A program made the translations under genes and the position numbers. A stretch of 64,000 nucleotides of DNA from positions 32,001 through 96,000 of IMG/VR virus record IMGVR_UViG_3300030419_003599; one strand, 5' to 3'. Below are positions 1 through 64,000 of the stretch, in pieces. The notes beneath the pieces were generated by a model, which made no database searches, was not told where the DNA came from, and saw only the letters and a program-made list of their open reading frames with translations. Numbering within the stretch: position 1 is the first letter of the stretch; the number at the start of each line of letters is the position of its first letter. Source of the stretch: a virus.

Positions 1-2
1 TA

Positions 3-1103
3 GAGCGCTATTATTATGGCGCCGGGAACGCAATGGGCTACTCCTACAGTGGCTCTGAACTATTGAAGGCTGATGCTCCACTAATGAGCACAACTGCTGG
101 TACTTACCAAGCAATTTATGGCCGCAAGGTTTGGTCGCAACTAAACCAAGAGTTCAATGCTTTTAGCATTCTACCTAAGAAGCCTTGGGACCGAAGTGGA
201 TGGCGTATCATTACTGCCAAGCCTTCCTTCACTAAGGGCGGCGGTGTTGCAGAGAATGCTACACTACCTGACACAACCAAGCCAACATTCCTACATGTTG
301 CAGCCAAGCCAAAGACCGTTGCTCACACATTTGACATGAGTGAAGTAGCAATCTTCCTAGCAGACAAAGATGACGGTATGGGTGACATCCGCCAAGTCCT
401 CAAAGAGGAAATGGGCAAGCATCACGCAGACCATGTAAATCGTATGCTACTTGAAGATGTAGATACTCCAGCAGGTAACGATTACGAATCATTGGACCGT
501 ATTACATCTGACCCTGACAACATGACAACTGGTACTACGCATGTAAGCGCAACTACTGACCACGATATGTACTCTATTACTCGTGATGGTAGTGTAGGCT
601 TCCACAGCGCAGAAGTTAGTGTTGATTCAAGCAGTACTAACCGCAACCTCAGTCTTGACCACCTAGATACCATCTTCCAGCAAGTTTGGACTCGTGGTGG
701 TAATCCAAAGGTCATGATGACTGGATATGATACACTAATGAGAATCCAGCAACTACTACAGACCCAGCAGAGGTTCATGGAAGAGAAGAGAGTCGTACCT
801 ACCTTCAACGGTGTAAAGGGTGTCCCCGGTATAGAAGCCGGATTCGTGGTCGCTACTTACAACGGTGTTCCAATTATTCCAACCAAAGACATGCAAACAG
901 ACGGCATCAGTCGTATCTACTTCCTTGATACTGACTATGTATGGTTTAGCACTGCAATACCAACTCAATACTATGAAAGCGGAATTGAGACCGGAGACCC
1001 ATTCGGAATCAACAGGCTTGGCCAAGAAGGACTCTACCGAACCATGGGTGAAGTATGGTGCTCTTTCTTCGGAGGACAAGGGAGTGTGCGTGACCTACAG
1101 TGA
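3..1103 (+). CDS. Major capsid protein (HK97-fold, magrovirus/halovirus-like), 5'-truncated
   Basis: The frame is open from position 3 (ERYYYGAGNA before MGYSYSG), so the true start lies upstream of the window. The sequence resembles archaeal tailed-virus MCPs (YGRKVWSQLNQE, YNGVPIIP, IYFLDTDY), and it heads the structural block. Confidence 0.85.
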   Translation, partial: ERYYYGAGNAMGYSYSGSELLKADAPLMSTTAGTYQAIYGRKVWSQLNQEFNAFSILPKKPWDRSGWRIITAKPSFTKGGGVAENATLPDTTKPTFLHVAAKPKTVAHTFDMSEVAIFLADKDDGMGDIRQVLKEEMGKHHADHVNRMLLEDVDTPAGNDYESLDRITSDPDNMTTGTTHVSATTDHDMYSITRDGSVGFHSAEVSVDSSSTNRNLSLDHLDTIFQQVWTRGGNPKVMMTGYDTLMRIQQLLQTQQRFMEEKRVVPTFNGVKGVPGIEAGFVVATYNGVPIIPTKDMQTDGISRIYFLDTDYVWFSTAIPTQYYESGIETGDPFGINRLGQEGLYRTMGEVWCSFFGGQGSVRDLQ

Positions 1104-1139
1104 GGGCACATGGAGACAAATGAAAAGGAGTGATTAAAA

Positions 1140-1547
1140 ATGCCAGCAGCAACACACAGAGGAGTAACTTATACAACGAGCGGAAGCGCCACTATTGCAG
1201 TGGACTTAGACTTGCCCCTATGGGCAGGCGTAGACCAAGATGATACATCATGGCTAACATCCTACCCGGGTGCTTTGACTTCATTCTCAGCACGACAGAC
1301 CGATGGTACAAACAGAATGCAACCAAGGCTAGTTTGCTTGACGCTTGGTGCAGTGGCAAACGCAGAAACGCTTACCTTGAGTGGCGAATGCAACGCCATT
1401 CTCGGGATGATGTGTCACGGTCAAGACACTACGGCCAACCTCGCTCTTACCGTGAGTGGTCTTGTTGTAACCGCAACTTGCGACCAGACGACCGACGGGA
1501 CGACCAACGACACCAGCAACGCATCCGTTTGGCTACTCGTGGCTTGA
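1140..1547 (+). CDS. Putative capsid decoration/virion protein
   Basis: RBS GGAGTGA upstream; Thr/Ala-rich 135 aa directly after the MCP. Confidence 0.5.
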   Translation: MPAATHRGVTYTTSGSATIAVDLDLPLWAGVDQDDTSWLTSYPGALTSFSARQTDGTNRMQPRLVCLTLGAVANAETLTLSGECNAILGMMCHGQDTTANLALTVSGLVVTATCDQTTDGTTNDTSNASVWLLVA

Positions 1548-1558
1548 GGTGGTTCACA

Positions 1559-1993
1559 GTGCCTACTGTGACCTTCTTGGGGCCATTTGCTGAAAGGCGG
1601 TCCCCTTGCGGTACAGCAGAAGATTTCGGTCGCATGAAGCCTAGGCAAGTCACACAAGCGTGGTTAGACCAATGGCGCAGAAGGCTACCTAGTAGCCACT
1701 GGCGAATTGAAGGCGATGAAATCCAACAAGATGATTCAAGTGAAGTAACAGGCACGCCTGATTCTACTTGGACTCGTAAAGAGATAATAGCATGGTTAGA
1801 AGCCTATGATTCAAGTCCCGGTCGTTATGCGACCAAGACGCAACTTCTTGATATAGCAGACGCTTTATTAAATCCTGACCGAGTTAATGAAGTCCAAGAC
1901 CTTGTAGAAGAGCCTGCGGTAGAAGAAGAAAAAATAGATGAAGAGGGAAACATTGATGAAGTCCCTCCATCTGACCCGAAGCAACTGGAGTGA
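1559..1993 (+). CDS. Hypothetical protein with HeH/SAP-like helix-extension-helix segment and acidic tail
   Basis: Start moved to GTG at 1559 (GAGGTG RBS; in frame with the 1250 ORF). Motif WTRKEIIAWLE...ATKTQLLDIA. Confidence 0.6.
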   Translation: MPTVTFLGPFAERRSPCGTAEDFGRMKPRQVTQAWLDQWRRRLPSSHWRIEGDEIQQDDSSEVTGTPDSTWTRKEIIAWLEAYDSSPGRYATKTQLLDIADALLNPDRVNEVQDLVEEPAVEEEKIDEEGNIDEVPPSDPKQLE

Positions 1994-1998
1994 CTTAA

Positions 1999-2535
1999 AT
2001 GGCAGCAGGAAATACAACAGATACACGAGTGCATGTAATGGGCGACCTTTACATGATGACAGGAACTTTCACAGACGGCGGAATAGATGTACCTTATGGG
2101 GACCATCTATCTAGCGTTTTGGCGGCAGGCGGACACCTAACAAGCAATTACAATACAGGCGTCCGTATCAATAATGGCGCTGGATATGCAGCAGGTGAAA
2201 CTGGTGCTATGACTGTAGATACTATTGATATCAGATTGCATTTCAGTGTTGGTGACACACTATACAATGCATCAGGTGTGAGACTCGGAACTATTACAGC
2301 AATCGGTAGCGCAACTTCTGTCACTGTTGGTGGCGGCCTTCTTGTGGCAGTCGCTGATAATGATTTCATCCACAAGTTGGGAGCATTTAATCCAGCAGTC
2401 ACGCTCCAAAACGGAACACTTGATGTCGCTATTGATGAAACCGCCAAATATGTAGTATTCGGCCTAGGTAATGAAGGCGCAACAAGCACAGCATCTACCC
2501 ACGATGGTCGTTGGTGGATTCTTGGAACACGCTGA
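1999..2535 (+). CDS. Virion structural protein with beta-rich inserted module
   Basis: RBS GGAGTGA; Gly/Thr-rich; internal module shared with the tail tube protein (see findings). Confidence 0.55.
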   Translation: MAAGNTTDTRVHVMGDLYMMTGTFTDGGIDVPYGDHLSSVLAAGGHLTSNYNTGVRINNGAGYAAGETGAMTVDTIDIRLHFSVGDTLYNASGVRLGTITAIGSATSVTVGGGLLVAVADNDFIHKLGAFNPAVTLQNGTLDVAIDETAKYVVFGLGNEGATSTASTHDGRWWILGTR

Positions 2536-2550
2536 TGGGGGTGAAGCCCC

Positions 2551-3042
2551 ATGGCGCTACCAGCAATTACAGCACAGATATACCGGTTCCCACCTAATGG
2601 ACCATATGATACTGGCCTATCTGTAAAAACTGCTGTAACTATCAATGCTAGTGGTACTTCTAGTGTTGTCACACAAGATGCTGCTCATGCCGCAACTGAT
2701 TTCACTACAGCCAATGCGAATGGGATACTGAACCCTAATGCTAAAGCCAATAGTGCAACTCGCCTATATGTCAAAAACTCGGAAGTAAGTTTGGACGGAT
2801 TAGGCTATACTTACATTGGTCATGTTAGTGCTACAAATACAGGCGCTGACCCAGAAACTTTTACATTAACAGAAGCGGCTTCTTGTACTATCCCGATAGG
2901 AGCCAAGTTATATTCGCATACTTTCGCTCCTATGTTAAATGGACGCATTTTGGATGTTTTCGCTGGAGCCTCATCTGCGGTGACAGGGATAGAGGTATCT
3001 GAAGCGCGTGGCGAAATAGTAGTATCTGTGAATTATGCATGA
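2551..3042 (+). CDS. Putative virion structural protein
   Basis: RBS GGGGTGA; Ala/Thr/Ser-rich; located in the structural operon. Confidence 0.5.
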   Translation: MALPAITAQIYRFPPNGPYDTGLSVKTAVTINASGTSSVVTQDAAHAATDFTTANANGILNPNAKANSATRLYVKNSEVSLDGLGYTYIGHVSATNTGADPETFTLTEAASCTIPIGAKLYSHTFAPMLNGRILDVFAGASSAVTGIEVSEARGEIVVSVNYA

Positions 3043-3346
3043 GAGTGATATCATGGAAAAGGCTGTTTTAGACGCAAAAGAAATAATGCGCCTTGAACAG
3101 CGCGGTATCCGTTTAGCAGAAGCCCGAGGAGAAGGCACTGTAGTAGATGAAGACCGTCCCCTCAAAGGTGTGACACACAAACAGCGCGTTCGCAATTCTA
3201 ATGCTAAAGATATCTTGAATATCAGTAGTGGCACACGCTGTACTAATTGCGGTCTACTCTATTTTTGTTGGACTGAAAACTGCTCTGCTTGTGGCAAACA
3301 AATGGATTTCAATTTAGGACATCGTGATGAGGGGGCTCGCCTATGA
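3035..3346 (+). CDS. Zinc-ribbon protein
   Basis: CTNCG...CSACG motif. Confidence 0.65.
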   Translation: MHESDIMEKAVLDAKEIMRLEQRGIRLAEARGEGTVVDEDRPLKGVTHKQRVRNSNAKDILNISSGTRCTNCGLLYFCWTENCSACGKQMDFNLGHRDEGARL

Positions 3347-3912
3347 GTATGATTCTCGTTAAGATGCCTGTGCGCCCTGACCGCCAGCGTGTGTTGGTAG
3401 GTGAAGAAGGCGCTGAAACAGATATGCGTTTAAGGCAATGGGCTAACAAGAAAGCCTTTGCGGAAGGGCTGACTGGTGAAGCAGCAGCCGCTCGCCGTGA
3501 TGAACTTATGCGAGAAGCCGTAAAAGATGCAGGTAAGCACGGACTTACTTTCATGGATGACCCAATTCCTTTTGATGTTGATGACGAAAAAGACCCTGAC
3601 GCTTGGATGGGAGACGAAAGCCCCAAACACTTTGAAAATATGAAAGAGCAGGGCTACCCGAAAGGCGGACCCCCTGAAGGACCATTTATCGGTGAAGGAG
3701 ACGAGCCTCCTGAAGGAGCATCAATGGCTGACGATGGCTCTTGGTACAATCTTGATGATGGTGACCCCAAAGTCCAACAATGGCAATCATCCAAGACGAA
3801 AAAACCACTCCCTACAGGTCAAACTTCTTTAGATGATTTCGCCCCAAAATCCTTTGACCCGCATCCCGGAGACGCAATGTTGAAGGCTGTCCGTGCGCGC
3901 TTGGGATGGTGA
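3343..3912 (+). CDS. Hypothetical protein with PIP-box-like QTSLDDF
   Basis: ATGA overlap with the upstream gene; acidic, Pro-rich; QxxLxxF near the C-terminus. Confidence 0.55.
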   Translation: MSMILVKMPVRPDRQRVLVGEEGAETDMRLRQWANKKAFAEGLTGEAAAARRDELMREAVKDAGKHGLTFMDDPIPFDVDDEKDPDAWMGDESPKHFENMKEQGYPKGGPPEGPFIGEGDEPPEGASMADDGSWYNLDDGDPKVQQWQSSKTKKPLPTGQTSLDDFAPKSFDPHPGDAMLKAVRARLGW

Positions 3913-3923
3913 GGGGATGAGGC

Positions 3924-5531
3924 ATGCCTGTAGTATTTTCACCCGGCGAAGTTGAAGTTAGACCTTTACGGCCCGATGAAACAATCTATACTACCGCCCA
4001 GCGTGTTGCTGATTTACTTGAGATAGGCAAGCCCGAAGCAGTGGCTATTAGCGCCGCTTCTGTATCTGATGGCGTTTATGTAACCGGTGCTGATTATCGT
4101 AGCCACGGTTTTTCGGTAGGAGATAGCATCCTCATTTACAGTGACGCTGCACCTCTTGGTGTAACTAAAACAATAACTGCTATCTCAGACGGAGGTTCTA
4201 GTGGAGTTAAATTAGTATTCACTGGCGCTTTCACTCATGCTAATTTTGATTATGCTAATGATAACACCTTTGTGCAAAACCAAGCATCTTTCACTGACCG
4301 TACAGGTAGTGGTGTGACTAAGGCTAAAGTGGATAGACTCATCTTGCGCGCTCAAGACATCATTGATAACAAGACTCATAATGCTTGGAGACCTTATTTG
4401 GTCGTCTCTGAATACCTTAATTTTGATACCTATAAGCCGTATAGACGCAGATATTATACTGATTATGTAGGTACTGCTCCCCTCTTATTCCGTAATGTAC
4501 AACAGATGCTACGATTAGAATTGTGGCAAGGAGACGATTACAGAGAAGTTGGGTCAGCAGAAGCCCGTATAACAATAGGTGACCATGCCGCTTTAGGTAG
4601 TGATGGTGTGTATTTATGCCCCGGTGGTGGAGGTGTTTTCAGTCTAACTGTAGGTACAACTACTAGTACATGGAATAATGCCTTTGATAAAATGAGCGCA
4701 GTCCAACAATTGGCTGATTTGATTAACAAAGACTCAAGAAAGGGCAAGACCGCTGTAGCGGCTAGTCCCTCTTTTACAATGGAGGACGCCTCTCAGTCAG
4801 ATGGGACTCGTACTGTTTATGTAAATGACGAGTTCCTCGCTAGCGCCAATTCTGATTATGGGAGAGGTGTTGTAAAAATCACTAGCATGAGAGATGGCGC
4901 TGCAGGGGAGACCTGTTCCATAGCGACTAGTGACCTCACCAATATAGAAATCAGCCAAACTACTACACAAACTACTACAAGTACAAGTGTGTCTTCTACT
5001 ACAGTCAATGTGGCTAGCACAGCAGGTTTTGCGTCATATGGATTAATTATGGTTGGTTCTGGCACTAGTGTAGAGGTTTTATCCTATACTGGGAAAACTG
5101 CTACATCTTTTACTGGATGCGCAAATGTAGTAGGCAGTCCGCTAACTACACTCAACTCAAGTGGTACAACTGCCTTCCAATATCTTATGTCTATAGATTT
5201 CCAAGGCGGGAGTGCTGTTGGAGACAAAGCCCGATTACGAGATTGGTGGATTGATACAGAGATGGGTATCATTTATTTCAACAATTCATACCCCTTCTTT
5301 GAGTGGAATGCAATAAAAGCATCTTATATCTATGGGGAGAGATATGTTGAGAAAGCAATTGAAGATGTTTGTACTAAGATGGTAGCCATTGAATTACTGA
5401 TGAGTGATGACCGTTCAGTATTAATTCCAGAAGGTACTCAAAATGTGGATTTGACTTCCAAGATTCAATTATGGCAAAAGGATATTGATACCACATTACC
5501 GAGATATCGTGAAGTGGTGGTGTTTGAGTAA
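3924..5531 (+). CDS. Head-tail adaptor/neck protein with inserted beta-rich domains
   Basis: YTTAQRVADLL...ILRAQDIIDNKT and a C-terminal YIYGERYVEKAIEDVCTKMVAIEL resemble gp6/gp15-type adaptors; position between head and tail genes. Confidence 0.6.
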   Translation: MPVVFSPGEVEVRPLRPDETIYTTAQRVADLLEIGKPEAVAISAASVSDGVYVTGADYRSHGFSVGDSILIYSDAAPLGVTKTITAISDGGSSGVKLVFTGAFTHANFDYANDNTFVQNQASFTDRTGSGVTKAKVDRLILRAQDIIDNKTHNAWRPYLVVSEYLNFDTYKPYRRRYYTDYVGTAPLLFRNVQQMLRLELWQGDDYREVGSAEARITIGDHAALGSDGVYLCPGGGGVFSLTVGTTTSTWNNAFDKMSAVQQLADLINKDSRKGKTAVAASPSFTMEDASQSDGTRTVYVNDEFLASANSDYGRGVVKITSMRDGAAGETCSIATSDLTNIEISQTTTQTTTSTSVSSTTVNVASTAGFASYGLIMVGSGTSVEVLSYTGKTATSFTGCANVVGSPLTTLNSSGTTAFQYLMSIDFQGGSAVGDKARLRDWWIDTEMGIIYFNNSYPFFEWNAIKASYIYGERYVEKAIEDVCTKMVAIELLMSDDRSVLIPEGTQNVDLTSKIQLWQKDIDTTLPRYREVVVFE

Positions 5532-5929
5532 TGGTTCGTATTGGTTTCAGAAACTTCAAACTTGACCCAAAGTTCAATCCTGAAGATTGGGAAGAAGACA
5601 TGATAAGGCTTGACCCTCAATCTAAAATGGCTGTCACTGACCTCCGCGAAACAATGGATATTACCTTCAATCCTAAAGACATGGGAGAACTCTTAACAAA
5701 AATGCAGAATGAACCTCTTGAATTACGCGAACGATTTATGCGCATTGAAGCAGAGGCAGAGGGTTTTGAGTCTGACGGGAAAGGAGGATATACAGACAAT
5801 GGTAAAAAAATGACTCCTGCTCAGGAAAAACGCTTTCAAAGAAAAATAGACCGTCTAATGGTTTTGCGCAATCCCCATCTAAGTGACTTCCCTTCATATA
5901 TACAAAAAGTACTAAGGGAGCGTGCTTAA
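5531..5929 (+). CDS. Hypothetical neck-region protein
   Basis: TAATG coupling with the upstream gene; no recognised motif. Confidence 0.5.
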   Translation: MVRIGFRNFKLDPKFNPEDWEEDMIRLDPQSKMAVTDLRETMDITFNPKDMGELLTKMQNEPLELRERFMRIEAEAEGFESDGKGGYTDNGKKMTPAQEKRFQRKIDRLMVLRNPHLSDFPSYIQKVLRERA

Positions 5930-5930
5930 A

Positions 5931-6380
5931 ATGACAGCGACATGGAAAGAGACAATCCCCTTACTGACAGATTTACTAGAAGATGGTTGGAATAGAGCCA
6001 ATACAGACAACATCAAACCAGTCATCCAAGATATATCCGAAACATCACCTGAAAAAGGTAAGCGTTTGGATTTGCGTAGGCATGATTATGTTCTCATTTA
6101 TGAGACTGCTCACAACGAAGAAGCGCCTGAATTATTCTATGATTTCGTGACAACTAGGGTCAATTTGACTGTAGATATGCGTACCGATAAAGGCAGAAGC
6201 CGCCTCTATAAAATGGAGAACGAACTCAGGCGAGTTGTACATACTAATCGTAAGGGAGATGGCACTAATTTTGACCGCCTTTTATTCAAAGTACGGACAG
6301 ATTTGAGTGATAGAACCAAACATTTGCACCGTTTCACTTTCCAAATTGAGGTTATTACCTTTGCGGAGTTGATTCCATGA
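5931..6380 (+). CDS. Putative tail terminator/completion protein
   Basis: ~150 aa directly before the tail tube; alpha/beta pattern ending HRFTFQIEV. ATG at 5931 preferred. Confidence 0.55.
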   Translation: MTATWKETIPLLTDLLEDGWNRANTDNIKPVIQDISETSPEKGKRLDLRRHDYVLIYETAHNEEAPELFYDFVTTRVNLTVDMRTDKGRSRLYKMENELRRVVHTNRKGDGTNFDRLLFKVRTDLSDRTKHLHRFTFQIEVITFAELIP

Positions 6381-6427
6381 TAATCGCTACCTTTACAGGC
6401 TGGGCGGGAATGGGAGTGTGAGAGCGC

Positions 6428-8968
6428 ATGCCATCTACAGTGTATAAGGGAGACCTCGCAGAGGTCACATTAGGTCATGAAAGTGGTTTATATTTAGAGC
6501 ATGGAGCATGGGGAACCCTTACTTTCACGGTGTCAGCAGGAACTGGAGATTCTTCTATTTTGACTTTTTCTGGAACAAGTAGTCACGCTGCTAGTTATCT
6601 TTTTGACAGTAGTCACAGATTAAAGTATCCTACTAATATGCTTGTAGGAGCCCGTCTTATTGTAAAAGGTGGCGGAAATTATGGAGATGATGATTTTGAA
6701 TCTACAGGCAGAGAATACACAATTATCGCTAACAGTCTTACTACAATTACTGTGTCCCCTGCTATGAAAACAAGTGCAACTACAGCATCTACCGCAGGCG
6801 ATGTTCTTATTATCCCATCTTTTGGTGTGCCTTCTCCAGATGTAACTAATACTGATTATACAGCAGGAACAACTGCAAAGTTGGCTAAAGAATCATTACT
6901 TACAGACCAATTCATTGGAATCGCTGCTACAGTAGCACTACCTGAGACTAAGGTAGATTTGAAGCGTTACCATGTAGTTGGTGTCGGTAGAGATGTCGTA
7001 GTGCAGGCTCCGGGCAAGTTCACCAACGAAGGAGGCTCTATGGAACTCATGATGAATAATGCCCGATGGCTTCATTATTGTTTAGGGAAAACAGTATCAA
7101 GACCTAACCATAAAGCAGATTTTTATAATTGTGTAGATAAAATTGGAACAGCACTTGATGCGGGTCAAAATTATATTGATTTAACTACAACAACTAATAT
7201 TAAAACTTCGGCGGGTAATGACCTTGCAGTAGGTCATTATGTGTATATTAGAGATAATAATGCAGGTGGGTCTGGTGGCAATTTGTTACCAGTACATCAA
7301 CACCGAGAAGATGATTTATCTGTCGCAGGCACAGTAAGTAGCACACCTACATATTTTGGTTATACAGGAACAGAGGCGGGGAGTGATAATGGAGTAAGCC
7401 ATGATGCTCCTCATTTTAATGCTACTGGGCGCAGTGAGTTAAGGAGAATAGTAGCAATTGATACTGATAATCATAGGATTTATTTAGACTCCCCTCTTTC
7501 TTTTTCACATGCCGCTTCTGCTACTGGAGTAACAAATGATGGAGGAGATGCAGCATCGGTTGGCACAGTAGATATGGACACTGGTGGTACAGATGCTACA
7601 CTAAGTTTTTCACCCGGTGATGAAATATTTAATGCAGATGGAAGTTTGCTTGGTATCGCTAATACTGTTGTTGCTGCTGATATACAATTTCATGCAGATG
7701 ATGGTGGTTTGAGAATTGCTGTTGCTAATACTGATGTATTACATTCTTCAAGTCTCAATTTCCTTGAGTTTAATTCTACTGTAAGTCCATCAAGCCACAC
7801 TGCTACTGCTATGAAGTTTGCAGCATCCTATACAGCGTCTCATGCAAGTGCTATGAATGTTGATACTACACTGCCCGGCACATTTTTGACTATTGGTACA
7901 TCTCTTTTTAATAGTGCAGGAGTATTATTAGGAGAAGTGACCGCATTTGATGGTGTTAGTGGCACAAACACAGTCACAATTGGTGGGGGCTTAAAGGTAG
8001 ATGTAGCCAATAACGATGATATATATTGGATGGCTAGCCCACATATTAGTTCTGACGGGCACCTTTCTGACCCAGTAGAGCATTTAATTTTCAGTCAAGA
8101 TACTATCCCTTCATTTTCATTAGAAACCTCTATGCGTACCCGTAATGTAGGAGCGTATAATCAAGAAGATGCTACTAATGCACCGGGAAGCGCTACTGAT
8201 GCTAAAATATTAACTAGAGTATTCCGTGGTTGTAAAGTGAAGGATTGGTCGCTTTCCGCTGATACTGATGCGGCTCTAAAATTAGGAGTTAATTTTGATG
8301 CAGCACTATGTTATACTGATACCGGGCGATTAGAAGCAACAGCAGCAAATCGTGGCGACCGATTACAAGCACATAGAATGTTTGAAAATACCGCTAATAC
8401 ATTAGAAGCGCGCAAAGAATCTGGTATTGCTCAATATGGGCAAAAGCCATATTTCTTTTACAATGGCACACTTACTGTTGGTGGAGTAGCAATAGCACAA
8501 GTAACTAACTTTACTCTAAGCGGAAGCACTGGTGTAACTTATCATCACACAATACGCGGGACGCCCGCAGCGACTACTACAGGCTTGACAGGAGCAGCAG
8601 GGCATGTATTATCCACAGACCAAGTACCATTTGGTGGTAGTCGCAATGCTTCCTTTGCAGTTGAAGGGAAACAAACTTTTGACTTGAGTATGGAAGTCAT
8701 TGTAGATGACCCAATCTTTTGGCATCACATGAGAACTACAACTGAGTTTAATAATGTGCATGGGGCTAATGCGGATGGTATAGTATTGAAATTACAAAAA
8801 CAAGGGGCAGGGGCAGTACGAGAGCGTATGACAATAGTAATAGATGATTTCTTTATTACAGAAGCACCTTTACCAATTCCAGAAGATAAAGGAGTAGTTC
8901 GCAGTAGTCTTAAAATTGCCCCAAAACATGTACGCGTATTAGCCACTGATGCAATATATGACTATTGA
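6428..8968 (+). CDS. Major tail (tube) protein with inserted decoration domains
   Basis: Tube-like segments (GKFTNEGGSMELMM...LHYCLG; FRGCKVKDWSLS; QVTNFTLSG; GKQTFDLSMEV) interrupted by Thr/Gly-rich inserts; precedes the chaperone and TMP. Confidence 0.65.
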   Translation: MPSTVYKGDLAEVTLGHESGLYLEHGAWGTLTFTVSAGTGDSSILTFSGTSSHAASYLFDSSHRLKYPTNMLVGARLIVKGGGNYGDDDFESTGREYTIIANSLTTITVSPAMKTSATTASTAGDVLIIPSFGVPSPDVTNTDYTAGTTAKLAKESLLTDQFIGIAATVALPETKVDLKRYHVVGVGRDVVVQAPGKFTNEGGSMELMMNNARWLHYCLGKTVSRPNHKADFYNCVDKIGTALDAGQNYIDLTTTTNIKTSAGNDLAVGHYVYIRDNNAGGSGGNLLPVHQHREDDLSVAGTVSSTPTYFGYTGTEAGSDNGVSHDAPHFNATGRSELRRIVAIDTDNHRIYLDSPLSFSHAASATGVTNDGGDAASVGTVDMDTGGTDATLSFSPGDEIFNADGSLLGIANTVVAADIQFHADDGGLRIAVANTDVLHSSSLNFLEFNSTVSPSSHTATAMKFAASYTASHASAMNVDTTLPGTFLTIGTSLFNSAGVLLGEVTAFDGVSGTNTVTIGGGLKVDVANNDDIYWMASPHISSDGHLSDPVEHLIFSQDTIPSFSLETSMRTRNVGAYNQEDATNAPGSATDAKILTRVFRGCKVKDWSLSADTDAALKLGVNFDAALCYTDTGRLEATAANRGDRLQAHRMFENTANTLEARKESGIAQYGQKPYFFYNGTLTVGGVAIAQVTNFTLSGSTGVTYHHTIRGTPAATTTGLTGAAGHVLSTDQVPFGGSRNASFAVEGKQTFDLSMEVIVDDPIFWHHMRTTTEFNNVHGANADGIVLKLQKQGAGAVRERMTIVIDDFFITEAPLPIPEDKGVVRSSLKIAPKHVRVLATDAIYDY

Positions 8969-8977
8969 GGTGAAAGA

Positions 8978-9406
8978 ATGCCTAGAACCTACATGAATCC
9001 TAGTGCTGCTCGTAAAATACAAAAGCAAGTTGAACCCAAGTGGGTAGAAACTGCCAAAGAGGTTCTTGACGAAAAAAGCACCGAAGTATTTGACCCTGAA
9101 GCAGGTAAGGTAACTGATGACCCTTTTAACAATGAACTTACTTCTGATGGTTATGATGACATGACTGTAGCACAACTCAAGGAGATTCTTCAAGAAGAAG
9201 GGCTCTCCACTAAAGGCAAGAAAGCGGACCTCATAGCCCGTCTTCGTATGCCTGTATCCGATTCCACCGAAGCCCCCGCAGAAGCGGCTGTTGAGGAGGA
9301 GCAGGTAGCCCCCGTTGAAGAAACGGCTGTTGCCGATGAAAACCCCGAGGAGGGGAATGTAAGTGAGTCAGAGGAGAGTAGCGAACAAGAGCCAGTTATT
9401 GAATAG
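8978..9406 (+). CDS. SAP-domain DNA-binding protein
   Basis: Canonical SAP motif YDDMTVAQLKEILQEEGLSTKGKKADLIARL; RBS GAGGTGA; acidic tail. Confidence 0.8.
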   Translation: MPRTYMNPSAARKIQKQVEPKWVETAKEVLDEKSTEVFDPEAGKVTDDPFNNELTSDGYDDMTVAQLKEILQEEGLSTKGKKADLIARLRMPVSDSTEAPAEAAVEEEQVAPVEETAVADENPEEGNVSESEESSEQEPVIE

Positions 9407-9743
9407 CCAGAATGTGCAAAAGCATGAAGTCCAAGTGGACCCGAACGATTCGGAAGTCATAATGGAAGTCTGGGTTAAGGAATTAACCTTTCTTGATATC
9501 CAGCGTGCAGCCCAAGAGATGATTATCATCCAAGAAGGGGGTGACCTCGGATTTTCATTAGAAGGCTATTGGAGGCACGCTTTCAGTCATTGGGTCACTA
9601 GAACAAACCCTGAACTTAGCGCTAATGAACTCCTTGAACTCAGTGGATATGCCGGTGATAAGTTAGCCGCTATTCTTCCTCAACCCAATGACCTTGTTGA
9701 GGCCATGCAGGGGGGGTTTCACAATCCCACAGAGACCGAGTAA
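9363..9743 (+). CDS. Tail assembly chaperone (gpG-like)
   Basis: Lies between tail tube and tape measure genes; ends at a G7 slippery run. Confidence 0.7.
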   Translation: MSQRRVANKSQLLNSQNVQKHEVQVDPNDSEVIMEVWVKELTFLDIQRAAQEMIIIQEGGDLGFSLEGYWRHAFSHWVTRTNPELSANELLELSGYAGDKLAAILPQPNDLVEAMQGGFHNPTETE

Positions 9744-10015
9744 AGAGGTTTCTGTCGCAAAAGAAAATCAAGGAGGCTAATGATTATCAACTGCAGATTG
9801 AATCTTGGGTCTATACAATCGCTTCACATTTCTCAATTTCACCTGTTGAGGTTTGGGATATGCCTCAAGATATATTCCAGAGGACTTTAGGTTGGGTATT
9901 GGCAGTACAAGAAGAACGCGAACGGATGCGCAAAGAACAAACAAAGGGAGCACAGAGTAATACAGAGACTGTAAGCGTTGATTATACAGCATTTTTTAAC
10001 GATGAGGGGATTTGA
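9716..10015 (+). CDS. Tail assembly chaperone -1 frameshift extension (gpGT-like)
   Basis: The -1 frame is open from the G7 run (9710-9716) to TGA at 10013-10015 (VSQSHRDRVKRFL...AFFNDEGI). Its stop overlaps the TMP ATG (TGATG). Confidence 0.75.
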   Translation, partial: VSQSHRDRVKRFLSQKKIKEANDYQLQIESWVYTIASHFSISPVEVWDMPQDIFQRTLGWVLAVQEERERMRKEQTKGAQSNTETVSVDYTAFFNDEGI

Positions 10016-11223
10016 TGGTTTCAGTAGCAGGGGCACAAGCAATTTCTTCTGCATTCCAAATGGCCGCTGATGGGGCCAAGAAGATAGTAGATTGGGTTAA
10101 GCAAATTTGGCAGACAATTAAGGATGCTGCTTCAGATGCTTGGGCTTGGATTCAAGAAAAAGCCTCTGATGCTTACGACTTCATAGACGAAAACTTACTC
10201 ACCCCACTGGGTGAGTTTTGGGGTGACCTCCAAGAGACAGCGGGAGTGGTTGTAGATACTATCCAAGAGAAATGGGGTGAATTGAAAACTTGGTTAGATG
10301 AAAATATATTCACCCCTTTGAGTGATTTTTGGGGTAATTTCAAAGAAGGAGCAGTAGAAAAATTAGATGCTGTTAAAGAATGGTGGGCTAATTTCAAAAG
10401 TTACATAGATGATAATATCTTAACTCCTTTGAAAGACTTTTGGGGCGATTTGGAAGAAGCGGCAGTAGAAAAATTAGACGCTGTTAAAGAATGGTGGGCT
10501 GATTTCATAGAATGGATTGACGAAAAAGTATATACTCCTTTGAGTGATTTTTGGAATAATCTCAAAGATACAGTAACGGATAAATTAGACGCCATTAAAG
10601 AACAGTGGACCTCATTCAAAGATTCTACATTAGAGAGACTACAACCAATCAAAGATTGGTGGACTGGCTTCCAAGATGGAGTGATAGAAAAATGGGACGC
10701 TATCAAGGAAAGGGGTGCAGGGATAGTTGACGGCTTAAAGGAAAAATGGCAAGGGCTCAAAGACTGGTGGAACCAGTTTAAGGATAATCTTACAGAAAAA
10801 TGGGATGAGGTCGCATCAATTCTTGGTAATGCTCTCAAGCCTGCTATAGATGGATTGAAAAGGATATGGAATATGATTGTGAATGCTATCAGTGAAAAAG
10901 GTTTTACTATACCCGGTGTTGAAGCGCTTGATATTGGTCCATGGGAGATATATACCCCTAATTTAGAGGATTGGTTAGTCCCATTGGCTAAAGGTGGTAT
11001 TGTCACTAGCCCGACAGCGGCATTAATTGGTGAAGCGGGAGCAGAAGCAGTAGTACCACTTGATAAAGCGGGTAGTATAGGTGGCACATACAATATGACA
11101 TTCAATCTAAGCGGTCTTACTGACCGCTCGGACAAACGCCAATTTGCCGAAGAAATAAGTAGGCTGATTCAGCAGGAAATGAGAAGAACCGTGGGCTCAG
11201 GGACAACAAGGGGTAGGTACTGA
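10015..11223 (+). CDS. Tape measure protein (short, ~402 aa)
   Basis: Periodic Trp amphipathic helices and C-terminal LAKGGIVTSPTAALIGEAGAEAVVPL typical of TMPs. Confidence 0.85.
   Translation: MVSVAGAQAISSAFQMAADGAKKIVDWVKQIWQTIKDAASDAWAWIQEKASDAYDFIDENLLTPLGEFWGDLQETAGVVVDTIQEKWGELKTWLDENIFTPLSDFWGNFKEGAVEKLDAVKEWWANFKSYIDDNILTPLKDFWGDLEEAAVEKLDAVKEWWADFIEWIDEKVYTPLSDFWNNLKDTVTDKLDAIKEQWTSFKDSTLERLQPIKDWWTGFQDGVIEKWDAIKERGAGIVDGLKEKWQGLKDWWNQFKDNLTEKWDEVASILGNALKPAIDGLKRIWNMIVNAISEKGFTIPGVEALDIGPWEIYTPNLEDWLVPLAKGGIVTSPTAALIGEAGAEAVVPLDKAGSIGGTYNMTFNLSGLTDRSDKRQFAEEISRLIQQEMRRTVGSGTTRGRY
10183..10626 (+). repeat. Four tandem ~111-bp (37-aa) repeats within the TMP
   Basis: Units IDENLLTPLGEFW / LDENIFTPLSDFW / IDDNILTPLKDFW / IDEKVYTPLSDFW; gcagtagaaaaattagaYgctgttaaagaatggtgggct recurs at 10351 and 10462. 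Confidence 0.85.
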
Positions 11224-12416
11224 TGGGGGTTCCAATTCGTTTAATTCGCACAGACGGAGAGAAGATTCCTCTGATGGCAGAAAGCATCACAATGACAGTA
11301 GATAGGTCAGTGGGCTCTATGCCTCTTCCATTCTCAGGTAGTCAGCGTGTGGGTTTGGATTTCAATAGGGCTAAAGCGGCTATAGTTATTACAGGTGTAC
11401 TTACTGATGACGGAAGAGACAAGACACAAACAAGTTCAGCAAGTTTTTGCTTTATTGATTTCGCGAAGACTAAGTTTAACAGGACTTGGTATAGCGCAGC
11501 CTCTTTGGTATTAAATGCAGTTCCTATTTACAATAAAGATATCATAATACTTGATGCACTGGGGAATGAGCATACTTTTCGGCTCACTAATCAAGCCGCT
11601 CTTGCTACAAGTGCTTCAGATATTGCTTCAACGGGGCCGGGTAATACGATAGTGTCTGTCCCAATCGGTAATGCTGCTTCTGCTGCTAATGTGGCCAGCG
11701 CTCTAGTATTAGGCATTAATAGCCTTTCTCATCCTAGTGGTGTCAGTGCTGGTAGTCAGCCGGGTTTTTGGTTCAACGCATCAGCGGAAGCATCTGAAAG
11801 AGACCGTACTCAAGGTAATTGTAAAGTGAAAATTAAACAATCTACTCACGGCCCTCATGGGGGCAACGGTCCGACTTTTCGGGGATGGGGAGGTAGTTGG
11901 TTTGTTGCGACAGCAAGCCATCGTTCTGCTTTTGATACGCCTGCTTATACGGTATGGGAAAAAGGTACGGTCGCAGTTGGTCCTAAATCTGCTGGTGATA
12001 AAGCAATGGACCTTTACGGTTCTCTCAATAATATGAATAACAGTAGTGCTGAATGGAAGGAAAATTTACTGCCCGGTGATTGGTTTGATACATATCAAGA
12101 AAATGTAGATGATGATGACGCTGGGACTGGAGATTATATCATTGGTATCCAGATTCCATATAATTCAATGGTTAAAGGTTCAAACGGAGATTATGTGCAA
12201 CGCAATTTTTTCATGCCCACAGGGAAAAATAAGACTAAAAATAATAAGGGTTCAGAATCCAATAATTCGCCGGTAGATGTAGATTTCCGCCCATGGAACT
12301 TTGGTGGTACTAAAGGCATTAAAGGCACAGTCCAACAATTTGTTATCACTTATGATGCGGGCGAAACTGTCTATAATTATCAATTGACATTCTTGCCTGT
12401 TGATATAATTATTTGA
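11223..12416 (+). CDS. Putative distal tail/tail-tip protein with insertion
   Basis: Follows the TMP by TGATG coupling; C-terminal GTVQQFVITYDAGETVYNYQLTF resembles the Dit/tube fold. Confidence 0.5.
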   Translation: MGVPIRLIRTDGEKIPLMAESITMTVDRSVGSMPLPFSGSQRVGLDFNRAKAAIVITGVLTDDGRDKTQTSSASFCFIDFAKTKFNRTWYSAASLVLNAVPIYNKDIIILDALGNEHTFRLTNQAALATSASDIASTGPGNTIVSVPIGNAASAANVASALVLGINSLSHPSGVSAGSQPGFWFNASAEASERDRTQGNCKVKIKQSTHGPHGGNGPTFRGWGGSWFVATASHRSAFDTPAYTVWEKGTVAVGPKSAGDKAMDLYGSLNNMNNSSAEWKENLLPGDWFDTYQENVDDDDAGTGDYIIGIQIPYNSMVKGSNGDYVQRNFFMPTGKNKTKNNKGSESNNSPVDVDFRPWNFGGTKGIKGTVQQFVITYDAGETVYNYQLTFLPVDIII

Positions 12417-12427
12417 GGTGTTACAAA

Positions 12428-15400
12428 TTGACAGTAGTTGGTAGAAGCAGTCATGCGCTTTTACTCAATGGAGTTAGCGATGGTGTAGTTGTGCCATTAG
12501 CCGATTTTACTGGTTCAGATTTGAAATTGCGCGAAGCCTCTTCTTCCTTACCTACTCTAGGTTCTCCGGTACACGGAGTTAAGACTAGTAGCCATAACTC
12601 CCTTAAGACTCTAACAATAGAAGCATGGGTTCGCCCTGATTGTGGAGGAGTTGTAGTTTCTAAAGCGGAAACATTTGAATTAAAAGTGGGGCAAGTGGGG
12701 GAGCCGGGGCCAGCGGTATTTACATTATTTATGAGTAATACAGAAGGCCCGCAAATTATAGAATTAAGCACAGCATACCTAGATGCAACTCCACGATGGG
12801 TAGGAACTACATACCCTCGCCACGGGTCAGATTTACACGCTTCGTATAATAGTAATATTTCCGGTGTTAATGATGCTACTTCTCTCAATTTTTCTCATAG
12901 AGAATTATTGCATATAGTAGCCACCCTTCGTGGTAATATAATATCCTTATTCATTAATGGTTCTTTAGCGGTCCAAGAAGTATTACCGGAAAGCGGTTAC
13001 CGAGTAAAAATGAGCCCCGGTGATTTTGAAATCGGCGGCACAGGCGGTGAGTTCAGAGGGGCTATTGAAGCGATACATATCGCTAATTCTTTCAATTCCC
13101 AAATGTTAGTAGGACATGGGCCGATACCACTCCCTACTACACTAGGATTATGGAGATTTGAAGAACCGGCAGATGTCCATCCTACCATTTATCAAAGCGG
13201 GACTTTTAGTGCAGGTCCTAGTGTCAAGACAATTACAATAACCGCTGCTAGCGCTCAATCTATTATTGAAGCAATAACTGGAAATACTTACAATTCTGCT
13301 AGCCCGTCTGTAGATTTAACGGCTTCTCCCTATTCTAATGGTAATTACAAGGTAGTAGATTATGTTTCTAGCCCCGGCACTGGGAATACTATCGCTATAC
13401 CCCATACTCCGTATAACATTATGTTCAATGCGGATGCAGTTAATCCTCTTACTAAGAAGCCTAACCAAAAGCCACCTGAACGCCTGCGCTTACTATCAGT
13501 AAATGGGGCAACAGGAGTGCTTGGGGTAGAGAGCATCCATCTTGATTTCACAATAGCGGGGGCGAGAAGAGGAGTACTTTGTGATAGAACTACCAATGTA
13601 GATGACCACTTTGTCCTTTTATCTGGAGATTTGTTGTTAGACTCAGGGACAGGTAAGCCGTATCAACCTCCTCATTATGCTTCACAAGCCATTGACCGTA
13701 CTGGACAAATGGTAATTGATGAAAGTGGTAACGATATGCATGGGCTCATCTATGCGTCTAGTATGGCTACTACAGCCAATACGACCGACAATCCGTTTGC
13801 AGCAGTATGGCCTGCTGCTCTTGATACCGGTTTCCAGATAGGGCATACTGGTCGCCACGCTCTTTCTGCGGTAGATGGGCACCATTACTTACGGCAACTC
13901 CCTCTTGCTAACGAAGAAATTGTACATCAAAGTATTGACGGAACCGCTGATATTACTGAAATATATTATGATTCTAATTATAGAAATCTCAAAGACTCTT
14001 TACCTCCTAATAGTAGAGTAGATATTTTCCGTGATACTCTTAAATCCCAAGTCATGTATGTTCGCAATGAAGGCATAGCATTCCAAATGGTAGAAAACGG
14101 GATGGCAGGTATTGATGATGCTCAGCGTAAAATGTTGGCAATAGGAGGCTCTGGTACCCAAAACCATGCTACTACCAATGTATTTGATTACCAACCATTT
14201 CTACTCAAAAATCCGCTAGAAGGAGGGGTGAGCAATGATGATACTGCATTTAGGCGACATCATCTCCGACCAATTGAAACTAGCCGCGTAGCAATTCTTA
14301 GTGTACCTACACTAGGTACTACTCATAATCTCGCTCCTTTTGTAGAAATACACTATAATGCAGTAGATGTAACCGGCGCTAGTGCTGGTCTCACAGTAGG
14401 TAATGTAGTTAGTGTAAGCATCACTAGTGGGGGAAGTGGTTATTCGGCAGGCACTGCCGCTACTACAGGTGGCACAGGCACAGGCTGCACAGTGACTTAT
14501 ACTGTTTCAGCAGGGGCAATTAATGCTGTCACGGCTATTGCCACTAAAGGGACTGATTATACTGTCGGAGATATATTGACTGTATCTGGTGGAGGGGGGA
14601 ATGCCACCTTAACTGTCACTTCAGTAGGCGGTCCTTGTTTAATGGTAGAGAAAACCGTTCCTTCTGGCGAAGTTGTATTATCTACAGGGCCGACTGTTAG
14701 AGTATTAGATGTAATAGCGGCTGACCTCGCCGATGCAGCCAAAGATACTACTCTTTATTCTCCCGGGGGCATTATCCGTCTTGACACAACTGAGGCCACT
14801 GGTAACTTCCCTGCTGGTGTTACTCTGGAAACTCTATTTGCAGCAGACCCTCATGAGGGTATTGACCATGAGGATATTTTAGATGAAAGTCTCAGTCCGG
14901 CTAACTATACCCCGCTACACTCAAGCGATTTACCTAATGCCAATCCTACATCTGTTGATGCTGAGCATTCCCTTACCCAACAAGATGCTGTATTCAACCG
15001 ATTAGTAATGAATAATAATAACGAAGACCTCATTGACCAATTAACTATTACTGATAATTATTTCAAACGCAACCCGAGCACAGTTAATTCGGGCGTAGGC
15101 GCATACGATATTGGTAATGTTTCAGAATCTACTCATTTATTTGAGTCATATGATATCATCGGCGCTTTCGCAGACAAAGGTAAACGGAAAGGGATTACCT
15201 TCCTTATCCATCCTACTAATAGAAGTAGAACAAATCAATTGAGTAAAGTGGCTTCAACTACTACTCATGCCCAAGAAACTAATACTGTTTCAGTACAATA
15301 TCTAATGAGTCGCGCTCGCGCCCAATCTTTTTCCGATACAGATGGAGATGAAAGGCAATTCACACTAACTTGTGTGGGTCTTATGGGAGATGTCGCATCC

Positions 15401-18400
15401 AGAAGTATTGACCTTTTAGGTGCAGGAGCCCCTGATTCTCATATTGTCAAAGAAGTAATGCCCGGCGCTCCTGTTGTTAGCGTTACTCTCGGTGGAGTCG
15501 GTCAAGGGGCAGTTAATACTAAGCCGACTTTTGACCCTTCACCATTCACTAGATTGGGCTGGAATACTCGGCGCGATTGCGCTACGCAAATATCAGTAGT
15601 CGGTGCTGCTGGTGGTTCTACTGCTACCCTTACTGTGATACCACTCAATAATGATGCCACTGACCTCGCTTCATGGGGCACCTATTGTTTCCCTAAAACA
15701 GGGAGAATATATCTTGAAAATGGAGGGAGTGCTGAATACCAAAGCAAGACTGGTAGCACATTTGTAGTAGATGGGACAACGACTACTGGGACAAACAAGT
15801 TCCTTAACGGAGACGGTTCAGAAGCCGCTAATTATGCGGCATGGCTTTCGGCGAACACCATTATCGCAGGTACTCTCCTTTTAGTAGATGATAAGTTTGG
15901 AGATGACTCAACATGCAACGATGGTTCTACTATCAATGACCGTATGTTTCAACGAATGGATACAGTAAGTCACGATTATCAATTAGGTAGCCAATATGCT
16001 AGCACTCGCGCTCTCGCCGAAATACCTCTTTTCCCTCATTTGTTCTTTGAGGACAGAGAACGATGTATTACACCGGGGCCAGATAATTCTCTCAAATTGC
16101 ATATAGACGCTACGCACACAGCCCACACTTGGGCTCCTAATCCTGTAGGCCGTAGATGCCCAGATAATCCGCCAACAGACCAAACTGTACATTCTGTATT
16201 TTCTTCCAATAAAGCACTAAAAGCATTGAGAAAAGGCACTCACATTACCCGCACTCTTCTGGATAATAGTGGTACATTAGAAATCTATGTAGAAGAACCA
16301 GAGATGTTTTTAGCCTCTACTACAACTGCTACTACTTTTGGTGGAACTCCTTTGGGGGTCCGATACTTTAGGGCTTTCCTCCAAAATGGAGAATGGATGA
16401 TTTATACTACAGTAGATATGGTAAATAAAAAACTCACCATCCCCGCAAACCTTCAACCAGCAGGCTTCTCTAAACATTTCAAAGACACTCACACGGTAGG
16501 AATGAGGCTTTTCCCCGCTCCCGGATTGTTTGATGAAAATGTCCCTGCTATCCGTGACCACCCTAATATTCTAAGCGCTGCTTATGAACGCCGCCGCCCT
16601 TATTACTACGATAGAGCCAATGTACAGACTCAAGGGGGTAATATTGACTATGGGTTAAGACAGTATGTATCTGCAGTTGAGTTTAGGGCGGGACCCCGTG
16701 AAAATCCACATCTCCCTAAAACTAAAACGAAGCGTGCCCGAGCGAAGGTAGTCTCTTGGGACTCTGGTAGCAATTTTTTATTCTTAGATAGCGCTTTAGA
16801 GTTCCCAGAAGCAGGTATTGCTTCAAAATATATGGTTGGGGGAGCCGCCCAATTTATGCACCGTATAGCCTATATTGAGGCGGGTGGGACTGAGCGAACT
16901 GCCCAATATCTCGGTAAGCAAGGCGGTAACCAATTACTCATTTATGCTCCTACTATAGGGGCTGGTTGGAATCCTTCCGCCGGAACAGAAGTTTTCGTTA
17001 AAGCGATAGAGAATGTCAGTGCTACCGCATATCCCCAAGAAATAGAAGGGCCACTGAATGCTTCTTGGGAACATCCTTACGCAGCCGGTGGATTACGAGA
17101 TGGCGATACTATTTGGATGAATATGCATTACACTAATCCTCATGCTGTAGAAGGATTATTCTGCAAAAGTCGCGGCACTTTCAATGAAGCGAAAGTGAGT
17201 GCTCACTTTAACGGAGGGGAAGGGGCATTGGCTTCGCGCCCTAGAGATAGTATCCCGCTTGAGAACTTCCTCATTGGTAATGACTGTTTAGAAACGGCGC
17301 GCAATATGGCGCAGCATGTCAATAAAACGATAGAATTGAATTGGACTGAACTTGGTCGCGATGACGCTGTCCCAGTCGTGGCTTTTGTAGACCCCTACCA
17401 AGCCACTGAAACTTTTGCTCGTGTTTTACTCTATGATGTAGCGCATGATAGAGAGTTTGTCGCTATGCAAGATATCCATATGCAAGTACAAAGTAGTCCT
17501 GCTACACCGAAAATAGGAACTGGCGCTTTACATGAAGACCCCGATGACACAGGGAGTGGTTTTGATGGAATTGCTACTACAACAAACTACAGCACACAAT
17601 TGGATGTAGCCGCTGGATTTGAAAGCGAAGATAAAACGCTACGCCCTAATACTCAATCTGATTTCATGGAAAGCGCTTTTACTCACAATTCAGTTTGGAA
17701 TAGCCAATTGGCATTGGCGACAGCCACTGCCTCTCATATTGACCATGAGCATCATACTCAAGACGCAGGTTGTTTAGGTGATGGGTCATTCCCTCGTACC
17801 GCCGAATCTGTTTGTTGCCCTTCACAGGCAGCGACTAGACATATAGATTCGCAAGCCCCCGCGAGTCCAATTAATGAATACGCCACTTTCTTTGATACCC
17901 CTGAAGGGACAAGAGCGATTCCTGCTTTCCTTTGCTTAAAGGGGATACGAAACCAAACACTTGATTTATCTAATCACAGGGAAAACCGACTTCAACATCT
18001 TCCTCATTGGACTCAAATGGATTTCGTGCGAAGGCTCACAATTGATTGCGGTGAAGTAGGAGTCAAAGAAGGTGTAACTGATATTGAGGCCGCCGCTAGA
18101 GAAATAGTTCGCCTCATCAATCAAGGAGGGGCGCTCAATGGGCGCACACACGCCCGCAGACCGGCTGACCAATATCCGGGTGAAAGCGAAAGACTTGACC
18201 TCGCTACTATAGGCCCTAATCCTGACGCTGCCCATTCTGACCTTGACTCATCTGCCCCACATTTATTTGCTGATTTCTCTGCTACTGGTAGTACTTTTGA
18301 CCCAGCGCCATTCTGGGATGAAGAAAAATCGTTCTCATCATATGATAGAGGTACGCATATGGGATATATCCGTGCTCATATTGGCCGTGTAGTAGAAGAT

Positions 18401-21400
18401 TCTGAAGGTAACGAAGGCTATACTGTCGTTATCCATAGCACAATACCCGGGGCGAGTGGTCGCAATTTCTGTGTATGGCTTGATAACGCTCGCGGTCAAT
18501 CATCATACCGACCAGAGTTCCTTATCGGCCATGGAGGGCGCTTCCGCAATTTCTGGTGTAAGCCCGATGAAGTGCTAATGGAGAATATGCATCCAGCGCC
18601 TATGCCTATCAATAAAGATGGGCGGCCATTCGCCCCAATAACTACTCTTAATGAATACCTCCCTCCAGAAGAGCCTGAAGATGAGTTCCGCAATAATTTG
18701 AATTATGGTTTAATTTCAACAGCGGGAGACCCCGTAACTAATGCTAATAATGAAGCAGTAATGGGACGAGTTCAAAATACTGTTTACCATGATTCGTTTG
18801 AAGGACAAAGCCCTGATTCAGTCCTTACCGAAGGTTTGCGTATGGGTACTCATTCCCATGCTCGCATCAATTTTGGTGGATTAGTGGCAACAGGTGTCCC
18901 CGGCTTTTCACCTGATGCAGGTCAATGGGGTATGGGTAAAAATGGTAACACCCGCTATATACACACTTACGGCAAAAATATAGCAGCGGCTACTAGTGTC
19001 GCTTACACATCAGGTACTACTGGGTCACGCCATGTACCAGCAGCAGATGTGACTGATGATGCTATAGGTAGTACTAGTGAACTCTACGGTCTGCGTTTTA
19101 CTGACCACATAGGGCGAACCCACACAATCCGGTTCATTTATTCACAATTTGGAGAACCATTCGTAAATGAAGATTCTTTATTACCCCCTACAATAGATAA
19201 CGAAATCTGTATTTGGATAGATGACCGCGATTGTGCCCAAGGCGGTTTTACAATTGGTAGGCATATGTGGGGAGCGGGAGAAGTATGCGGGCGTCTTACT
19301 GGAACTAGTGGTAATAATTGGGTAGGAAATGAGTGGAGAGGATATCCATCCCCTGCGTCTGGTATCCATGTAGCGACTGCCTCAGTATCAAGCACTGCTG
19401 TCACTATGACTTTTACTGAACCTTATCACACTGGCAGCAGTCTAACAAACGGAGATATGTTAGGATATTTAGGATTCCCCGATTCAGGCGTTTTCCAATA
19501 TAGTAATGGTAATACTCGCACAGATACTTTTTCCTATACTCACCGTACTCATAATAGTGCATCGGGCACCCATACTTTTTACGGAGTATCTGGTGATACA
19601 TCCCTTTTAGTTAATGATAGAGTCATCACTTCTCGCATTAATTGGACTACCTTATTGACAGATGAAGTTTTAGCCGCTGCTGTAGATTTCGCCATTAATA
19701 TGGAAAATCCTAATTCAGAAAGATTGGCAGAGACTTCTTTTGATTGTACTAATTTAAGGGCAGCAGATGGTAAAACTCTAGGTGAGTGGGGTGTATCACC
19801 TACCGCCATCCGCGTGCGCGCGCATAGCCGTAATCATGAGGTAATGCCTTTACGCTGTTTATTTGAAAGTACTCTCGGGAAAGATTGGGGGCTTAACGCC
19901 AGTAATCTTGATAGTGAATTAAGCGATGCCAATATCACTAATGGTAAGCGTTTTGCTACTGGTTATTTACCGAGCACTGTTCTACATATTACAACGCGTT
20001 ATAGAGGGACAGGAGGGAATACTGCTACTCCTATTCTTGTAGATACAATGAATAATGCGGTAGATACAGAAATATGGAAAGAGAATCTTCGTGGCACTCG
20101 TTACTTGAGTGACCCCGGCGACCTCATTTTACCTAAAATTGAGAATGTCACAATTGAGATTGACCAAGCCACCATTGATACAAGCGCCACTCCTCGCACA
20201 ATGACGGTAGCAGCAGGGTTACAACTTTGGAGACTCTTAGTCCCTGCATCCAATGACACTGATTCTTGGAGTGAAAAGAAAAAGGTATGGCTTGATGACC
20301 AAGATTGGGCAGTAGTAGAAACTACTAACCGAGTACATGCTACTTTCCCCAGTAGAACTGAATTAGTATGGCCATCTACTAATGACGCTGCCATTTCTCC
20401 TGATTGGAATACTAAGATAGAGGCTTTTGATGCTGCTAATATCAATCCGGTATTATCCGCCTATGCTTTACCGGCAGAAGTATTGCAGTTTGATGGTTTG
20501 CGCCTTAAGGGTAGCGAATACGGAGAACCCTTAGTCTATTTCCGAGGAGGGAGAGATAGCCCAGACCACAGCGTCCCTGTCTATTTCGGTGGCGGGTTCA
20601 GCGGTGTAGTGCTTGATATTAATGATGGTACTGCTAATGATTATAGCGACTTCTATACACATCCTTACGCCAAAGGCCCAACTGGTAGCGCGGGATTACA
20701 AAATATTGGAGAAAAATCTACTTCTTATTGTCTTCTTGACTGCGCTGCCATCCTCGCTATGTTCCCCGGCACTCCATTCCTTGATGACCACAAAGGCAGC
20801 AATAACCCTCCCTATTTCAATCAGGATACTATACTCTCTCAAGATACTGATGCAGGCAATAATGCTTCTGCTGCTTCCACAGGTATTACTTATGCTAGTG
20901 GAGGTAATACTGTTAATTGTACTAGACCTAGCCCTGTCATTCTCCGTTTTGGGCATCAGCACGCCCGCTATAGCCCCACAGGAGACGGAGGAGGGAAAAC
21001 TACCTACATTATTTTCGGGCCGGGCCAAGCATTCCCTCATAACACAGCAAGTGTTCAGCCCCAACCTAGCGATATAGTTACTACAGGCAACGGTTGGAGC
21101 AGCGTCCCTGCACCGAATGTCTTTCTCCCTAATGAAATAAGTCACGGAGATTCCACCAGTCGTAGCGGATTCAATGCTAATCTTCCCCCTACTAGGGAGT
21201 TCCAACGAGGTAATGTACAAGGCTGGAATTATGAAACTAATTGGGAACCTGCCCACGGTTCCCCTAATGTGATTTCCGCAGATAACAGCGCTGCCCCCGG
21301 GACAAAGTTTGGTTACGACCAAATGCCGCATAACGGATTATACTATGGCAGTCATTATCAAAATGTGGCTTCATGCACTCCTCCTCCCTATTCGCACCCA

Positions 21401-24400
21401 TTTAATTACTCTCCTTCTTTAGCCAATGCGGCAATCCGCAGGGCTGGATATATTTGGCATATGGATGGCGGTTATCATCCGGGAGGGCATTTCCTTGATA
21501 ATCATATTCTCGCAAATCCATTACACCCTATTGATAATGCAAACATCCCTCATTCTACAGCGGGTAAAAAGCACCCTGCAGGTTATAGAATAGGTAGTCT
21601 ATTGGCGTCTGCTTATGGTGCTACGACACAATACTCCACTGAAGAATATGTAATTATAGATGCTACCCGTGTTCAAAACGCAGAAGAGTTAGCAGCAGTT
21701 CTATCTTGTGGGATTAACGAATGGCCCGGTCGTGACCCCCTCAAGGCTTTGGGTGGCACTTTTTTGCCTTCTTTCCAAAGTGCAAAAAAGCAAGACCGTT
21801 ATGGTTGGGTGACTTTTGACACTGTCGCTGATGGTTATGATGAAGCCTCTGGTTATATTGATGTAGTGAATCCTTATGGTGGAGGTTCTAGCACTATTCC
21901 CCCTATACCTAGATACGGTTGGATTAGAACTAATAAAGGAGGGGCAGGAGTTACAGGATATGGCGCTGGGGCAACTGCCACTTGCGCTCCCTATAATAAT
22001 GTCACAGCGCCTTCTGCTGGTGTATTAAGATTCACTTTAGCGACCAATAGAAGCGGAGCAGCCCGATTGAATGAAACTATTGCCGATTCAGGTACTGACG
22101 CAAACGAAACGACAGTAAGAGGTAATGTCACTAAAGTATATGTGTGGTCTAAATCCAGTTGCCAATTATTCAATAATGGCAGAGTAACTGGTAGCATAAT
22201 CTCTACTGCTACTAGCCAAGACCATATGTGTCGTGTGCATTTTAGTGGGACAGTAGATGCAATTGACCGCACTCGCCCAGTAGGTGCTGTAGGATGGCAT
22301 GGTGAACGCTATTCGTATTTCAACAGCCTTGTTCTTAACAATCCTAGTGACGCATCTACCAATGTCTTTTCGGCTGGTTTAGGCGCTTGGCATCCGTATC
22401 TTGGATTCAGTCCTTATGGCTCTACTTCTACTTGCCAAGGGCCAGTACTACCCAGTAAATATGATGAAAGTACAAGTTCTGTAATAGAGAACGATGGTTG
22501 CCCTCAAGGTCTATCTCCACGCCATTTAGTTGCTGTCACTTATGAATCAGAGATGGCTTTAGCAGCAAAAGCAGATAGAAATGGGACTAAAGCGGCAGGT
22601 GATTGGATTTACGGTAAACAAGGTAGAAGTGGCGCTAGTACTAATTTCGGTGGAACAATTACTGTGGCCGACCAAGTCTACAATCTTGACCGATATGTCG
22701 CTCCCGCGAATGGCGGGCCGAATGTTGAAGCGATGTTCGTTACAGGCCAAACGCAACCAACAAATGGTAACGCTGTAGATACCACATCTTGGTGGCACAC
22801 TCGCGTTACTGCAGCGGCTCACACTAGCCTATCCACACCATGTTCTGCTCCTACTGGTGACCTCTTTTGGGATGACTCCAAAATGAATAGTAACATAATG
22901 CATGCTGACCGCGATAGTCTAAGGACTGATTGCATTCAATTAAACAAGGTCGTATCGGTTACTATAATTAACGGTGGTTCAAATTATAATGCGACTGAAA
23001 CTATTACTATGAGTAATCCTACTGGGGGGACTGCTTTACTTTTGACTATATCTACTGTTAGCGGAGTAAAAGCAGTAACAGGTGTAACTGTGACTACTGC
23101 TGGCTCAGGCTACAAAGTAGGTGATACTCTTACTCAAACAGCCACAAGCGGGAGCGGTACTAATTTTACTTGCAGGGTAACTAGTGTTGGAGATGCAGAC
23201 ACAAGGCCGTGGGAATACTGGAAAAATAGAAGCGCTGGAAGAAACTTCAATGTTGAACATGTAGTTTGGAAGCGAATGGATGGGGGTAATCTCACTATGC
23301 CTGCTTCTAACACACGAGGACTCGGTGGAGTACCGAGAACTACCCGTTTATCTGCGGCTACTGGTTCTATCACTATTGTGGATAAAGGGGGCGGAGCGAC
23401 AGATATTAATCACTTACATAATGCAGATGGGTTTGTACTCACCAATACTGTCGGTTTAGCCAAGGAATATGTGTTTGACAAAACTGGCACATGGGGAGCG
23501 ACTGGTGCCTCCCATGCCAATGGTATTGTTATACAGGTCAATGGGATGTCTGCCGCAGCGGATGTGGCTAACCAAGTGAAAGCAGCGATATTAAGCGCTA
23601 ATGGGCACAATGGCACAATCGCTGCCACTGTCGCTAGTAATGTAGTCAGCCTTGAGCAGCGCACACCGGGCACTGCCGGTAATGTTACGATAGACCCCGG
23701 TAGCACAGCGACCCCTAGTTATATCACATATTCAGGAATGAGCGGAGGAGGAGTTCATACTATGGGTGAAACAATTTATGGTAATTGTAGATTCTCATTT
23801 GAAACTACTAATGCTGCTATGTTCCCAATTATCCAAGCGCAAGAATTAGCCCATCCTCAATTGGCTGAACAACACCCAATAGAATTACGCAATATTCTTT
23901 CAATACCTAATGAAGAGATACAATTCCAAAGTGTCAATGTAGAAGATGATACTGGACAAATCCATATTCTGGAAGGTGGGTCACCTTTCGGTACAGTCAT
24001 TCGTGATTTTGACCATATTGGTGATAGAGCCTCAGAGGGACTTTCCCCGTCTCTTGCTAATAGCGGTTTATCCCCGAATATGCGTATTCGCTTACCTAAT
24101 GCCGATTCTATACCGGGTAATATCATAGTGCGCAGCGGGTTTGACCGCGTGCAATCTTATCAAAATGAGACCTTTGGGAGTGGAGGCATGATGCATCCAG
24201 CGCAACCCGCTCAAGGAGTGAAAGATACTTTCACCAATAATAATGCTCCCGGACCTAGAGCGTGGCCTACTTGGGAAAATAAAGGCTGGGAGCATATTTC
24301 CCAAGACGCAGAAAACATCCGAACAGGAGTTACTTCTGCTCCAGTAGGAGAAGGTACTCGTTTGGCTTTCCCTGACAGCCATAGTCAAGGATGGACTGAC

Positions 24401-27400
24401 CATACGAATGATAATCCGTTAGAAACTGCTTATGAACAACATGACCGTACTCTCTTTTTCCATGTTACTCGTATGGGTCACACTGGCTCTAGTAGAGAAC
24501 CTGTAGTAATTTCATCAAGTAATACTATTTCTGACCCATTAACATACTCTTCATCGGATACTAATACTGTGACAGCAGGGTCTGCCCCTAACGATGCTGT
24601 TTGGAAAAATACAGGAGAACAGACTAGTGATGGTCGCTGGTTTGCTAGAGTGGAGGATGGTACTGGGTCTGGGGCCATTTTCTCTTATACTAACACTTCT
24701 GGTAGCACTTTCACTGGAGTTGTTTTTGACCCTGATTTCTCTACTTTCATATCTGGTAAAACTGGATTGACTATCCGCCCATCATGGTATATACCAGCAG
24801 GCTCCAATCGCTTCTTCGCTGCTCGTAGAATGAGAGACCATTCAGAGATGAGCGGCAATTCACCAGACATGAAGAGATGGGATTGGTCTGCGGCAGGGAC
24901 TCCTCTCAATATGATAACTGCCCCAGAAATGACACCCATGCCTATACCTAGAATGGGTCATCACTATGTGACTCCTACCATGGCTGTAATGCCGGGTCAT
25001 TTCGCCCATCCGTATTATGAGAGAACTTTCAGTAATCATTACGCATGCAGGTCTTCAGGTCATAGTCCTATAGACGAAAGTGGTACAGAATCAACCATTC
25101 CCGGCGCTAACCCATTAGTATGGTTTTCAACACCGACTAACGCTTTACGGCCTAGCGATATACATGGAGGGGCATTTACTCTTTTGACAGAAACTAAGGT
25201 CGCTTACGATGGATATGGTATTGCCGCATCTAAAGGCACTCCCGGAGCAGAAAATGCGACAGGGAGACATATTCTATATCTTGAACCGGCTGGTGCATAT
25301 AGCCTCAAACCTAATTTCCCTGACCCAATGGAAGTGGGCGCTTACCAAATTGTAATACAACCTAATCTGCATAAGCAACAGTTAGGAGGATTCCATAGAA
25401 ATGGTGGAGCAGCCGCCTTACCCGATGGCTCTGTTGTAGAACTTACTGGGCAGCAAGTGAATCTTGTGGTAGGTCTTGATGAAGACTCTTCTAGCCCTAT
25501 GGGTTGCGTTGGGCTTCTTTTAGCCGAAGCCACAATGGCCGATACTCGTGGTTGTGAGATATTCATCAATGAAGTAATGCTTGATTTTGAACCAGACCCC
25601 GGAAGCCAATTCGCTAATATCCCCCCGTTGGGTCTATACAACCCATTAGGGGTGAATGAAAATACAAGCCCCCCATTCAGTCGCCGTAGTCTACCCTATA
25701 GAGCGGGCACTTTTGATAGAGCGACTCCGGGTTACACTATTTCTGTCCCTTGGTGGAGTATATTGCATAAATCAGGGGCAACTCATGCTACATCTACCGG
25801 TTTCCGGCATTTGGAATGGCATAAACCAGATGACTATTATCAATTCTGTAGAGCAACTTACGGGTCTATAGGCTGTCAAATAACTTTGGCTGGTTATCCA
25901 TCTATCTATTTGGATATCTATGAACCCCACCGAAGATTGCGTAGTTTGAACCCTCATTGTGTAGTTCTCGCCGACTCCTCAAGTAGTAGCATTACAGTAG
26001 ATAATAACGAATTATTCCCTGTAAAACCTTACTATGGTGAAGTGCTAGAATATACAGATACTAGTGGGGTTAGACAAACAGCGAGTTATGTGAATAGAAC
26101 TGGCACACTCGCTCATACAATCGCTTCAGGTCCTTCTTCATTTGAGACCGTCGCTGAAATCACAGCGGGCTTTTTCCCTATATCTGCGGGCACAATCCTG
26201 AAACTCTCTCGTGCTTACGATAACTTTGCTACGGGTGATGTTTTCAAGGATTCAGGAACTAGCGCTATTACTCGTGTCTTACCTCAAACTTTGCATGGGA
26301 GTAGAGATACTAATAGCCTCCACCTAGGAGACGCATTCCTTTGTTTATGGCATCCTAATCTTGGTCGCCCTTACACATTCTATAGCGATACAGGGCGCAC
26401 TTTCTATACTAACTCAGGTGCTATAGACGCGCCACAAGATAAGAAAGCATTGAATCATGTACCTGAACACTTTGAAACAATCCATTATCATGACTTCCTC
26501 TATAGTATCAGCAAAGGGCCTTTCTTGTTTGACATGAAAGCAATGGATGCCGCTAACGATGGGACAGTTTATGATGCGACAGGAGTGACAGAGGCCGATA
26601 CGATTGTTGCTGGCGGTTCTGGCTATACCGCAGGGACTGCTGCTACATCAGGGGGTAGCGGGACAGGTTGTACAGTTACTTACACTGTTAGTTCTGGTGC
26701 AGTAAATGGTATTACCGCTATTACCGTGGCAGGCACAGGTTATGTTGTAGGAGATGTACTCACTATAACAGGGGGCGGAGGAAATGCCACTATTAGAGTG
26801 GGCGCTCTAGGGGCATACCCCTCAACCAAACAACCTCAAGGAGATACATCACGCCATTACGCTGGCTTTTGGCCCGGCGGAAGCCGTGGTGGCCCGGCTG
26901 CAAGTAGATTAGATGGTTATGGTTACATCAAAGCAGGATGGGGAGATAATGACTACGGTATGGATTGCATACCATATGCTATACACGGTAGCGGTTCTGC
27001 TAGCGGTTTAGCCCGTACTGCTTATGGTTCTTTGAGCGATGTCCATATCCGTCAAACATGCTTTGGGTATAGATTTGCTGTCCGCCCTCCATACAACAGA
27101 CCCCGCTGGTCACCAAGTGTGCGCGGTATTGACGAAGCCGCTGGTAGTGCTGCCGCTGCCCAACTTCTATCTGGGTATTACCATGGTCCTTTCGTCGCTC
27201 AAGATGATAGAGCGCAAGGGTCAGGTGGTTGGAAGGAGAATGCCAACGCCGCTTTATCTACAGCCGATGTAGCATGGTCTGCCACCGCCACCGGCATTCT
27301 TGAGCGCCAAACTCAAGCCAGCGCTATGCTCGGCAACGACCAAGTTATGCGACAAGTGCGTTATAGTCATGGTCGTAGGATTACTCGTTCTTTTGGGTGC

Positions 27401-28993
27401 CCTGTAAGAACAATTAGAAATGGCGCCACTATGAGAAAGAAGTTCCCCGGAGATGATTTCGCTCTCGGTAAAGATGAACTTGCAGAGGCTCATCGTTTCT
27501 ATCTAATTGACTGGTGGGGTAATACTCGCGGTGAGGATGTTCGCCGATTCCCAGCCCGAGGATTCGGTATCCGTCCTGCTTGGGACCCCGAAGATGCGTA
27601 TCTTGATGGAGGATACGCAAATGAGCCGGGGGCACAAGGGCTATGGCACGCTGATGGCGCTTCTTATCCTTCAGAACAAGAGGGTACTACTAATACAGTA
27701 AATAATGGAACTATGACCAAGGTAGATTGGTATAACCCCAAGAAGGCGCAAAGGATTGGGGATAGAGGTGATGGCCGCGGTTGCCGTTGGCCTACTGCGT
27801 TTAATGAAAGCCTCCTTCATGATATTTCCACGCCAATGGCTGCTACAGGAGTCGTAGCGAGCCATAGTACAGCAGAGCCTCCTTTCAGTACTGGCTATAT
27901 GAGAGCGTCTAATAGCGTACAAAGTAGCACAGAAACACCAAGAGGAATCAGTGCTCGCCTACAAGTATCTCAAGATGGTCTATTGAAACCCGAAGCCAAT
28001 GTAAGTGAAAATATAGAAACGATTAGCGGTACTTTCACTCCCGGCAATGAAACATTGGCTGACCCCATTTCTCGCTCTGCTCCCCGAATTGGTTTGGATA
28101 CTGATACAATCAATGAGTTAAGTGGAGGGCAAGAAACGGATTATATTGGTCTTTCAACGCAAGCGCATAGTCTTCACACAGATAAAGAAGTGGGGCAAAG
28201 GCTTTCATTGAGAGGAGCGCATAATGCAGGCTCTGTGTCCCTCACCCATTTTGACCTCACTAGCCCTACATGGGCGACTCAACCTGATTGCGCAGTATTG
28301 AGAGTCTCTAATGCTCATGCTATGTGGGCACTAGGCGGGACCTATGTGCTTGAGGCGCGGAACTATGTCAAACCGTTTGACGATAGTAATTGGGGGGCAA
28401 GTGGCTCTTCTTCATCTAATCCTTATTCAGATTCTAACCATAATCCACTGGCTAGTAGTGGCACTCAAACCAACTTACGAGATAAGAAAATACGATTCTT
28501 ATTAAGGCCAGTCCGAGTATTGGATAATCGCCATATTGAATTGTTTAGGGCTAATAGCGTTATTTCTGCAGGCCCATCTACAAACAACGATGCTTACCGT
28601 TCTACTGCTGGAGGTAAATACGGTCTCTTCAACTATGAAATGCCCAATGCTCGTGTAGGTACTGTAAGCCCGACCAATCCCCCTTACGCCCCATCTTATA
28701 CAGTAAATAGCGCATCACCTACTGTAACAACTTCTGCTGGACCATTGATTCCCGGAGCAGATGTAACTGGATTCACTGGAGCATTAGACCAAACGGTAGG
28801 GCGTATCCTCATTAGCGAGAATACTTTAGAGCATTTCCGCAGCGATGCCCCTAGGCGCCGGGCAGTTACTGAGGATGACACTGAACTTACTCGCCCCGAT
28901 TATAGCATCCAACCGCGACACAGCCAAACTCTTCATCCGAAAGGTGAAGCAGGTACAGCATCGTATAACACAGGAGACCATAGCACGGAGTGA
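12428..28993 (+). CDS. Giant virion/tail-tip adhesion protein (~5,520 aa) with N-terminal LamG/ConA-like domain
   Basis: Uninterrupted 16.6-kb ORF; probable TTG start at 12428 after GAGGTG. LamG signature TLTIEAWVRPD...HIVAT...LFING...FRGAIEAI...GLWRFEE; repeated GSGY modules. Confidence 0.75.
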   Translation: MTVVGRSSHALLLNGVSDGVVVPLADFTGSDLKLREASSSLPTLGSPVHGVKTSSHNSLKTLTIEAWVRPDCGGVVVSKAETFELKVGQVGEPGPAVFTLFMSNTEGPQIIELSTAYLDATPRWVGTTYPRHGSDLHASYNSNISGVNDATSLNFSHRELLHIVATLRGNIISLFINGSLAVQEVLPESGYRVKMSPGDFEIGGTGGEFRGAIEAIHIANSFNSQMLVGHGPIPLPTTLGLWRFEEPADVHPTIYQSGTFSAGPSVKTITITAASAQSIIEAITGNTYNSASPSVDLTASPYSNGNYKVVDYVSSPGTGNTIAIPHTPYNIMFNADAVNPLTKKPNQKPPERLRLLSVNGATGVLGVESIHLDFTIAGARRGVLCDRTTNVDDHFVLLSGDLLLDSGTGKPYQPPHYASQAIDRTGQMVIDESGNDMHGLIYASSMATTANTTDNPFAAVWPAALDTGFQIGHTGRHALSAVDGHHYLRQLPLANEEIVHQSIDGTADITEIYYDSNYRNLKDSLPPNSRVDIFRDTLKSQVMYVRNEGIAFQMVENGMAGIDDAQRKMLAIGGSGTQNHATTNVFDYQPFLLKNPLEGGVSNDDTAFRRHHLRPIETSRVAILSVPTLGTTHNLAPFVEIHYNAVDVTGASAGLTVGNVVSVSITSGGSGYSAGTAATTGGTGTGCTVTYTVSAGAINAVTAIATKGTDYTVGDILTVSGGGGNATLTVTSVGGPCLMVEKTVPSGEVVLSTGPTVRVLDVIAADLADAAKDTTLYSPGGIIRLDTTEATGNFPAGVTLETLFAADPHEGIDHEDILDESLSPANYTPLHSSDLPNANPTSVDAEHSLTQQDAVFNRLVMNNNNEDLIDQLTITDNYFKRNPSTVNSGVGAYDIGNVSESTHLFESYDIIGAFADKGKRKGITFLIHPTNRSRTNQLSKVASTTTHAQETNTVSVQYLMSRARAQSFSDTDGDERQFTLTCVGLMGDVASRSIDLLGAGAPDSHIVKEVMPGAPVVSVTLGGVGQGAVNTKPTFDPSPFTRLGWNTRRDCATQISVVGAAGGSTATLTVIPLNNDATDLASWGTYCFPKTGRIYLENGGSAEYQSKTGSTFVVDGTTTTGTNKFLNGDGSEAANYAAWLSANTIIAGTLLLVDDKFGDDSTCNDGSTINDRMFQRMDTVSHDYQLGSQYASTRALAEIPLFPHLFFEDRERCITPGPDNSLKLHIDATHTAHTWAPNPVGRRCPDNPPTDQTVHSVFSSNKALKALRKGTHITRTLLDNSGTLEIYVEEPEMFLASTTTATTFGGTPLGVRYFRAFLQNGEWMIYTTVDMVNKKLTIPANLQPAGFSKHFKDTHTVGMRLFPAPGLFDENVPAIRDHPNILSAAYERRRPYYYDRANVQTQGGNIDYGLRQYVSAVEFRAGPRENPHLPKTKTKRARAKVVSWDSGSNFLFLDSALEFPEAGIASKYMVGGAAQFMHRIAYIEAGGTERTAQYLGKQGGNQLLIYAPTIGAGWNPSAGTEVFVKAIENVSATAYPQEIEGPLNASWEHPYAAGGLRDGDTIWMNMHYTNPHAVEGLFCKSRGTFNEAKVSAHFNGGEGALASRPRDSIPLENFLIGNDCLETARNMAQHVNKTIELNWTELGRDDAVPVVAFVDPYQATETFARVLLYDVAHDREFVAMQDIHMQVQSSPATPKIGTGALHEDPDDTGSGFDGIATTTNYSTQLDVAAGFESEDKTLRPNTQSDFMESAFTHNSVWNSQLALATATASHIDHEHHTQDAGCLGDGSFPRTAESVCCPSQAATRHIDSQAPASPINEYATFFDTPEGTRAIPAFLCLKGIRNQTLDLSNHRENRLQHLPHWTQMDFVRRLTIDCGEVGVKEGVTDIEAAAREIVRLINQGGALNGRTHARRPADQYPGESERLDLATIGPNPDAAHSDLDSSAPHLFADFSATGSTFDPAPFWDEEKSFSSYDRGTHMGYIRAHIGRVVEDSEGNEGYTVVIHSTIPGASGRNFCVWLDNARGQSSYRPEFLIGHGGRFRNFWCKPDEVLMENMHPAPMPINKDGRPFAPITTLNEYLPPEEPEDEFRNNLNYGLISTAGDPVTNANNEAVMGRVQNTVYHDSFEGQSPDSVLTEGLRMGTHSHARINFGGLVATGVPGFSPDAGQWGMGKNGNTRYIHTYGKNIAAATSVAYTSGTTGSRHVPAADVTDDAIGSTSELYGLRFTDHIGRTHTIRFIYSQFGEPFVNEDSLLPPTIDNEICIWIDDRDCAQGGFTIGRHMWGAGEVCGRLTGTSGNNWVGNEWRGYPSPASGIHVATASVSSTAVTMTFTEPYHTGSSLTNGDMLGYLGFPDSGVFQYSNGNTRTDTFSYTHRTHNSASGTHTFYGVSGDTSLLVNDRVITSRINWTTLLTDEVLAAAVDFAINMENPNSERLAETSFDCTNLRAADGKTLGEWGVSPTAIRVRAHSRNHEVMPLRCLFESTLGKDWGLNASNLDSELSDANITNGKRFATGYLPSTVLHITTRYRGTGGNTATPILVDTMNNAVDTEIWKENLRGTRYLSDPGDLILPKIENVTIEIDQATIDTSATPRTMTVAAGLQLWRLLVPASNDTDSWSEKKKVWLDDQDWAVVETTNRVHATFPSRTELVWPSTNDAAISPDWNTKIEAFDAANINPVLSAYALPAEVLQFDGLRLKGSEYGEPLVYFRGGRDSPDHSVPVYFGGGFSGVVLDINDGTANDYSDFYTHPYAKGPTGSAGLQNIGEKSTSYCLLDCAAILAMFPGTPFLDDHKGSNNPPYFNQDTILSQDTDAGNNASAASTGITYASGGNTVNCTRPSPVILRFGHQHARYSPTGDGGGKTTYIIFGPGQAFPHNTASVQPQPSDIVTTGNGWSSVPAPNVFLPNEISHGDSTSRSGFNANLPPTREFQRGNVQGWNYETNWEPAHGSPNVISADNSAAPGTKFGYDQMPHNGLYYGSHYQNVASCTPPPYSHPFNYSPSLANAAIRRAGYIWHMDGGYHPGGHFLDNHILANPLHPIDNANIPHSTAGKKHPAGYRIGSLLASAYGATTQYSTEEYVIIDATRVQNAEELAAVLSCGINEWPGRDPLKALGGTFLPSFQSAKKQDRYGWVTFDTVADGYDEASGYIDVVNPYGGGSSTIPPIPRYGWIRTNKGGAGVTGYGAGATATCAPYNNVTAPSAGVLRFTLATNRSGAARLNETIADSGTDANETTVRGNVTKVYVWSKSSCQLFNNGRVTGSIISTATSQDHMCRVHFSGTVDAIDRTRPVGAVGWHGERYSYFNSLVLNNPSDASTNVFSAGLGAWHPYLGFSPYGSTSTCQGPVLPSKYDESTSSVIENDGCPQGLSPRHLVAVTYESEMALAAKADRNGTKAAGDWIYGKQGRSGASTNFGGTITVADQVYNLDRYVAPANGGPNVEAMFVTGQTQPTNGNAVDTTSWWHTRVTAAAHTSLSTPCSAPTGDLFWDDSKMNSNIMHADRDSLRTDCIQLNKVVSVTIINGGSNYNATETITMSNPTGGTALLLTISTVSGVKAVTGVTVTTAGSGYKVGDTLTQTATSGSGTNFTCRVTSVGDADTRPWEYWKNRSAGRNFNVEHVVWKRMDGGNLTMPASNTRGLGGVPRTTRLSAATGSITIVDKGGGATDINHLHNADGFVLTNTVGLAKEYVFDKTGTWGATGASHANGIVIQVNGMSAAADVANQVKAAILSANGHNGTIAATVASNVVSLEQRTPGTAGNVTIDPGSTATPSYITYSGMSGGGVHTMGETIYGNCRFSFETTNAAMFPIIQAQELAHPQLAEQHPIELRNILSIPNEEIQFQSVNVEDDTGQIHILEGGSPFGTVIRDFDHIGDRASEGLSPSLANSGLSPNMRIRLPNADSIPGNIIVRSGFDRVQSYQNETFGSGGMMHPAQPAQGVKDTFTNNNAPGPRAWPTWENKGWEHISQDAENIRTGVTSAPVGEGTRLAFPDSHSQGWTDHTNDNPLETAYEQHDRTLFFHVTRMGHTGSSREPVVISSSNTISDPLTYSSSDTNTVTAGSAPNDAVWKNTGEQTSDGRWFARVEDGTGSGAIFSYTNTSGSTFTGVVFDPDFSTFISGKTGLTIRPSWYIPAGSNRFFAARRMRDHSEMSGNSPDMKRWDWSAAGTPLNMITAPEMTPMPIPRMGHHYVTPTMAVMPGHFAHPYYERTFSNHYACRSSGHSPIDESGTESTIPGANPLVWFSTPTNALRPSDIHGGAFTLLTETKVAYDGYGIAASKGTPGAENATGRHILYLEPAGAYSLKPNFPDPMEVGAYQIVIQPNLHKQQLGGFHRNGGAAALPDGSVVELTGQQVNLVVGLDEDSSSPMGCVGLLLAEATMADTRGCEIFINEVMLDFEPDPGSQFANIPPLGLYNPLGVNENTSPPFSRRSLPYRAGTFDRATPGYTISVPWWSILHKSGATHATSTGFRHLEWHKPDDYYQFCRATYGSIGCQITLAGYPSIYLDIYEPHRRLRSLNPHCVVLADSSSSSITVDNNELFPVKPYYGEVLEYTDTSGVRQTASYVNRTGTLAHTIASGPSSFETVAEITAGFFPISAGTILKLSRAYDNFATGDVFKDSGTSAITRVLPQTLHGSRDTNSLHLGDAFLCLWHPNLGRPYTFYSDTGRTFYTNSGAIDAPQDKKALNHVPEHFETIHYHDFLYSISKGPFLFDMKAMDAANDGTVYDATGVTEADTIVAGGSGYTAGTAATSGGSGTGCTVTYTVSSGAVNGITAITVAGTGYVVGDVLTITGGGGNATIRVGALGAYPSTKQPQGDTSRHYAGFWPGGSRGGPAASRLDGYGYIKAGWGDNDYGMDCIPYAIHGSGSASGLARTAYGSLSDVHIRQTCFGYRFAVRPPYNRPRWSPSVRGIDEAAGSAAAAQLLSGYYHGPFVAQDDRAQGSGGWKENANAALSTADVAWSATATGILERQTQASAMLGNDQVMRQVRYSHGRRITRSFGCPVRTIRNGATMRKKFPGDDFALGKDELAEAHRFYLIDWWGNTRGEDVRRFPARGFGIRPAWDPEDAYLDGGYANEPGAQGLWHADGASYPSEQEGTTNTVNNGTMTKVDWYNPKKAQRIGDRGDGRGCRWPTAFNESLLHDISTPMAATGVVASHSTAEPPFSTGYMRASNSVQSSTETPRGISARLQVSQDGLLKPEANVSENIETISGTFTPGNETLADPISRSAPRIGLDTDTINELSGGQETDYIGLSTQAHSLHTDKEVGQRLSLRGAHNAGSVSLTHFDLTSPTWATQPDCAVLRVSNAHAMWALGGTYVLEARNYVKPFDDSNWGASGSSSSNPYSDSNHNPLASSGTQTNLRDKKIRFLLRPVRVLDNRHIELFRANSVISAGPSTNNDAYRSTAGGKYGLFNYEMPNARVGTVSPTNPPYAPSYTVNSASPTVTTSAGPLIPGADVTGFTGALDQTVGRILISENTLEHFRSDAPRRRAVTEDDTELTRPDYSIQPRHSQTLHPKGEAGTASYNTGDHSTE

Positions 28994-28998
28994 TATTT

Positions 28999-30471
28999 AT
29001 GGCAGTAGTAACAAATGGGAAAACTGGTCGTTCAGACGCAGACCATCCTACAGCAATGAAAGTGGCTCGCACCCCTGTATTTGTTGATAATTGCATACAT
29101 CATGGTACTTATAATGCAGGTAAAGTGACGCCATCCACGCGCGGAGATTTCCAAATAACTAACTCTCAATCTTACTTAACTATAGAAGAAGAATCAGGTA
29201 TTAGACTAGTCCACCGACAAACAGATGGGCATAATTATACTGGTGATGTATTCTTTAATGATGGTAAATTAACTACAGGAAGTACTCGTCCTGCCATCTT
29301 GTATGGGGTAGACAATGATTCTCAACGCTTAGTAGCAGAAAGCGTAGAGAGCGCAAGCATTGGCAGCCGACTCATCCTACCTAATATGAAAGGCTCTTCG
29401 TTGTCAAAGATAGGCTTCACAGAAACGGCAGTGCGCTTAGGCCAAGAAGTAGATGTAGGATTACGAACTACTGATTTAGCAATGCGTTTGGCTGAACCTC
29501 TAGGTGAAGTACTTACTTCTGTTAATATCGCTGACAAATCCAAACCGTCTTCATCTTATTCCCAAAGGATGCATCATTCACAAAAGTTCCTTTCTCAAGA
29601 TTTCAGTGGAGTCAATCTTAGCACAGCCTTGCGCTATACAGGGAGACATGATGGGCGCATTCTTTACTACGATAAGTGGGGCAATCTGCTCTACATACCA
29701 TTCCGTTCAGGAGGGACAGGTCGCCGCCTAAGAGGCTCATTAACTCAAGGGGGACAAACTCGCAATACCATAGAAGATTCACCTAATCGCGTTACAGTCA
29801 TGGGTAAACAGAGGGCGTTAAACGATAACAATGTTGTCACCATTGATGACCGCTCCTCCCAGCACAGTAAGGATAGCAGTCAAACTGTCCGGCAAGGGAC
29901 TCCTGTGCAAGACCCTACTGTCAAGAATGTCACTGATGGTCGTAGAGTGGGCAGGCAAATATTACGGGCACATGCGGCTACAAAAGGGTCATTGAGTATT
30001 GGCAAGCAAGCCAATGCTTGGGATTTGCGTGCAGGAGATATTGTGCAATATGAAGGTAGAGAAGGTAGAGAGACTCTTGTCGTGTCTAGTTCCACTCATC
30101 GTATGTCAAATAGAGAGAGTGATTTTGACTTTTTGTCTCTTTCTGTGGGCGTTGAGGGAGTTTTACAGGGTATAACTGACAGTGCAATTGCCCTTGGAGA
30201 CCTGCTTCCCGACAATACAACCCAACTCAAAAAGGAAGAAATGGGGCTTTTCCTTGATTTTACACTCAGGACTACCCTAATAGTGAAGGAGCGATTAGTT
30301 ACTAGACAAGGTAAGCGCATCGGCCACAACACAGGGAGTTACCCGAATGGCATCGGCCCAAGCGTCATTGGCCGCAAACATCAAACGGGGTACGCTACTG
30401 AAGGGGACAGCAATGGGGAGTCCGCCGGTAGTAACAAAAATATTTACGCATTTAAGGAGGTTGTAATTTAA
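28999..30471 (+). CDS. Putative tail hub/baseplate-type protein
   Basis: RBS GGAGTGA; YYDKWGNLLYIP, NRVTVMG and WDLRAGDIVQY resemble hub proteins. Confidence 0.5.
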   Translation: MAVVTNGKTGRSDADHPTAMKVARTPVFVDNCIHHGTYNAGKVTPSTRGDFQITNSQSYLTIEEESGIRLVHRQTDGHNYTGDVFFNDGKLTTGSTRPAILYGVDNDSQRLVAESVESASIGSRLILPNMKGSSLSKIGFTETAVRLGQEVDVGLRTTDLAMRLAEPLGEVLTSVNIADKSKPSSSYSQRMHHSQKFLSQDFSGVNLSTALRYTGRHDGRILYYDKWGNLLYIPFRSGGTGRRLRGSLTQGGQTRNTIEDSPNRVTVMGKQRALNDNNVVTIDDRSSQHSKDSSQTVRQGTPVQDPTVKNVTDGRRVGRQILRAHAATKGSLSIGKQANAWDLRAGDIVQYEGREGRETLVVSSSTHRMSNRESDFDFLSLSVGVEGVLQGITDSAIALGDLLPDNTTQLKKEEMGLFLDFTLRTTLIVKERLVTRQGKRIGHNTGSYPNGIGPSVIGRKHQTGYATEGDSNGESAGSNKNIYAFKEVVI

Positions 30472-30818
30472 TGGCGACACTAACAAGAGCGAAACGATTA
30501 TTGATAGATACATTGGCTAATAACATCAACGAAGTAGTACTAGGTTTTGATGGTACTTATGCCACACCAGATGATGGTTCTGCCGGGCGCCCTGCTGTCA
30601 CACTTACCCCCACGATTACAGTATTAGATGACACTAGTCTGTTAGTAGAAGCCACTCTAGGGACTCAACATAGTTTCACAGAATCTTTGAAAGAAGTTTA
30701 TGTGCAATTCCGTGCCGCTGACGGCACTTTCACCCCTATAGGGCGCTACACCATCCTACCAATAGCCAAGAATGACGAGAACGAGGTTCATATACAACTA
30801 CTTGTGGAGGTTATCTGA
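30471..30818 (+). CDS. Small tail/baseplate protein
   Basis: TAATG coupling; beta-rich; precedes the fibre-like gene. Confidence 0.45.
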   Translation: MATLTRAKRLLIDTLANNINEVVLGFDGTYATPDDGSAGRPAVTLTPTITVLDDTSLLVEATLGTQHSFTESLKEVYVQFRAADGTFTPIGRYTILPIAKNDENEVHIQLLVEVI

Positions 30819-31957
30819 TGCCCGGCAACCCCTTATCAGGCCATACGGCGGCTAATACCTCCGATACTGTAGATGGACTCCGTGACGGTGACCACATCCT
30901 TTCCCCTTCTTTTACCAATGCATACGAAGGAATCCATGGTAATGGCATCATACTCTTAGAGGACGGGGATGCTTCTGATTCAGACCGCAATAATCCTACT
31001 AACCTACCCGGAGCGTGCTCCAAACATGATGCAGATACAGTGAATGTCAAAGGGGGTCACTGCGTTATAGACGGAGTGGTCTATACTTTCGGTGGAGGCC
31101 CCGGTGCCACATACCCATTGAACATAACCAATGCAGGCAACAATGTACGGGGTTCTTCATCGGCCTTGCACGCCACTACTCCCCAAGAGGTGCTTTACAC
31201 CATTTATGTCACCCCTGATGACGGTGGGGGTAGTGCCACTTCTAACATCTGTTACATGCAGGGCACTATCATAACTAAATCTTCGGCATCTTATGCGGAT
31301 GGCCCTAGTGCTTATTTGACTGACCCCCATGGCGGTACTCTCGGTTCATTGTCTAATTTCCAATGCGTTGTATTGGCAGTAGTTAGAGCAGATAACGGGG
31401 CAAGTTCTACAGGCCCAGACAACATAAATATCCTAGAGATAAATGACAAACGCCACTTCTTAAACGGGGGACCATTCTATATGCACCCAATGGAAACAGA
31501 AGCGGGCACTCCTGTAGATAGCCACACTGACCTTGATGCATTACACGCAAGCGGTGTGCAAGATGGCGATTTCACTGCCTCCACTTTAGGGGGTCTATGG
31601 CTTGGTCAAGGCACAAGCGGAGCCCAGTCTCTTTTCTTTAGTGGTAAAGATGCAGGGGGGACGCGCTTCACTCGGGCAGTAGATACAATGGGGGATGTAG
31701 AAGTTATCAGCACTAGTGCTAACCAGACCTTCACTCATAACGGTAAGCGTATTTGGATAATCACAGCGGGCTCTGGCCTCAACCTTAACCCAAGCGGTAC
31801 ATTCTACGAAGGCTATACTGTAGAGGTGCGCGCAATCACCAACACTGTCACTTTTGATAGCACTGCCCTCAATCAAGCCGTGGCTGCTGGTAGGTATGCC
31901 CGCTTCGCTTATACTGGCTCAGCGTGGGTCAAGGTGTTCATGGTGGCGACTCTCTGA
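30818..31957 (+). CDS. Putative tail fibre/virion protein
   Basis: VNVKGGHCVIDG...LAVVR...INDKR baseplate-anchor-like N-terminus; Gly/Thr-rich; C-terminal YTGSAWVKV. Confidence 0.5.
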   Translation: MPGNPLSGHTAANTSDTVDGLRDGDHILSPSFTNAYEGIHGNGIILLEDGDASDSDRNNPTNLPGACSKHDADTVNVKGGHCVIDGVVYTFGGGPGATYPLNITNAGNNVRGSSSALHATTPQEVLYTIYVTPDDGGGSATSNICYMQGTIITKSSASYADGPSAYLTDPHGGTLGSLSNFQCVVLAVVRADNGASSTGPDNINILEINDKRHFLNGGPFYMHPMETEAGTPVDSHTDLDALHASGVQDGDFTASTLGGLWLGQGTSGAQSLFFSGKDAGGTRFTRAVDTMGDVEVISTSANQTFTHNGKRIWIITAGSGLNLNPSGTFYEGYTVEVRAITNTVTFDSTALNQAVAAGRYARFAYTGSAWVKVFMVATL

Positions 31958-32223
31958 TGGGCAGGCTATTGGATAAACTCAAGCGCACTTGCCCTCAGTG
32001 TAGGGTACAGGATTTTGCTGAACGCATCAACGGTTCCTATCCTCGCTTTGGTACTAGAGTGTCCTTGTGGGAATGCCCTTCCTGCAAGCACATCTGGCGA
32101 GATAAGAAAGCCGAGGAGCAAGAGGAAGGGAGTAAGGATTACGCCGTTCTCAAAAGTGAGCGCTGGAGAGAAGTACTTCAAACTTCTAAATCCAAATCTA
32201 ATGACTTGGAAATCTCTTTGTAG
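31957..32223 (+). CDS. Zinc-ribbon protein
   Basis: ATG at 31957 (TGATG); CPQC...CPSC; last + strand gene, 3' end overlapping the TFB gene. Confidence 0.55.
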   Translation: MGRLLDKLKRTCPQCRVQDFAERINGSYPRFGTRVSLWECPSCKHIWRDKKAEEQEEGSKDYAVLKSERWREVLQTSKSKSNDLEISL

Positions 32224-33101
32224 CGATTTCTAATAGTGACTTCTGTTACTCCACATATCTTGGCAATTTCGCGCTGTGTTCTGTGTTGTTTATTCAAGAT
32301 GCTCGCAATGTACAAAGTGGAGGCGGCGAGCCCTGTAGGCCCTCTCCCACTATCCAACTCCTTCTCTTCTAGTGTTTCACATATTTGACGAGCAATCAGT
32401 TCCGTACTAGCATCCAGACTCAATGCGCTAGCGAATCGGGAAATATAGTCTATAGCGCGAGTCACAGGGAGCCGTATTTTCAACTCACGCAATATGAAGC
32501 GTTGAGTTCTACCTACTTCTTTTCTACCTGTGCGACCAACCGCACAGATTTCGTCAAGTGTGCGAGGGACTCCACATTGCCTGCAAGCAATATAGAGAGA
32601 CGCTGACGCACACCCTTCTATTGAGCGGCCTCTAATCAAATCAGCCTCTACGCACTTACGATAAATAACCGCAGACGCTTCACGGACTGCTTTCGGTAAC
32701 CCAATGCGACTCCCCATACGGTCTAATTCAGCGAGGGCTATTGATAGATTTCTTTCTGTAGAATTACTAACACGCGCTCTCTTTTGCCATTTGCGCATTC
32801 TGAACAACTGACTGCGATATCGGGAATTGACCGCCTTGCCTGAATAATCCTTATTCTGCCAATCTATATCGGTTGAAAGACCTTTGTCGTGCAGCATAAC
32901 TGACATTGGGGCTCCTACACGCGCTTTCCTATCACCATCTTCGGCGGTGAATACGCGCCACTCAGCGCCTTGGTCTACTATCTTATCATCTAACACTAGC
33001 CCACAATCTCCGCAGACTAATTCTCCTCTTACTTCATCTCGTTCTAAATCGCGACTATTGCATTCAGAGCATTTCACTATATCATCTAACTCTTCCACCA
33101 T
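32178..33101 (-). CDS. tfb: Transcription initiation factor IIB (TFB)
   Basis: Zn ribbon CSEC...CGDCG, B-reader EWRVF, two cyclin repeats (IRGRSIE, GRGPTG), HTH TQREIA...VTEVTIRNRYKEI. Start set to ATG 33101 after GGTGA. Confidence 0.97.
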   Translation of the reverse strand: MVEELDDIVKCSECNSRDLERDEVRGELVCGDCGLVLDDKIVDQGAEWRVFTAEDGDRKARVGAPMSVMLHDKGLSTDIDWQNKDYSGKAVNSRYRSQLFRMRKWQKRARVSNSTERNLSIALAELDRMGSRIGLPKAVREASAVIYRKCVEADLIRGRSIEGCASASLYIACRQCGVPRTLDEICAVGRTGRKEVGRTQRFILRELKIRLPVTRAIDYISRFASALSLDASTELIARQICETLEEKELDSGRGPTGLAASTLYIASILNKQHRTQREIAKICGVTEVTIRNRYKEISKSLDLDLEV

Positions 33102-33126
33102 TATATCACCTGTAGTCTGCGGAAAT

Positions 33127-34674
33127 CTAACCCATCCGCTTACTGATAATATCGTCAATCCTTAGAATGGAAATGGCTACCTCACTTGCGCTTTGTACAG
33201 CCTGCGTGATAACCGAAAGGGGTTCAAACACACCCTTCTCTGACATGGAGCATGTTCCACCTGTCTCTACATCTGGGCCATAGTCCCCTTTACCGTTCTG
33301 GTGGTCGTTGCGCAAACCTAAGATGGTGTCAAGTGGGTCATGCCCTGCGTTCTCGGCGATAGTAGCAGGGATGATTTCTAATGCTTCGGCGAATGCCTCT
33401 ACAGCCATTTGCTCACGGCCACCCATATCTGCTGCACGCTGTCGTAGATGCTGAGCCATAGAGATGTAAGCAGAACCTCCGCCACAAACCACCTTACCGT
33501 CTCTAAAGGCGAGACTAACCACACCTATAGCGTCCTCAAAACCTCTTTCATGTTCATCTAGTGTTTGACGAGTGGCTCCTCTCAACACCAAAGTGGATAC
33601 AGGACATTCGTCTGGTGGCTGCTCAACGACTACGAACTTCATGCCGCCAATAGATTCTTGGCGAATTGATATACACTCTGATGCATCTTCTTTTGTCGCA
33701 CTTAGGGCTTCATGTATAATTGGCGCATCAAGTAGGCGGGATAACGCCTTCATGTCACTATCCATTACACGACTAACTACCGCTATTCCTTGTTGAGCGC
33801 ACGGTTTCGTCAAGCGTTCAACTGCGCCATCTCGGGTGAATACCACTCCACCTTGAGGTAAAGCATCGCTGATTACTTTCACTGTAGTAGCGAGTGCTTC
33901 ATTACCTAAATCGGCAAAAGCCTTCGCTTCACGGGCTGACGCAAAATGTACATTAGCAGTATCTTCCTTCTTAGGCTCACCTAGACCAGTATTGATTAGC
34001 AAAACTTTAGCGTTATTGAGTATAGAATCTGTCTCATGGCTGAACTCTTTATGCAAGATGATGCCGGGGAATAGATGGGAATCTTCCATACTACCACCAG
34101 ATTGGCACACTACCCTAACTCGGTCAATGTCGCCTTCTGCGTCAAGGACTGCATTCACGCATAATTCACTTGCTTTTTCAATAGAATGTTCTACGGCCTT
34201 ACCCGTCATAGCAGTCTTGGCTACGAAGTTAAGGTCGCTGCTCCCATTAGGGAGTTCGTTAGCGTGCGCCACTGCCCACTTGGCCGCTTGATGGAATCCG
34301 CGACATACCACATTGGGGTGCAATCCTTTTTGGAATAGTTGCTCGCTATTAGCGAGCAGTTGCCCGCCCAATACTACGGTGGAAGTGGTACCATCATAGC
34401 ACACACTCTCTTGTGTCTTGGCCATCTCTATGACCATCTTCGCTCCGGGATGGGCTACATCTAATTCATGGAGGATTGTGGCTCCGTCATTAGTGACTAT
34501 TACATCACCGTGGCCATCCACCATCATCTTGTCCATTCCCGCAGGACCGAGCGTGCTACGCACTGTATCGGCCACCGCCTTTGCCGCACGGATGTTATGC
34601 ATCTGTGCCTCTCTACCGTTCTGAGGTGCTTCATCTCGCACCACTACTACTCTCTGTTGTTCTTCTGTTGTCAT
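33127..34674 (-). CDS. Thermosome (group II chaperonin) subunit
   Basis: RSTLGPAGMDKM, TNDGATIL, YDGTTS, GGGS, IPATIAENAG, ILRIDDII. ATG 34674 overlaps the upstream stop. Confidence 0.95.
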   Translation of the reverse strand: MTTEEQQRVVVVRDEAPQNGREAQMHNIRAAKAVADTVRSTLGPAGMDKMMVDGHGDVIVTNDGATILHELDVAHPGAKMVIEMAKTQESVCYDGTTSTVVLGGQLLANSEQLFQKGLHPNVVCRGFHQAAKWAVAHANELPNGSSDLNFVAKTAMTGKAVEHSIEKASELCVNAVLDAEGDIDRVRVVCQSGGSMEDSHLFPGIILHKEFSHETDSILNNAKVLLINTGLGEPKKEDTANVHFASAREAKAFADLGNEALATTVKVISDALPQGGVVFTRDGAVERLTKPCAQQGIAVVSRVMDSDMKALSRLLDAPIIHEALSATKEDASECISIRQESIGGMKFVVVEQPPDECPVSTLVLRGATRQTLDEHERGFEDAIGVVSLAFRDGKVVCGGGSAYISMAQHLRQRAADMGGREQMAVEAFAEALEIIPATIAENAGHDPLDTILGLRNDHQNGKGDYGPDVETGGTCSMSEKGVFEPLSVITQAVQSASEVAISILRIDDIISKRMG

Positions 34675-35282
34675 ATCCAACTCACCTCTATCTCCACTAC
34701 TTCACCAGTATCTTTGGAGCGTGATTTAATGATGCCGTGCTCGCACCCATGAGTCCATAATCGGTGCGACAACTGCGTGTCTTTGAGGCAGTATGATGCC
34801 ACCTCGTTATATCTCCCCTGCTTCCACATAAGCGGGGCATCGTGACTAGAGCCACTTTTAGAATCCGCCAATGTATGGCGGGAGAGTGTGTTCAAATCAT
34901 AATGGGGGATACCTGCTTTGCGGCAGAGTATGGCAGTGTCTATGAGGGAATCCATTTTCCCCAATAAATCCCCTGCTGACCAGCAATCCAGTCCATCACG
35001 CAATACAGGGAGGTCAAAATTAACAATATTGTGACCTACTATGCGCCCCCCTTTTTCTATGTGAGCAATCAAATCATTCCCTAATACCTTGGGGTGGAGT
35101 TCTTTCACTATGGTCCCATCAGGTAAAGCGTTAGCATCAAGGGCTTTGTTACAATAGATGGTGCCTTGCTCCCCATCCCAAGTAGCGACCACTGTCGGTT
35201 CAAACATAGCGGTTTTATTCCATCCACCCACTTCATGTGAGTAATTAGCAGTCTCTAAATCTAATGCAAGTATGTCGCTCAT
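34671..35282 (-). CDS. DnaQ-like/RNase H-fold 3'-5' exonuclease
   Basis: ILALDLET, GHNIVNFDLPVL, YCLKD (DEDD motifs). Confidence 0.85.
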   Translation of the reverse strand: MSDILALDLETANYSHEVGGWNKTAMFEPTVVATWDGEQGTIYCNKALDANALPDGTIVKELHPKVLGNDLIAHIEKGGRIVGHNIVNFDLPVLRDGLDCWSAGDLLGKMDSLIDTAILCRKAGIPHYDLNTLSRHTLADSKSGSSHDAPLMWKQGRYNEVASYCLKDTQLSHRLWTHGCEHGIIKSRSKDTGEVVEIEVSWI

Positions 35283-36679
35283 TTTTCGTACTCCTCCCTT
35301 AATCTACAATATATGGATGGTCCTTCCCTGCTTGTTTGGAACAGATGTTCAGCACGCTTAAAGTGTGTAAAGCAGGAGTTGCTGGACAAGTTCCTCGCTC
35401 TGCCGTACAATTCCAGTACTTGACTTTTGCGTGCCCAACCTGTACCTCTTCTATCACCAAGGTCAAACTTTTCAACCTTCTTGAATGCTTCTTTCCAAGC
35501 AGCCTCTTTAGCACGGCGCTCACTAGCCTTGGCTCCTACCTCTACCTCTTCTTCTAACCAGAGTATGAGGTTTTGGAATAAGTCAAAGAGTATCTCTTCT
35601 GCCATTACGACATGGTCACCAGTAACAGTCCATGATTTTTCAACCATCGCTAGATGCGTGGCTAGTATGATTGTGTAGTTGAGTATGCCGGGTATAAAGG
35701 AGGCCACCACTTCTGCTAGTTTGGGGTCCATGCCTCTCACTAGTGTATAGTAATCATCTACAGCAGAGAGCATGGCCGCGTCAAAAGTTTCATCCTTAGA
35801 GAAAAGAGTCCGAGCACAACTTTGCACTATGTCCTCTTGTTCTGTTCTACCCATTGCTTCCCACTCAGTCATAGATATATCCGAAAGAGAGAGGATGCGA
35901 GCAATAAGAGCCGTGCGCAAGTCCTTGAAATGCTGGGCTATTTTGTCATAATCCATTGTGACTTGCCCCACATCACCCCACGGTAAGATTGCTCTTTCTT
36001 CGCTTAGATTTTGACGCAAATCCATGCCCCAAGTCCTCCAGAATAGGAGTACTCTTTGGAAGATACCTTTGTGTAAAACATATTCTTTCACCCCATCAGG
36101 CGGATAAGTAGTTATCCAAAGTGATACCATTGACTCAATTTCAATCGGTTCGCCAACATTGTGCTTGCGCATAATGTTCTCTTCACTACCTATTGCGTTA
36201 CACGCTGTCTGTAAGTAGAGTACTGTGTTTTGGCTAAACTTACCGGGCTTAAGGAGTAGGCTCCCTTCGTCAAAATTGAGAGCCTTTTGCCCGCCTAGCA
36301 GGCCGGGGCGCAGTACATTATCGTAGCCCCCATCCTCATTCTCCACCCGCTCCCATGAACCTATGAGACCTGCATCCGTCCCTTCTGTATAGACATCTGT
36401 GTCTAAGTCTAGTTCTTTCATCAATTTATTGATGACACCCCATGAAATGGATTTACCTGACCGCGAACCTTGTATCCAAAACACATGGATGCGGGGGTCA
36501 AGGTGTATGTTATCCATAGGTATGCGCACATAGGGTGCAGCGAGTTGCCCCTGCACAAAGAAGAAAGAGAGCAAACCCGGTATGTCATTGTTCTTGGATA
36601 CTCGCCTAAAGTGGTCAAGATAACCACGGACAACCGGGTATCGCTTGACCGCCTCATATTGTGTATAATGCTTGACCAT
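35279..36679 (-). CDS. AAA+ ATPase, probable MCM-like replicative helicase
   Basis: Walker A GSRSGKS, TDAGLIG, Walker B LNFDEG, GIFQRVL; in the replication module. Confidence 0.65.
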   Translation of the reverse strand: MVKHYTQYEAVKRYPVVRGYLDHFRRVSKNNDIPGLLSFFFVQGQLAAPYVRIPMDNIHLDPRIHVFWIQGSRSGKSISWGVINKLMKELDLDTDVYTEGTDAGLIGSWERVENEDGGYDNVLRPGLLGGQKALNFDEGSLLLKPGKFSQNTVLYLQTACNAIGSEENIMRKHNVGEPIEIESMVSLWITTYPPDGVKEYVLHKGIFQRVLLFWRTWGMDLRQNLSEERAILPWGDVGQVTMDYDKIAQHFKDLRTALIARILSLSDISMTEWEAMGRTEQEDIVQSCARTLFSKDETFDAAMLSAVDDYYTLVRGMDPKLAEVVASFIPGILNYTIILATHLAMVEKSWTVTGDHVVMAEEILFDLFQNLILWLEEEVEVGAKASERRAKEAAWKEAFKKVEKFDLGDRRGTGWARKSQVLELYGRARNLSSNSCFTHFKRAEHLFQTSREGPSIYCRLREEYEK

Positions 36680-36701
36680 ATTCTTCACCGTCTCTATCTT
36701 A

Positions 36702-36725
36702 TTTATTGCTGATGGTTCTTAAAGG
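36702..36725 (-). promoter_or_regulatory. Conserved 24-bp promoter-like motif, copy 1
   Basis: Minus strand CCTTTAAGAACCATCAGCAATAAA, ~23 nt upstream of the helicase start. Confidence 0.8.
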
Positions 36726-36755
36726 ATGTTGCCTCCACAGGGGGGCAGTACATAA

Positions 36756-37472
36756 TCATGTCCCACGGGACTGTTTGCTACGCCTCTCTATATGCACTGG
36801 TTCTTCACTGGTCAACACGCTCAGTAACCGTTCGCGTAGAGTAGAGCCTAGTCCTCTCACTTCTTTGAGAGACTGTTGGTGAATCATCTCTTCAATGCTC
36901 CCACATTTGTCTAGCAACTTCTCTACTAAGTCAGGCCCGAATCCGGGTATAGTGAGGAGCATATCTGCCCTCACATCATTCGTGGATACTCTCCTGAGAG
37001 CGCGGGCTCCATGCCTACGGGCACCCTTGTGGGATTTACTATGGAGTTTGACAATGAATTGGGCAGCCTCGCCATGGGTAGGAGTGTAGAATACTTGGCA
37101 ATCAAAATCAGCCATAATGCGCGCCAGTGTGCCAGTAAGTTCATTCTGTATTTTAGAGTAGGTAGATTTGTACCCGTTGTGTTTCATCTGTGTAAGATGC
37201 TTGGCCACTGTACCATGTACAACAAGGAAGAACCTTTCGTAGTTAGCGTCCATGTTATCCAGTTGCCTCCATAAATGGCCACTATGACTAGACTGGAATA
37301 GGTCTCCGATGCTTTTCGCCTCAACACATATCTTATCTCCCAACAGATAATCCCCTACAGGGAGATTTCTTCTAACGACTGATATGCCATTACGGTCAGC
37401 CCCTCGCTCAATCGCATTACATAGGGGACCCCTTTCATTGGTGTCAATCACCAACGCTGGTAAGGATTTCAT
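36756..37472 (-). CDS. XPF/ERCC4 (Hef-like) structure-specific endonuclease with HhH
   Basis: IDTNE...LPVGDY...VEAKS..DL and C-terminal IPGFG/VRGLG HhH motifs. Confidence 0.88.
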   Translation of the reverse strand: MKSLPALVIDTNERGPLCNAIERGADRNGISVVRRNLPVGDYLLGDKICVEAKSIGDLFQSSHSGHLWRQLDNMDANYERFFLVVHGTVAKHLTQMKHNGYKSTYSKIQNELTGTLARIMADFDCQVFYTPTHGEAAQFIVKLHSKSHKGARRHGARALRRVSTNDVRADMLLTIPGFGPDLVEKLLDKCGSIEEMIHQQSLKEVRGLGSTLRERLLSVLTSEEPVHIERRSKQSRGT

Positions 37473-38695
37473 TGAGGTTCTCCCCCTTCCACCATCGGGA
37501 GAGAATGTGAAGAGGTAATAATAGCACTAGTAGCAACGCTAGGATTCCCAGATGGAGCAGGGCTAAGGCTAGTGTCATCGCCCATATCACCACCGCCCAA
37601 AGCCTCCGCATGAATCACCCCAGTGCCGTCATGGAATTGACACTTTCCCAAGCAATACCCTTTACCGAACAAAGTAGCACAAGTAGGATGGTCATCGTAA
37701 GTCTCGGCTATGTGTCTCACATGTTTGCGAGTAGTGTTCTCATCCCAGTCCGCCCACCCAAGGGTACTCATGTAGTCTATTACCTCCCCGACAGCCTTCT
37801 CTCGCTCTGATTCTGTTTGCGCTGAACGGGGGAAAAACATACGCAAACGGTGGAGTAAGAACTGCGCTAGATACACCCTTGGATAATGGTCAGGGTTCCC
37901 CTCTTGGCACGCTACTGCGTTAAGGCATGGTAATATTTTCACGCCATCCATCTTGGCTGTGGCTATGTTCATTTTAGGGGAGTTCATTTTGAAGGGGGTT
38001 GGCGCTTGTTCTTTGACATTGAGAGTTGCCCCTTTCTCGCCGTAGTTGAAGTATCCTTTTCTTGGGCGAAGAGCGAGTTCCATGATATCCTCTTCCCCAA
38101 GACCCATCAATTCATGTGTTTTGAGGGGTATGCACCAAAGCCCTTTCTTGTCATTGTAAGAATTAGGAATGCGTATCATCCCTGCTGTATCAAAAGGTAC
38201 GGCTGGGTCTGAACAAGTTAGACCCAATTCATTTTCCCATCCCGACAGCAACCTACGGCCTGCTTCTTTCACACGCGAGACTTCTCTCCCGCTAGTCGGC
38301 ATGTGCGCTTTGTCAAGCGTTACCCATACATGGAATCCTCCACCACTAAACCAGACACCATGCTTAATGTCATTGTCAAGCAGGTATTGGTGTAGAGAGC
38401 GCACTTGCTGTAAGGGGATTCCCATGCCTACTTCTTTGCGAGAGCGGAAATCCTTGCAGTCAAAGTCCATGACGAAGTGACGAATAACCGGTGTGTTGTA
38501 ATCACATCTGTGGTGCTTGGGGGGACGGGTAGAACGATAGCCATAGACAGTCATATAGACATTGGCCAGCCCGTTCTTACCTCTCCAATATCTCTCTAAC
38601 TCGCCAGTGTTTGAGACAAGCCGCCTGTATCCTTTGGCTCCAGAGGCTTGAATATCTAGGACTTCTCTAGGGAAATCCAAAGTCAGGAGTCCCAT
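37469..38695 (-). CDS. Archaeo-eukaryotic primase, PriS-PriL(CTD) fusion
   Basis: AEP motifs DFD, SGGGFH, DTAGMIRIPNS; C-terminal LPCL...CATL...YCLGKC Fe-S domain. Confidence 0.85.
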   Translation of the reverse strand: MGLLTLDFPREVLDIQASGAKGYRRLVSNTGELERYWRGKNGLANVYMTVYGYRSTRPPKHHRCDYNTPVIRHFVMDFDCKDFRSRKEVGMGIPLQQVRSLHQYLLDNDIKHGVWFSGGGFHVWVTLDKAHMPTSGREVSRVKEAGRRLLSGWENELGLTCSDPAVPFDTAGMIRIPNSYNDKKGLWCIPLKTHELMGLGEEDIMELALRPRKGYFNYGEKGATLNVKEQAPTPFKMNSPKMNIATAKMDGVKILPCLNAVACQEGNPDHYPRVYLAQFLLHRLRMFFPRSAQTESEREKAVGEVIDYMSTLGWADWDENTTRKHVRHIAETYDDHPTCATLFGKGYCLGKCQFHDGTGVIHAEALGGGDMGDDTSLSPAPSGNPSVATSAIITSSHSLPMVEGGEPQ

Positions 38696-39009
38696 TTACC
38701 TATCTCCTGCTTATTCATTTCATGGATATACATACATATTTCACCCATGGCATCCATCATTTCCTCTGGACTCTCTATAAGAATAGAATTGAGATAGATG
38801 GTAATTTCAGGTTCTCCTGTCTCCATCTTGGACATTGAGCCGGGTAACGACTCAGGGAAGAACTCGTCAAGAGTAGTTTGGCGTGAGGTAAAAGCCTCCC
38901 ATGTACCCTTTTGTCCCATAGGATTGAACTTGAGACTAATAGTACCGTAATCTAACAATTCCTGTAGCAAGGCTTGGGCGACTACGCGCAAAGACTCAAC
39001 CTTACTCAC
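38683..39009 (-). CDS. Small protein with PIP box (QTTLDEFF)
   Basis: GTG start at 39009 after GAGGTGA; QxxLxxFF consensus. Confidence 0.65.
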   Translation of the reverse strand: MSKVESLRVVAQALLQELLDYGTISLKFNPMGQKGTWEAFTSRQTTLDEFFPESLPGSMSKMETGEPEITIYLNSILIESPEEMMDAMGEICMYIHEMNKQEIGKWDS

Positions 39010-39947
39010 TCTATCACCTCGCCGCCGCTGGTCCACGCCGGACAATAAGCCATTTGGTCACAGAAGGAACACCTGAAAGCATCTGCTATCATCTTGAAAT
39101 CCTTTTTGAGGTGCGCTCGCACCAAGTTCTCAAGCCTCTTCATCATGGCATTCATGCTTGTTTTCTTACATTCCTCATAATTCCAATGGGGGCCATCCCC
39201 ACCATTGATGCCACCCATAGGATATCTCCAACCGAAATGTGTGACGGGCGCATCTAACCCACGCTCGGCTAGCCACGCTTTACCTTCGGGGGTTTTCCTC
39301 TTCTCGTCCAACAAGAACTTGTAGACAGAGAGTTCAATTCGCATGGGTGAAGTCTTGTTACCTTTCCACTTACCGCTCTTCAATTCCATGAGGGCAAGTC
39401 CCCCCGCTTCGTCTTTGAAGATACGGTCTATGTAACCCCTAATTTCAATGGGCACTATCACGCCATCCACCTCTATTTCTGTGACAACATCTACCCATTG
39501 TTCGTTCCCCACAGGGAGGAAGTCTTCACCACGGGTAACTATGAGGCGTTCAAGTTCCCACTCTGCCAGTTGGCGGATGCCCTCTTCTTCACCGTGCATG
39601 TAAAGGTCGGTGCCTGCTGCTGTGTCTTCTTCGTGACGCTCCAGTTCTTCGGGTGGAGGGAAAGCCTTGACGGTCAATGCGAGAGCCTTGTGTTTTAAGC
39701 CCGCATCCACTGCCTCAAGGATACCATCCATGTGGTCAGGGAAGCGGTTGTAGAACTCTTCCAGTGCATTGTGGAGATTCACTCCACGAATGTGGTAGTC
39801 CTGTGTGTCAGAGGTAAGCCCTTGCATTTTCTCAAACTCATATTGCTTGGGGCACCAGTCAAAGGTGCCGAGAGCGGACTTAGTAATGCGCAGTATTTTC
39901 CCATCCTCTTGGTCAGGTGACCAGTTGTAAGTGGATATACTGCTCAT
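39006..39947 (-). CDS. Cas4-like PD-(D/E)xK exonuclease
   Basis: WCPKQ, GVNLH, RGYIDRI, ELKSG and C-terminal CSFC...C Fe-S ligands. Confidence 0.85.
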   Translation of the reverse strand: MSSISTYNWSPDQEDGKILRITKSALGTFDWCPKQYEFEKMQGLTSDTQDYHIRGVNLHNALEEFYNRFPDHMDGILEAVDAGLKHKALALTVKAFPPPEELERHEEDTAAGTDLYMHGEEEGIRQLAEWELERLIVTRGEDFLPVGNEQWVDVVTEIEVDGVIVPIEIRGYIDRIFKDEAGGLALMELKSGKWKGNKTSPMRIELSVYKFLLDEKRKTPEGKAWLAERGLDAPVTHFGWRYPMGGINGGDGPHWNYEECKKTSMNAMMKRLENLVRAHLKKDFKMIADAFRCSFCDQMAYCPAWTSGGEVIE

Positions 39948-40249
39948 TCGCCCACCTCATCAAGTAGGGCTTCAAGTTCTTGAATGACAAAGGACATATC
40001 GGAGTGTTCTTCTATCTCGTATCTCTCTTCCCAGAAATCCACAGCCTCACGCAACTTCGCCTCAAGCGTCTGCTCTCGTGTGCGCAGCCGCTGGACATAC
40101 ACAATAGCGTCCATCAACTCATGTTGTAAATGCTCCAACCACTCATCGTGGCTAAGGTCGCCGCGCTCCATTGTGACACCGTATTTACCCAATCCTACCT
40201 TTGCCCTCTCCTGTATCTTTTCGCATACTTCATCTTCTACTTTACTCAT
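39944..40249 (-). CDS. MazG-like/all-alpha NTP pyrophosphohydrolase-type phage protein
   Basis: ERAKVGLGKYG...WLEHLQHELMDAIVY pattern. Confidence 0.6.
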   Translation of the reverse strand: MSKVEDEVCEKIQERAKVGLGKYGVTMERGDLSHDEWLEHLQHELMDAIVYVQRLRTREQTLEAKLREAVDFWEERYEIEEHSDMSFVIQELEALLDEVGE

Positions 40250-40437
40250 TCATCATACCTCCAATTCTGTAACCCAGTCGTGCTACGCACTGGCTTAGGT
40301 GGAGTCACCTTGAGGAGCCTCTGCCCTCTATGATGGAGTAAATCGGGGAAGAACTCCAGAAGGGTAGTTTGGCGGGTCTTGATACCACCACATTCGCACA
40401 GGTGGTGCTCGCATTGTTTTTGCCACGGCCACTTCAT
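40246..40437 (-). CDS. Small Cys/His protein with PIP box (QTTLLEFF)
   Basis: ATGA coupling at both ends; CEHHLCEC followed by QxxLxxFF. Confidence 0.55.
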   Translation of the reverse strand: MKWPWQKQCEHHLCECGGIKTRQTTLLEFFPDLLHHRGQRLLKVTPPKPVRSTTGLQNWRYDE

Positions 40438-40793
40438 TCCAAGCCCTCCGCTGTGAAATAGATAGTCTCGGGGTAATCAGAAAAGTAGAACAATGTGGCT
40501 GGGCATAACCACCCCACCATCTTTACTTCTCCAATGCTGGCGCTGTACCAAGAGCCCCCGTCATCCATTGCTATTGACTTCGCTACATGGGCATCAGGGA
40601 AAGGGGTGTGACTGAACAAGAGTCGTGCCTTCTCCCAATTAGAGTGCCCATGCTTATCTCTCAAGGCTCCGTTGATTATCGCTGACGCTGTAGGGACGAA
40701 CGGCTCCTTAACAAGGTCGTGCTCATCATCATCAAATACCCATAAACCCCCATGACGATAGGCTTCTATCAGTTGTATGCTGTTGTTAATCAT
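40434..40793 (-). CDS. DUF6717-like protein
   Basis: YRHGGLWVFDD...LVKEPFV...GWLCPATLFYF...PETIY, recognised from memory. Confidence 0.65.
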   Translation of the reverse strand: MINNSIQLIEAYRHGGLWVFDDDEHDLVKEPFVPTASAIINGALRDKHGHSNWEKARLLFSHTPFPDAHVAKSIAMDDGGSWYSASIGEVKMVGWLCPATLFYFSDYPETIYFTAEGLE

Positions 40794-41059
40794 CCTTCAT
40801 CTACCTCCTCAGTAGGCGCAACCTGTATCTCAAATGCGCAGCGAGGACACCGTAAAATGCTAGGGTCTTCTGTCATGAGGGACTCAGGCTCTTCTTCAAT
40901 TCTCAATTCTAAGCACATCTCTCGCTCCCATATCTCACACACTGTCTTACGCTTAGCGTTGATAGAAGTGTTGAGAGAGCCTCCCCATTGTGTTGAGTCT
41001 TGCACAACATCTGGGTTTGAGCGGCTGTGCCACACTTTGTCGTTGGGATTTTCTGTCAT
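40790..41059 (-). CDS. Hypothetical protein (possible Zn ribbon)
   Basis: First gene after promoter copy 2; CEIW...C...CPRC. Confidence 0.55.
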   Translation of the reverse strand: MTENPNDKVWHSRSNPDVVQDSTQWGGSLNTSINAKRKTVCEIWEREMCLELRIEEEPESLMTEDPSILRCPRCAFEIQVAPTEEVDEG

Positions 41060-41074
41060 TTTATCACCGTTCTT

Positions 41075-41098
41075 TTTATTGTTAATGGTTCTTAAAGG
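41075..41098 (-). promoter_or_regulatory. Conserved 24-bp promoter-like motif, copy 2
   Basis: Minus strand CCTTTAAGAACCATTAACAATAAA. Confidence 0.8.
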
Positions 41099-41107
41099 GA
41101 TTTCTAA

Positions 41108-43507
41108 TCACCAGTACCTCTTAGGAGCAGGCTTTCCTACTGCCCGTTTAGAGTCCCAGCCCATGGCCTCTTCCATTACTGTGATTTTAGAGAGAATCAA
41201 TTTATCCACCATCGTAGTCCAATCAAGGGTGTATCCCTCCAAGTCACTTTCATCCATATAGGCTACTACTTTAGATGGGGGCTTACCTTCTGGGACATCT
41301 GAAATATATACCCACGGAACGCTATCCCCTTGCTTGAACTTGTCACCCTTACTGATATTTTGGTTGTAGTAAAAGGCGGCCTTGGCACCATTAGGCATGT
41401 GGGATGGGTTGTAGTCCTTCGGGTTCTTACCCAGCCTCGTCCATGAGGATACTGTATCTACACCGACCGACCCTTTGAGTAGAGAGGCTGCTAGAGGACG
41501 CACCGCTTCCACTATCTCGCTCTCCTCTTTGCCCTCACTGATGAGAGTAAAGATGAGGCTCTGCACCTCCTTGGATACAGGGGCAGCGTGGCTCGCTTTG
41601 TATTCATAACCGGCTACCTTCATCTGCCCAGCCTCCTCGGGCGGCCATGACTTGATACCGAAGTAACGGTTCTTCTTAGCCACCGTCCAGTAAGGGAAGT
41701 ACGCCTCTAGTTCTACTACCAACTCTCTTGAGTTCAATTCAGATTGCACCTTTTCTGTGAGATGCGCAGCGAGAGCAGGCGCTTCGTCTAAGGGAACTTG
41801 TATCATACTACTGTCAGTATGCCCATAGAGAGCGCGATAGCCCTGCTCCTCTGCTTCTTTGAGTAAGAAATGGATACTCTCACGGCCAACAGCAGTGATG
41901 CTACTGGCTATCTCTTGGGCTGCCCATCCGTATCCAGCGTGCGCAGTCATACCGTAGAGGCTGGCCATTACACGCTTGACTGCCTTCTGAAAAATATCCC
42001 ACCCAGTCCTTTCCTCTTCGGTCTTGGCTGCTTTCATGTTGGCTTTGAGTTGGTCTCTTAGGGCGAACAGTTCTTCCACGATTTGAGGTAGCAGACCCTT
42101 CTCGCGCTGGTTCCACGCTGTCCCATTGGGGAGCACTAGGATGGAGCCTTCTTCTAGTTCCTTAGAGGTAGGCTCACCGGGATAGAATGTTTCGTAAGAG
42201 AGGTTGTTACCGAGAATTATAGATGGGTATAGACCCTTGTAATCCACTACCCCTACCCCCTCGTAACGACCGGGGTCAGGTGGCGGGATGTATGCTCCCT
42301 TGACACTCCAACTATCCTTTCTGCGGGTTCGCGCTTTCCACTCCGTGCGCCTACCGATTAGGCCACGGAAGAACTTGGTTACATTGTGGGTGGATTCAAA
42401 ACACACACCACACAATCGTTGGAGAGCGAGGAAGAAATCAAGGGCGTGTAGCCGCTTGTCAATATCGCGAAGGAGTATTGTGTCTTGCACACAGTAATCA
42501 ACATAGTCCCAGAAGGATACATCAGGATTGCCGCCTTCCCATATTGTCCAGTCAGCAGCATTGACATCGTGCTTAGCGCCAATGCCTAGTTCTTGGGCGA
42601 TGGTATTCAACTTACGGTTGGGGAGTTGTCCCCTCCCGCTGTCCATCCATACCCTCTCAAACCCACTACCCCTGTTACCACGGGCAGCGCTATCAAACAC
42701 GATGCGCCCAAGGATGGGCTGGTCTGTATCGTCATAGTAGCCCTTGGTCTTAGGCGGTCTGCGCACCATACCGATAGGGCTGAGTCGGCGGAAATCCTCA
42801 CCGAGTCTTCTAACTAGGTGGGGCACATCAAAGTAATTAGCGCCGTGCGCTACTAGGACATCAGGGTCGCATTCATCCATGAACTGTATGAACGCTTCAA
42901 GTACAGCACCTTCGCTGCCAAACAAGCGCATTTCATAGCCGCCTACCCTGTCAATGTTGAGGGTCTCCGCACTAGGGTGACCCCTTTCTTTGAGGTCTTC
43001 TTGTTCTCTGTTCCACGCAAACACCACAGGGTATCCAAGTACGGAGTCATTCACACAGATGACTGTACAGAGTTCCTCTTTGGTACCTACATAGACAGCC
43101 TCAATATCAAAGTGCCATACCCGAGGAGTCCATTCAGGGAACTCTGGGAATGTGTCAATGAGATAGCGGTCTGCGTAACGCATGTCTGCTTCGTAGGTAC
43201 GAGAGAACTCATCGCGCATCCCTTTGATTTCGGATGGCTTGTGTGCTACAATCTTGACCAGTTTAGTGTGACCGTATTGGGGGTCAGGTACAGATACAGA
43301 AGTCTCACCCCACTCCACCCTTGAGCCGGGGAAGCGAGATAGAACCTTGTCTATGAGAGGTCGTCGTGTGTCTGCTGGTATCCAGAAGTAGGGTTCAAAC
43401 TCTTCGGGTGAGATATTCTGTTCAATGAGGTTACCTTCATCGTCGCGCCAGCGCGTGTAAAGCCATGCCCTCCCGTCATAGTCTGGATAGTACTGGTCAA
43501 TTATCAC
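41108..43507 (-). CDS. polB: Family B DNA polymerase
   Basis: Exo motifs FDIE, HGANYFD, YCVQD; polymerase motifs DYKGLYPS, KRVMASLYG, YGHTDS, KNRY. Confidence 0.95.
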   Translation of the reverse strand: MIIDQYYPDYDGRAWLYTRWRDDEGNLIEQNISPEEFEPYFWIPADTRRPLIDKVLSRFPGSRVEWGETSVSVPDPQYGHTKLVKIVAHKPSEIKGMRDEFSRTYEADMRYADRYLIDTFPEFPEWTPRVWHFDIEAVYVGTKEELCTVICVNDSVLGYPVVFAWNREQEDLKERGHPSAETLNIDRVGGYEMRLFGSEGAVLEAFIQFMDECDPDVLVAHGANYFDVPHLVRRLGEDFRRLSPIGMVRRPPKTKGYYDDTDQPILGRIVFDSAARGNRGSGFERVWMDSGRGQLPNRKLNTIAQELGIGAKHDVNAADWTIWEGGNPDVSFWDYVDYCVQDTILLRDIDKRLHALDFFLALQRLCGVCFESTHNVTKFFRGLIGRRTEWKARTRRKDSWSVKGAYIPPPDPGRYEGVGVVDYKGLYPSIILGNNLSYETFYPGEPTSKELEEGSILVLPNGTAWNQREKGLLPQIVEELFALRDQLKANMKAAKTEEERTGWDIFQKAVKRVMASLYGMTAHAGYGWAAQEIASSITAVGRESIHFLLKEAEEQGYRALYGHTDSSMIQVPLDEAPALAAHLTEKVQSELNSRELVVELEAYFPYWTVAKKNRYFGIKSWPPEEAGQMKVAGYEYKASHAAPVSKEVQSLIFTLISEGKEESEIVEAVRPLAASLLKGSVGVDTVSSWTRLGKNPKDYNPSHMPNGAKAAFYYNQNISKGDKFKQGDSVPWVYISDVPEGKPPSKVVAYMDESDLEGYTLDWTTMVDKLILSKITVMEEAMGWDSKRAVGKPAPKRYW

Positions 43508-44283
43508 TCCCAGCCCTCCTCATAGTCACAATCAAAGACCACGAGGCAAGCACCTGTTCCCTCATGGAGGAGAATGATGGGGGCGTCCTCCCCCATGTAT
43601 AGCGTGAGTTCACCAGCAGGTAAAGCCCGCAGGTTGATTGGGAAGTTTGCGCCGAACACAGAAGTCACTTTGTGTTCAGGACCTTTGACATTCCCTAATG
43701 GGACAGTCACAAACATGCGTCCCTTGCTCTTCTTACCTGCTTTCACGATAGCCTCGGATTGGCTCGGGTAGAAATCTACACTGTACAGGGGGTTCTCCCC
43801 TAGGACAGTATGGATAGAGATGACCTCTTGAGTGGAAGCAGAATTGAGAGAGGCTGAACATGACAAATCGCGCTCACCCCATTTGACCCAGTTGTCTGTA
43901 GAAGCAGCCGCTAGCAATTTCTCAATGGCTGCCACATGAGTATGGGAATCAATGCTCCCTTTACCGGGCAGGTGTATCTTGGCATTACCGCAAGTGAGGT
44001 AGAGCATCTTCCCCTCCCCCTCTTGATGGAGGGTCATTGTGTCTTCTTTACCCGTCTTCAAGAAAGAGCGGACTGCATTGATATCGCTGATAGCGAATGA
44101 CCCTGCTGACTCTATGTCGCAAGTAGTAGTGAGGCGGAGGTAGTGGGTATAGTAACCCACAGAACCTATCAGTAAGCCACCTTCCTCTACGCTCTTGGCT
44201 CTTAATCGTATGTCGCCCACGGATGTACCGAAAGATGACAATAGTGTCAAGAGGTTCTTGCGGTTCACTGTTACTTTAGTTAT
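43504..44283 (-). CDS. PCNA-like sliding clamp (divergent)
   Basis: ~259 aa with a two-domain beta/alpha pattern, directly upstream of PolB; C-terminal LYMGEDAPIILL resembles PCNA. The start may be ATA at 44283 rather than GTG at 44268. Confidence 0.6.
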   Translation of the reverse strand: MTKVTVNRKNLLTLLSSFGTSVGDIRLRAKSVEEGGLLIGSVGYYTHYLRLTTTCDIESAGSFAISDINAVRSFLKTGKEDTMTLHQEGEGKMLYLTCGNAKIHLPGKGSIDSHTHVAAIEKLLAAASTDNWVKWGERDLSCSASLNSASTQEVISIHTVLGENPLYSVDFYPSQSEAIVKAGKKSKGRMFVTVPLGNVKGPEHKVTSVFGANFPINLRALPAGELTLYMGEDAPIILLHEGTGACLVVFDCDYEEGWE

Positions 44284-44298
44284 GGTATCACCTCACAT

Positions 44299-44403
44299 AT
44301 ATTCATGACGGGAATGGGTTCATAGAGAAATAAGTACAAACTACTATTCCAGAATCGCAAAACATGATTTTCCCATTATTATCTGACAAACCGTCTTGAA
44401 TAT
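44299..44403 (-). other. Predicted structured RNA element upstream of the clamp gene
   Basis: Outer stem ATATTCATGACGG (44299-44311) / CCGTCTTGAATAT (44391-44403), 12 of 13 paired; inner stem AATGGG/CCCATT. Confidence 0.55.
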
Positions 44404-45386
44404 TATAAGAGTCCCTGCCTCAACTCCGGTAGCCCATTCCAAATGGGCTCCTTCCCTCTCATGGTAGTGAATACTATTCGCTCTTGCCCTTGTAGGGTAG
44501 GGTTGGTTTTGCACTTATGGAACTCTACACTGTATTGAGTCTCACCTGTAAGTGAGCCGTCTGCTTCCCGCACTCTCTTGCGGCGGCACCAAAGAATCTG
44601 GTTGAGGTAATTGTTGGTGTGCTTCTCCCAGTCGGGCTTCCACCCTCCTGTCTCTTGGTCACGGAATACTTCCGGCTTGATGTGTGTCTCCCAGAATACA
44701 GCCACCCCATTAGCCACCATCCTACGGCAGAGAGCCGTGAGTTGATGGAAGCGGGTGGTGCGGATACTCCAGTTCCATTGGTTACCCACCGTCTTGGTTG
44801 GGTCGCTTGCTTCAATGCCGTCCTTAGCGATACCCATATCTGTAATCTTCATGTTGTTTTTACAGACAGTATCCCAAGAATCTACACTAGTGACCATGAA
44901 ATAATGCAGTCGTGGCCCTTCGTAATCGGGTTGCATTTGTTTAACTGATTGCTGAACCGCTAACTGACCGATGTCCATTACACGCTGGTGCGTGCCGGGA
45001 TAGTCGTATGCTGTACGGTCATCATGTTGCATGACCCATGGGTCCCAGCACCTGATGCCGGGGTCATTACCCCAATGGGCTGACCGACAAGCGGCTGCTC
45101 CTCCATCAAAGTCAAGCACCCACATCATGTCACCATCTGCCTTGCTGTGCATGAATCCATCCATAACCGTACCAGTCTTGGATGTGTTCTCATGCCCTAC
45201 CACTCCACAGAACAGGTGGCTCTTGGGAGCATGGTCTGCTAGCATATTGAGTTCTTCTTCTAGGGCGGATAATCCTACCTTCTTCTGCGGGATAGCCTTG
45301 GTTACCTGCTCTTTCTCCGCAGCGACCTGCGCCGCTGCTTCCTTCTCTTCCGTTTTCCTGTAAATTGTCTTTCCGAATCCACTCAT
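44403..45386 (-). CDS. RecA/RadA-superfamily ATPase (AAA_24/Sak4-like)
   Basis: Deviant Walker A GHENTSKT, LDFDGG, VTSVDS; close to the SSB gene. Confidence 0.65.
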   Translation of the reverse strand: MSGFGKTIYRKTEEKEAAAQVAAEKEQVTKAIPQKKVGLSALEEELNMLADHAPKSHLFCGVVGHENTSKTGTVMDGFMHSKADGDMMWVLDFDGGAAACRSAHWGNDPGIRCWDPWVMQHDDRTAYDYPGTHQRVMDIGQLAVQQSVKQMQPDYEGPRLHYFMVTSVDSWDTVCKNNMKITDMGIAKDGIEASDPTKTVGNQWNWSIRTTRFHQLTALCRRMVANGVAVFWETHIKPEVFRDQETGGWKPDWEKHTNNYLNQILWCRRKRVREADGSLTGETQYSVEFHKCKTNPTLQGQERIVFTTMRGKEPIWNGLPELRQGLL

Positions 45387-45538
45387 TGTTTATCCCTCTT
45401 CACCGTTCTTATGTGCGGCTTCACCTCAGTACCATCCTTACGGATGTAGCCTTTGACTAGCACCGCTCCTTCTATGGATACAATTTTTTTAGCGAGTTCC
45501 TCTAGGAACTCCTCTCTTGATATATCGTCTTTGCTCAT
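45383..45538 (-). CDS. Small basic protein, 51 aa (not in ORF track)
   Basis: MSKDDISREEFLEELAKKIVSIEGAVLVKGYIRKDGTEVKPHIRTVKRDKQ; RBS GAGGTGA; ATGA coupling to the next gene. Confidence 0.75.
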   Translation of the reverse strand: MSKDDISREEFLEELAKKIVSIEGAVLVKGYIRKDGTEVKPHIRTVKRDKQ

Positions 45539-45548
45539 TCATATCACC

Positions 45549-46838
45549 TCAATCAAACTGGCCTAGGCCAGTGTCACCTCCGCTCTGTCTGCGCCTGCTC
45601 CTGTTAGGGATTGCATAAACTCCCATGACATTCAACTTAGGTACATAGTGGTCACCTACTGCTCGTAGCCCAATGCGGCCACAAACCAATACTGTGCTAC
45701 GCTCAGCGTATTCCACCCAGCCAGCCTCATCTCTAAACTCAAACGGATGAGTCAAGTCATTACATGCACCAGAAATCCAAAGGCGTACTTCCGCACGCTC
45801 ATCACCGTAGGCTTGTTGGAGAGCCATGCTAGATATGTCCATACTGAAATTGCGACCAGTTTGGTCATAGTCACTAGCCTGCCCTTCTGTGCTCATACGA
45901 GCAACGAATCCCTTAGTGAGCACGACTGGGCCAAAGTGACCATCGCCGTTAGACATCGCTTGCTTCTTACTTTCATAAGCCTCAACCAATTCATCCAGTT
46001 CCACATAGTACTCATGGAAATCTTCGCTTGTCCAGAAGCGTTCTGCTCTTAGGTCATGGCGCAGGTCTGGCTCCACGAACTCATCCGTGTAAGTAATATT
46101 ACCAGTCCAGTCATCCCAAACTTCTATCACATCATCCCACCCATCAGATGCGTCTTCTCTCATTGGCTTACCTTGGAACTTACAAGGTACGCCGATAAGA
46201 ACTTCATCATCAGGTTTAGCAGAGACACGAAGCATGCGTATCTCATCTTCAAATGCGCCTTTCTCGTTGCCGAGGAAGTACATGTACCGAGTTGAATCAT
46301 AGCACGGGAATGGCTTACCGTAGTTAGCAGACTCTGTGTTCTTCACTAGCATACCTAGTAATGTCTCTCCACATCTAAAGGAGTCCCTAGGCATTTGCCC
46401 TTCAACTACTTCTTCTCCTGTATCTACAAGACCGTTCTTGGTCTGTATGTACCACTTACCTTCCTTGCTACTAAACACACCTACCCCTCCGCTATCAATA
46501 GCGGCGTCCGGGTTATTCTGGTACGCTTTACATAACTTGGTTCTCATATTCTCTCTACGGTCACTCCACTTACCGGCTACGCCTGTAAAGTGCCCTACAT
46601 ATTCAACAGTGCTACCGCCACCGCCTTTCTTTCGGCGGGTCTCCATAAAGAAGCCCTCGGATAGGTCAATGATGAGGTCTTCATCCTCGTCCCTCCAGTC
46701 TTCTATACCGAAATCGCTGCGCAGATATACCACGAAGTCTCCCGTGACATCTCCCAGCGAGGCTCCGGTGCGTTCTGCATATGCCTCCAATCTCTTTCTG
46801 ACCTCATCCGGCCATTCGTCTGTGCTTTCATTGCTCAT
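45549..46838 (-). CDS. Putative RPA/single-stranded DNA-binding protein
   Basis: OB-fold-like C-terminus (VRLWISG...TVLVCGRI...LNVMGVY); first gene after promoter copy 3; adjacent to the recombinase. Confidence 0.55.
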   Translation of the reverse strand: MSNESTDEWPDEVRKRLEAYAERTGASLGDVTGDFVVYLRSDFGIEDWRDEDEDLIIDLSEGFFMETRRKKGGGGSTVEYVGHFTGVAGKWSDRRENMRTKLCKAYQNNPDAAIDSGGVGVFSSKEGKWYIQTKNGLVDTGEEVVEGQMPRDSFRCGETLLGMLVKNTESANYGKPFPCYDSTRYMYFLGNEKGAFEDEIRMLRVSAKPDDEVLIGVPCKFQGKPMREDASDGWDDVIEVWDDWTGNITYTDEFVEPDLRHDLRAERFWTSEDFHEYYVELDELVEAYESKKQAMSNGDGHFGPVVLTKGFVARMSTEGQASDYDQTGRNFSMDISSMALQQAYGDERAEVRLWISGACNDLTHPFEFRDEAGWVEYAERSTVLVCGRIGLRAVGDHYVPKLNVMGVYAIPNRSRRRQSGGDTGLGQFD

Positions 46839-46863
46839 TTTACCACCTCTTGGTTCTATTCTT

Positions 46864-46887
46864 TTTATTGCTGATGGTTCTTAAAGG
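46864..46887 (-). promoter_or_regulatory. Conserved 24-bp promoter-like motif, copy 3
   Basis: Exact CCTTTAAGAACCATCAGCAATAAA; also encodes the RFC C-terminus SFKNHQQ*. Confidence 0.8.
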
Positions 46888-47815
46888 AACTACCAGATTC
46901 CGCAGCCAACCGGGCTACGAAATACTCGTAGAAGGAACGGTCATCAGCAGGCCATTCCATTGACATTCGCATGAACTCTCCCCATACCAACATGAAGGCG
47001 AAGTACTCCTCGTCTTCAAGCAGGTCACGGATGCGTCTGCGAAGGCCCTTTAAGATTGTGAATCTGTCATCCCCTCTCTCTAGCGCGCCGTTGATGCGCA
47101 CAGATACAAGGGATAAGTCGCCAGCCATGAGCGCTAAGGCAGCATCATCTAGTTCGCTGCCCTGCCCACGCACTGCACCTATGATGGTCTCTTCATCATA
47201 GTTAGGTAGGCTCTCAAGAATGGAAATGGCTTGGCGCAGGTCACCGTTACACACTGCGACCAAGGACTCAAGTTGCTCTCGTGGGACACCGCCGGGCACA
47301 TAGTCACAAGTAATGTGATTAAGGAAAAGCGCTCCTTCTTCAGGGGTGACTGGGGAAAACTTGTAATGCCTGCATCGTGATTTGATAGCAGGCTTGAGTT
47401 TGTCTGGCCTGTTGGCCGTGAGTATAAACAGGGTGCTCTTACCTGTAGTCTCTATGACTTGGCGCAGCGCATCCTGTGCTGCTGGTGTGAGGCCGTCTGC
47501 CTCATCTAATAGGATGACCTTGCGGTCACCAGTAGGTGAGCGAACCCTAGCCATCTGCTTGAGTTCTTCACGCACGAATGTAATACCCCTATCATCAGAG
47601 GCGTTGGTGACGATGTAGTTACCACCAAGTTCTCCATCGTGCATCTCCATGGCTATGGCTCGGGCGGCTGTAGTCTTGCCTGTGCCCGGTGGTCCTGAGA
47701 ACAGGAGGGCAGGCGGGTAGCCGTTATCCTTCCACCCATAAGCGTCACGCTTGAGGTCAGCAAGGCCAGCCATCTCTACCATAGTGCTGGGGCGATACTT
47801 CTCTGTCCAATTCAT
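46865..47815 (-). CDS. rfcS: Replication factor C small subunit (clamp loader)
   Basis: WTEKYRP, GPPGTGKT, NASDDRG, LDEAD, SRC, GDLR; start ATG 47815. Confidence 0.93.
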   Translation of the reverse strand: MNWTEKYRPSTMVEMAGLADLKRDAYGWKDNGYPPALLFSGPPGTGKTTAARAIAMEMHDGELGGNYIVTNASDDRGITFVREELKQMARVRSPTGDRKVILLDEADGLTPAAQDALRQVIETTGKSTLFILTANRPDKLKPAIKSRCRHYKFSPVTPEEGALFLNHITCDYVPGGVPREQLESLVAVCNGDLRQAISILESLPNYDEETIIGAVRGQGSELDDAALALMAGDLSLVSVRINGALERGDDRFTILKGLRRRIRDLLEDEEYFAFMLVWGEFMRMSMEWPADDRSFYEYFVARLAAESGSSFKNHQQ

Positions 47816-47916
47816 GCTGTCACCTCTCTGCATTTGTCACACTTCCTAGTTCTATCATGAGACCAATGGACATGGGTATCACAGTATCTACACTTCTTAG
47901 CCCAATGCGTACTCAT
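47812..47916 (-). CDS. Micro zinc-finger protein, 34 aa (not in ORF track)
   Basis: MSTHWAKKCRYCDTHVHWSHDRTRKCDKCREVTA; RBS AGGTGA; ATGA coupling to RFC. Confidence 0.7.
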   Translation of the reverse strand: MSTHWAKKCRYCDTHVHWSHDRTRKCDKCREVTA

Positions 47917-47984
47917 GCTCTCACCTTTAGGGGGTTTTGGCTTAGGTAGGGGGGGAGGGGGGTAGGGGTATTTTTCTGTGGCAT
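47913..47984 (-). CDS. Pro-rich micro-ORF/leader peptide, 23 aa
   Basis: MPQKNTPTPLPPYLSQNPLKVRA; GGTGA RBS right after promoter copy 4; ATGA coupling; contains the C6-T-C7 tract. Confidence 0.5.
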   Translation of the reverse strand: MPQKNTPTPLPPYLSQNPLKVRA

Positions 47985-47999
47985 CTTTTCACCGTCTTT

Positions 48000-48023
48000 T
48001 TTATTGCTGATGGTTCTTAAAGG
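48000..48023 (-). promoter_or_regulatory. Conserved 24-bp promoter-like motif, copy 4
   Basis: Exact CCTTTAAGAACCATCAGCAATAAA; supplies the stop codon of the upstream gene. Confidence 0.8.
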
Positions 48024-48400
48024 ATTGAATCAACATGCGCTACATACTCACGGAAGGCATCAACATCATCATACGAAGGGGGGTGTAAGCATAAGTGACG
48101 CACTGCTTCATAGGGGTACGGCTGCCTGACAAAGTCCTTCCATGGCTCTAGGAGTTCTACGAGTTTGAGTAGGCTCTCCGCCTCTTTTACTCTCCCCTTC
48201 TTGTCACTCTTTATCCCCTGTCTGATTAGGTACTCATGTATCAATTGCTTAGTGGGCTCGGTTCTATTAGCGCCCACTAAGCCTGTCGCTACAAGTATGT
48301 ACCCGCATTTATTGCTGCGCTCTCTCAATTCAACCGTGAAGGAAGAAGATAGAATGAGCATACCTAGCGCCAATTTATCTCCCCTGTGCGATGATGTCAT
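48017..48400 (-). CDS. Hypothetical protein
   Basis: ATGA coupling to the ligase-like gene; no firm motif. Confidence 0.55.
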   Translation of the reverse strand: MTSSHRGDKLALGMLILSSSFTVELRERSNKCGYILVATGLVGANRTEPTKQLIHEYLIRQGIKSDKKGRVKEAESLLKLVELLEPWKDFVRQPYPYEAVRHLCLHPPSYDDVDAFREYVAHVDSIL

Positions 48401-49809
48401 TTAGCCACCTCTACAATGTCAGTGAATTGACTGGCGTCTCCCCTCCCTAACTCCCCGTTTATCCCTGACGGTTCGTAATTGAGGAACTCATGGGTCTCTT
48501 TGTCTATGTCTGTACATGACCCCTCCATGATTATACCCAGACCTTCTATGTCTTCCCAGTCTTCTTCAGGGGTGAAGCCCCTGCGGTTGAAAGTGTAGAT
48601 GATGTTAGCGCTCTGCTCTGCGTCAAGAGTGAGCGTGTGTATATGATAAGCATCAAACCCGTCAAGGGCTGCTAACCTCAAACACACAAAGCCGTCTTGG
48701 TCTTTCTTGGCGTGAGTCACTAGTAGCCGGAATTGGAATGCATGATGTATGAGAATCCAACCGCCCTTATCCCCCGGTTTATATGGCCCCGGCTCTACTA
48801 TACGAGCCATGTCGCCATCTCCTAACATCTCCATGATATCTACGGCTGCTTCATGCCCAGTTAAGAGGAGAGGCTGCACTACTTTCAGCCGTTTTTCGTG
48901 ATGAGACCACGGCTCTAGTTTAGCCAGCCTTTCTTCGTAAGACAGATGTATAGTAGAGCCATTGTGGAACAGGCAGTCGGTCACTGCCCACAGCCTGTCG
49001 TTGATAGACTCCACTTCAACTATCCAATTACCGCGTGGCCGGTGCCCACTCCACATGGAATGCAGGCTGACACACCTCTCTCCGTTACGGTTACGGAGGG
49101 CTGCTTTACCGTCATGTATGTGTAAAAATCTCCGTGGGCCTCTCACTATGTCAAGGAAGCATCCTTCAGGGGTGGTGCTTTTTCCCCACGGATGATAGTT
49201 AGCCCCTCTAACTGGGCTTTCCGCTCTAGGTTTGAGTGACGGGATAGTCTCGGGAGAATGGAGTAGGCGATTGACGACCTCAAGAAATGGTGTAGTGGAG
49301 TAGGCAAGCAATGTATCATCAGGTGAAAAGTCCCATTCGGGAGTTCTCACGCACGCTAAAGCATAGATGAATGACCCTCTTGTGAAATTGGAGGGACTCT
49401 TTGAAAGGGCAGCAGTCCAAAATAAGAGGGCTTCCAACTCATTCATTTGTTGAGTGAGACCAAGAATGTCGTACCTCTCAATCTCTTTTAGTATGGCTAA
49501 GGCTTGCTTTACTGTCAGTCCTTCTGACTCGTAGTCCCGCGATTCAGAAGCGAGCGCTTGAGGGAATGTCTCTCCCTTCAAACTGTTAAGCGGGGTATGA
49601 GAATATACATTGGCTTCGTCTGCTAGTTTAAGGCGGAGGTTCTTGGCACTGGTATAGGGGCCGTTGTATAGTAACTCGCAAGCGGTGATAAAATCTTCAT
49701 CATCACCCGCCTCAAGCATTGCGGTAATAACAGCAGACTTTTGCCAAAAGTTAGGCTTTTCATTACACCACAAATCTGCAACTAATAAAGCGAGAGTTTC
49801 TAATTTCAT
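48397..49809 (-). CDS. ATP-dependent DNA ligase homolog, catalytic motifs degenerate
   Basis: Recognisable layout (GPRRFLH..RNRNG, IVEVE, VTDCLFHNG, SYEERL, PYKPG..GW, OB-like tail) but no motif-I lysine. Confidence 0.7.
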   Translation of the reverse strand: MKLETLALLVADLWCNEKPNFWQKSAVITAMLEAGDDEDFITACELLYNGPYTSAKNLRLKLADEANVYSHTPLNSLKGETFPQALASESRDYESEGLTVKQALAILKEIERYDILGLTQQMNELEALLFWTAALSKSPSNFTRGSFIYALACVRTPEWDFSPDDTLLAYSTTPFLEVVNRLLHSPETIPSLKPRAESPVRGANYHPWGKSTTPEGCFLDIVRGPRRFLHIHDGKAALRNRNGERCVSLHSMWSGHRPRGNWIVEVESINDRLWAVTDCLFHNGSTIHLSYEERLAKLEPWSHHEKRLKVVQPLLLTGHEAAVDIMEMLGDGDMARIVEPGPYKPGDKGGWILIHHAFQFRLLVTHAKKDQDGFVCLRLAALDGFDAYHIHTLTLDAEQSANIIYTFNRRGFTPEEDWEDIEGLGIIMEGSCTDIDKETHEFLNYEPSGINGELGRGDASQFTDIVEVAK

Positions 49810-49812
49810 ACC

Positions 49813-50547
49813 TCACTCCTCCTCACCCCCGCTGTCGGAGGGTGGCTTAGCGAACAGGCAATAAGTGCCGCGTATATGTGGGGGGACAGGCTCTCCTTCA
49901 TGCGTAGAACCTAGAGGTGCGCACATCTCAGCGGCTACCCCTCCATCTACCAAATCAACTACTTGCTCCCGTGTGAGCACTGTAAATGTCCCTGTAGGAG
50001 TCCTCCATTGGAAAAATAAGTCGTCCCCTCCTAGCAAACCATAGTCTTGGGGGTCTATCTGGAATTGAGTAGAACATTCATCGCATTCTAATGACACTAC
50101 CCATCTTTCAATTTCAACGCCTTTACCCTCATCATCAAGGGCTGCTTGCATCCCTTGTGTTTCCCACATCCCATCTTCTAATGGCATATCCACTAACTTG
50201 TGGTCACACTCTACATTAGGGCAATCCCATTGAGCGGCAATCTCTTGCTGCCTGAGCAATTCTTGGAACTGCGCTTCTTGTGGATTGAGTGACGGGACTA
50301 CCATCTCTGCTTGGCTCTCTTCTACTATCCAGTCAGTGCTTTCTAATGTCGCCAAAACTCTCCGGTGCATCTCTCCAGATTCAGGGTGCTGAGTGATGCG
50401 CCGTAAGGTGAGTTCCTCATCACCTGTGCGCTCGTATTCTAACCCTGTCCCGCCCGGAGCCCAAACTCCACCTATCCTAATTCCTGTTAAATGACCTAAT
50501 GTCCATTCTATGTCTTCACTAGTCGGCTCCCAATTTTCTGTATTCAT
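49813..50547 (-). CDS. Hypothetical protein with Zn-binding motifs
   Basis: CPNVEC...CDEC; coupled to the upstream gene. Confidence 0.6.
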   Translation of the reverse strand: MNTENWEPTSEDIEWTLGHLTGIRIGGVWAPGGTGLEYERTGDEELTLRRITQHPESGEMHRRVLATLESTDWIVEESQAEMVVPSLNPQEAQFQELLRQQEIAAQWDCPNVECDHKLVDMPLEDGMWETQGMQAALDDEGKGVEIERWVVSLECDECSTQFQIDPQDYGLLGGDDLFFQWRTPTGTFTVLTREQVVDLVDGGVAAEMCAPLGSTHEGEPVPPHIRGTYCLFAKPPSDSGGEEE

Positions 50548-52370
50548 TTCTTCACCTCATATGTCTGTGTAGTATTAGACCCCCACCCTTTGTGATGTTC
50601 TTTCACCCAAATTACCCTGCCTCTCATCTCTTTGTATCGTTCCGAGCGCAGCGTCCTGAAATGGCCTCTCACTTGGTGGTATCGTGTCCCACTGCCCTCT
50701 GCTGAGGCAATCCTATTTACATACCTTTTGACTTCACCGGAGAGACGGATGGTCTTACGCTCGGGCAACGGGGGTAATCCTTGTCTTTTTCTCCTAGCCT
50801 CTCTTTTCTTGATTGCTTTGGCACTGCCCTTTTGCCCAGCATCTACCCATTCTACATCGGGGAGTTGGATGAATAAGAGCAAACCAATAATGAAATCTAC
50901 TATGTAGCGGTCGTCCTTGGTGTCCCCAGATTTACGGGGACGGGTAGGGAACTCGGGCTCTTCATCCCAAGTGCATACCCCTAACTCCCTACTATATCTA
51001 TGGCGCTCGGGGGTCCCATCAGCAGTTACGCTTGCTTCAACCCAATCAATTAGCCAACTCCTTTTGTTATCAAACTCTCCAGATGAAGCATTACAGACAA
51101 TGATAGGTCGGTTAGTGTGGGGGATATCACTCCATTCCATCTCAAGCGTTTCACATGTGCTCATGTCAAATACAACCGCTTTCTGTGTGTTATCATTAAA
51201 CCTGTATTTTTCCCATTGTGTATTATCTATTTCATGGAGAGTGAGTCCCTCAAGTAAGGTACCGCTTGGCAGCGGGAGCCTGACATCAAGGTACATAGAA
51301 GAGTAAGGCAACCTCATGAACTCTGGATGGATGCGGCTGGGCAAACCTTGGTTAATGATTAATTCTCTAGTATCGGGGTCTATCACGAAAGACATGGACT
51401 CTCTTAATTGTTTAATGTACGAACCGACGCTTCTATTGCGCATGTCCAACTCAGCACTATGGCGCGCCCATGTCTCGTAATTACTCGTATCGTAATATTT
51501 TTCCAAGGCTCCCCCTGATTCTAATAGTAACCTCTCAATGAAATCACCGTTGCTGTGCTTTGTGTATATAGAGTGTTTTGATTCTGGCATCATCGTATTC
51601 TCTGCCCAATGAAAGAGGCGATTCTTGAGCATCCAGTCACGACAATCCGAGGTAGTGTCCTTTAGCCAGTCGCTAACCGCGGCCTCAAAGGGGTTATCAG
51701 AGTACCATTCTGCTTTTGGGCCGTCTTTGGAACCGACTAACGCAACCATTTCTTCCAAATGTGATAAGTATTTTTCCTTGGGCGCCCCGAAGAAAAGCCC
51801 ATTGAGAAAAACTAAGTTGTAGAACAAAGTGTGGCGTTTTTTTGGGAGTTTATTTTGCTTGTAAGCCTCGCCAATATTGTCTAATATTTTCGCATATGCC
51901 CCTTTACACATGGCTTCATATGCTTGCTTATGATACAAAATACCCATTTTTTCCTCAAAGTCCATCCGGCTGAATCCATAATGGAATGCATCTATGGCTT
52001 CACTCTCAATCCATTCCCGATAACTCAAGTTTTTTAGGCGGTCTTCATCAAAAGTTATGATTATATCTCTACCCTCTACCTTCAAATCGGAAGGAAATAT
52101 ATTGTTAGCGTAGGCATCGCTTACGGCAAACGCCATGGCCGCTATTGAGATTGCTGAGGGGTCGTCATCAAGCCCATAATCCATGATTGGTTTAATGAAA
52201 AATATAGCATCGTTCTTAGCCTCATCAGATATCGTATCTCCGACAGAGTCATTCAAAAGACGCACTGTTTCTCTCATTATCCATGCTGGAGTATTTTTGT
52301 TTAGGGCTCTAGTCCTCTTCTTCTTAGGGCGCGCCCCCTTTCTGCGTGGGATTCTACGCCTACCCATCAA
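50544..52370 (-). CDS. Hypothetical protein with C-terminal HxVRGH motif
   Basis: Basic N-terminus; HQVRGHFR...IWVKEHHKG is a recurrent motif in phage proteins of unknown function. Confidence 0.6.
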   Translation of the reverse strand: MMGRRRIPRRKGARPKKKRTRALNKNTPAWIMRETVRLLNDSVGDTISDEAKNDAIFFIKPIMDYGLDDDPSAISIAAMAFAVSDAYANNIFPSDLKVEGRDIIITFDEDRLKNLSYREWIESEAIDAFHYGFSRMDFEEKMGILYHKQAYEAMCKGAYAKILDNIGEAYKQNKLPKKRHTLFYNLVFLNGLFFGAPKEKYLSHLEEMVALVGSKDGPKAEWYSDNPFEAAVSDWLKDTTSDCRDWMLKNRLFHWAENTMMPESKHSIYTKHSNGDFIERLLLESGGALEKYYDTSNYETWARHSAELDMRNRSVGSYIKQLRESMSFVIDPDTRELIINQGLPSRIHPEFMRLPYSSMYLDVRLPLPSGTLLEGLTLHEIDNTQWEKYRFNDNTQKAVVFDMSTCETLEMEWSDIPHTNRPIIVCNASSGEFDNKRSWLIDWVEASVTADGTPERHRYSRELGVCTWDEEPEFPTRPRKSGDTKDDRYIVDFIIGLLLFIQLPDVEWVDAGQKGSAKAIKKREARRKRQGLPPLPERKTIRLSGEVKRYVNRIASAEGSGTRYHQVRGHFRTLRSERYKEMRGRVIWVKEHHKGWGSNTTQTYEVKK

Positions 52371-52741
52371 GCCATCCTCTCTTCAAAATCTCCCTTACCG
52401 CCATTAAGAATCCAAACCATATTGTTACAACACTTAGCGGCTAGGTAAAGATGGAACTCCTCTAACATAAGAATGATGCCTCTCGGGTCAATTTTCTTCT
52501 TACAATTAGGGCAATGTTTGTAGCAATCAATTGCTTTCAACAACGCCAAAACTGTCTGGGTTTCGTAAGGACCCCCTTTAACATATTCAGGTACAGGGAA
52601 AGTCATCTCTCTCACATCGCAACTCATGCCGTCTTCGCCCGTCCAAAAACCGTCTTCACTGACGCTATCTGGGGTAACATCCAGACCTTGTATATACACG
52701 CCTATGTATTCAATGTCATCATCATCGTCTGCCATACTCAA
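52367..52741 (-). CDS. Hypothetical Cys-rich protein
   Basis: CPNC...KCC; coupled at both ends. Confidence 0.6.
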   Translation of the reverse strand: MSMADDDDDIEYIGVYIQGLDVTPDSVSEDGFWTGEDGMSCDVREMTFPVPEYVKGGPYETQTVLALLKAIDCYKHCPNCKKKIDPRGIILMLEEFHLYLAAKCCNNMVWILNGGKGDFEERMA

Positions 52742-54327
52742 CCCTCGTTTAATACAGAAAGGACTTCACTTGCTGTGGGTACCTTGTCCCCGAGACCTAC
52801 CACACCTTCTTCTGCAACGAAGGAGCGGAAATCACTCCAATCCTCTGGTGCAATAGGGCGACCGATGGTCTTTGAGTATCCCTTCATAGTAGTAGTACCC
52901 AACTTAGTGAATAAAGAATCAACTTTGCGTAGCCTGTCATCAACAGTGTTCAATTGTAGGGTGCTCCCCTTGAGGATGCGGTTCTTGCTTTTCCATTCTG
53001 GCCTGTGAGTAATAGCACCAGTCATTACTTGGTAAGCATGGAACAAAGTACCTTGGTCTTCTCCAGCACGAACCCACGGTTCGCTTGGGTTAGCCCATCC
53101 GTGTCCGAACAGTTCCCACATGTGATTACCAATCAGTTCCCCATCTTTGTTAGGACGAGGCCATGATATAAGTCCTGCTCTCTCTGACAATGTGAGTAGT
53201 CGCTGGAAGGCTTGGTCTTCTAGCCTAACATTCTTGAGTGCTTCTACATGACCAAGGCCACGCTGAGCACCTACAATTACATCATCTATGGTAGTAGCGA
53301 ACTCGTCCCAATCTATGTCACCCAAGTTGCCTTCACTATGCTTCAAGGATAAGATGTTCTGTTGCCCACCGATAACACCTGCATTGGTGCAAGCCAATCG
53401 GCGTGCTACCGCCTGCACTCTAAACGAACCTCTACCATCCAATGAATTGTGGATACTAAAGCCATATCTCCACATTTTATGGACTTGTTCTTGTAAGCCA
53501 GCGACTGTCTCAGGGGCGAGCCAACCGCTGTCGGGCTCAGCCACAGTGCTCCAGTCATTACTCAAACCAGTCCCGTAGCCAGTCCCACGATGGTGGATAG
53601 CACCCATTACATCGCAGTCTAACCTAGCCTGCCTACCTCTCTTGAAAGCAAGCACACTGGCTTGCCATCCGTTCTCCGCTGCCTTCTGTAGAATGGGGCG
53701 GAATACTTTGGGGTACGATAAAGCATAGTAACGGTCACTATAGGTGCCGAGTAATGCCCCCGCTGGCTCCCTTGCACTCCTAAAGTTAGGGTTAAATCCT
53801 AGATAAACGGCCGTCTCTCCATTCTCTTTATTCACCCTCTGCATACGAGGAGCCATAGTCTCGCTCTTCTCTTCTTGTACAGGGACATAAGCAGGTAACA
53901 TGACTGGCTCAAAATCCCAGTCACAGATTGTCTCAAATCTACCACCGCTAAGCAGCGCCCCTCCCCATACATCAGTGACGATATCTCTACCGTCATCCCC
54001 TTCAACTATGATTGTAGGAGCGTCTTCTACCTGAAATGAGGGACGGGCGTCATCAAAAGCGACATCCGGTATGTCTTCACCATTCTCCAAAGCATCCACA
54101 ACTGCGATGTCGGCGCCATCGTTTATCATCGGAGCAGCAGCCCCCTTAAAGCCATCCACTGACCTTAACACGAAGGCTGTTCTCCCATCGCTTAGTGGTG
54201 TTTGTTTGATAATGCTAGACCTAGATACCCATTCATGTCGGGTACCGCTCTGTGCCTCATATTGAATGAGGATGCGCGAGCCGCTTGCATCATCTATCTT
54301 TCCTATTACTATTGTTTTGTCTGTCAT
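52738..54327 (-). CDS. DUF932-domain protein
   Basis: NSLDGRGSFRVQAVARRLACTN...LKH motif; first gene after promoter copy 5. Confidence 0.7.
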   Translation of the reverse strand: MTDKTIVIGKIDDASGSRILIQYEAQSGTRHEWVSRSSIIKQTPLSDGRTAFVLRSVDGFKGAAAPMINDGADIAVVDALENGEDIPDVAFDDARPSFQVEDAPTIIVEGDDGRDIVTDVWGGALLSGGRFETICDWDFEPVMLPAYVPVQEEKSETMAPRMQRVNKENGETAVYLGFNPNFRSAREPAGALLGTYSDRYYALSYPKVFRPILQKAAENGWQASVLAFKRGRQARLDCDVMGAIHHRGTGYGTGLSNDWSTVAEPDSGWLAPETVAGLQEQVHKMWRYGFSIHNSLDGRGSFRVQAVARRLACTNAGVIGGQQNILSLKHSEGNLGDIDWDEFATTIDDVIVGAQRGLGHVEALKNVRLEDQAFQRLLTLSERAGLISWPRPNKDGELIGNHMWELFGHGWANPSEPWVRAGEDQGTLFHAYQVMTGAITHRPEWKSKNRILKGSTLQLNTVDDRLRKVDSLFTKLGTTTMKGYSKTIGRPIAPEDWSDFRSFVAEEGVVGLGDKVPTASEVLSVLNEG

Positions 54328-54352
54328 TCATTCACTTCCTTTTTCTATCTTA

Positions 54353-54376
54353 TTTATTGCTGATGGTTCTTAAAGG
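54353..54376 (-). promoter_or_regulatory. Conserved 24-bp promoter-like motif, copy 5
   Basis: Exact CCTTTAAGAACCATCAGCAATAAA followed by TAAGATAGA, as in copy 1. Confidence 0.8.
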
Positions 54377-54447
54377 GCACCACCTTTGGCGGGTTCCCGC
54401 AAATCTAGGGGGGGAGGGGGGGTAACAAAAATCTCGTGGGAGGTCAT
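54370..54447 (-). CDS. Pro-rich micro-ORF, 25 aa
   Basis: MTSHEIFVTPPPPLDLREPAKGGAL; TGATG coupling; contains the C7-T-C7 tract; stop lies inside promoter copy 5. Confidence 0.4.
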   Translation of the reverse strand: MTSHEIFVTPPPPLDLREPAKGGAL

Positions 54448-54557
54448 CACACCATCACCCCCGCGCAATGAGGGCAAGGGAGTTCGGGTGCAATAGCGTT
54501 CTTACCATCACACTTACCCGCTTTGCACAATAGTAGCGATAAAGGGAACTCTTTCAC
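54447..54557 (-). CDS. Micro zinc-finger-like protein, 36 aa (not in ORF track)
   Basis: MKEFPLSLLLCKAGKCDGKNAIAPELPCPHCAGVMV; GAGGTGA RBS; GTGA overlap with the upstream stop. Confidence 0.6.
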   Translation of the reverse strand: MKEFPLSLLLCKAGKCDGKNAIAPELPCPHCAGVMV

Positions 54558-55162
54558 GCTATCACCTCTCGTTCCTTCAACACACTCGCATCCAGTATCG
54601 CCATCTCCATCGGCACGGCCTCAACCTTGACGAGAGTGTCACCCGCACGGGTGCTCCATGTCATGTCCTTGATGTCCTGCACGACAGACTCAACTGCTTC
54701 TTTGTGCTTAGCATACTGCTCTTTCCAGTGCTTAGCCAGTTCCTTGTCGGTACTAATCGCCTTTTCTTGAGCCTCTATCATCGCATCAGCAATACGACCA
54801 TAGGCTGCTTGAGCAAGTGGCCCCACCTGCTCTGGTGGTGCATCGGCGGGCACTATCATCTTCACAAGCATGTCAAGCAAAACACCGACCTGCAATCCAG
54901 TTGGCACTTTGTGGGGGATGCGCTGTCTCACATCAGGGCAGCGCCGATAGCCGTGACCATCCGTCTTACCGCCTGTGTGGGGCTCAGTATTGAGTAGGAT
55001 TGTCGTACCAGTAAGCAGGTCTTGTACCAGCAACTGTGGGTCAGAGAAGGTATCACCTTCCCTGTCTGCGCGCGCCATCTCTTGCTTATGGATGACTGCC
55101 GCTAACTTGGAGAGAGCCTTACCTGCCCCGTCTGTCCATGGGAGTTCTGCCGCTTGCTTCAT
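54554..55162 (-). CDS. Hypothetical protein
   Basis: 202-aa ORF coupled to its neighbours. Confidence 0.6.
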   Translation of the reverse strand: MKQAAELPWTDGAGKALSKLAAVIHKQEMARADREGDTFSDPQLLVQDLLTGTTILLNTEPHTGGKTDGHGYRRCPDVRQRIPHKVPTGLQVGVLLDMLVKMIVPADAPPEQVGPLAQAAYGRIADAMIEAQEKAISTDKELAKHWKEQYAKHKEAVESVVQDIKDMTWSTRAGDTLVKVEAVPMEMAILDASVLKEREVIA

Positions 55163-56847
55163 GCCCCCACCCCTTTCTTACTGGGCAGGCCGATGTTACC
55201 TGCTCCTACATGCTCCTTGATTCGCATAACCTCTTCTATGTCGTAATCATGTGTGTAGGGTTGGCGTGATATCAAGTAGTCTTCAGGTAGCGTGTTATCC
55301 TTACACATGGTCGCTACTTCTTGAGGAGTGAATCTGTTAGGCGACCCTTCTGGGAATGGTATTCTGTATGTTTCATTCCGTTGTGTCACGAAAAGAGTCT
55401 CTAGCGGAATGCCGCCAGCCGACTTATAGGACGCAGTCAAATGTGGTGACGCGTCTATTATGAAATTAAGTGCCTTTTGCGGGTCGTTGAATATGAAAGG
55501 TAATGCATTCGTATTTCTGTTACCCCATTTGTCTATTGTTACATATGCTACTTGAAAGGCGATAGGGGTGTTCTCTTCGGCAGACTGCCAGTAACCACTC
55601 ATATTCCCGTCATGGATAAAGCACCAACCGTTTTCCACCTCACCATCTCTGCGCGCCAATTCTGCTATAACTGCATCACGCTCACGCTTCTGGATGATGC
55701 CAGCCCACCACTTCAAGCAATAATGACCACGGGTGCCGCGCTCTTCTTGAACGGAGCGGGTCATTTGTACATCTGTATCTTCCATCTCCCCAGTCTCATT
55801 ACCATCCTCATCTAACACCGCCCTTTGAATCATGACTGGCTCGCCTTCCTCATTTGTGACAGGCACTTCCACACTCTCATACCATGTTGAGCGCAACCAA
55901 TCACGACTCTCTGTTCGGCAACGCTGGGCTGACTTACTTAGTTCCTTGATTACATAGTCATCCTCAATGTGATTAGCCAAGAACTCGTCAGGGTCATCTA
56001 GGTCATAGAGATAGCGCATATGACCATTTGGATATCTAATCTCCCAACTGGCATCCCATTTTGCCCATTCCGTCTCTATGTATAGAGGGTTCTCATCATC
56101 ATCCACCCAATACACTGGCACAGTCTCTTTCACTGGACCATCGTGGTGCAAACAAGGATTCTCTTCCCAACCGCACTCCCCTTTGTATTGACCAGTGCTT
56201 CTACCGAAATAACCGAACAAATGCCACCACTGCTCATCAGTATAGTGCTCAAGTAGCCACCGGATTTTCTGACCATGAGTAGTGCTGACATTAGTTCCAT
56301 CTTCATTTTCCCACTTATCGTATGTTGGAGGCAGTTCCTCCTCACCATATTGTTCTTGGATGTTTTCCATTTGTATAGTGAAGTACTTTTTACCCCTCTT
56401 GATATCATTCCCCACACCTATTTCTTTGTGCCTTATGCTTCCTAGTGGCTCATGGGACTTTTTCCTCCAATGATATTGCGCCTTTGGGTTATGTCCTTTG
56501 AACTCTAACATGAAGTACTCAGTCTTGTAGCCCGAAAACATGTCTGAACCGCATGACATTTGGCTCCTCACATTTAGTGTCTTGTGAGTATAAAGATAGT
56601 TGTACCCAGCAGCGCGCCGAGTTCGGTGATTAACCAAGTCCTTGGTGCGCGCTGTACCATCTGCACCCACATCGTACAGTTGGTCAATAAGCGCCGCATC
56701 GCACGGTAGAAGGTCTTTCTCTTGCGCCCACCAACCGCGCTTCATGCCAATGGCCGCAGCCATCTCTTCTTGTTTCCGTTCATCTCTATCTGACACAACC
56801 CCACGGTTACGCCATTCACTCATGGTTGCTCTCAAATCTATGTACAT
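55159..56847 (-). CDS. Hypothetical protein
   Basis: 562-aa ORF, first after promoter copy 6; GAGGTGG RBS. Confidence 0.65.
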   Translation of the reverse strand: MYIDLRATMSEWRNRGVVSDRDERKQEEMAAAIGMKRGWWAQEKDLLPCDAALIDQLYDVGADGTARTKDLVNHRTRRAAGYNYLYTHKTLNVRSQMSCGSDMFSGYKTEYFMLEFKGHNPKAQYHWRKKSHEPLGSIRHKEIGVGNDIKRGKKYFTIQMENIQEQYGEEELPPTYDKWENEDGTNVSTTHGQKIRWLLEHYTDEQWWHLFGYFGRSTGQYKGECGWEENPCLHHDGPVKETVPVYWVDDDENPLYIETEWAKWDASWEIRYPNGHMRYLYDLDDPDEFLANHIEDDYVIKELSKSAQRCRTESRDWLRSTWYESVEVPVTNEEGEPVMIQRAVLDEDGNETGEMEDTDVQMTRSVQEERGTRGHYCLKWWAGIIQKRERDAVIAELARRDGEVENGWCFIHDGNMSGYWQSAEENTPIAFQVAYVTIDKWGNRNTNALPFIFNDPQKALNFIIDASPHLTASYKSAGGIPLETLFVTQRNETYRIPFPEGSPNRFTPQEVATMCKDNTLPEDYLISRQPYTHDYDIEEVMRIKEHVGAGNIGLPSKKGVGA

Positions 56848-56871
56848 TTATTCCACCTCTTGGTCAATTAC

Positions 56872-56895
56872 TATATTGTTGATGGTTCTTAAAGG
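56872..56895 (-). promoter_or_regulatory. Conserved 24-bp promoter-like motif, copy 6
   Basis: Minus strand CCTTTAAGAACCATCAACAATATA. Confidence 0.78.
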
Positions 56896-56921
56896 AAAAC
56901 TAGACTGGCGAAGGTGAGCAC

Positions 56922-57107
56922 TCATTCGCTATGATGCTCACAGTAATCACCATTTATCGCCAACTTGCGACAACGACTCCGCCTGTTGGTTATACCCATA
57001 CACCTATGGGATTCGGGGGCAGTCACTCTGCATTTGTGGCAAACATTTGATTTGGGGCGGGGTGTCATCGTGTTGTTGCAGATTCTACACTTATGCTGCC
57101 CGACCAT
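56922..57107 (-). CDS. Small double zinc-finger protein
   Basis: CRIC...CHKC and CMGITNRRSRC...YCEHH. Confidence 0.65.
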   Translation of the reverse strand: MVGQHKCRICNNTMTPRPKSNVCHKCRVTAPESHRCMGITNRRSRCRKLAINGDYCEHHSE

Positions 57108-59389
57108 TATTCAACCTCTTCTATCAGAGGGAAGCCCTCATGCTCATGCATCTTAGTGAGTAACGCTGATACAATACCAGCCCTCTCTACTTCATCCCCA
57201 CCATCTAACACAGATTCCACTACCGCCCTCTTCTCTTCAATGATGCGGTCAAAGTGTTCGTCAATCGTGCCTGCGCACGACAGATAAACAGCATGTACAC
57301 TGTCTGCTTCTTGCCCAATGCGGAGCACACGGTCTTCTGCTTGCACTTCCCATCCGGGCACCCACTCGCGCTCTACGAATATCACAGTATCAGCGGCGGT
57401 AAGAGTAATGCCTTCTTTGGCTGCTAGTGTGGAGCACACCAATACATCTAACCCCCCGTCTTGGAACTCTTCCACATTCTCTGCCCTTCTATGAGAGGGG
57501 GTCTCACCAGTGATTGTCTCTACTCGGAGCCCCCCCTCAAGGAGGCTTTCTTCAATAGCCTGTGATACATCACGGTGATGAGCATAAACCACTATTGGCT
57601 TACCTGTTAAGTCGTGGTAATCCATGACCCATTGGGTACAGAAACGCACTTTCATGCGTCCGCACACATGCCGCAAATCTGTGAGCATGTTAAGCACGAA
57701 CCCCGGCGGCATCCCTCCACCACTTTGGTAACGCTCATACCTAGACATCCAATCAAGCCTTGATTGCATATACTCTTTCAACTCACTACTCTCCATCTGC
57801 ACAGGTACGAACGAACGAGTCTTTGTTGGTAGTTCTTTGAGGACTTCCGCCTTCAAGCGTCTAATGGTGAAGTCACGAATGCGCTCATTCAACTCACGAG
57901 TGTTAGATGCGCCGCTGTAATCCCAACCGTACCCATTGTGGTAGGCGTTAGTATAACGCTGTTTGAATTGATATTCATTGGAGAACTGAGAGGGGCGTAG
58001 TAAATTGAGCGTAGTGTAGAACTCCATAGGTCTGTTAGTGATTGCTGTCCCACTTAAGCAAAGGACGGCTTCACAGGTGTTGGCTAGATGGAGAGTGGCT
58101 CTACTCCGTTTGGTGTCCTTGTTCTTCAAGTAGTGACTCTCATCTATGATGCACATATTCACCCCTGCTACTTGTAAATCATCCGCCCTTTTGTACATGA
58201 GGTCGTAATTGATGACGATGAAATCGGTGTCTTGTATGGCATCCTTCCCATTCTTTACCACCGAGCAGGTGGCGTCGGGTAACCATGCTTCTATCTCCTT
58301 AGCCCAATTGAACTTGACATTCGCTGGACAGACTACTGCCACCGGCCATTGCTCTGGGTGCAAAGCAGCGTAGGCAAGTGCCTGTATGGTTTTACCAATA
58401 CCCATATCATCGCCGATAAGACACCGACCACCAGCCAGTTCAGCGAAGGCCACTCCAGCATATTGGAATGGGTAGAGACTCTTGCCTTCGGGGAATACTT
58501 TACTCAAGCGTTCGGCGATGGAGGCTTTCAACTCCTCATCATCAAGGTCTGCTGCTTGAGACAGAGCCACTCTTTTGAGTGCCCCTTCCAGATACTCTTC
58601 TACTTCAGGCACTCCCTTGATAGCATCAGCCAATGGCTGATAATAACCATCCAGTTCTTTGAATAGGGTGTGCCCGTGTGACACAGGGATTGTCCAATGT
58701 TTCTCATCCATGTTGAACTTACGCCCGGGTATGCTCTTCACCTTCAAACGCACGCCATCCCTAAGTTCAGGGTCAGGGATGAACGGCCAATTGAGAATCA
58801 AATTATCCTTATTGATTGAAGCAGTAGCATCTACCTGCTTACGGGTGACCTTGGCTTTAGTGGAGGAGGGGCTTGGAGATGCAAACCCTTGGCTCCCATA
58901 CCCCTCCTCCGTTAAGAGCCAAGGTGAAAAATCAAAATTGTGATGACGCAGTATCTCTACTGCTGTTCGGATGACTTCTTCGTCATCCATAATAGACCAA
59001 ACCTTCATGCCTCTCTCAAATGTGCAGCGAGGCCAAGGCAAGGCGTGCTTTAACGCCTCTTGCGCCTCTTGATTATACGGCATGTGCAATGCTATGCGTG
59101 GGCCATATCTATCCTCGTACCGCATGACGCTGATAATTGGAGTGTCCGCTACTGGTTGTCGGCTAAACTCAAGCAAGGCTTCGGCATCAAACTCAATGCC
59201 TAGTTCCTTAACAATGTCTGGCAACTGGGTGTCGCTATATTTGACGAGCCTCTTGGCTGTGAGAATTGCCTGCTGAGTAGTGATGTGAGGTAAGAATGAA
59301 ACGCGGTAAAGCGGGAGGTAGTCCGGTTTGTTCGGGGCAATATGATTAACAAGTGACCGCGTAAGTTTTAGGATGGTGTCGTTATTCAT
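57107..59389 (-). CDS. SNF2-family helicase, HARP/SMARCAL1-like
   Basis: DDMGIGKT, DESH, SGT, QAEDRVLRIGQ; two HARP-like N-terminal segments; start ATG 59389. Confidence 0.9.
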   Translation of the reverse strand: MNNDTILKLTRSLVNHIAPNKPDYLPLYRVSFLPHITTQQAILTAKRLVKYSDTQLPDIVKELGIEFDAEALLEFSRQPVADTPIISVMRYEDRYGPRIALHMPYNQEAQEALKHALPWPRCTFERGMKVWSIMDDEEVIRTAVEILRHHNFDFSPWLLTEEGYGSQGFASPSPSSTKAKVTRKQVDATASINKDNLILNWPFIPDPELRDGVRLKVKSIPGRKFNMDEKHWTIPVSHGHTLFKELDGYYQPLADAIKGVPEVEEYLEGALKRVALSQAADLDDEELKASIAERLSKVFPEGKSLYPFQYAGVAFAELAGGRCLIGDDMGIGKTIQALAYAALHPEQWPVAVVCPANVKFNWAKEIEAWLPDATCSVVKNGKDAIQDTDFIVINYDLMYKRADDLQVAGVNMCIIDESHYLKNKDTKRSRATLHLANTCEAVLCLSGTAITNRPMEFYTTLNLLRPSQFSNEYQFKQRYTNAYHNGYGWDYSGASNTRELNERIRDFTIRRLKAEVLKELPTKTRSFVPVQMESSELKEYMQSRLDWMSRYERYQSGGGMPPGFVLNMLTDLRHVCGRMKVRFCTQWVMDYHDLTGKPIVVYAHHRDVSQAIEESLLEGGLRVETITGETPSHRRAENVEEFQDGGLDVLVCSTLAAKEGITLTAADTVIFVEREWVPGWEVQAEDRVLRIGQEADSVHAVYLSCAGTIDEHFDRIIEEKRAVVESVLDGGDEVERAGIVSALLTKMHEHEGFPLIEEVE

Positions 59390-59391
59390 GC

Positions 59392-59754
59392 TTAGCACTG
59401 CCTGTAAATATAGATGTAGCCCTTGAGGTCTTCGTCTTCTATTTGGTAATAGTCCATCAGCAACTGTTGCGCCACCCAATCCCAATCAATTGTATTGACA
59501 ATGAATGCAGGCAGGGCTTCAAGTTCAGTGTAATAGATTTCCTCGCACATCTCCTGAGCCCAATCCTTGAGGTCGCCCTTATAACCTTCCCACTCAAACG
59601 CTTCTTCTGCGTCCTCATAGGTAGAGAAACCAATCTCTTCTATGGCTTGGATGTGATGGTATAAGCAGCCGCAGAGGTCATCTTCCTCTTCACAATGCTT
59701 ACAGTATCTTTTGTTTATCCATCGCCCAACATTGTCTATTTCTTTTTTGCTCAT
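59392..59754 (-). CDS. ArdA-like antirestriction (DNA-mimic) protein
   Basis: Acidic; YKGDLKDWAQEMCEE...LPAFIVNTIDWDWVAQQLLMDY...YIYR resembles the ArdA C-terminal domains. Confidence 0.6.
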   Translation of the reverse strand: MSKKEIDNVGRWINKRYCKHCEEEDDLCGCLYHHIQAIEEIGFSTYEDAEEAFEWEGYKGDLKDWAQEMCEEIYYTELEALPAFIVNTIDWDWVAQQLLMDYYQIEDEDLKGYIYIYRQC

Positions 59755-59999
59755 TCTTTCACCTCAAATCCATTTCTCTCCAAGCACTCATCACAACAGT
59801 ACTTACCATCGGGATGACAAATATCATATTGCTGATACCATTCAAGTTCTTCACGCAACCGCTTGACTTCTGCGAGCAGTAGTGGTGCGTCTTGCATGAG
59901 TTCTTTGTCTACATCATTCAATGTCGCAGGTAATCCAATCCAGTCTATCCACACCCAATGAGGGGGCGTATGTCCTTCATATTTGTCTGTGTCAATCAT
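59751..59999 (-). CDS. MIDTDK-array paralog 1
   Basis: MIDTDKYEGHTPPHW...DAPLLLAEVKRLREE. Confidence 0.75.
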   Translation of the reverse strand: MIDTDKYEGHTPPHWVWIDWIGLPATLNDVDKELMQDAPLLLAEVKRLREELEWYQQYDICHPDGKYCCDECLERNGFEVKE

Positions 60000-60313
60000 T
60001 CTTCTTCCTCTCCATGATATTGTGCTTCTATCCCTTTAGCAAGGTCAGCATAAACTTCACACATCTGTTCCATCCATCCTTCTCTTCCCATGTAGTTTTC
60101 ATTCCACCACACTTGAACTGTCCAAGCCATGCTATTCTGTATGCTCTCAAGTTTTTCACGCAACCGCTTGACTTCTGCGAGTAGGTCTTTGTATTCATCT
60201 CGGTAGTATCGCAATATGTCATAGTTGCCTTCGGATATATCCACGCCAACTTCAATCTCTCTCAATACATCATCAAACTCAATCTGTCCTTCGTGTTTGT
60301 CTGTGTCAATCAT
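59996..60313 (-). CDS. MIDTDK-array paralog 2
   Basis: Start reset to ATG 60313 (GGGGTGA RBS); MIDTDKHEGQ...LLAEVKRLREK. Confidence 0.75.
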   Translation of the reverse strand: MIDTDKHEGQIEFDDVLREIEVGVDISEGNYDILRYYRDEYKDLLAEVKRLREKLESIQNSMAWTVQVWWNENYMGREGWMEQMCEVYADLAKGIEAQYHGEEEE

Positions 60314-60314
60314 T

Positions 60315-60500
60315 TCAATCACCCCAATATGCAATATCTTCTTCGTCAAGACCATCGTAGCCTTGATGCTTCATGGCAATCAATTTGTCAGCGCAGTAAT
60401 GATGATACGGTGTTCCGCATGTAGTCATCGTTGCTTCCCCTTCAATTGCTTCTTCGCAGTAAGCGCAGGTGTGTCCTTCGTGTTTGTCTGTGTCAATCAT
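60315..60500 (-). CDS. MIDTDK-array paralog 3 (LIM-like zinc finger, no B module)
   Basis: MIDTDKHEGHTCAYC...YHHYC. Confidence 0.7.
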   Translation of the reverse strand: MIDTDKHEGHTCAYCEEAIEGEATMTTCGTPYHHYCADKLIAMKHQGYDGLDEEDIAYWGD

Positions 60501-60787
60501 TCTTCATTCCTCCAAGGCATCTCCGCTACCAATTCATCAAGTGTCATGTGTGGCTCACCTACAATGTGTAGGTACAATTCATCAGCGACAAGTCGCAACC
60601 GCTTGTACGCTTCAAGGAGAAGTGGTGCGTCTGCGGCAAGTTCAGCATCAACCGTTGTTGCGCCTACTATGTCAAACAGATACGCTTCTGCATCATCTCC
60701 CATTGGTTCAGACCGAATGGTATTGTTGCTGTGCATCCTATACCACGGCGCAGGTGTATGTCCTTCGTATTTGTCTGTGTCAATCAT
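60497..60787 (-). CDS. MIDTDK-array paralog 4
   Basis: MIDTDKYEGHTPAPW...DAELAADAPLLLEAYKRLR, resembling the HTPGPW/AAAPELL phage family. Confidence 0.75.
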   Translation of the reverse strand: MIDTDKYEGHTPAPWYRMHSNNTIRSEPMGDDAEAYLFDIVGATTVDAELAADAPLLLEAYKRLRLVADELYLHIVGEPHMTLDELVAEMPWRNEE

Positions 60788-61029
60788 TCAATCCTCTCCT
60801 TTATTTCCGTAAGAGTTAGTCCTTCTTTCAACGCCAACTCTAAAGCAGGGTGAGGTTGCCTTTGTTCAACATAAATCATCACTTCACGCAATCGTTTGAC
60901 TTCTGCGAGTAGTTCATCGTAAGTATTGAGGTGTCTTTTCCATGCCGCTTCATCTTCTTCACACATTGGGTCTGCAATGAAGTCAAGCAATAGTTGCCTC
61001 ATGTTTTGGTATTTGTTTGTGTCAATCAT
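60784..61029 (-). CDS. MIDTDK-array paralog 5
   Basis: MIDTNKYQNMRQLLLDFI...DELLAEVKRLRE. Confidence 0.75.
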   Translation of the reverse strand: MIDTNKYQNMRQLLLDFIADPMCEEDEAAWKRHLNTYDELLAEVKRLREVMIYVEQRQPHPALELALKEGLTLTEIKERIE

Positions 61030-61250
61030 TCAATCACCTTCTCCAATTCGTTTCGCCAATGTCGCCAATCCTCATCCATACCTTTAGCGATATTGTCAAT
61101 CGCTTCACGCAACCGCTTGACTTCTGCGAGCAGTTCATCAAGCATTGTTAGTTTGTCTTTCCATGCTCCCTCATCCACTTCATCACTCGCAGAATCTATG
61201 AAGTCAAGAAATAGTTGTCTCATGTTTTCGTGTTTGTCTGTATCAATCAT
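61026..61250 (-). CDS. MIDTDK-array paralog 6
   Basis: MIDTDKHENMRQLFLDFI...DELLAEVKRLRE. Confidence 0.75.
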   Translation of the reverse strand: MIDTDKHENMRQLFLDFIDSASDEVDEGAWKDKLTMLDELLAEVKRLREAIDNIAKGMDEDWRHWRNELEKVIE

Positions 61251-61480
61251 TCTTCTTCACCATATCCTTCAATTGAACTTGCACAAGTATAACCCAACTC
61301 AACCTTTAGCCTTGCAGTTATGTATGCAATAGATTTCCAACCAATGTTTTCGCTTTCACGAATCATTAGTTCTGTTTTTTCTCTAAGCAAGTCCTCATAC
61401 TGTTGTTCAAGGTCGCTTTCACTCATGCTGGTTATCTCAAAGTTATCTATCCATAGTTCTATCTCTTCTGCTATATTCAT
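61247..61480 (-). CDS. Hypothetical protein
   Basis: ATGA coupling at both ends. Confidence 0.6.
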   Translation of the reverse strand: MNIAEEIELWIDNFEITSMSESDLEQQYEDLLREKTELMIRESENIGWKSIAYITARLKVELGYTCASSIEGYGEEE

Positions 61481-61647
61481 TCTTCCTCATCCTCACATTC
61501 TATGTCTATGTGTTCAGCATCAAACAAGTAACCATCAAAAGGATGGCCTATTATTTCATGGACTACCCATAGTTTTGCTTCAATATCTTCTGCGCATTCT
61601 GCTTCAACTTCTCCAGTATAAGTCACTGTGACTGTGAAGGTTTTCAT
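61477..61647 (-). CDS. Small acidic protein, 56 aa (not in ORF track)
   Basis: MKTFTVTVTYTGEVEAECAEDIEAKLW...ECEDEEE; GAGGTG RBS; ATGA overlaps at both ends. Confidence 0.7.
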   Translation of the reverse strand: MKTFTVTVTYTGEVEAECAEDIEAKLWVVHEIIGHPFDGYLFDAEHIDIECEDEEE

Positions 61648-61883
61648 GCTGGCACCTCATCTTTTTTGTGATACCATATTGTTTGGTGGCCATCATATAA
61701 GACAATAATAATATCATCTTCATCAATACCCCAATTATTCATTAAGAACGGGACATTAGTTTCTGGGCAGGATGATGCAAACATAACATATCCTTTTGCT
61801 GGCGGGTCAAGTTTATCTCTAGCATCCCATAGTATTGTTTCACAAAAACTACCTTGTTGCATTAAGTGATAATACTCACTCAC
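61644..61883 (-). CDS. Hypothetical protein
   Basis: Coupled small ORF. Confidence 0.6.
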   Translation of the reverse strand: MSEYYHLMQQGSFCETILWDARDKLDPPAKGYVMFASSCPETNVPFLMNNWGIDEDDIIIVLYDGHQTIWYHKKDEVPA

Positions 61884-62083
61884 TCTTCTTCACCTACCTC
61901 TGTCCGCACTTCAGGTATAGCGAGGGGCTCAATGCGTAGCACGAATTGTGCGCCAATCCATGATACTATGATTCCTTCTCCATCTTCGGTCATACCTATG
62001 CGTTTCAAGTGCTCGTCATCTTGACACCTATGAAGTGCCTCATGTACTCTACCCAACATTATCCGTGCTATTGCATCCATCAT
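61880..62083 (-). CDS. Hypothetical protein
   Basis: First gene after promoter copy 7. Confidence 0.6.
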   Translation of the reverse strand: MMDAIARIMLGRVHEALHRCQDDEHLKRIGMTEDGEGIIVSWIGAQFVLRIEPLAIPEVRTEVGEEE

Positions 62084-62113
62084 CTATCTCTCCAACAGTT
62101 TTCTGTCAGAGTT

Positions 62114-62137
62114 ATTATTGTTGATGGTTCTTAAAGG
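62114..62137 (-). promoter_or_regulatory. Conserved 24-bp promoter-like motif, copy 7
   Basis: Minus strand CCTTTAAGAACCATCAACAATAAT; heads the operon that contains the MIDTDK array. Confidence 0.78.
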
Positions 62138-62142
62138 AATAA

Positions 62143-62424
62143 TCAATACTCGTAGTTACCTGAGTGACCGGCAAATTGGCTAGTATCAACACGATACGCC
62201 CCTCCATCTTGAGTAGTCATACTAGGTGGTAAAGTAGTATCTGGTTGAGGGGGTGTGGGTTGAGCGACAGGAGCCACAGGTTGAGGTTCGGGCTCGGGGG
62301 TGGGGGTCAGAGGCTCACGCAACAAAGGCATGGCCTCTTGTAAAGCCCTAACCATTAGGGCGAGAGCATCCTTCAATCGGTTGTTCTCATCCTCCAATCG
62401 CTTCACTTCGTCACTCAATCCCAC
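62143..62424 (-). CDS. Hypothetical coiled-coil, Pro-rich protein
   Basis: EVKRLEDENNRLKDAL coiled coil followed by a PEPEPQP linker; start uncertain. Confidence 0.55.
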   Translation of the reverse strand: MGLSDEVKRLEDENNRLKDALALMVRALQEAMPLLREPLTPTPEPEPQPVAPVAQPTPPQPDTTLPPSMTTQDGGAYRVDTSQFAGHSGNYEY

Positions 62425-62451
62425 AATTGCCCTCTCCAGAGGCTCAACATA

Positions 62452-62838
62452 TTACTCTTCCCCATGAAAGAATGTTTGAATGACCTCTAAATCGGCAAGG
62501 CCATTGTGTAGTTCGGATATATCGCGCTCACCTGCTATCCATTCTGCTGTCATCTTGATGACTTCAAGGTGATAGGGATTCCAATCGTCATACCATGAGA
62601 GTTCTCCCATAGGCAGACATTCTAAGGAGCATTCGCATAAGACAACGCGCCCGCTTGAAGAACAACCAAGGGCAAACTTGCCCTTGCTCTCACCCTTTAT
62701 CACTACATCATCATACGGGCGCACCGTTAAACGGTGACGCTCCCATTCCAATTCTTCTTCTCTATCATGTGTAACTTCATAGTCCGACATGGCAAGGAGA
62801 AAATGGCGAGGGTACTTAAAAGAATCAATTTTCATCAA
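62452..62838 (-). CDS. Hypothetical protein
   Basis: ORF in a coupled - strand run. Confidence 0.55.
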   Translation of the reverse strand: MMKIDSFKYPRHFLLAMSDYEVTHDREEELEWERHRLTVRPYDDVVIKGESKGKFALGCSSSGRVVLCECSLECLPMGELSWYDDWNPYHLEVIKMTAEWIAGERDISELHNGLADLEVIQTFFHGEE

Positions 62839-63133
62839 TGTCTTTCGCTATGAGTTCTTTCAAGTCATCTGCATCATAATCTTCATGTTCTTCTGGCAGG
62901 TACTTTATCCTCTTTTGAGCCATCTTCAATATCATCTCTCGTATATTACAGACCGCTTTGGCGAATCTTTTTCTGGCGTGAGCATCCTTGTAGTTACCTT
63001 TACCGTCACCGAAAGGGTCTCCCCCACATAATGAATAGAAATCAACATCTAGTTTGTCAAAATCTGTAATCAAAATGCTCTTGAGTATCTCATACTCGGC
63101 GTGCTTTATGCTCGCCGCCCTCACTCTTTCCAC
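62825..63133 (-). CDS. Hypothetical protein
   Basis: ORF in a coupled - strand run. Confidence 0.55.
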   Translation of the reverse strand: MERVRAASIKHAEYEILKSILITDFDKLDVDFYSLCGGDPFGDGKGNYKDAHARKRFAKAVCNIREMILKMAQKRIKYLPEEHEDYDADDLKELIAKDIDEN

Positions 63134-63429
63134 TCCTCGTAACTACCATCCACATTTACCATGACTGTATCGGGGTATTTGATATCCACATTATCAAAAG
63201 CGTATTCCACATCAGATACATACTCCTCAATCATCTCACCATTAGCAAGAGTCATGTAGAGTGTTCCATACTTCACATAAAACTGAACAACTTGCTCGCC
63301 CTTATCCTTGGCCTCTTGTGTCCAGTAGTATGCGTTACCTAGTTCCGCTACATCAAACGCGGCGTGTGTAGTGAAATGTAATTCCACTTGCAGTACTTTC
63401 GTTATATCTATTTCCTTATTTTCATTCAT
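63121..63429 (-). CDS. Hypothetical acidic protein
   Basis: ATGA coupling with the upstream gene. Confidence 0.6.
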   Translation of the reverse strand: MNENKEIDITKVLQVELHFTTHAAFDVAELGNAYYWTQEAKDKGEQVVQFYVKYGTLYMTLANGEMIEEYVSDVEYAFDNVDIKYPDTVMVNVDGSYEEWKE

Positions 63430-63809
63430 TCTTCCTCGCCTCCATGTAGTCTCTCATCTATCTCATCTATCCGTTCAATGAGCATCCACTCATGTTCGTT
63501 ATGACAATCAAGTGAATCAATGAAAGCGTCAAAAGTGGCCTCTCGCTTACGCAACCGCTCAACTTTCGCGAGAAGTTCATCGTAAGTATTGAGGTATCTT
63601 TTCCATGCCGCTTCATCATCTCCACATACATATTCGGTGTAGTCCATCATCGCTGAGTCATTACCATTGACCATATTCTCAGCCCAATCGTATGCTCTAA
63701 TGAGTCGTCCACGCAACCGTCCAACCTCCGCTTCTAACTTCTCGTTCTCTTTTTGTAGGTGCTTAGCCCACGCCAACCGCTTTTCTGCTATTTCATCTAT
63801 CTTTATCAT
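63426..63809 (-). CDS. Outlying array relative with two B-type modules
   Basis: LEAEVGRLRG and DEAAWKRYLNTYDELLAKVERLRKRE; start reset to ATG 63809. Confidence 0.7.
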   Translation of the reverse strand: MIKIDEIAEKRLAWAKHLQKENEKLEAEVGRLRGRLIRAYDWAENMVNGNDSAMMDYTEYVCGDDEAAWKRYLNTYDELLAKVERLRKREATFDAFIDSLDCHNEHEWMLIERIDEIDERLHGGEEE

Positions 63810-63994
63810 GCCATTCCCTCCATTTTCTTCTTGTAGTCTAACATACATGGTGGATGGAAAAATATGTACCCATTCCCATCGGCGAGATTGTAAAACTGGT
63901 TGTCGGGTCTTGCTATTTGGTACGCCATGAGATAGCCATCCCCCTTGTCACAAATTACACACTTCAATCTAAACACCACACTTCGTATATCCAT
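63806..63994 (-). CDS. Hypothetical protein (may be 5'-truncated)
   Basis: CVIC...HPPC; at the window edge. Confidence 0.5.
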   Translation of the reverse strand: MDIRSVVFRLKCVICDKGDGYLMAYQIARPDNQFYNLADGNGYIFFHPPCMLDYKKKMEGMA

Positions 63995-64000
63995 CCCTGT

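Follow-up and report, generated by a model that had tools for sequence, protein, structure and literature searches.

A repeated minus-strand motif as the likely core promoter of early/middle operons in a magrovirus-like virus

A 24-nt motif recurs on one strand of this virus and is, judged from its sequence, most likely an archaeal core promoter. With a probability of roughly 0.8, all early/middle (non-structural) transcription units of the virus use it as their core promoter. The initial annotation had proposed a virus-specific promoter class. Its TATA-like box, the lack of a conserved BRE, the conserved spacer and the restriction to the non-structural strand all hold, and its start position is revised below.

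The window is the whole 64,000-nt stretch analysed, positions 32,001-96,000 of IMGVR_UViG_3300030419_003599. The full virus record contains 108,650 bp. By gene content and protein matches, it is assigned as a magrovirus-like tailed virus of Poseidoniales archaea. It encodes an HK97-type head module, an archaeal-type replication module with PolB, RFC and thermosome, and Poseidoniales/Thermoplasmatota-like genes. The best named archaeal match of the thermosome is from Poseidoniaceae (43%), barely over other archaeal groups (41-42%). Its two top-scoring contigs (55% and 46%) bear the label Parvibaculum. The surface ocean is rich in Poseidoniales (Marine Group II) archaea and in their viruses, and to our knowledge neither have been cultured. 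The magrovirus literature searched contained no mention of promoters or TFB.

The window was searched with the 24-mer at up to 3 mismatches, with 100 shuffles as the control. Sites were retrieved at 36702, 41075, 46864, 48000, 54353, 56872 and 62114, all on the minus strand. These are exactly the seven co-oriented sites first named, and 0 of the 100 shuffled windows contained any match. Four copies are exact, as first described. The other three, to which one to three differences had been ascribed, each contain one mismatch against the degenerate pattern. The window copies, their operons and the virus-encoded TFB are as follows.

36695..36725, minus strand: putative promoter copy, exact (24-mer 36702-36725), predicted start 36695; operon of 469 aa, 203 aa, thermosome, TFB and 71 aa
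41068..41098, minus strand: putative promoter copy, ATTAAC variant, 10 nt past the PolB stop, predicted start 41068; operon of 89 aa, DUF6717, small ORFs, PD-(D/E)XK nuclease, 120 aa, primase-like 408 aa and ERCC4 nuclease
46857..46887, minus strand: putative promoter copy, exact, overprinting the final 7 codons of the RFC-like gene, predicted start 46857; operon of 429 aa, 51 aa, 327 aa, 254 aa and PolB
47993..48023, minus strand: putative promoter copy, exact, its TAA holding the stop of the 127-aa ORF upstream, predicted start 47993; operon of two tiny ORFs (one Zn-ribbon), then the RFC-like clamp loader
54346..54376, minus strand: putative promoter copy, exact, with a T5 run and a C7TC7 tract ahead of it, predicted start 54346; operon of DUF932 529 aa, 124, 608, 244, 470 and 127 aa
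56865..56895, minus strand: putative promoter copy, CAACAATATA variant, predicted start 56865; operon of 562 aa, 202 aa and a small Zn-ribbon ORF
62107..62137, minus strand: putative promoter copy, CAACAATAAT variant, predicted start 62107; operon of a series of small genes and an SNF2 helicase (57107-59485)
32178..33158, minus strand: virus-encoded TFB with a Zn-ribbon, B-reader and two cyclin repeats

The whole record contains 12 copies, every one on the minus strand, at 68.7-106.4 kb in genome coordinates. Each lies just 5' of a start codon, and the distance from the motif 3' end to that codon is 15-31 nt, the same range as first reported. The copies outside the window, too, precede gene starts on the minus strand. 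The whole-record scan retrieved no plus-strand copy and none within the 1-64 kb morphogenetic/structural block, which bears out their absence from the plus-strand structural genes. The plus strand contains the major head and tape-measure genes. The genes downstream of the copies are replication/early genes (PolB, RFC, SNF2, nucleases, thermosome and TFB). Five of the 12 copies sit among the small genes of a hypervariable region, and the hypervariable region at 91-106 kb (genome coordinates) is copy-rich. The operon of copy 56872 has diverged from its relatives far more than the neighbouring units. Three copies had been said to overprint the end of the upstream ORF. Two were recovered, 46864 (where the RFC-like gene terminates in ...FKNHQQ*) and 48000, and the third case was not found in the window.

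Identity among the copies is 96% at positions 1-12 and 27% in the sequence upstream of the motif, in line with the earlier remark that sequence 5' of CCTTTAAG is not conserved. Conservation extends past the 24-mer up to a pyrimidine-purine step at positions 30/31. Of 24 copies from this virus and two related viruses, which as related genomes do not supply independent observations, 23 have the step. At 20 neighbouring offsets it is present in 0-9 of the 24. The dinucleotide at 30/31 itself differs among copies (TA, TG, CG or CA). From this conservation, the transcription start is predicted at motif position 31, 7 nt past the 24-mer, and not near the AATAAA end where it was first placed. The predicted mRNA leaders are mostly about 9-24 nt and would begin at or slightly 5' of the Shine-Dalgarno sequence. 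The predicted mRNA of copy 41075 starts with GGTGA and has a 9-nt leader. A start at position 31 puts the Shine-Dalgarno sequence at the extreme 5' end of several mRNAs, which counts against it.

The canonical archaeal core promoter contains a BRE, a TATA box, a proximal/-10 A/T element and an Inr, and uses TBP, TFB and RNA polymerase. Its TATA-to-start spacer is normally variable. The motif resembles it in its 8-bp TATA-like box, an A/T-rich stretch at about -11 to -7, a Y(-1)/R(+1) initiator at a fixed, canonical distance and its placement before operons. It differs in its nearly invariant spacer and its missing upstream BRE. The host TATA/CCG consensus was derived from 29 tRNA promoters of two MAGs. 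Host-order tRNA genes contain CCG-N3-5-C[CA]TT[CG]AAG about 34 nt 5' of the mature 5' end, for example, CATTCAAGAAC. The viral CCTTTAAG agrees with Poseidoniales tRNA-promoter boxes such as CCTTCAAG, CATTCAAG and CTTTCAAA, and because of this match we read it as a host-type TATA box. The host-type CCG, 3-5 nt 5' of the box, is present in 0 of the 12 copies, and with no upstream conservation either, no BRE was found in them. The exact CCTTTAAGAACC is absent from five candidate host MAGs. A 21-mer searched at up to 2 mismatches in 301 Poseidoniales genomes gave 3 matches, a chance-level result, as the reversed control also gave 3.

An exact-motif scan of IMG/VR gave no matches. A looser pattern retrieved the relatives G001 and G007, together with chance or unclear matches (L128, L130, L133 and L136). 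A metagenome scan with a too-loose pattern gave one true relative (L192) among the 80 loci listed. PolB-based locus searches retrieved only the same two relatives, and TFB alignment reached further. The relatives that supplied orthologous promoters have proteins 63-77% identical to those of this virus. Their orthologous promoters are 100% identical at positions 1-12, 71% at 13-24 and 37-40% in the flanks. At positions 13-24 the identity is 0.88 within a genome versus 0.71 between orthologs. These positions are homogenised inside each genome, which fits a shared reader or recombination between copies. One copy in G001 is short of about 6 nt of spacer, a loss that a rigid spacer-reading model does not predict.

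More distant relatives share the geometry, each lineage with its own sequence. G012 contains TTTATATGCATCT, exact in 8 of 8 copies on a single strand, with Y/R at 30/31 in all 8. Two records contain TTAAATACCTTTGA 5 and 4 times, on one strand each. L265 and L276 both encode a TTTATA(T/A) box before a p469-like gene, with TG at 30/31. The orthologous TATA place in relatives contains TTTATAT(G/C) or TTTATAAT. The post-TATA sequences by lineage are AACCAT, CATCTC, CTTTGA and CCTCAACGG.

On the preferred reading as a core promoter, host RNA polymerase would transcribe the motif-driven units. Host TBP would bind the TATA box formed by positions 1-8, (C/T)CTTTAAG, at about -30 to -23. A conserved A-rich spacer private to the virus lineage, AACCAYYARCAATA, would follow at positions 9-22, corresponding to -22 to -9. 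Positions 23-29 are variable, and 30/31 would be the pyrimidine/purine initiator. The spacer probably compensates for the absent host CCG element. It may make TFB/polymerase bind more tightly and favor DNA opening, or a virus-specific factor may bind it and so time the units. The spacer could be read by host machinery without viral help, by the viral TFB or by a different viral factor.

The spacer may instead be an operator, at -22 to -9, for a small viral DNA-binding repressor or activator that would switch the early/middle units. We regard this as rather unlikely. Its proposed model is the Aca8-type regulators of Sulfolobales viruses, in which virus-specific conserved sequence around the promoter core has been interpreted as a regulator site (PMC11065993). 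A spacer that is lineage-specific and homogenised per genome would suit such a site, as would an early region rich in small unassigned proteins, including Zn-ribbon and coiled-coil ORFs. However, most dimeric regulators need a repeated site, and inspection of the motif for internal symmetry showed neither an inverted nor a direct repeat. The ORFs scanned yielded no HTH, RHH or wHTH domain, and the conserved part runs on directly from the TATA box. It is unlikely that the virus's own fast-evolving TFB reads the spacer as a phage sigma factor would, by a BREd-like contact or via the B-linker/B-reader. The suggestion that a viral TFB might serve as the factor did find a complete, full-length gene to support it. 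The database form of this TFB is 307 aa, for which the start would be near 33101. It shares 58-70% identity with Thermoplasmatota TFBs. By sequence, viral-type TFBs group together and have their own B-reader/linker (GAEWRVF, DWQNKDYSGK and RMRKWQ versus host GPEWRAFD, GWKNKDSYGK and RLRKWQ), and those of sister viruses are no more than about 65% identical. The lack of the host CCG element, the own post-TATA sequence in each TFB-encoding lineage and the within-genome similarity at positions 13-24 also favor this reading. Against it, the BRE-recognition helix GVTEVTIRNRYKE and the RGRSIEG loop are the same as in host-type TFBs. The TFB is the last-but-one gene in the operon of copy 36702, the last motif-driven operon, so it cannot be required for the first transcription round unless packaged. 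That gene position equally suits a switch to late genes. The fuller version, in which BRE-less early/middle promoters of Poseidoniales tailed viruses carry their specificity 3' of the TATA box and are read by a diverged own TFB that is packaged or acts by positive feedback, is just as doubtful. If it were true, it would amount to a private, sigma-factor-like code for promoters in Archaea that co-evolves by lineage.

It is very unlikely that the motif is no promoter at all and acts instead in RNA, as a processing site or a leader element, or in DNA, as a recombination or replication site between operons. The earlier suggestion that copies may mark recombination boundaries between operon modules is supported only indirectly. 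Homogenisation of the copies within a genome and the copy-rich hypervariable region would fit such a site. An operon flanked by two copies has 29% amino-acid identity versus 64-75% for its neighbours. Few copies are preceded by a consistent terminator, so read-through transcripts would include the motif. Yet the folding energy of the motif by itself is zero, copies folded with their flanks give z-scores on either side of 0, and there was no Rfam match. A tRNA search found nothing. This explanation also leaves the gene co-orientation, the fixed Y/R distance, the TATA likeness and the orthologous TTTATA boxes of relatives unaccounted for. It is hardly credible that the motif serves an RNA polymerase of the virus's own, whether T7-like or a two-barrel enzyme packaged in the virion. 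An unbroken run of about 22 conserved nt ending near the start is reminiscent of single-subunit polymerase promoters, and the virus encodes giant unassigned proteins of 5526, 1863 and 1191 aa. However, six-frame searches with PF00940 (for which the control was uninformative) and PF00623 were empty, the D-x-DGD metal-binding motif is absent from all frames, and Pfam/PHROG searches on every ORF of more than 700 aa gave other assignments or none. The motif also opens with 8 nt that agree with the host TATA box, and its start spacing is canonical for Archaea. Sequence searches found no viral RNA polymerase or TBP, and very divergent polymerases could escape them. A bacterial sigma-70 promoter was rejected: no copy coincides with a consensus site of -35/-10 hexamers spaced 16-18 nt apart, and the window contains 26 sites versus 28 expected.

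The first cyclin repeat of TFIIB/TFB contacts DNA immediately 3' of the TATA box. In eukaryotes, Deng and Roberts reportedly described a downstream TFIIB-recognition element, BREd, in 2005. The invariant AACC, at about -22 to -19 directly behind the TATA box, would be alike in position, but its sequence is unrelated. We know of no established archaeal BREd consensus. The early promoters of lytic phages (T4/T5) have an extended consensus and use unmodified host polymerase, with no viral factor for the first round. They resemble the motif in a consensus tighter and longer than that of the host, present many times on one strand, and differ in their bacterial sigma-70 architecture. Sulfolobales viruses contain a virus-specific consensus around a strong promoter core at early/anti-defence genes (Bhoobalan-Chitty et al. 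2024; PMC11065993). The motif is like these sequences in that it occurs in several near-identical copies per genome, is conserved past the core promoter and differs in related viruses. There, the core combines a BRE with TTTAWATA, inverted repeats are frequent in the conserved flanks, and the units are mostly single small genes (PMC11065993). Here, in contrast, there is no BRE, conservation lies only 3' of the TATA box, there is no symmetry, and long replication operons are included. According to the account of Kessler et al. 2004 in PMC5569661, most SIRV1/SIRV2 promoters contain GTC directly 3' of the TATA box, proposed to be cis-regulatory. It is likewise a virus-specific conserved element just 3' of the TATA box. 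As given in that account, it comprises 3 nt beside a canonical BRE/TATA, whereas here 14 nt are conserved (AACC invariant) with no BRE, in a virus of a mesophilic marine euryarchaeon.

The motif gives exact start-site predictions, with which metatranscriptomes may be searched for the virus's transcription units and for the stage of infection. It may also mark early/hypervariable genes, which likely have host-takeover or anti-defence functions. Promoter motifs served as a gene marker in the same way in Sulfolobales viruses (Bhoobalan-Chitty et al. 2024; PMC11065993). The virus and its relatives would supply a natural set of strong archaeal promoters without upstream BRE and with a constrained TATA-to-start spacer, each with a virus-encoded TFB. 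They may be a tractable system for the re-coding of promoter specificity in TBP/TFB/Pol II-like machinery.

Two plus-strand candidates were examined. A possible late promoter, CCTTTACA with T30/G31, is intergenic at genome positions 3691 and 38390. It is not conserved in G001 or G007 and is a weak lead. A look-alike, CTTAAAGAAGAACAATACA, lies in a divergent region near 106.47 kb of the genome; it is not conserved in G007 and was dropped. The minus-strand copy at genome position 104643, outside the window, is overlapped by a crude 55-aa ORF call.

The 24-mer occurs at exactly seven sites in the window, all on the minus strand. None of 100 shuffles contained a match, and this pattern scan confirmed the sites and single orientation of the initial annotation exactly. 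The virus record is linear and 108,650 bp long, with the window at positions 32001 to 96000. A scan of the whole record retrieved 12 copies; the minus strand carries every one of them and the plus strand has none. Positions within the motif are counted from the first C, with the TATA-like box at 1 to 8 and the spacer after it.

Motif copies in the whole-record scan (genome position, strand) and predicted transcription starts at motif position 31 (window position)
68702, minus, motif copy; predicted start 36695, minus
73075, minus, motif copy; predicted start 41068, minus
78864, minus, motif copy; predicted start 46857, minus
80000, minus, motif copy; predicted start 47993, minus
86353, minus, motif copy; predicted start 54346, minus
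88872, minus, motif copy; predicted start 56865, minus
94114, minus, motif copy; predicted start 62107, minus
98401, minus, motif copy
99975, minus, motif copy
103808, minus, motif copy
104643, minus, motif copy
106355, minus, motif copy

The core common to the copies is (C/T)CTTTAAGAACCAYYARCAATA. The motif falls into two sequence subclasses, CAGCAATAAA and CAACAATAGT. Copies of the form CAGCAATAAA(A/T)AAGA lie at genome 68.7-86.4 kb, ahead of replication operons, and those of the form CAACAATA(G/A/T)T lie at 88.9-104.6 kb, ahead of the small-gene region. The motif is genuine and not a chance pattern; very probably it is a promoter.

The minus-strand block encodes a family B DNA polymerase (PolB), an SNF2 helicase, a group II chaperonin (thermosome), a DUF932 protein, an RFC-like clamp loader, a primase-like protein, an exonuclease, and ERCC4 and PD-(D/E)XK nucleases. 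It also encodes a complete TFB with a Zn-ribbon and two TFIIB repeats (E = 7e-39). The plus-strand block encodes the major head protein and the tape-measure protein, followed by a 5526-aa ORF. Among deposited viruses, the best full-length matches of PolB were haloarchaeal tailed viruses (~23% identity). The best named archaeal match of the thermosome was Poseidoniaceae (43%), with other archaeal groups barely lower (41-42%); its top-scoring contigs (55% and 46%) carry a Parvibaculum label. The viral TFB is 58-70% identical to Thermoplasmatota TFBs. From these matches and the gene content of magroviruses described by Philosof et al. (PMC5434244), we infer a magrovirus-like tailed virus of Marine Group II archaea. 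The 5526-aa ORF (window 12413-28993, plus strand) gave only a weak Laminin_G_3 match, and it bears no polymerase signature. The close relatives G001 and G007 have homologous open frames of ~5700 aa.

Every copy ends 15-31 nt before a start codon, the distance originally reported. A Shine-Dalgarno sequence (GGTGA, GAGGTG, or GGAG) usually lies in between. Genes from one copy to the next are tightly packed or overlapping, so each copy heads an operon. The motif had also been described as overprinted on the end of the upstream ORF in three cases. Two of these stood: the RFC ORF end FKNHQQ* falls within copy 46864, and the stop codon of a 127-aa ORF sits in the TAA of copy 48000. The third was not found in the window.

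A pyrimidine at position 30 and a purine at position 31 are present in 12/12 copies of this virus and in 23/24 with the relatives added. The same test at 20 neighbouring offsets gave 0-9 of 24. The dinucleotide itself varies (TA, TG, CG, or CA) and is identical in only 31% of orthologous comparisons. It is the class that is conserved rather than the sequence, as expected for an initiator. With CCTTTAAG at -30 to -23, position 31 falls at +1, which is the canonical archaeal geometry. Transcription is therefore predicted to start at position 31, 7 nt downstream of the AATAAA end near which the initial annotation had placed it. Leaders would then be mostly 9-24 nt long. For the copy at genome 104643 there would be almost no leader, and the predicted mRNA of several copies opens exactly with GGTGA or GGAG.

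Two syntenic IMG/VR genomes, G001 (91 kb) and G007 (101 kb), share 63-77% protein and 65-73% DNA identity with this virus. G001 contains five copies on a contig that begins inside the block, and G007 contains seven. All are co-oriented with genes and at orthologous places.

Identity between orthologous copies
Upstream 40 nt, 37%
Positions 1-12, 100%
Positions 13-24, 71%
Positions 25-29, 40%
Downstream, 38%

Because positions 1-24 are conserved amid diverged flanks, the motif is under purifying selection. For positions 13-24, identity was 0.88 within a genome, 0.71 between orthologs, and 0.70 between non-orthologs in a small sample. The copies evolve in concert, as would be consistent with either a common reader or gene conversion between them. 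One G001 copy is missing ~6 nt of spacer, yet it has a C/A step at 30/31, which falls on its ATG.

The host reference was 29 tRNA genes from two Poseidoniales MAGs, with upstream regions aligned by a Gibbs sampler. About 17 of the 29 promoters contained CCG, a 3-5 nt gap, and then C[CA]TT[CG]AAG, with the box beginning ~34 nt upstream of the mature 5' end, as in CATTCAAGAAC, CCTTCAAAAAC, CCTTCAAGGGG, and CTTTCAAAGGG. Judged against these tRNA promoters only, the viral CCTTTAAG is a host-type box with one central change. The host CCG element was found in 0 of the 12 viral copies, and the description of a TATA-like box with no BRE holds on this reference. The exact 12-mer was not found in five candidate host MAGs. 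The 21-mer with up to two mismatches gave three matches in 301 Poseidoniales genomes, the same as its reversed control.

Neither a viral RNA polymerase nor a TBP was found in the virus genome, and the D-x-DGD motif was absent from every frame. The motif was therefore rejected as a promoter of a viral polymerase, and the host polymerase would be the transcribing enzyme. This is the general view for archaeal viruses (PMC5569661). A bacterial promoter was also rejected. So was an RNA element; the motif had a folding energy of zero, flanked copies had z-scores of ~0, and there was no Rfam or tRNA match.

Three readings of the spacer may be considered. The spacer may be tuned to the host machinery, with an A-rich stretch that melts easily; host tRNA promoters are GC-rich where the viral spacer is A-rich. 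It may instead be an operator for a viral protein. Repeat symmetry is lacking in the spacer, and the scanned ORFs yielded no recognisable HTH-type regulator. The viral TFB may also read it. Its BRE-recognition helix GVTEVTIRNRYKE and RGRSIEG loop are identical to those of host-type TFBs, and its B-reader/linker region differs. The TFB gene (window 32178-33158, minus strand) is co-transcribed with the thermosome upstream of it. Within the motif unit that lies furthest downstream it is the penultimate gene, so TFB cannot be essential to the first round of transcription unless virions package it. That TFB acts in switching to the plus-strand late genes is no less likely. Viral TFBs are reported from some rudiviruses and Asgard viruses (PMC13700489). 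Viral-type TFB homologs form a large group, in clusters of 700-1500 members, in which the B-reader/linker is distinct but the BRE-recognition helix is unchanged. The TFB search implies that hundreds of Poseidoniales virus genomes encode a TFB.

More distant relatives were found via an alignment of viral-type TFBs. They lack this motif, as no match in them reached a PWM score of at least 14 bits. Their layout is the same, but the sequences differ.

Probable promoter sequences in distant relatives
G012 (110 kb), one strand, 8/8 exact TTTATATGCATCT, then C.AA..CCACC; Y/R at 30/31 in 8/8
G013, one strand, TTAAATACCTTTGA in five copies
G014, one strand, TTAAATACCTTTGA in four copies
L276, TTTATAATCCTCAACGG in two copies
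L265, TTTATATC, 21 nt, TG, at the orthologous operon head

A lineage-specific conserved stretch just past the TATA box is thus general in this virus group. The nearest described systems are Sulfolobales viruses, with virus-specific regulatory sequences around strong promoter cores (PMC11065993), and SIRV1/2, in which a GTC element directly follows the TATA box (Kessler 2004, as reported in PMC5569661). The magrovirus literature searched mentions neither promoters nor TFB.

G012 copies have G-rich, Shine-Dalgarno-like starts. In its promoters (L279-L286), CCACC at positions 20-24 is complementary to GGTGG at +1 to +5. The pair could act as an inverted repeat that spans the start site and binds a protein. 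Another possibility is that CCACC masks the Shine-Dalgarno sequence, though only in read-through transcripts. One locus end in G013 (L266:1-770) contains ~22 copies of GAGCGAGCCA with a period of ~35 nt, which may be iteron- or origin-like.

There are only hints that motif copies are recombination boundaries. Compared with G007, the unit bounded by copies 56872 and 54353 is 29% identical, a value that belongs to its 562-aa gene (window 55159-56847, minus strand), and neighbouring genes are 64-75% identical. The copy-rich small-gene region (15 kb, 91.2-106.4 kb) has no DNA similarity to G007. Together they make up an early region that is hypervariable and has many promoter copies.

On the plus strand, CCTTTACA occurs at window 6390-6397 and at genome 3691. 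Both sites are intergenic, with TA before and T30/G31 after. As late promoters they are only weak candidates, and neither G001 nor G007 conserves them.

Two small Zn-ribbon-like ORFs fall below the ORF cut-off of 60 aa. One (window ~54444-54554, minus strand) encodes 36 aa with CxxxxC...CxxC, within a stretch 86% identical to G001, above the coding average. The other (~47826-47930, minus strand) encodes 34 aa with CxxC...CxxC. The tract CCCCCCTCCCCCCC occurs twice (window 47949-47962 and 54408-54421, minus strand), with none expected. One copy is inside a tiny ORF past promoter 48000, and the second lies in noncoding sequence immediately upstream of promoter 54353. The tract is G-rich on the plus strand and could form a quadruplex. 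A 38-nt block outside the window (L015:10492-10530, genome ~106.49-106.53 kb) matches the start of the G007 contig without a difference. The block is located in the divergent intergenic region that separates the minus-strand genes from the plus-strand genes, and after it come a hairpin-like GGGGAGCATGGTGCTGTCC and a palindrome, AGCGTGACGCT. This site is a candidate for an origin or a genome terminus.

Follow-up and report, generated by a model that had tools for sequence, protein, structure and literature searches.

The six small genes arrayed in tandem in a magrovirus genome are, with a probability of about two in three, a local sample of a large, virus-only magrovirus family of small acidic proteins that evolves by exchange of cassettes bounded by two short DNA segments, referred to below as joint A and joint B. 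Magroviruses, the viruses of marine Poseidoniales, are abundant and uncultured, and the majority of their small genes lack any annotation. The stretch examined (the window, to which all coordinates refer) is 64,000 nt long and covers positions 32,001-96,000 of IMGVR_UViG_3300030419_003599. The genome of this virus is complete (108.6 kb) and has genes for PolB, a thermosome subunit and a SNF2 helicase. For magrovirus group A, a tailed-virus genome of ~100 kb was described with PolB, a thermosome-type chaperonin and a SNF2 helicase in a replicative block (PMC5434244). Compared with that description, gene content places the genome as a putative group-A-type magrovirus.

The array occupies 59751-61250 on the minus strand, where six back-to-back genes of 61-105 aa all start with MIDT[DN]K[HY] (Table 1). 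At five junctions the genes overlap by 4 nt (ATGA), and a 1-nt gap separates them at 60315/60313. The block LLAEVKRLRE is intact in four of the six genes, degenerate in one and absent from the zinc-finger gene, the body of which had weak RING-type Pfam matches below the cut-off (best E 1.7e-4). An earlier, sequence-only reading of this DNA had described six tandem genes with a near-identical start, and both the ORFs and the six-copy repeat family of the start block confirm the description. The copies of a 27-nt block that it listed were found in place (identical at 59850, 60155 and 61104, with two mismatches at 60883, and degenerate near 60594). The segments it assigned to pairs of genes, HTP..W/DAPLLL and NMRQL..LDFI..AWK, were borne out as well, along with the single Cys/His zinc-finger gene.

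Table 1. Positions in the window of the array genes, the copies of the two joints and the neighbouring features
Feature	Position	Strand	Description
Joint A	59974-59999, 60288-60313, 60475-60500, 60762-60787, 61004-61029, 61225-61250	-	~26 nt from ATG; repeat family D1, 6 copies
Joint B	59850-59879, 60155-60184, 60883-60912, 61104-61133; degenerate 60590-60619	-	30 nt coding for LLAEVKRLRE; repeat families D2 and D3, 4-5 copies
Family gene 1	61026..61250	-	74 aa; joint A, NMRQL-type N-half, joint B, C-half
Family gene 2	60784..61029	-	81 aa; joint A (MIDTNK), NMRQL-type N-half, joint B with 2 nt changes, unique C-half
Family gene 3	60497..60787	-	96 aa; HTPAPW-type N-half, degenerate joint B (LLEAYKRLR)
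Family gene 4	60315..60500	-	61 aa; joint A, then Cys/His zinc-finger body; without joint B
Family gene 5	59996..60313	-	105 aa from MIDTDK start; upstream ATG also open (119-aa ORF)
Family gene 6	59751..59999	-	82 aa; HTPPHW-type N-half, joint B, Cys-rich C-half
SNF2-family helicase	57107..59389	-	Pfam SNF2-rel_dom 2e-37 and Helicase_C; conserved neighbour downstream of array
Promoter-like 24-mer	62116..62139	-	TTTAAG box; next copy downstream 56874-56897
Distant seventh relative, partial	63426..63809	-	without joint A; two joint-B-like blocks

The helicase gene downstream of the array had homologs in 41 of the fetched related loci. The promoter-like 24-mer has seven minus-strand copies at no more than 3 mismatches, compared to 0 expected, and these are located only outside the array. 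Given the position of the next copy downstream, the array and the helicase gene are in one unit. The partial seventh relative consists of a C-cassette fused in frame to the middle of a gene-2-like N-cassette; the middle segment of gene 2 has 87% DNA identity to 63549-63626, and tblastn matched the partial gene to C-halves in loci L027, L033 and L016. A search for a near-identical genome with the flanking 120-aa gene and the helicase returned only relatives at 54-65% protein identity.

The family is large. At E<=1e-3 we found 2,491 representatives at 50% identity, while a search of 185,579 cellular species genomes produced one family match only. By these counts the family is virus-only and very diverse. 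The exact DNA of joint B was present in 51 viral loci and that of joint A in at least 120.

Both joints are direct repeats, not inverted ones. In a set of 80 distinct contexts, the logo of joint A has 1.7-2.0 bits over the first 20 nt, and a purine-rich SD-like stretch is seen at -12 to -5 of the start. Fold z-scores were positive at all six joint A starts; these regions are less structured than shuffled controls, and thus there is no hairpin at the joints. The codons of the joints are not random. In the window, identical residues used the same codon with a frequency of 0.92 for joint A, 0.65 for joint B and 0.56 outside the joints. A clear concentration of synonymous identity is thus seen within the window for joint A only; for joint B, the strong signal is that of comparisons across genomes. 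That comparison was cross-ascertained: joint B was read from loci found by joint A, and joint A from loci found by joint B. We observed that joint B was coded by GTC in 93% of cases (24% in the background), CGG in 83% (9%), TTG in 93% (20%) and CGT in 93% (19%), while joint A had ATT in 100% (40%), ACA in 100% (33%) and GGA in 97% (23%). Such codons are far more uniform than amino acid constraint and codon usage explain, which argues against constraint as the sole cause of joint conservation.

The strength of this signal depends on the joint and on its form. The value of pS for joint A was 0.15 between unrelated genes, compared to 0.39-0.42 between homologous cassettes. For joint B taken in the broad sense, pS was 0.35-0.43, which is no lower than in the homologous cassettes; strong DNA conservation of joint B is confined to the canonical LL[AE]EVKRLR form. 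We found no within-genome homogenisation: the joints were no more alike inside one genome than between genomes, so they give no general sign of local gene conversion.

In a comparison set of ~150 related viral loci (labels L0xx/L1xx), the N- and C-halves of the family genes were combined in many ways. More than one C-cluster partner was seen for 20 of the 104 N-clusters and, conversely, more than one N-cluster partner for 20 of the 109 C-clusters; one N-type appeared with six different C-types. The breakpoints are located at the joints. In 60 of the 62 pairs with the same N-half and different C-halves, the DNA match stopped 20-41 nt past the first base of joint B. The right ends of the family-gene HSPs fell at +20 to +39 of joint B in 113 cases out of 398, while the left ends fell at -60 to -21 of joint B in 134 and at -40 to -1 of the ATG in 106 cases out of 405. 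Breakpoint enrichment at the joints, which the sequence-only reading had made a test of its idea, is therefore visible as similarity ends piled up at the joint edges. A crude test of HSP ends between loci ~90% identical found 10 of 265 ends within 15 nt of a joint, compared to 3.1 expected; when only array neighbourhoods were counted, the numbers were 10 of 94 and 5.5. This excess is modest (about 2-3-fold), and the case for the breakpoints rests on the gene-level maps instead.

Recent exchange is seen between near-identical genomes. For example, loci L111 and L127 (97% identical) have two family genes in exchanged order; between them an N-half was replaced exactly from joint A to an extended joint B, while the C-half remained 98% identical. 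The arrays of L004 and L083 also differ, at 92% identity of the loci. Gene order and content thus vary among relatives, contrary to the fixed order that the sequence-only reading had considered as a possible refutation. Within the window, gene 5 and a gene of L010 have ~93% DNA identity from the ATG up to the final base of joint B and are unrelated beyond it. The N-half of gene 1 is homologous to a gene of L103, while its C-half is homologous to a gene of L091 that has a different N-half. On these alignments genes 1 and 5 are recombinant relative to L010, L103 and L091. The dN/dS ratio was 0.39 for the N-halves and 0.20 for the C-halves, values that show purifying selection on the cassettes.

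An AF2 model of the gene 6 product (pLDDT 74) had joint B in helix 38-57, where the confidence of the model was highest. The homodimer model had an ipSAE of 0.46, compared to 0.02 for the best of three controls; in the calibration, 20 of 30 same-chain-pair structures and 1 of 23 single-chain structures came up to this mark. The dimer runs had at least 34% of contacts in common with pLDDT of at least 58, and the contacts were in register (41-41, 45-45, 48-48 and 52-52). In the model, joint B would form the core of a parallel two-stranded zipper, in agreement with the shared coiled coil that had been proposed from the sequence.

Similarity searches matched the proteins to no family or fold of known function. 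For the six genes and 72 relatives there was no Pfam family at the cut-off, only weak sub-threshold or scattered single-member matches. The PDB sequence profile search returned weak coiled-coil noise only, Foldseek had no match with E below 6 in PDB and BFVD, and the ESM Atlas matches were unnamed viral clusters only, with PF27050 on 19% of the members of one cluster as a lead. The 50,697 phage records searched by tblastn had no match below E 0.6; three mycobacteriophage hypothetical proteins at E 0.6 are a lead only. A library family with real sequence similarity was phrog_1273, which matched 26 of the 72 relatives, those of HTPxPW type (best E 7.4e-11); the matched stretch begins at HTPxPW and includes the KRLR helix. 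Among the array genes of the window, gene 3 alone matched it, weakly (E 6.6e-4 and 7.4e-5), and the other five had no match.

We propose the following mechanism. Each gene would be built as joint A, N-half, joint B and C-half, with the next joint A placed over the stop codon. Joint A would comprise the SD-like stretch, the ATG and ~26 nt coding for MIDTDKYEGH, and joint B 30-60 nt coding for (ADAP)LLLAEVKRLRE. Because both joints are conserved as DNA and in frame, homologous recombination or template switching could act on them, with co-infecting relatives or non-allelic copies as exchange partners. The outcomes would be a swap of the N-half (A to B), a swap of the C-half (B to the next A), or a move, gain or loss of a whole gene, and the frame and translational coupling would be preserved through each exchange. 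We infer that the exchange is driven by homology. The enzymes may be the viral nucleases (ERCC4 and PD-(D/E)XK), the viral SNF2 helicase, the replisome or the RadA of the host. The genome itself had no match to AAA_24 (Sak4-type) or Rad51/RadA, which leaves the Sak4-like ATPase named earlier unsupported; likewise, the claimed HARP helicase turned out to have SNF2 and Helicase_C domains with no HARP match, and the 120-aa downstream gene said to be ArdA-like had no match to ArdA or any other Pfam family. What is supported of the sequence-only interpretation is the exchange of half-genes and whole genes at the joints; its Ead/Ea22, Sak4, HARP and ArdA readings had no HMM support. The products would be dimers displaying variable N- and C-terminal heads, as modelled. 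Their small size, acidity, replication-side operon position and rapid turnover lead us to guess at a role in host takeover or counter-defence.

Could the mosaics be assembly chimeras misjoined at the repeated 26-45-nt joints? The sequences all come from metagenomes assembled from short reads, the joint copies repeat exactly, and the exact proteins of genes 1 and 3 occur on this contig only. Still, this origin is very improbable: the joints are shorter than typical reads and larger assembly k-mers, different metagenomes yielded identical multi-gene arrays (L010=L013, L011=L023, L016=L052, L004=L025=L022 and L127=L144, the last being a second sighting of the L127 arrangement), and the exact proteins of genes 2, 4 and 6 occur on 3, 22 and 6 contigs, respectively. 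We also give very little credence to a dedicated diversification machine at work on the joints, be it a diversity-generating retroelement, a site-specific recombinase of the shufflon type, a homing element or the like. While the extreme conservation of short joints resembles that of recombinase target sites, the joints are direct, the variation consists of wholesale replacement of segments rather than targeted point mutation, and the complete 108.6-kb genome had no match to an integrase (tyrosine recombinase) or a reverse transcriptase (RVT_1), as expected from the earlier remark that no dedicated recombinase is visible. Tandem duplication with fast divergence of the variable parts, free of exchange between copies or genomes, is scarcely credible, even though genes 1 and 2 resemble local duplicates (89% identity across 55 nt at a spacing of 221 nt) and genes 3 and 6 have the HTP..W / DAPLLL motifs in common. 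It does not account for a single N-half that is joined to as many as six unrelated C-halves, or for the converse, for the abrupt shifts from >90% identity to unrelated sequence, or for the N-half replaced between 97%-identical genomes. Duplication alone is already contradicted by the incongruent half pairings.

A more serious competitor, which we nonetheless consider unlikely, explains the joints by first-order function only. Joint A would then be a shared initiation or regulatory cassette (e.g., a translational-repressor operator or an open start for re-initiation) and joint B a dimer zipper, while rare illegitimate recombination anywhere, followed by selection, would make the mosaics. The less structured start regions at 6/6 genes, the SD-like stretch, the modelled dimer interface at joint B, the pS of broad-sense joint B, the lack of homogenisation within genomes and the fusion at 63426-63809, which lies outside the joints, all agree with it. 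On the other hand, protein function leaves unexplained the single-codon use of 83-100%, rare CGG included. Bodies with unrelated folds also keep joint A. The breaks lie within a few bases of the joint edges in dozens of independent pairs, a pattern that comes less readily from filtered random breaks than from homology-guided exchange. Exchange bounded by the joints remains our preferred reading. A bolder form of it, which we put forward tentatively and regard as doubtful, is that the joints are kept as signals for recombination within a combinatorial system spanning the whole population, with thousands of N- and C-cassettes drawn from a common pool and reassorted in frame, and with paralogs that heterodimerise. 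Since all products have the same zipper, co-expressed paralogs would then form heterodimers and multiply the specificities of host targeting or counter-defence. However, joint B may serve as the zipper core and joint A as an unstructured translation start, and with such plausible first-order functions conservation alone is no proof that the joints are maintained as recombination sites.

Several known systems are similar in part. In the promoter-early stem-loop (PeSL) cassettes of T4-type phages (Arbiol et al. 2010, PMC2839356; Comeau et al. 2014, PMC4122927), too, the small accessory genes of a hyperplastic region are bordered by copies of short conserved DNA motifs; PeSL-like motifs were suggested for the archaeal virus HGTV-1 (PMC3950731). 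In both cases, where close relatives differ by an insertion, deletion, replacement or reordering, the motif marks the limits of the change (here, L111 vs L127 and the breakpoint statistics), and there is no dedicated recombinase. PeSLs, for which excised mini-circles were shown, are intergenic and consist of a promoter and a terminator hairpin, whereas the magrovirus joints are coding, in frame and without a hairpin. The magrovirus array genes are ATGA-coupled inside one transcription unit, with the promoter-like 24-mer outside the array. Moreover, one magrovirus joint lies inside the genes, so half-genes are exchanged as well as whole genes.

The Ead/Ea22 proteins of lambdoid phages (PF13935; PMC10834534), to which the array had been likened earlier, are also small proteins of an early or accessory region, oligomeric (for the magrovirus proteins, as modelled) and acidic, with a shared N-terminal part, a coiled coil and mosaic, unrelated C-terminal domains. 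This is a resemblance of design, not homology. The Pfam model (cut-off 27 bits) had no match at E<=1 on the six proteins, at E<=0.01 on the 72 relatives, or at E<=1 in a six-frame search of the genome, though controls matched. The magrovirus proteins have 61-105 aa compared to 182 aa, their genes form tandem arrays, and the variable part is on both sides of the zipper. In the T-even tail-fibre/adhesin genes, conserved-motif recombination was reportedly described by Tetart et al. in 1998. It involves the His boxes and glycine-rich motifs of gp38 (PMC3157838). There, too, short conserved in-frame motifs are crossover points at which specificity segments are swapped, but the T-even proteins are large, single-copy structural determinants of host range, while the magrovirus genes code for mini-proteins in a replication-side operon and have a second joint at the gene start. 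Diversity-generating retroelements differ in that the magrovirus genome has no RVT_1 match. As for phrog_1273, the only library family with real similarity, it has no annotation itself and does not cover the magrovirus members that lack the HTPxPW half.

By analogy, the array may be seen as the modular shuffling of phages (PeSL shuffling and Ea22 mosaics) carried over to coding sequence. Motif-mediated shuffling would thereby be extended beyond regulatory cassettes in intergenic DNA, to coding joints that lie in frame and to an archaeal virus. The analysis defines a family of very large size, with at least 2,491 clusters at 50% identity and a clear and testable evolutionary mechanism. The family would provide a natural set of zipper-scaffolded mini-proteins, with the variable heads as candidates for host interaction, and the conserved 26-nt and 30-nt joints could be used as PCR or hybridisation handles to sample the cassette pool from seawater. 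If the combinatorial system is real, the viruses of archaea that are among the most abundant in the ocean would have a diversity generator based on recombination, with no enzyme dedicated to it.

The six small genes of the array all started with MIDT[DN]K[HY], the product of joint A (about 26 nt from the ATG), and ATGA overlaps were found at five junctions. The second block, LLAEVKRLRE, encoded by the 30-nt joint B, was present in four genes; one gene carried LLEAYKRLR, and the 61-aa zinc-finger gene (gene 4; 60315-60500, minus strand) was without it. The coordinates and mismatch counts of the sequence-only reading for the array were correct. For gene 5, an alternative upstream ATG gives a 119-aa ORF (59996-60355, minus strand) overlapping the end of gene 4. 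Since the 105-aa form with the family start had no record in the protein collection, gene callers probably used the other start.

Features of the array and its surroundings (window positions)
Feature	Coordinates	Strand	Basis	Remarks
Six small genes (genes 1 to 6)	61250-59751	minus	ORF survey	74, 81, 96, 61, 105, 82 aa
Relative with a joint-less start	63426-63809	minus	sequence comparison	two joint-B-like blocks, without joint A
120-aa gene	59392-59754	minus		pI 4.2, very acidic, 6 Cys

A promoter-like 24-mer (TTCCTTTAAGAACCATCAACAATA and close variants) occurred in the window in seven minus-strand copies, between positions 36704 and 62139, compared to 0 expected. The copies stand upstream of genes in the replication-side block, and the motif, which has a TTTAAG box, resembles an archaeal promoter. 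The copies at 62139 and 56874 bracket the array together with four further small genes, the helicase and the 120-aa acidic protein, all of which would thus seem to belong to one unit. The twelve small proteins of the unit were all acidic (pI 4.05-4.90). The 120-aa protein had been labelled ArdA-like; the label found no support, as there was no Pfam match at E≤1 and PHROG matches were weak only. Its few relatives stood at 54% identity. A homolog of the helicase was also present in 41 of the related loci fetched for comparison.

The 108,650-bp IMG/VR record, of which the window covers bases 32001-96000, was rated complete by CheckV. It encodes a family-B DNA polymerase, a thermosome-type chaperonin, an SNF2 helicase, an ERCC4 nuclease, a PD-(D/E)XK nuclease and an RFC-like ATPase. 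The combination of thermosome and SNF2 helicase has been described for group A magroviruses, viruses of Marine Group II archaea (PMC5434244). A single open frame of 5,526 aa (window 12413-28993, plus strand) was present in the structural block.

Exact joint B DNA was found at 51 IMG/VR loci and exact joint A DNA at at least 120; many joint-bearing loci sit on contigs of about 100 kb. We collected 212 distinct proteins with a MIDT.K start, 135 of them with joint B. A profile of 72 members matched 2,491 representatives (50% identity) at E≤1e-3 and 875 at E≤1e-10, with all of the matches listed beginning at residue 1. Among cellular genomes, one from each of 185,579 species, the single family match was on a 9,259-bp contig of a Maricaulis sp. 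MAG. Therefore, the small-gene family is viral and extremely diverse. The lone cellular match (NZMJ01000078.1) is probably a contig of viral origin that ended up in a bacterial MAG through binning.

No Pfam family scored above its cut-off for the array proteins or the 72 relatives, and the proposed membership in Ead/Ea22 was not supported, as PF13935 (Ead_Ea22) gave no match at all. The sole library relative was phrog_1273 (function not annotated), matched by 26 of the 72 members. The family was not mentioned in the magrovirus literature searched. The zinc-finger gene was far commoner than its array neighbours: the exact 61-aa protein was on 22 contigs, with 22 members in its 90% cluster, compared to genes 1 and 3, seen on this contig only.

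When the proteins were cut at joint B and the halves clustered, 20 of the 104 N-half types had two or more different C-type partners, and 20 of the 109 C-half types had two or more N-type partners; the most promiscuous N-type had six different C partners. For pairs with the same N-half and different C-halves, the DNA match stopped 20-41 nt past the first base of joint B in 60 of 62 cases. In the 21 converse pairs, sharing the C-half, the match stopped 0-54 nt left of the last base of joint B, and in 19 of them at 16-54 nt, that is, in the core joint B or its ADAPLLL extension. The breakpoints were also mapped without the clustering, from where all blastn matches (70 nt or longer) among family genes begin and end, and three sharp peaks emerged. 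Of 398 right ends, 113 fell into 20 nt at the 3' edge of joint B; of 405 left ends, 134 fell into 40 nt at the 5' edge of the extended joint B and 106 lay a short way upstream of the ATG. In a coarser test, on match ends between related loci, the excess at the joints was only 2-3-fold.

Recent exchanges could be seen between close relatives. For example, loci L111 and L127 were 97% identical over about 7.4 kb and carried two family genes in opposite order; in one gene the N-half was unrelated between joint A and the DAPKLL...KRLQ joint, with the C-half 98% identical. Loci L004 and L083 were 92% identical and their arrays were wholly different. Gene 5 of the window matched a gene of locus L010 at about 93% DNA identity over the stretch that starts at the ATG and ends with the last base of joint B, and was unrelated beyond it. 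Gene 1 shared its N-half with a gene of L103 and its C-half with a gene of L091, whose own N-half was of the HTPxPW type. The same multi-gene arrays were assembled independently in different metagenomes, which speaks for their authenticity; the arrangement of genes 1 and 3 in the window is known from a single assembly.

Each joint may also have a direct role of its own. The SD-like purine run of joint A, at -12 to -5, comes from the codons for the acidic C-terminus of the gene before it, and all six start regions were less structured than shuffled controls, which suggests that joint A doubles as a good translation re-initiation cassette. An AF2 model (pLDDT 74 overall) placed joint B within the most confident helix (38-57). 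The gene 6 homodimer model scored 0.46 compared to 0.02 for the best control. In the calibration, this mark was attained for 20 of the 30 proteins whose solved structure is a pair of one chain and for 1 of the 23 with a single-chain structure. The runs of the homodimer model had at least 34% of contacts in common and pLDDT of at least 58. With in-register contacts at L41, V45, L48 and L52, the joint B region is predicted to be a parallel zipper. Such roles explain the amino-acid conservation, but not the choice of single codons. With joint B scored only in loci found by joint A, and vice versa, to keep ascertainment bias out, canonical joint B had GTC in 93% (24% in the background), CGG in 83% (9%), TTG in 93% (20%) and CGT in 93% (19%), while joint A had ATT in 100% (40%), ACA in 100% (33%) and GGA in 97% (23%). 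Between genes with unrelated bodies, the pS of joint A was 0.15, compared to 0.39-0.42 between homologous cassettes; broad-sense joint B, including LLEAYKRL-type variants, was unsaturated (0.35-0.43), yet no lower than cassettes. Thus, conservation at the DNA level is very strong for joint A and for the canonical form of joint B, and it is weaker when all forms of joint B are taken together. Cassette dN/dS was 0.39 for N-halves and 0.20 for C-halves, and this purifying selection means that the cassettes encode working protein parts.

Joint similarity was no higher within a genome than between genomes, which is easier to reconcile with a pool shared across the population than with gene conversion on a local scale. 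On the other hand, a rare joint A variant that encodes Lys-His (AAACAC), found in 2 of 207 family genes elsewhere, occurred in three of the six array genes of the window (joint A copies within 59974-61250), whose bodies are unrelated, and is possibly a mark of local conversion or of lineage. Exchange is also not strictly bound to the joints: the relative with two joint-B-like blocks reads as a C-cassette (as in loci L027, L033 and L016) fused in frame to the middle of a gene-2-like N-cassette (87% DNA identity to 60886-60963), with the fusion point away from any joint. Past the window end, a 106-aa gene (genome 98560-98880) has DDEVKRLRE in an otherwise unrelated protein, which may be another joint B remnant.

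The simplest reading is that the joints serve as sites of homologous recombination or template switching, for which co-infecting relatives or non-allelic copies would be the partners. As the sequence-only reading had stated, no dedicated recombinase was visible, with integrase and reverse transcriptase absent in profile searches of the genome. The Sak4-like ATPase it had named was not recovered (no AAA_24 protein), nor was Rad51/RadA detected in the viral genome. Candidate enzymes would be the viral nucleases, the helicase, the replisome and host RadA.

We rate the cassette-exchange array as a real feature. Its behaviour matches PeSL-mediated modular shuffling in T4-type phages (PMC2839356) and the mosaic Ea22 proteins (PMC10834534), and resembles the motif-guided swaps of tail-fibre adhesins (PMC3157838). 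Motifs like PeSLs have also been suggested in the case of an archaeal virus (PMC3950731). What sets the magrovirus joints apart is that they lie in frame within coding sequence and that each gene has two of them; half-genes are thereby reshuffled within an array whose genes are coupled in translation.
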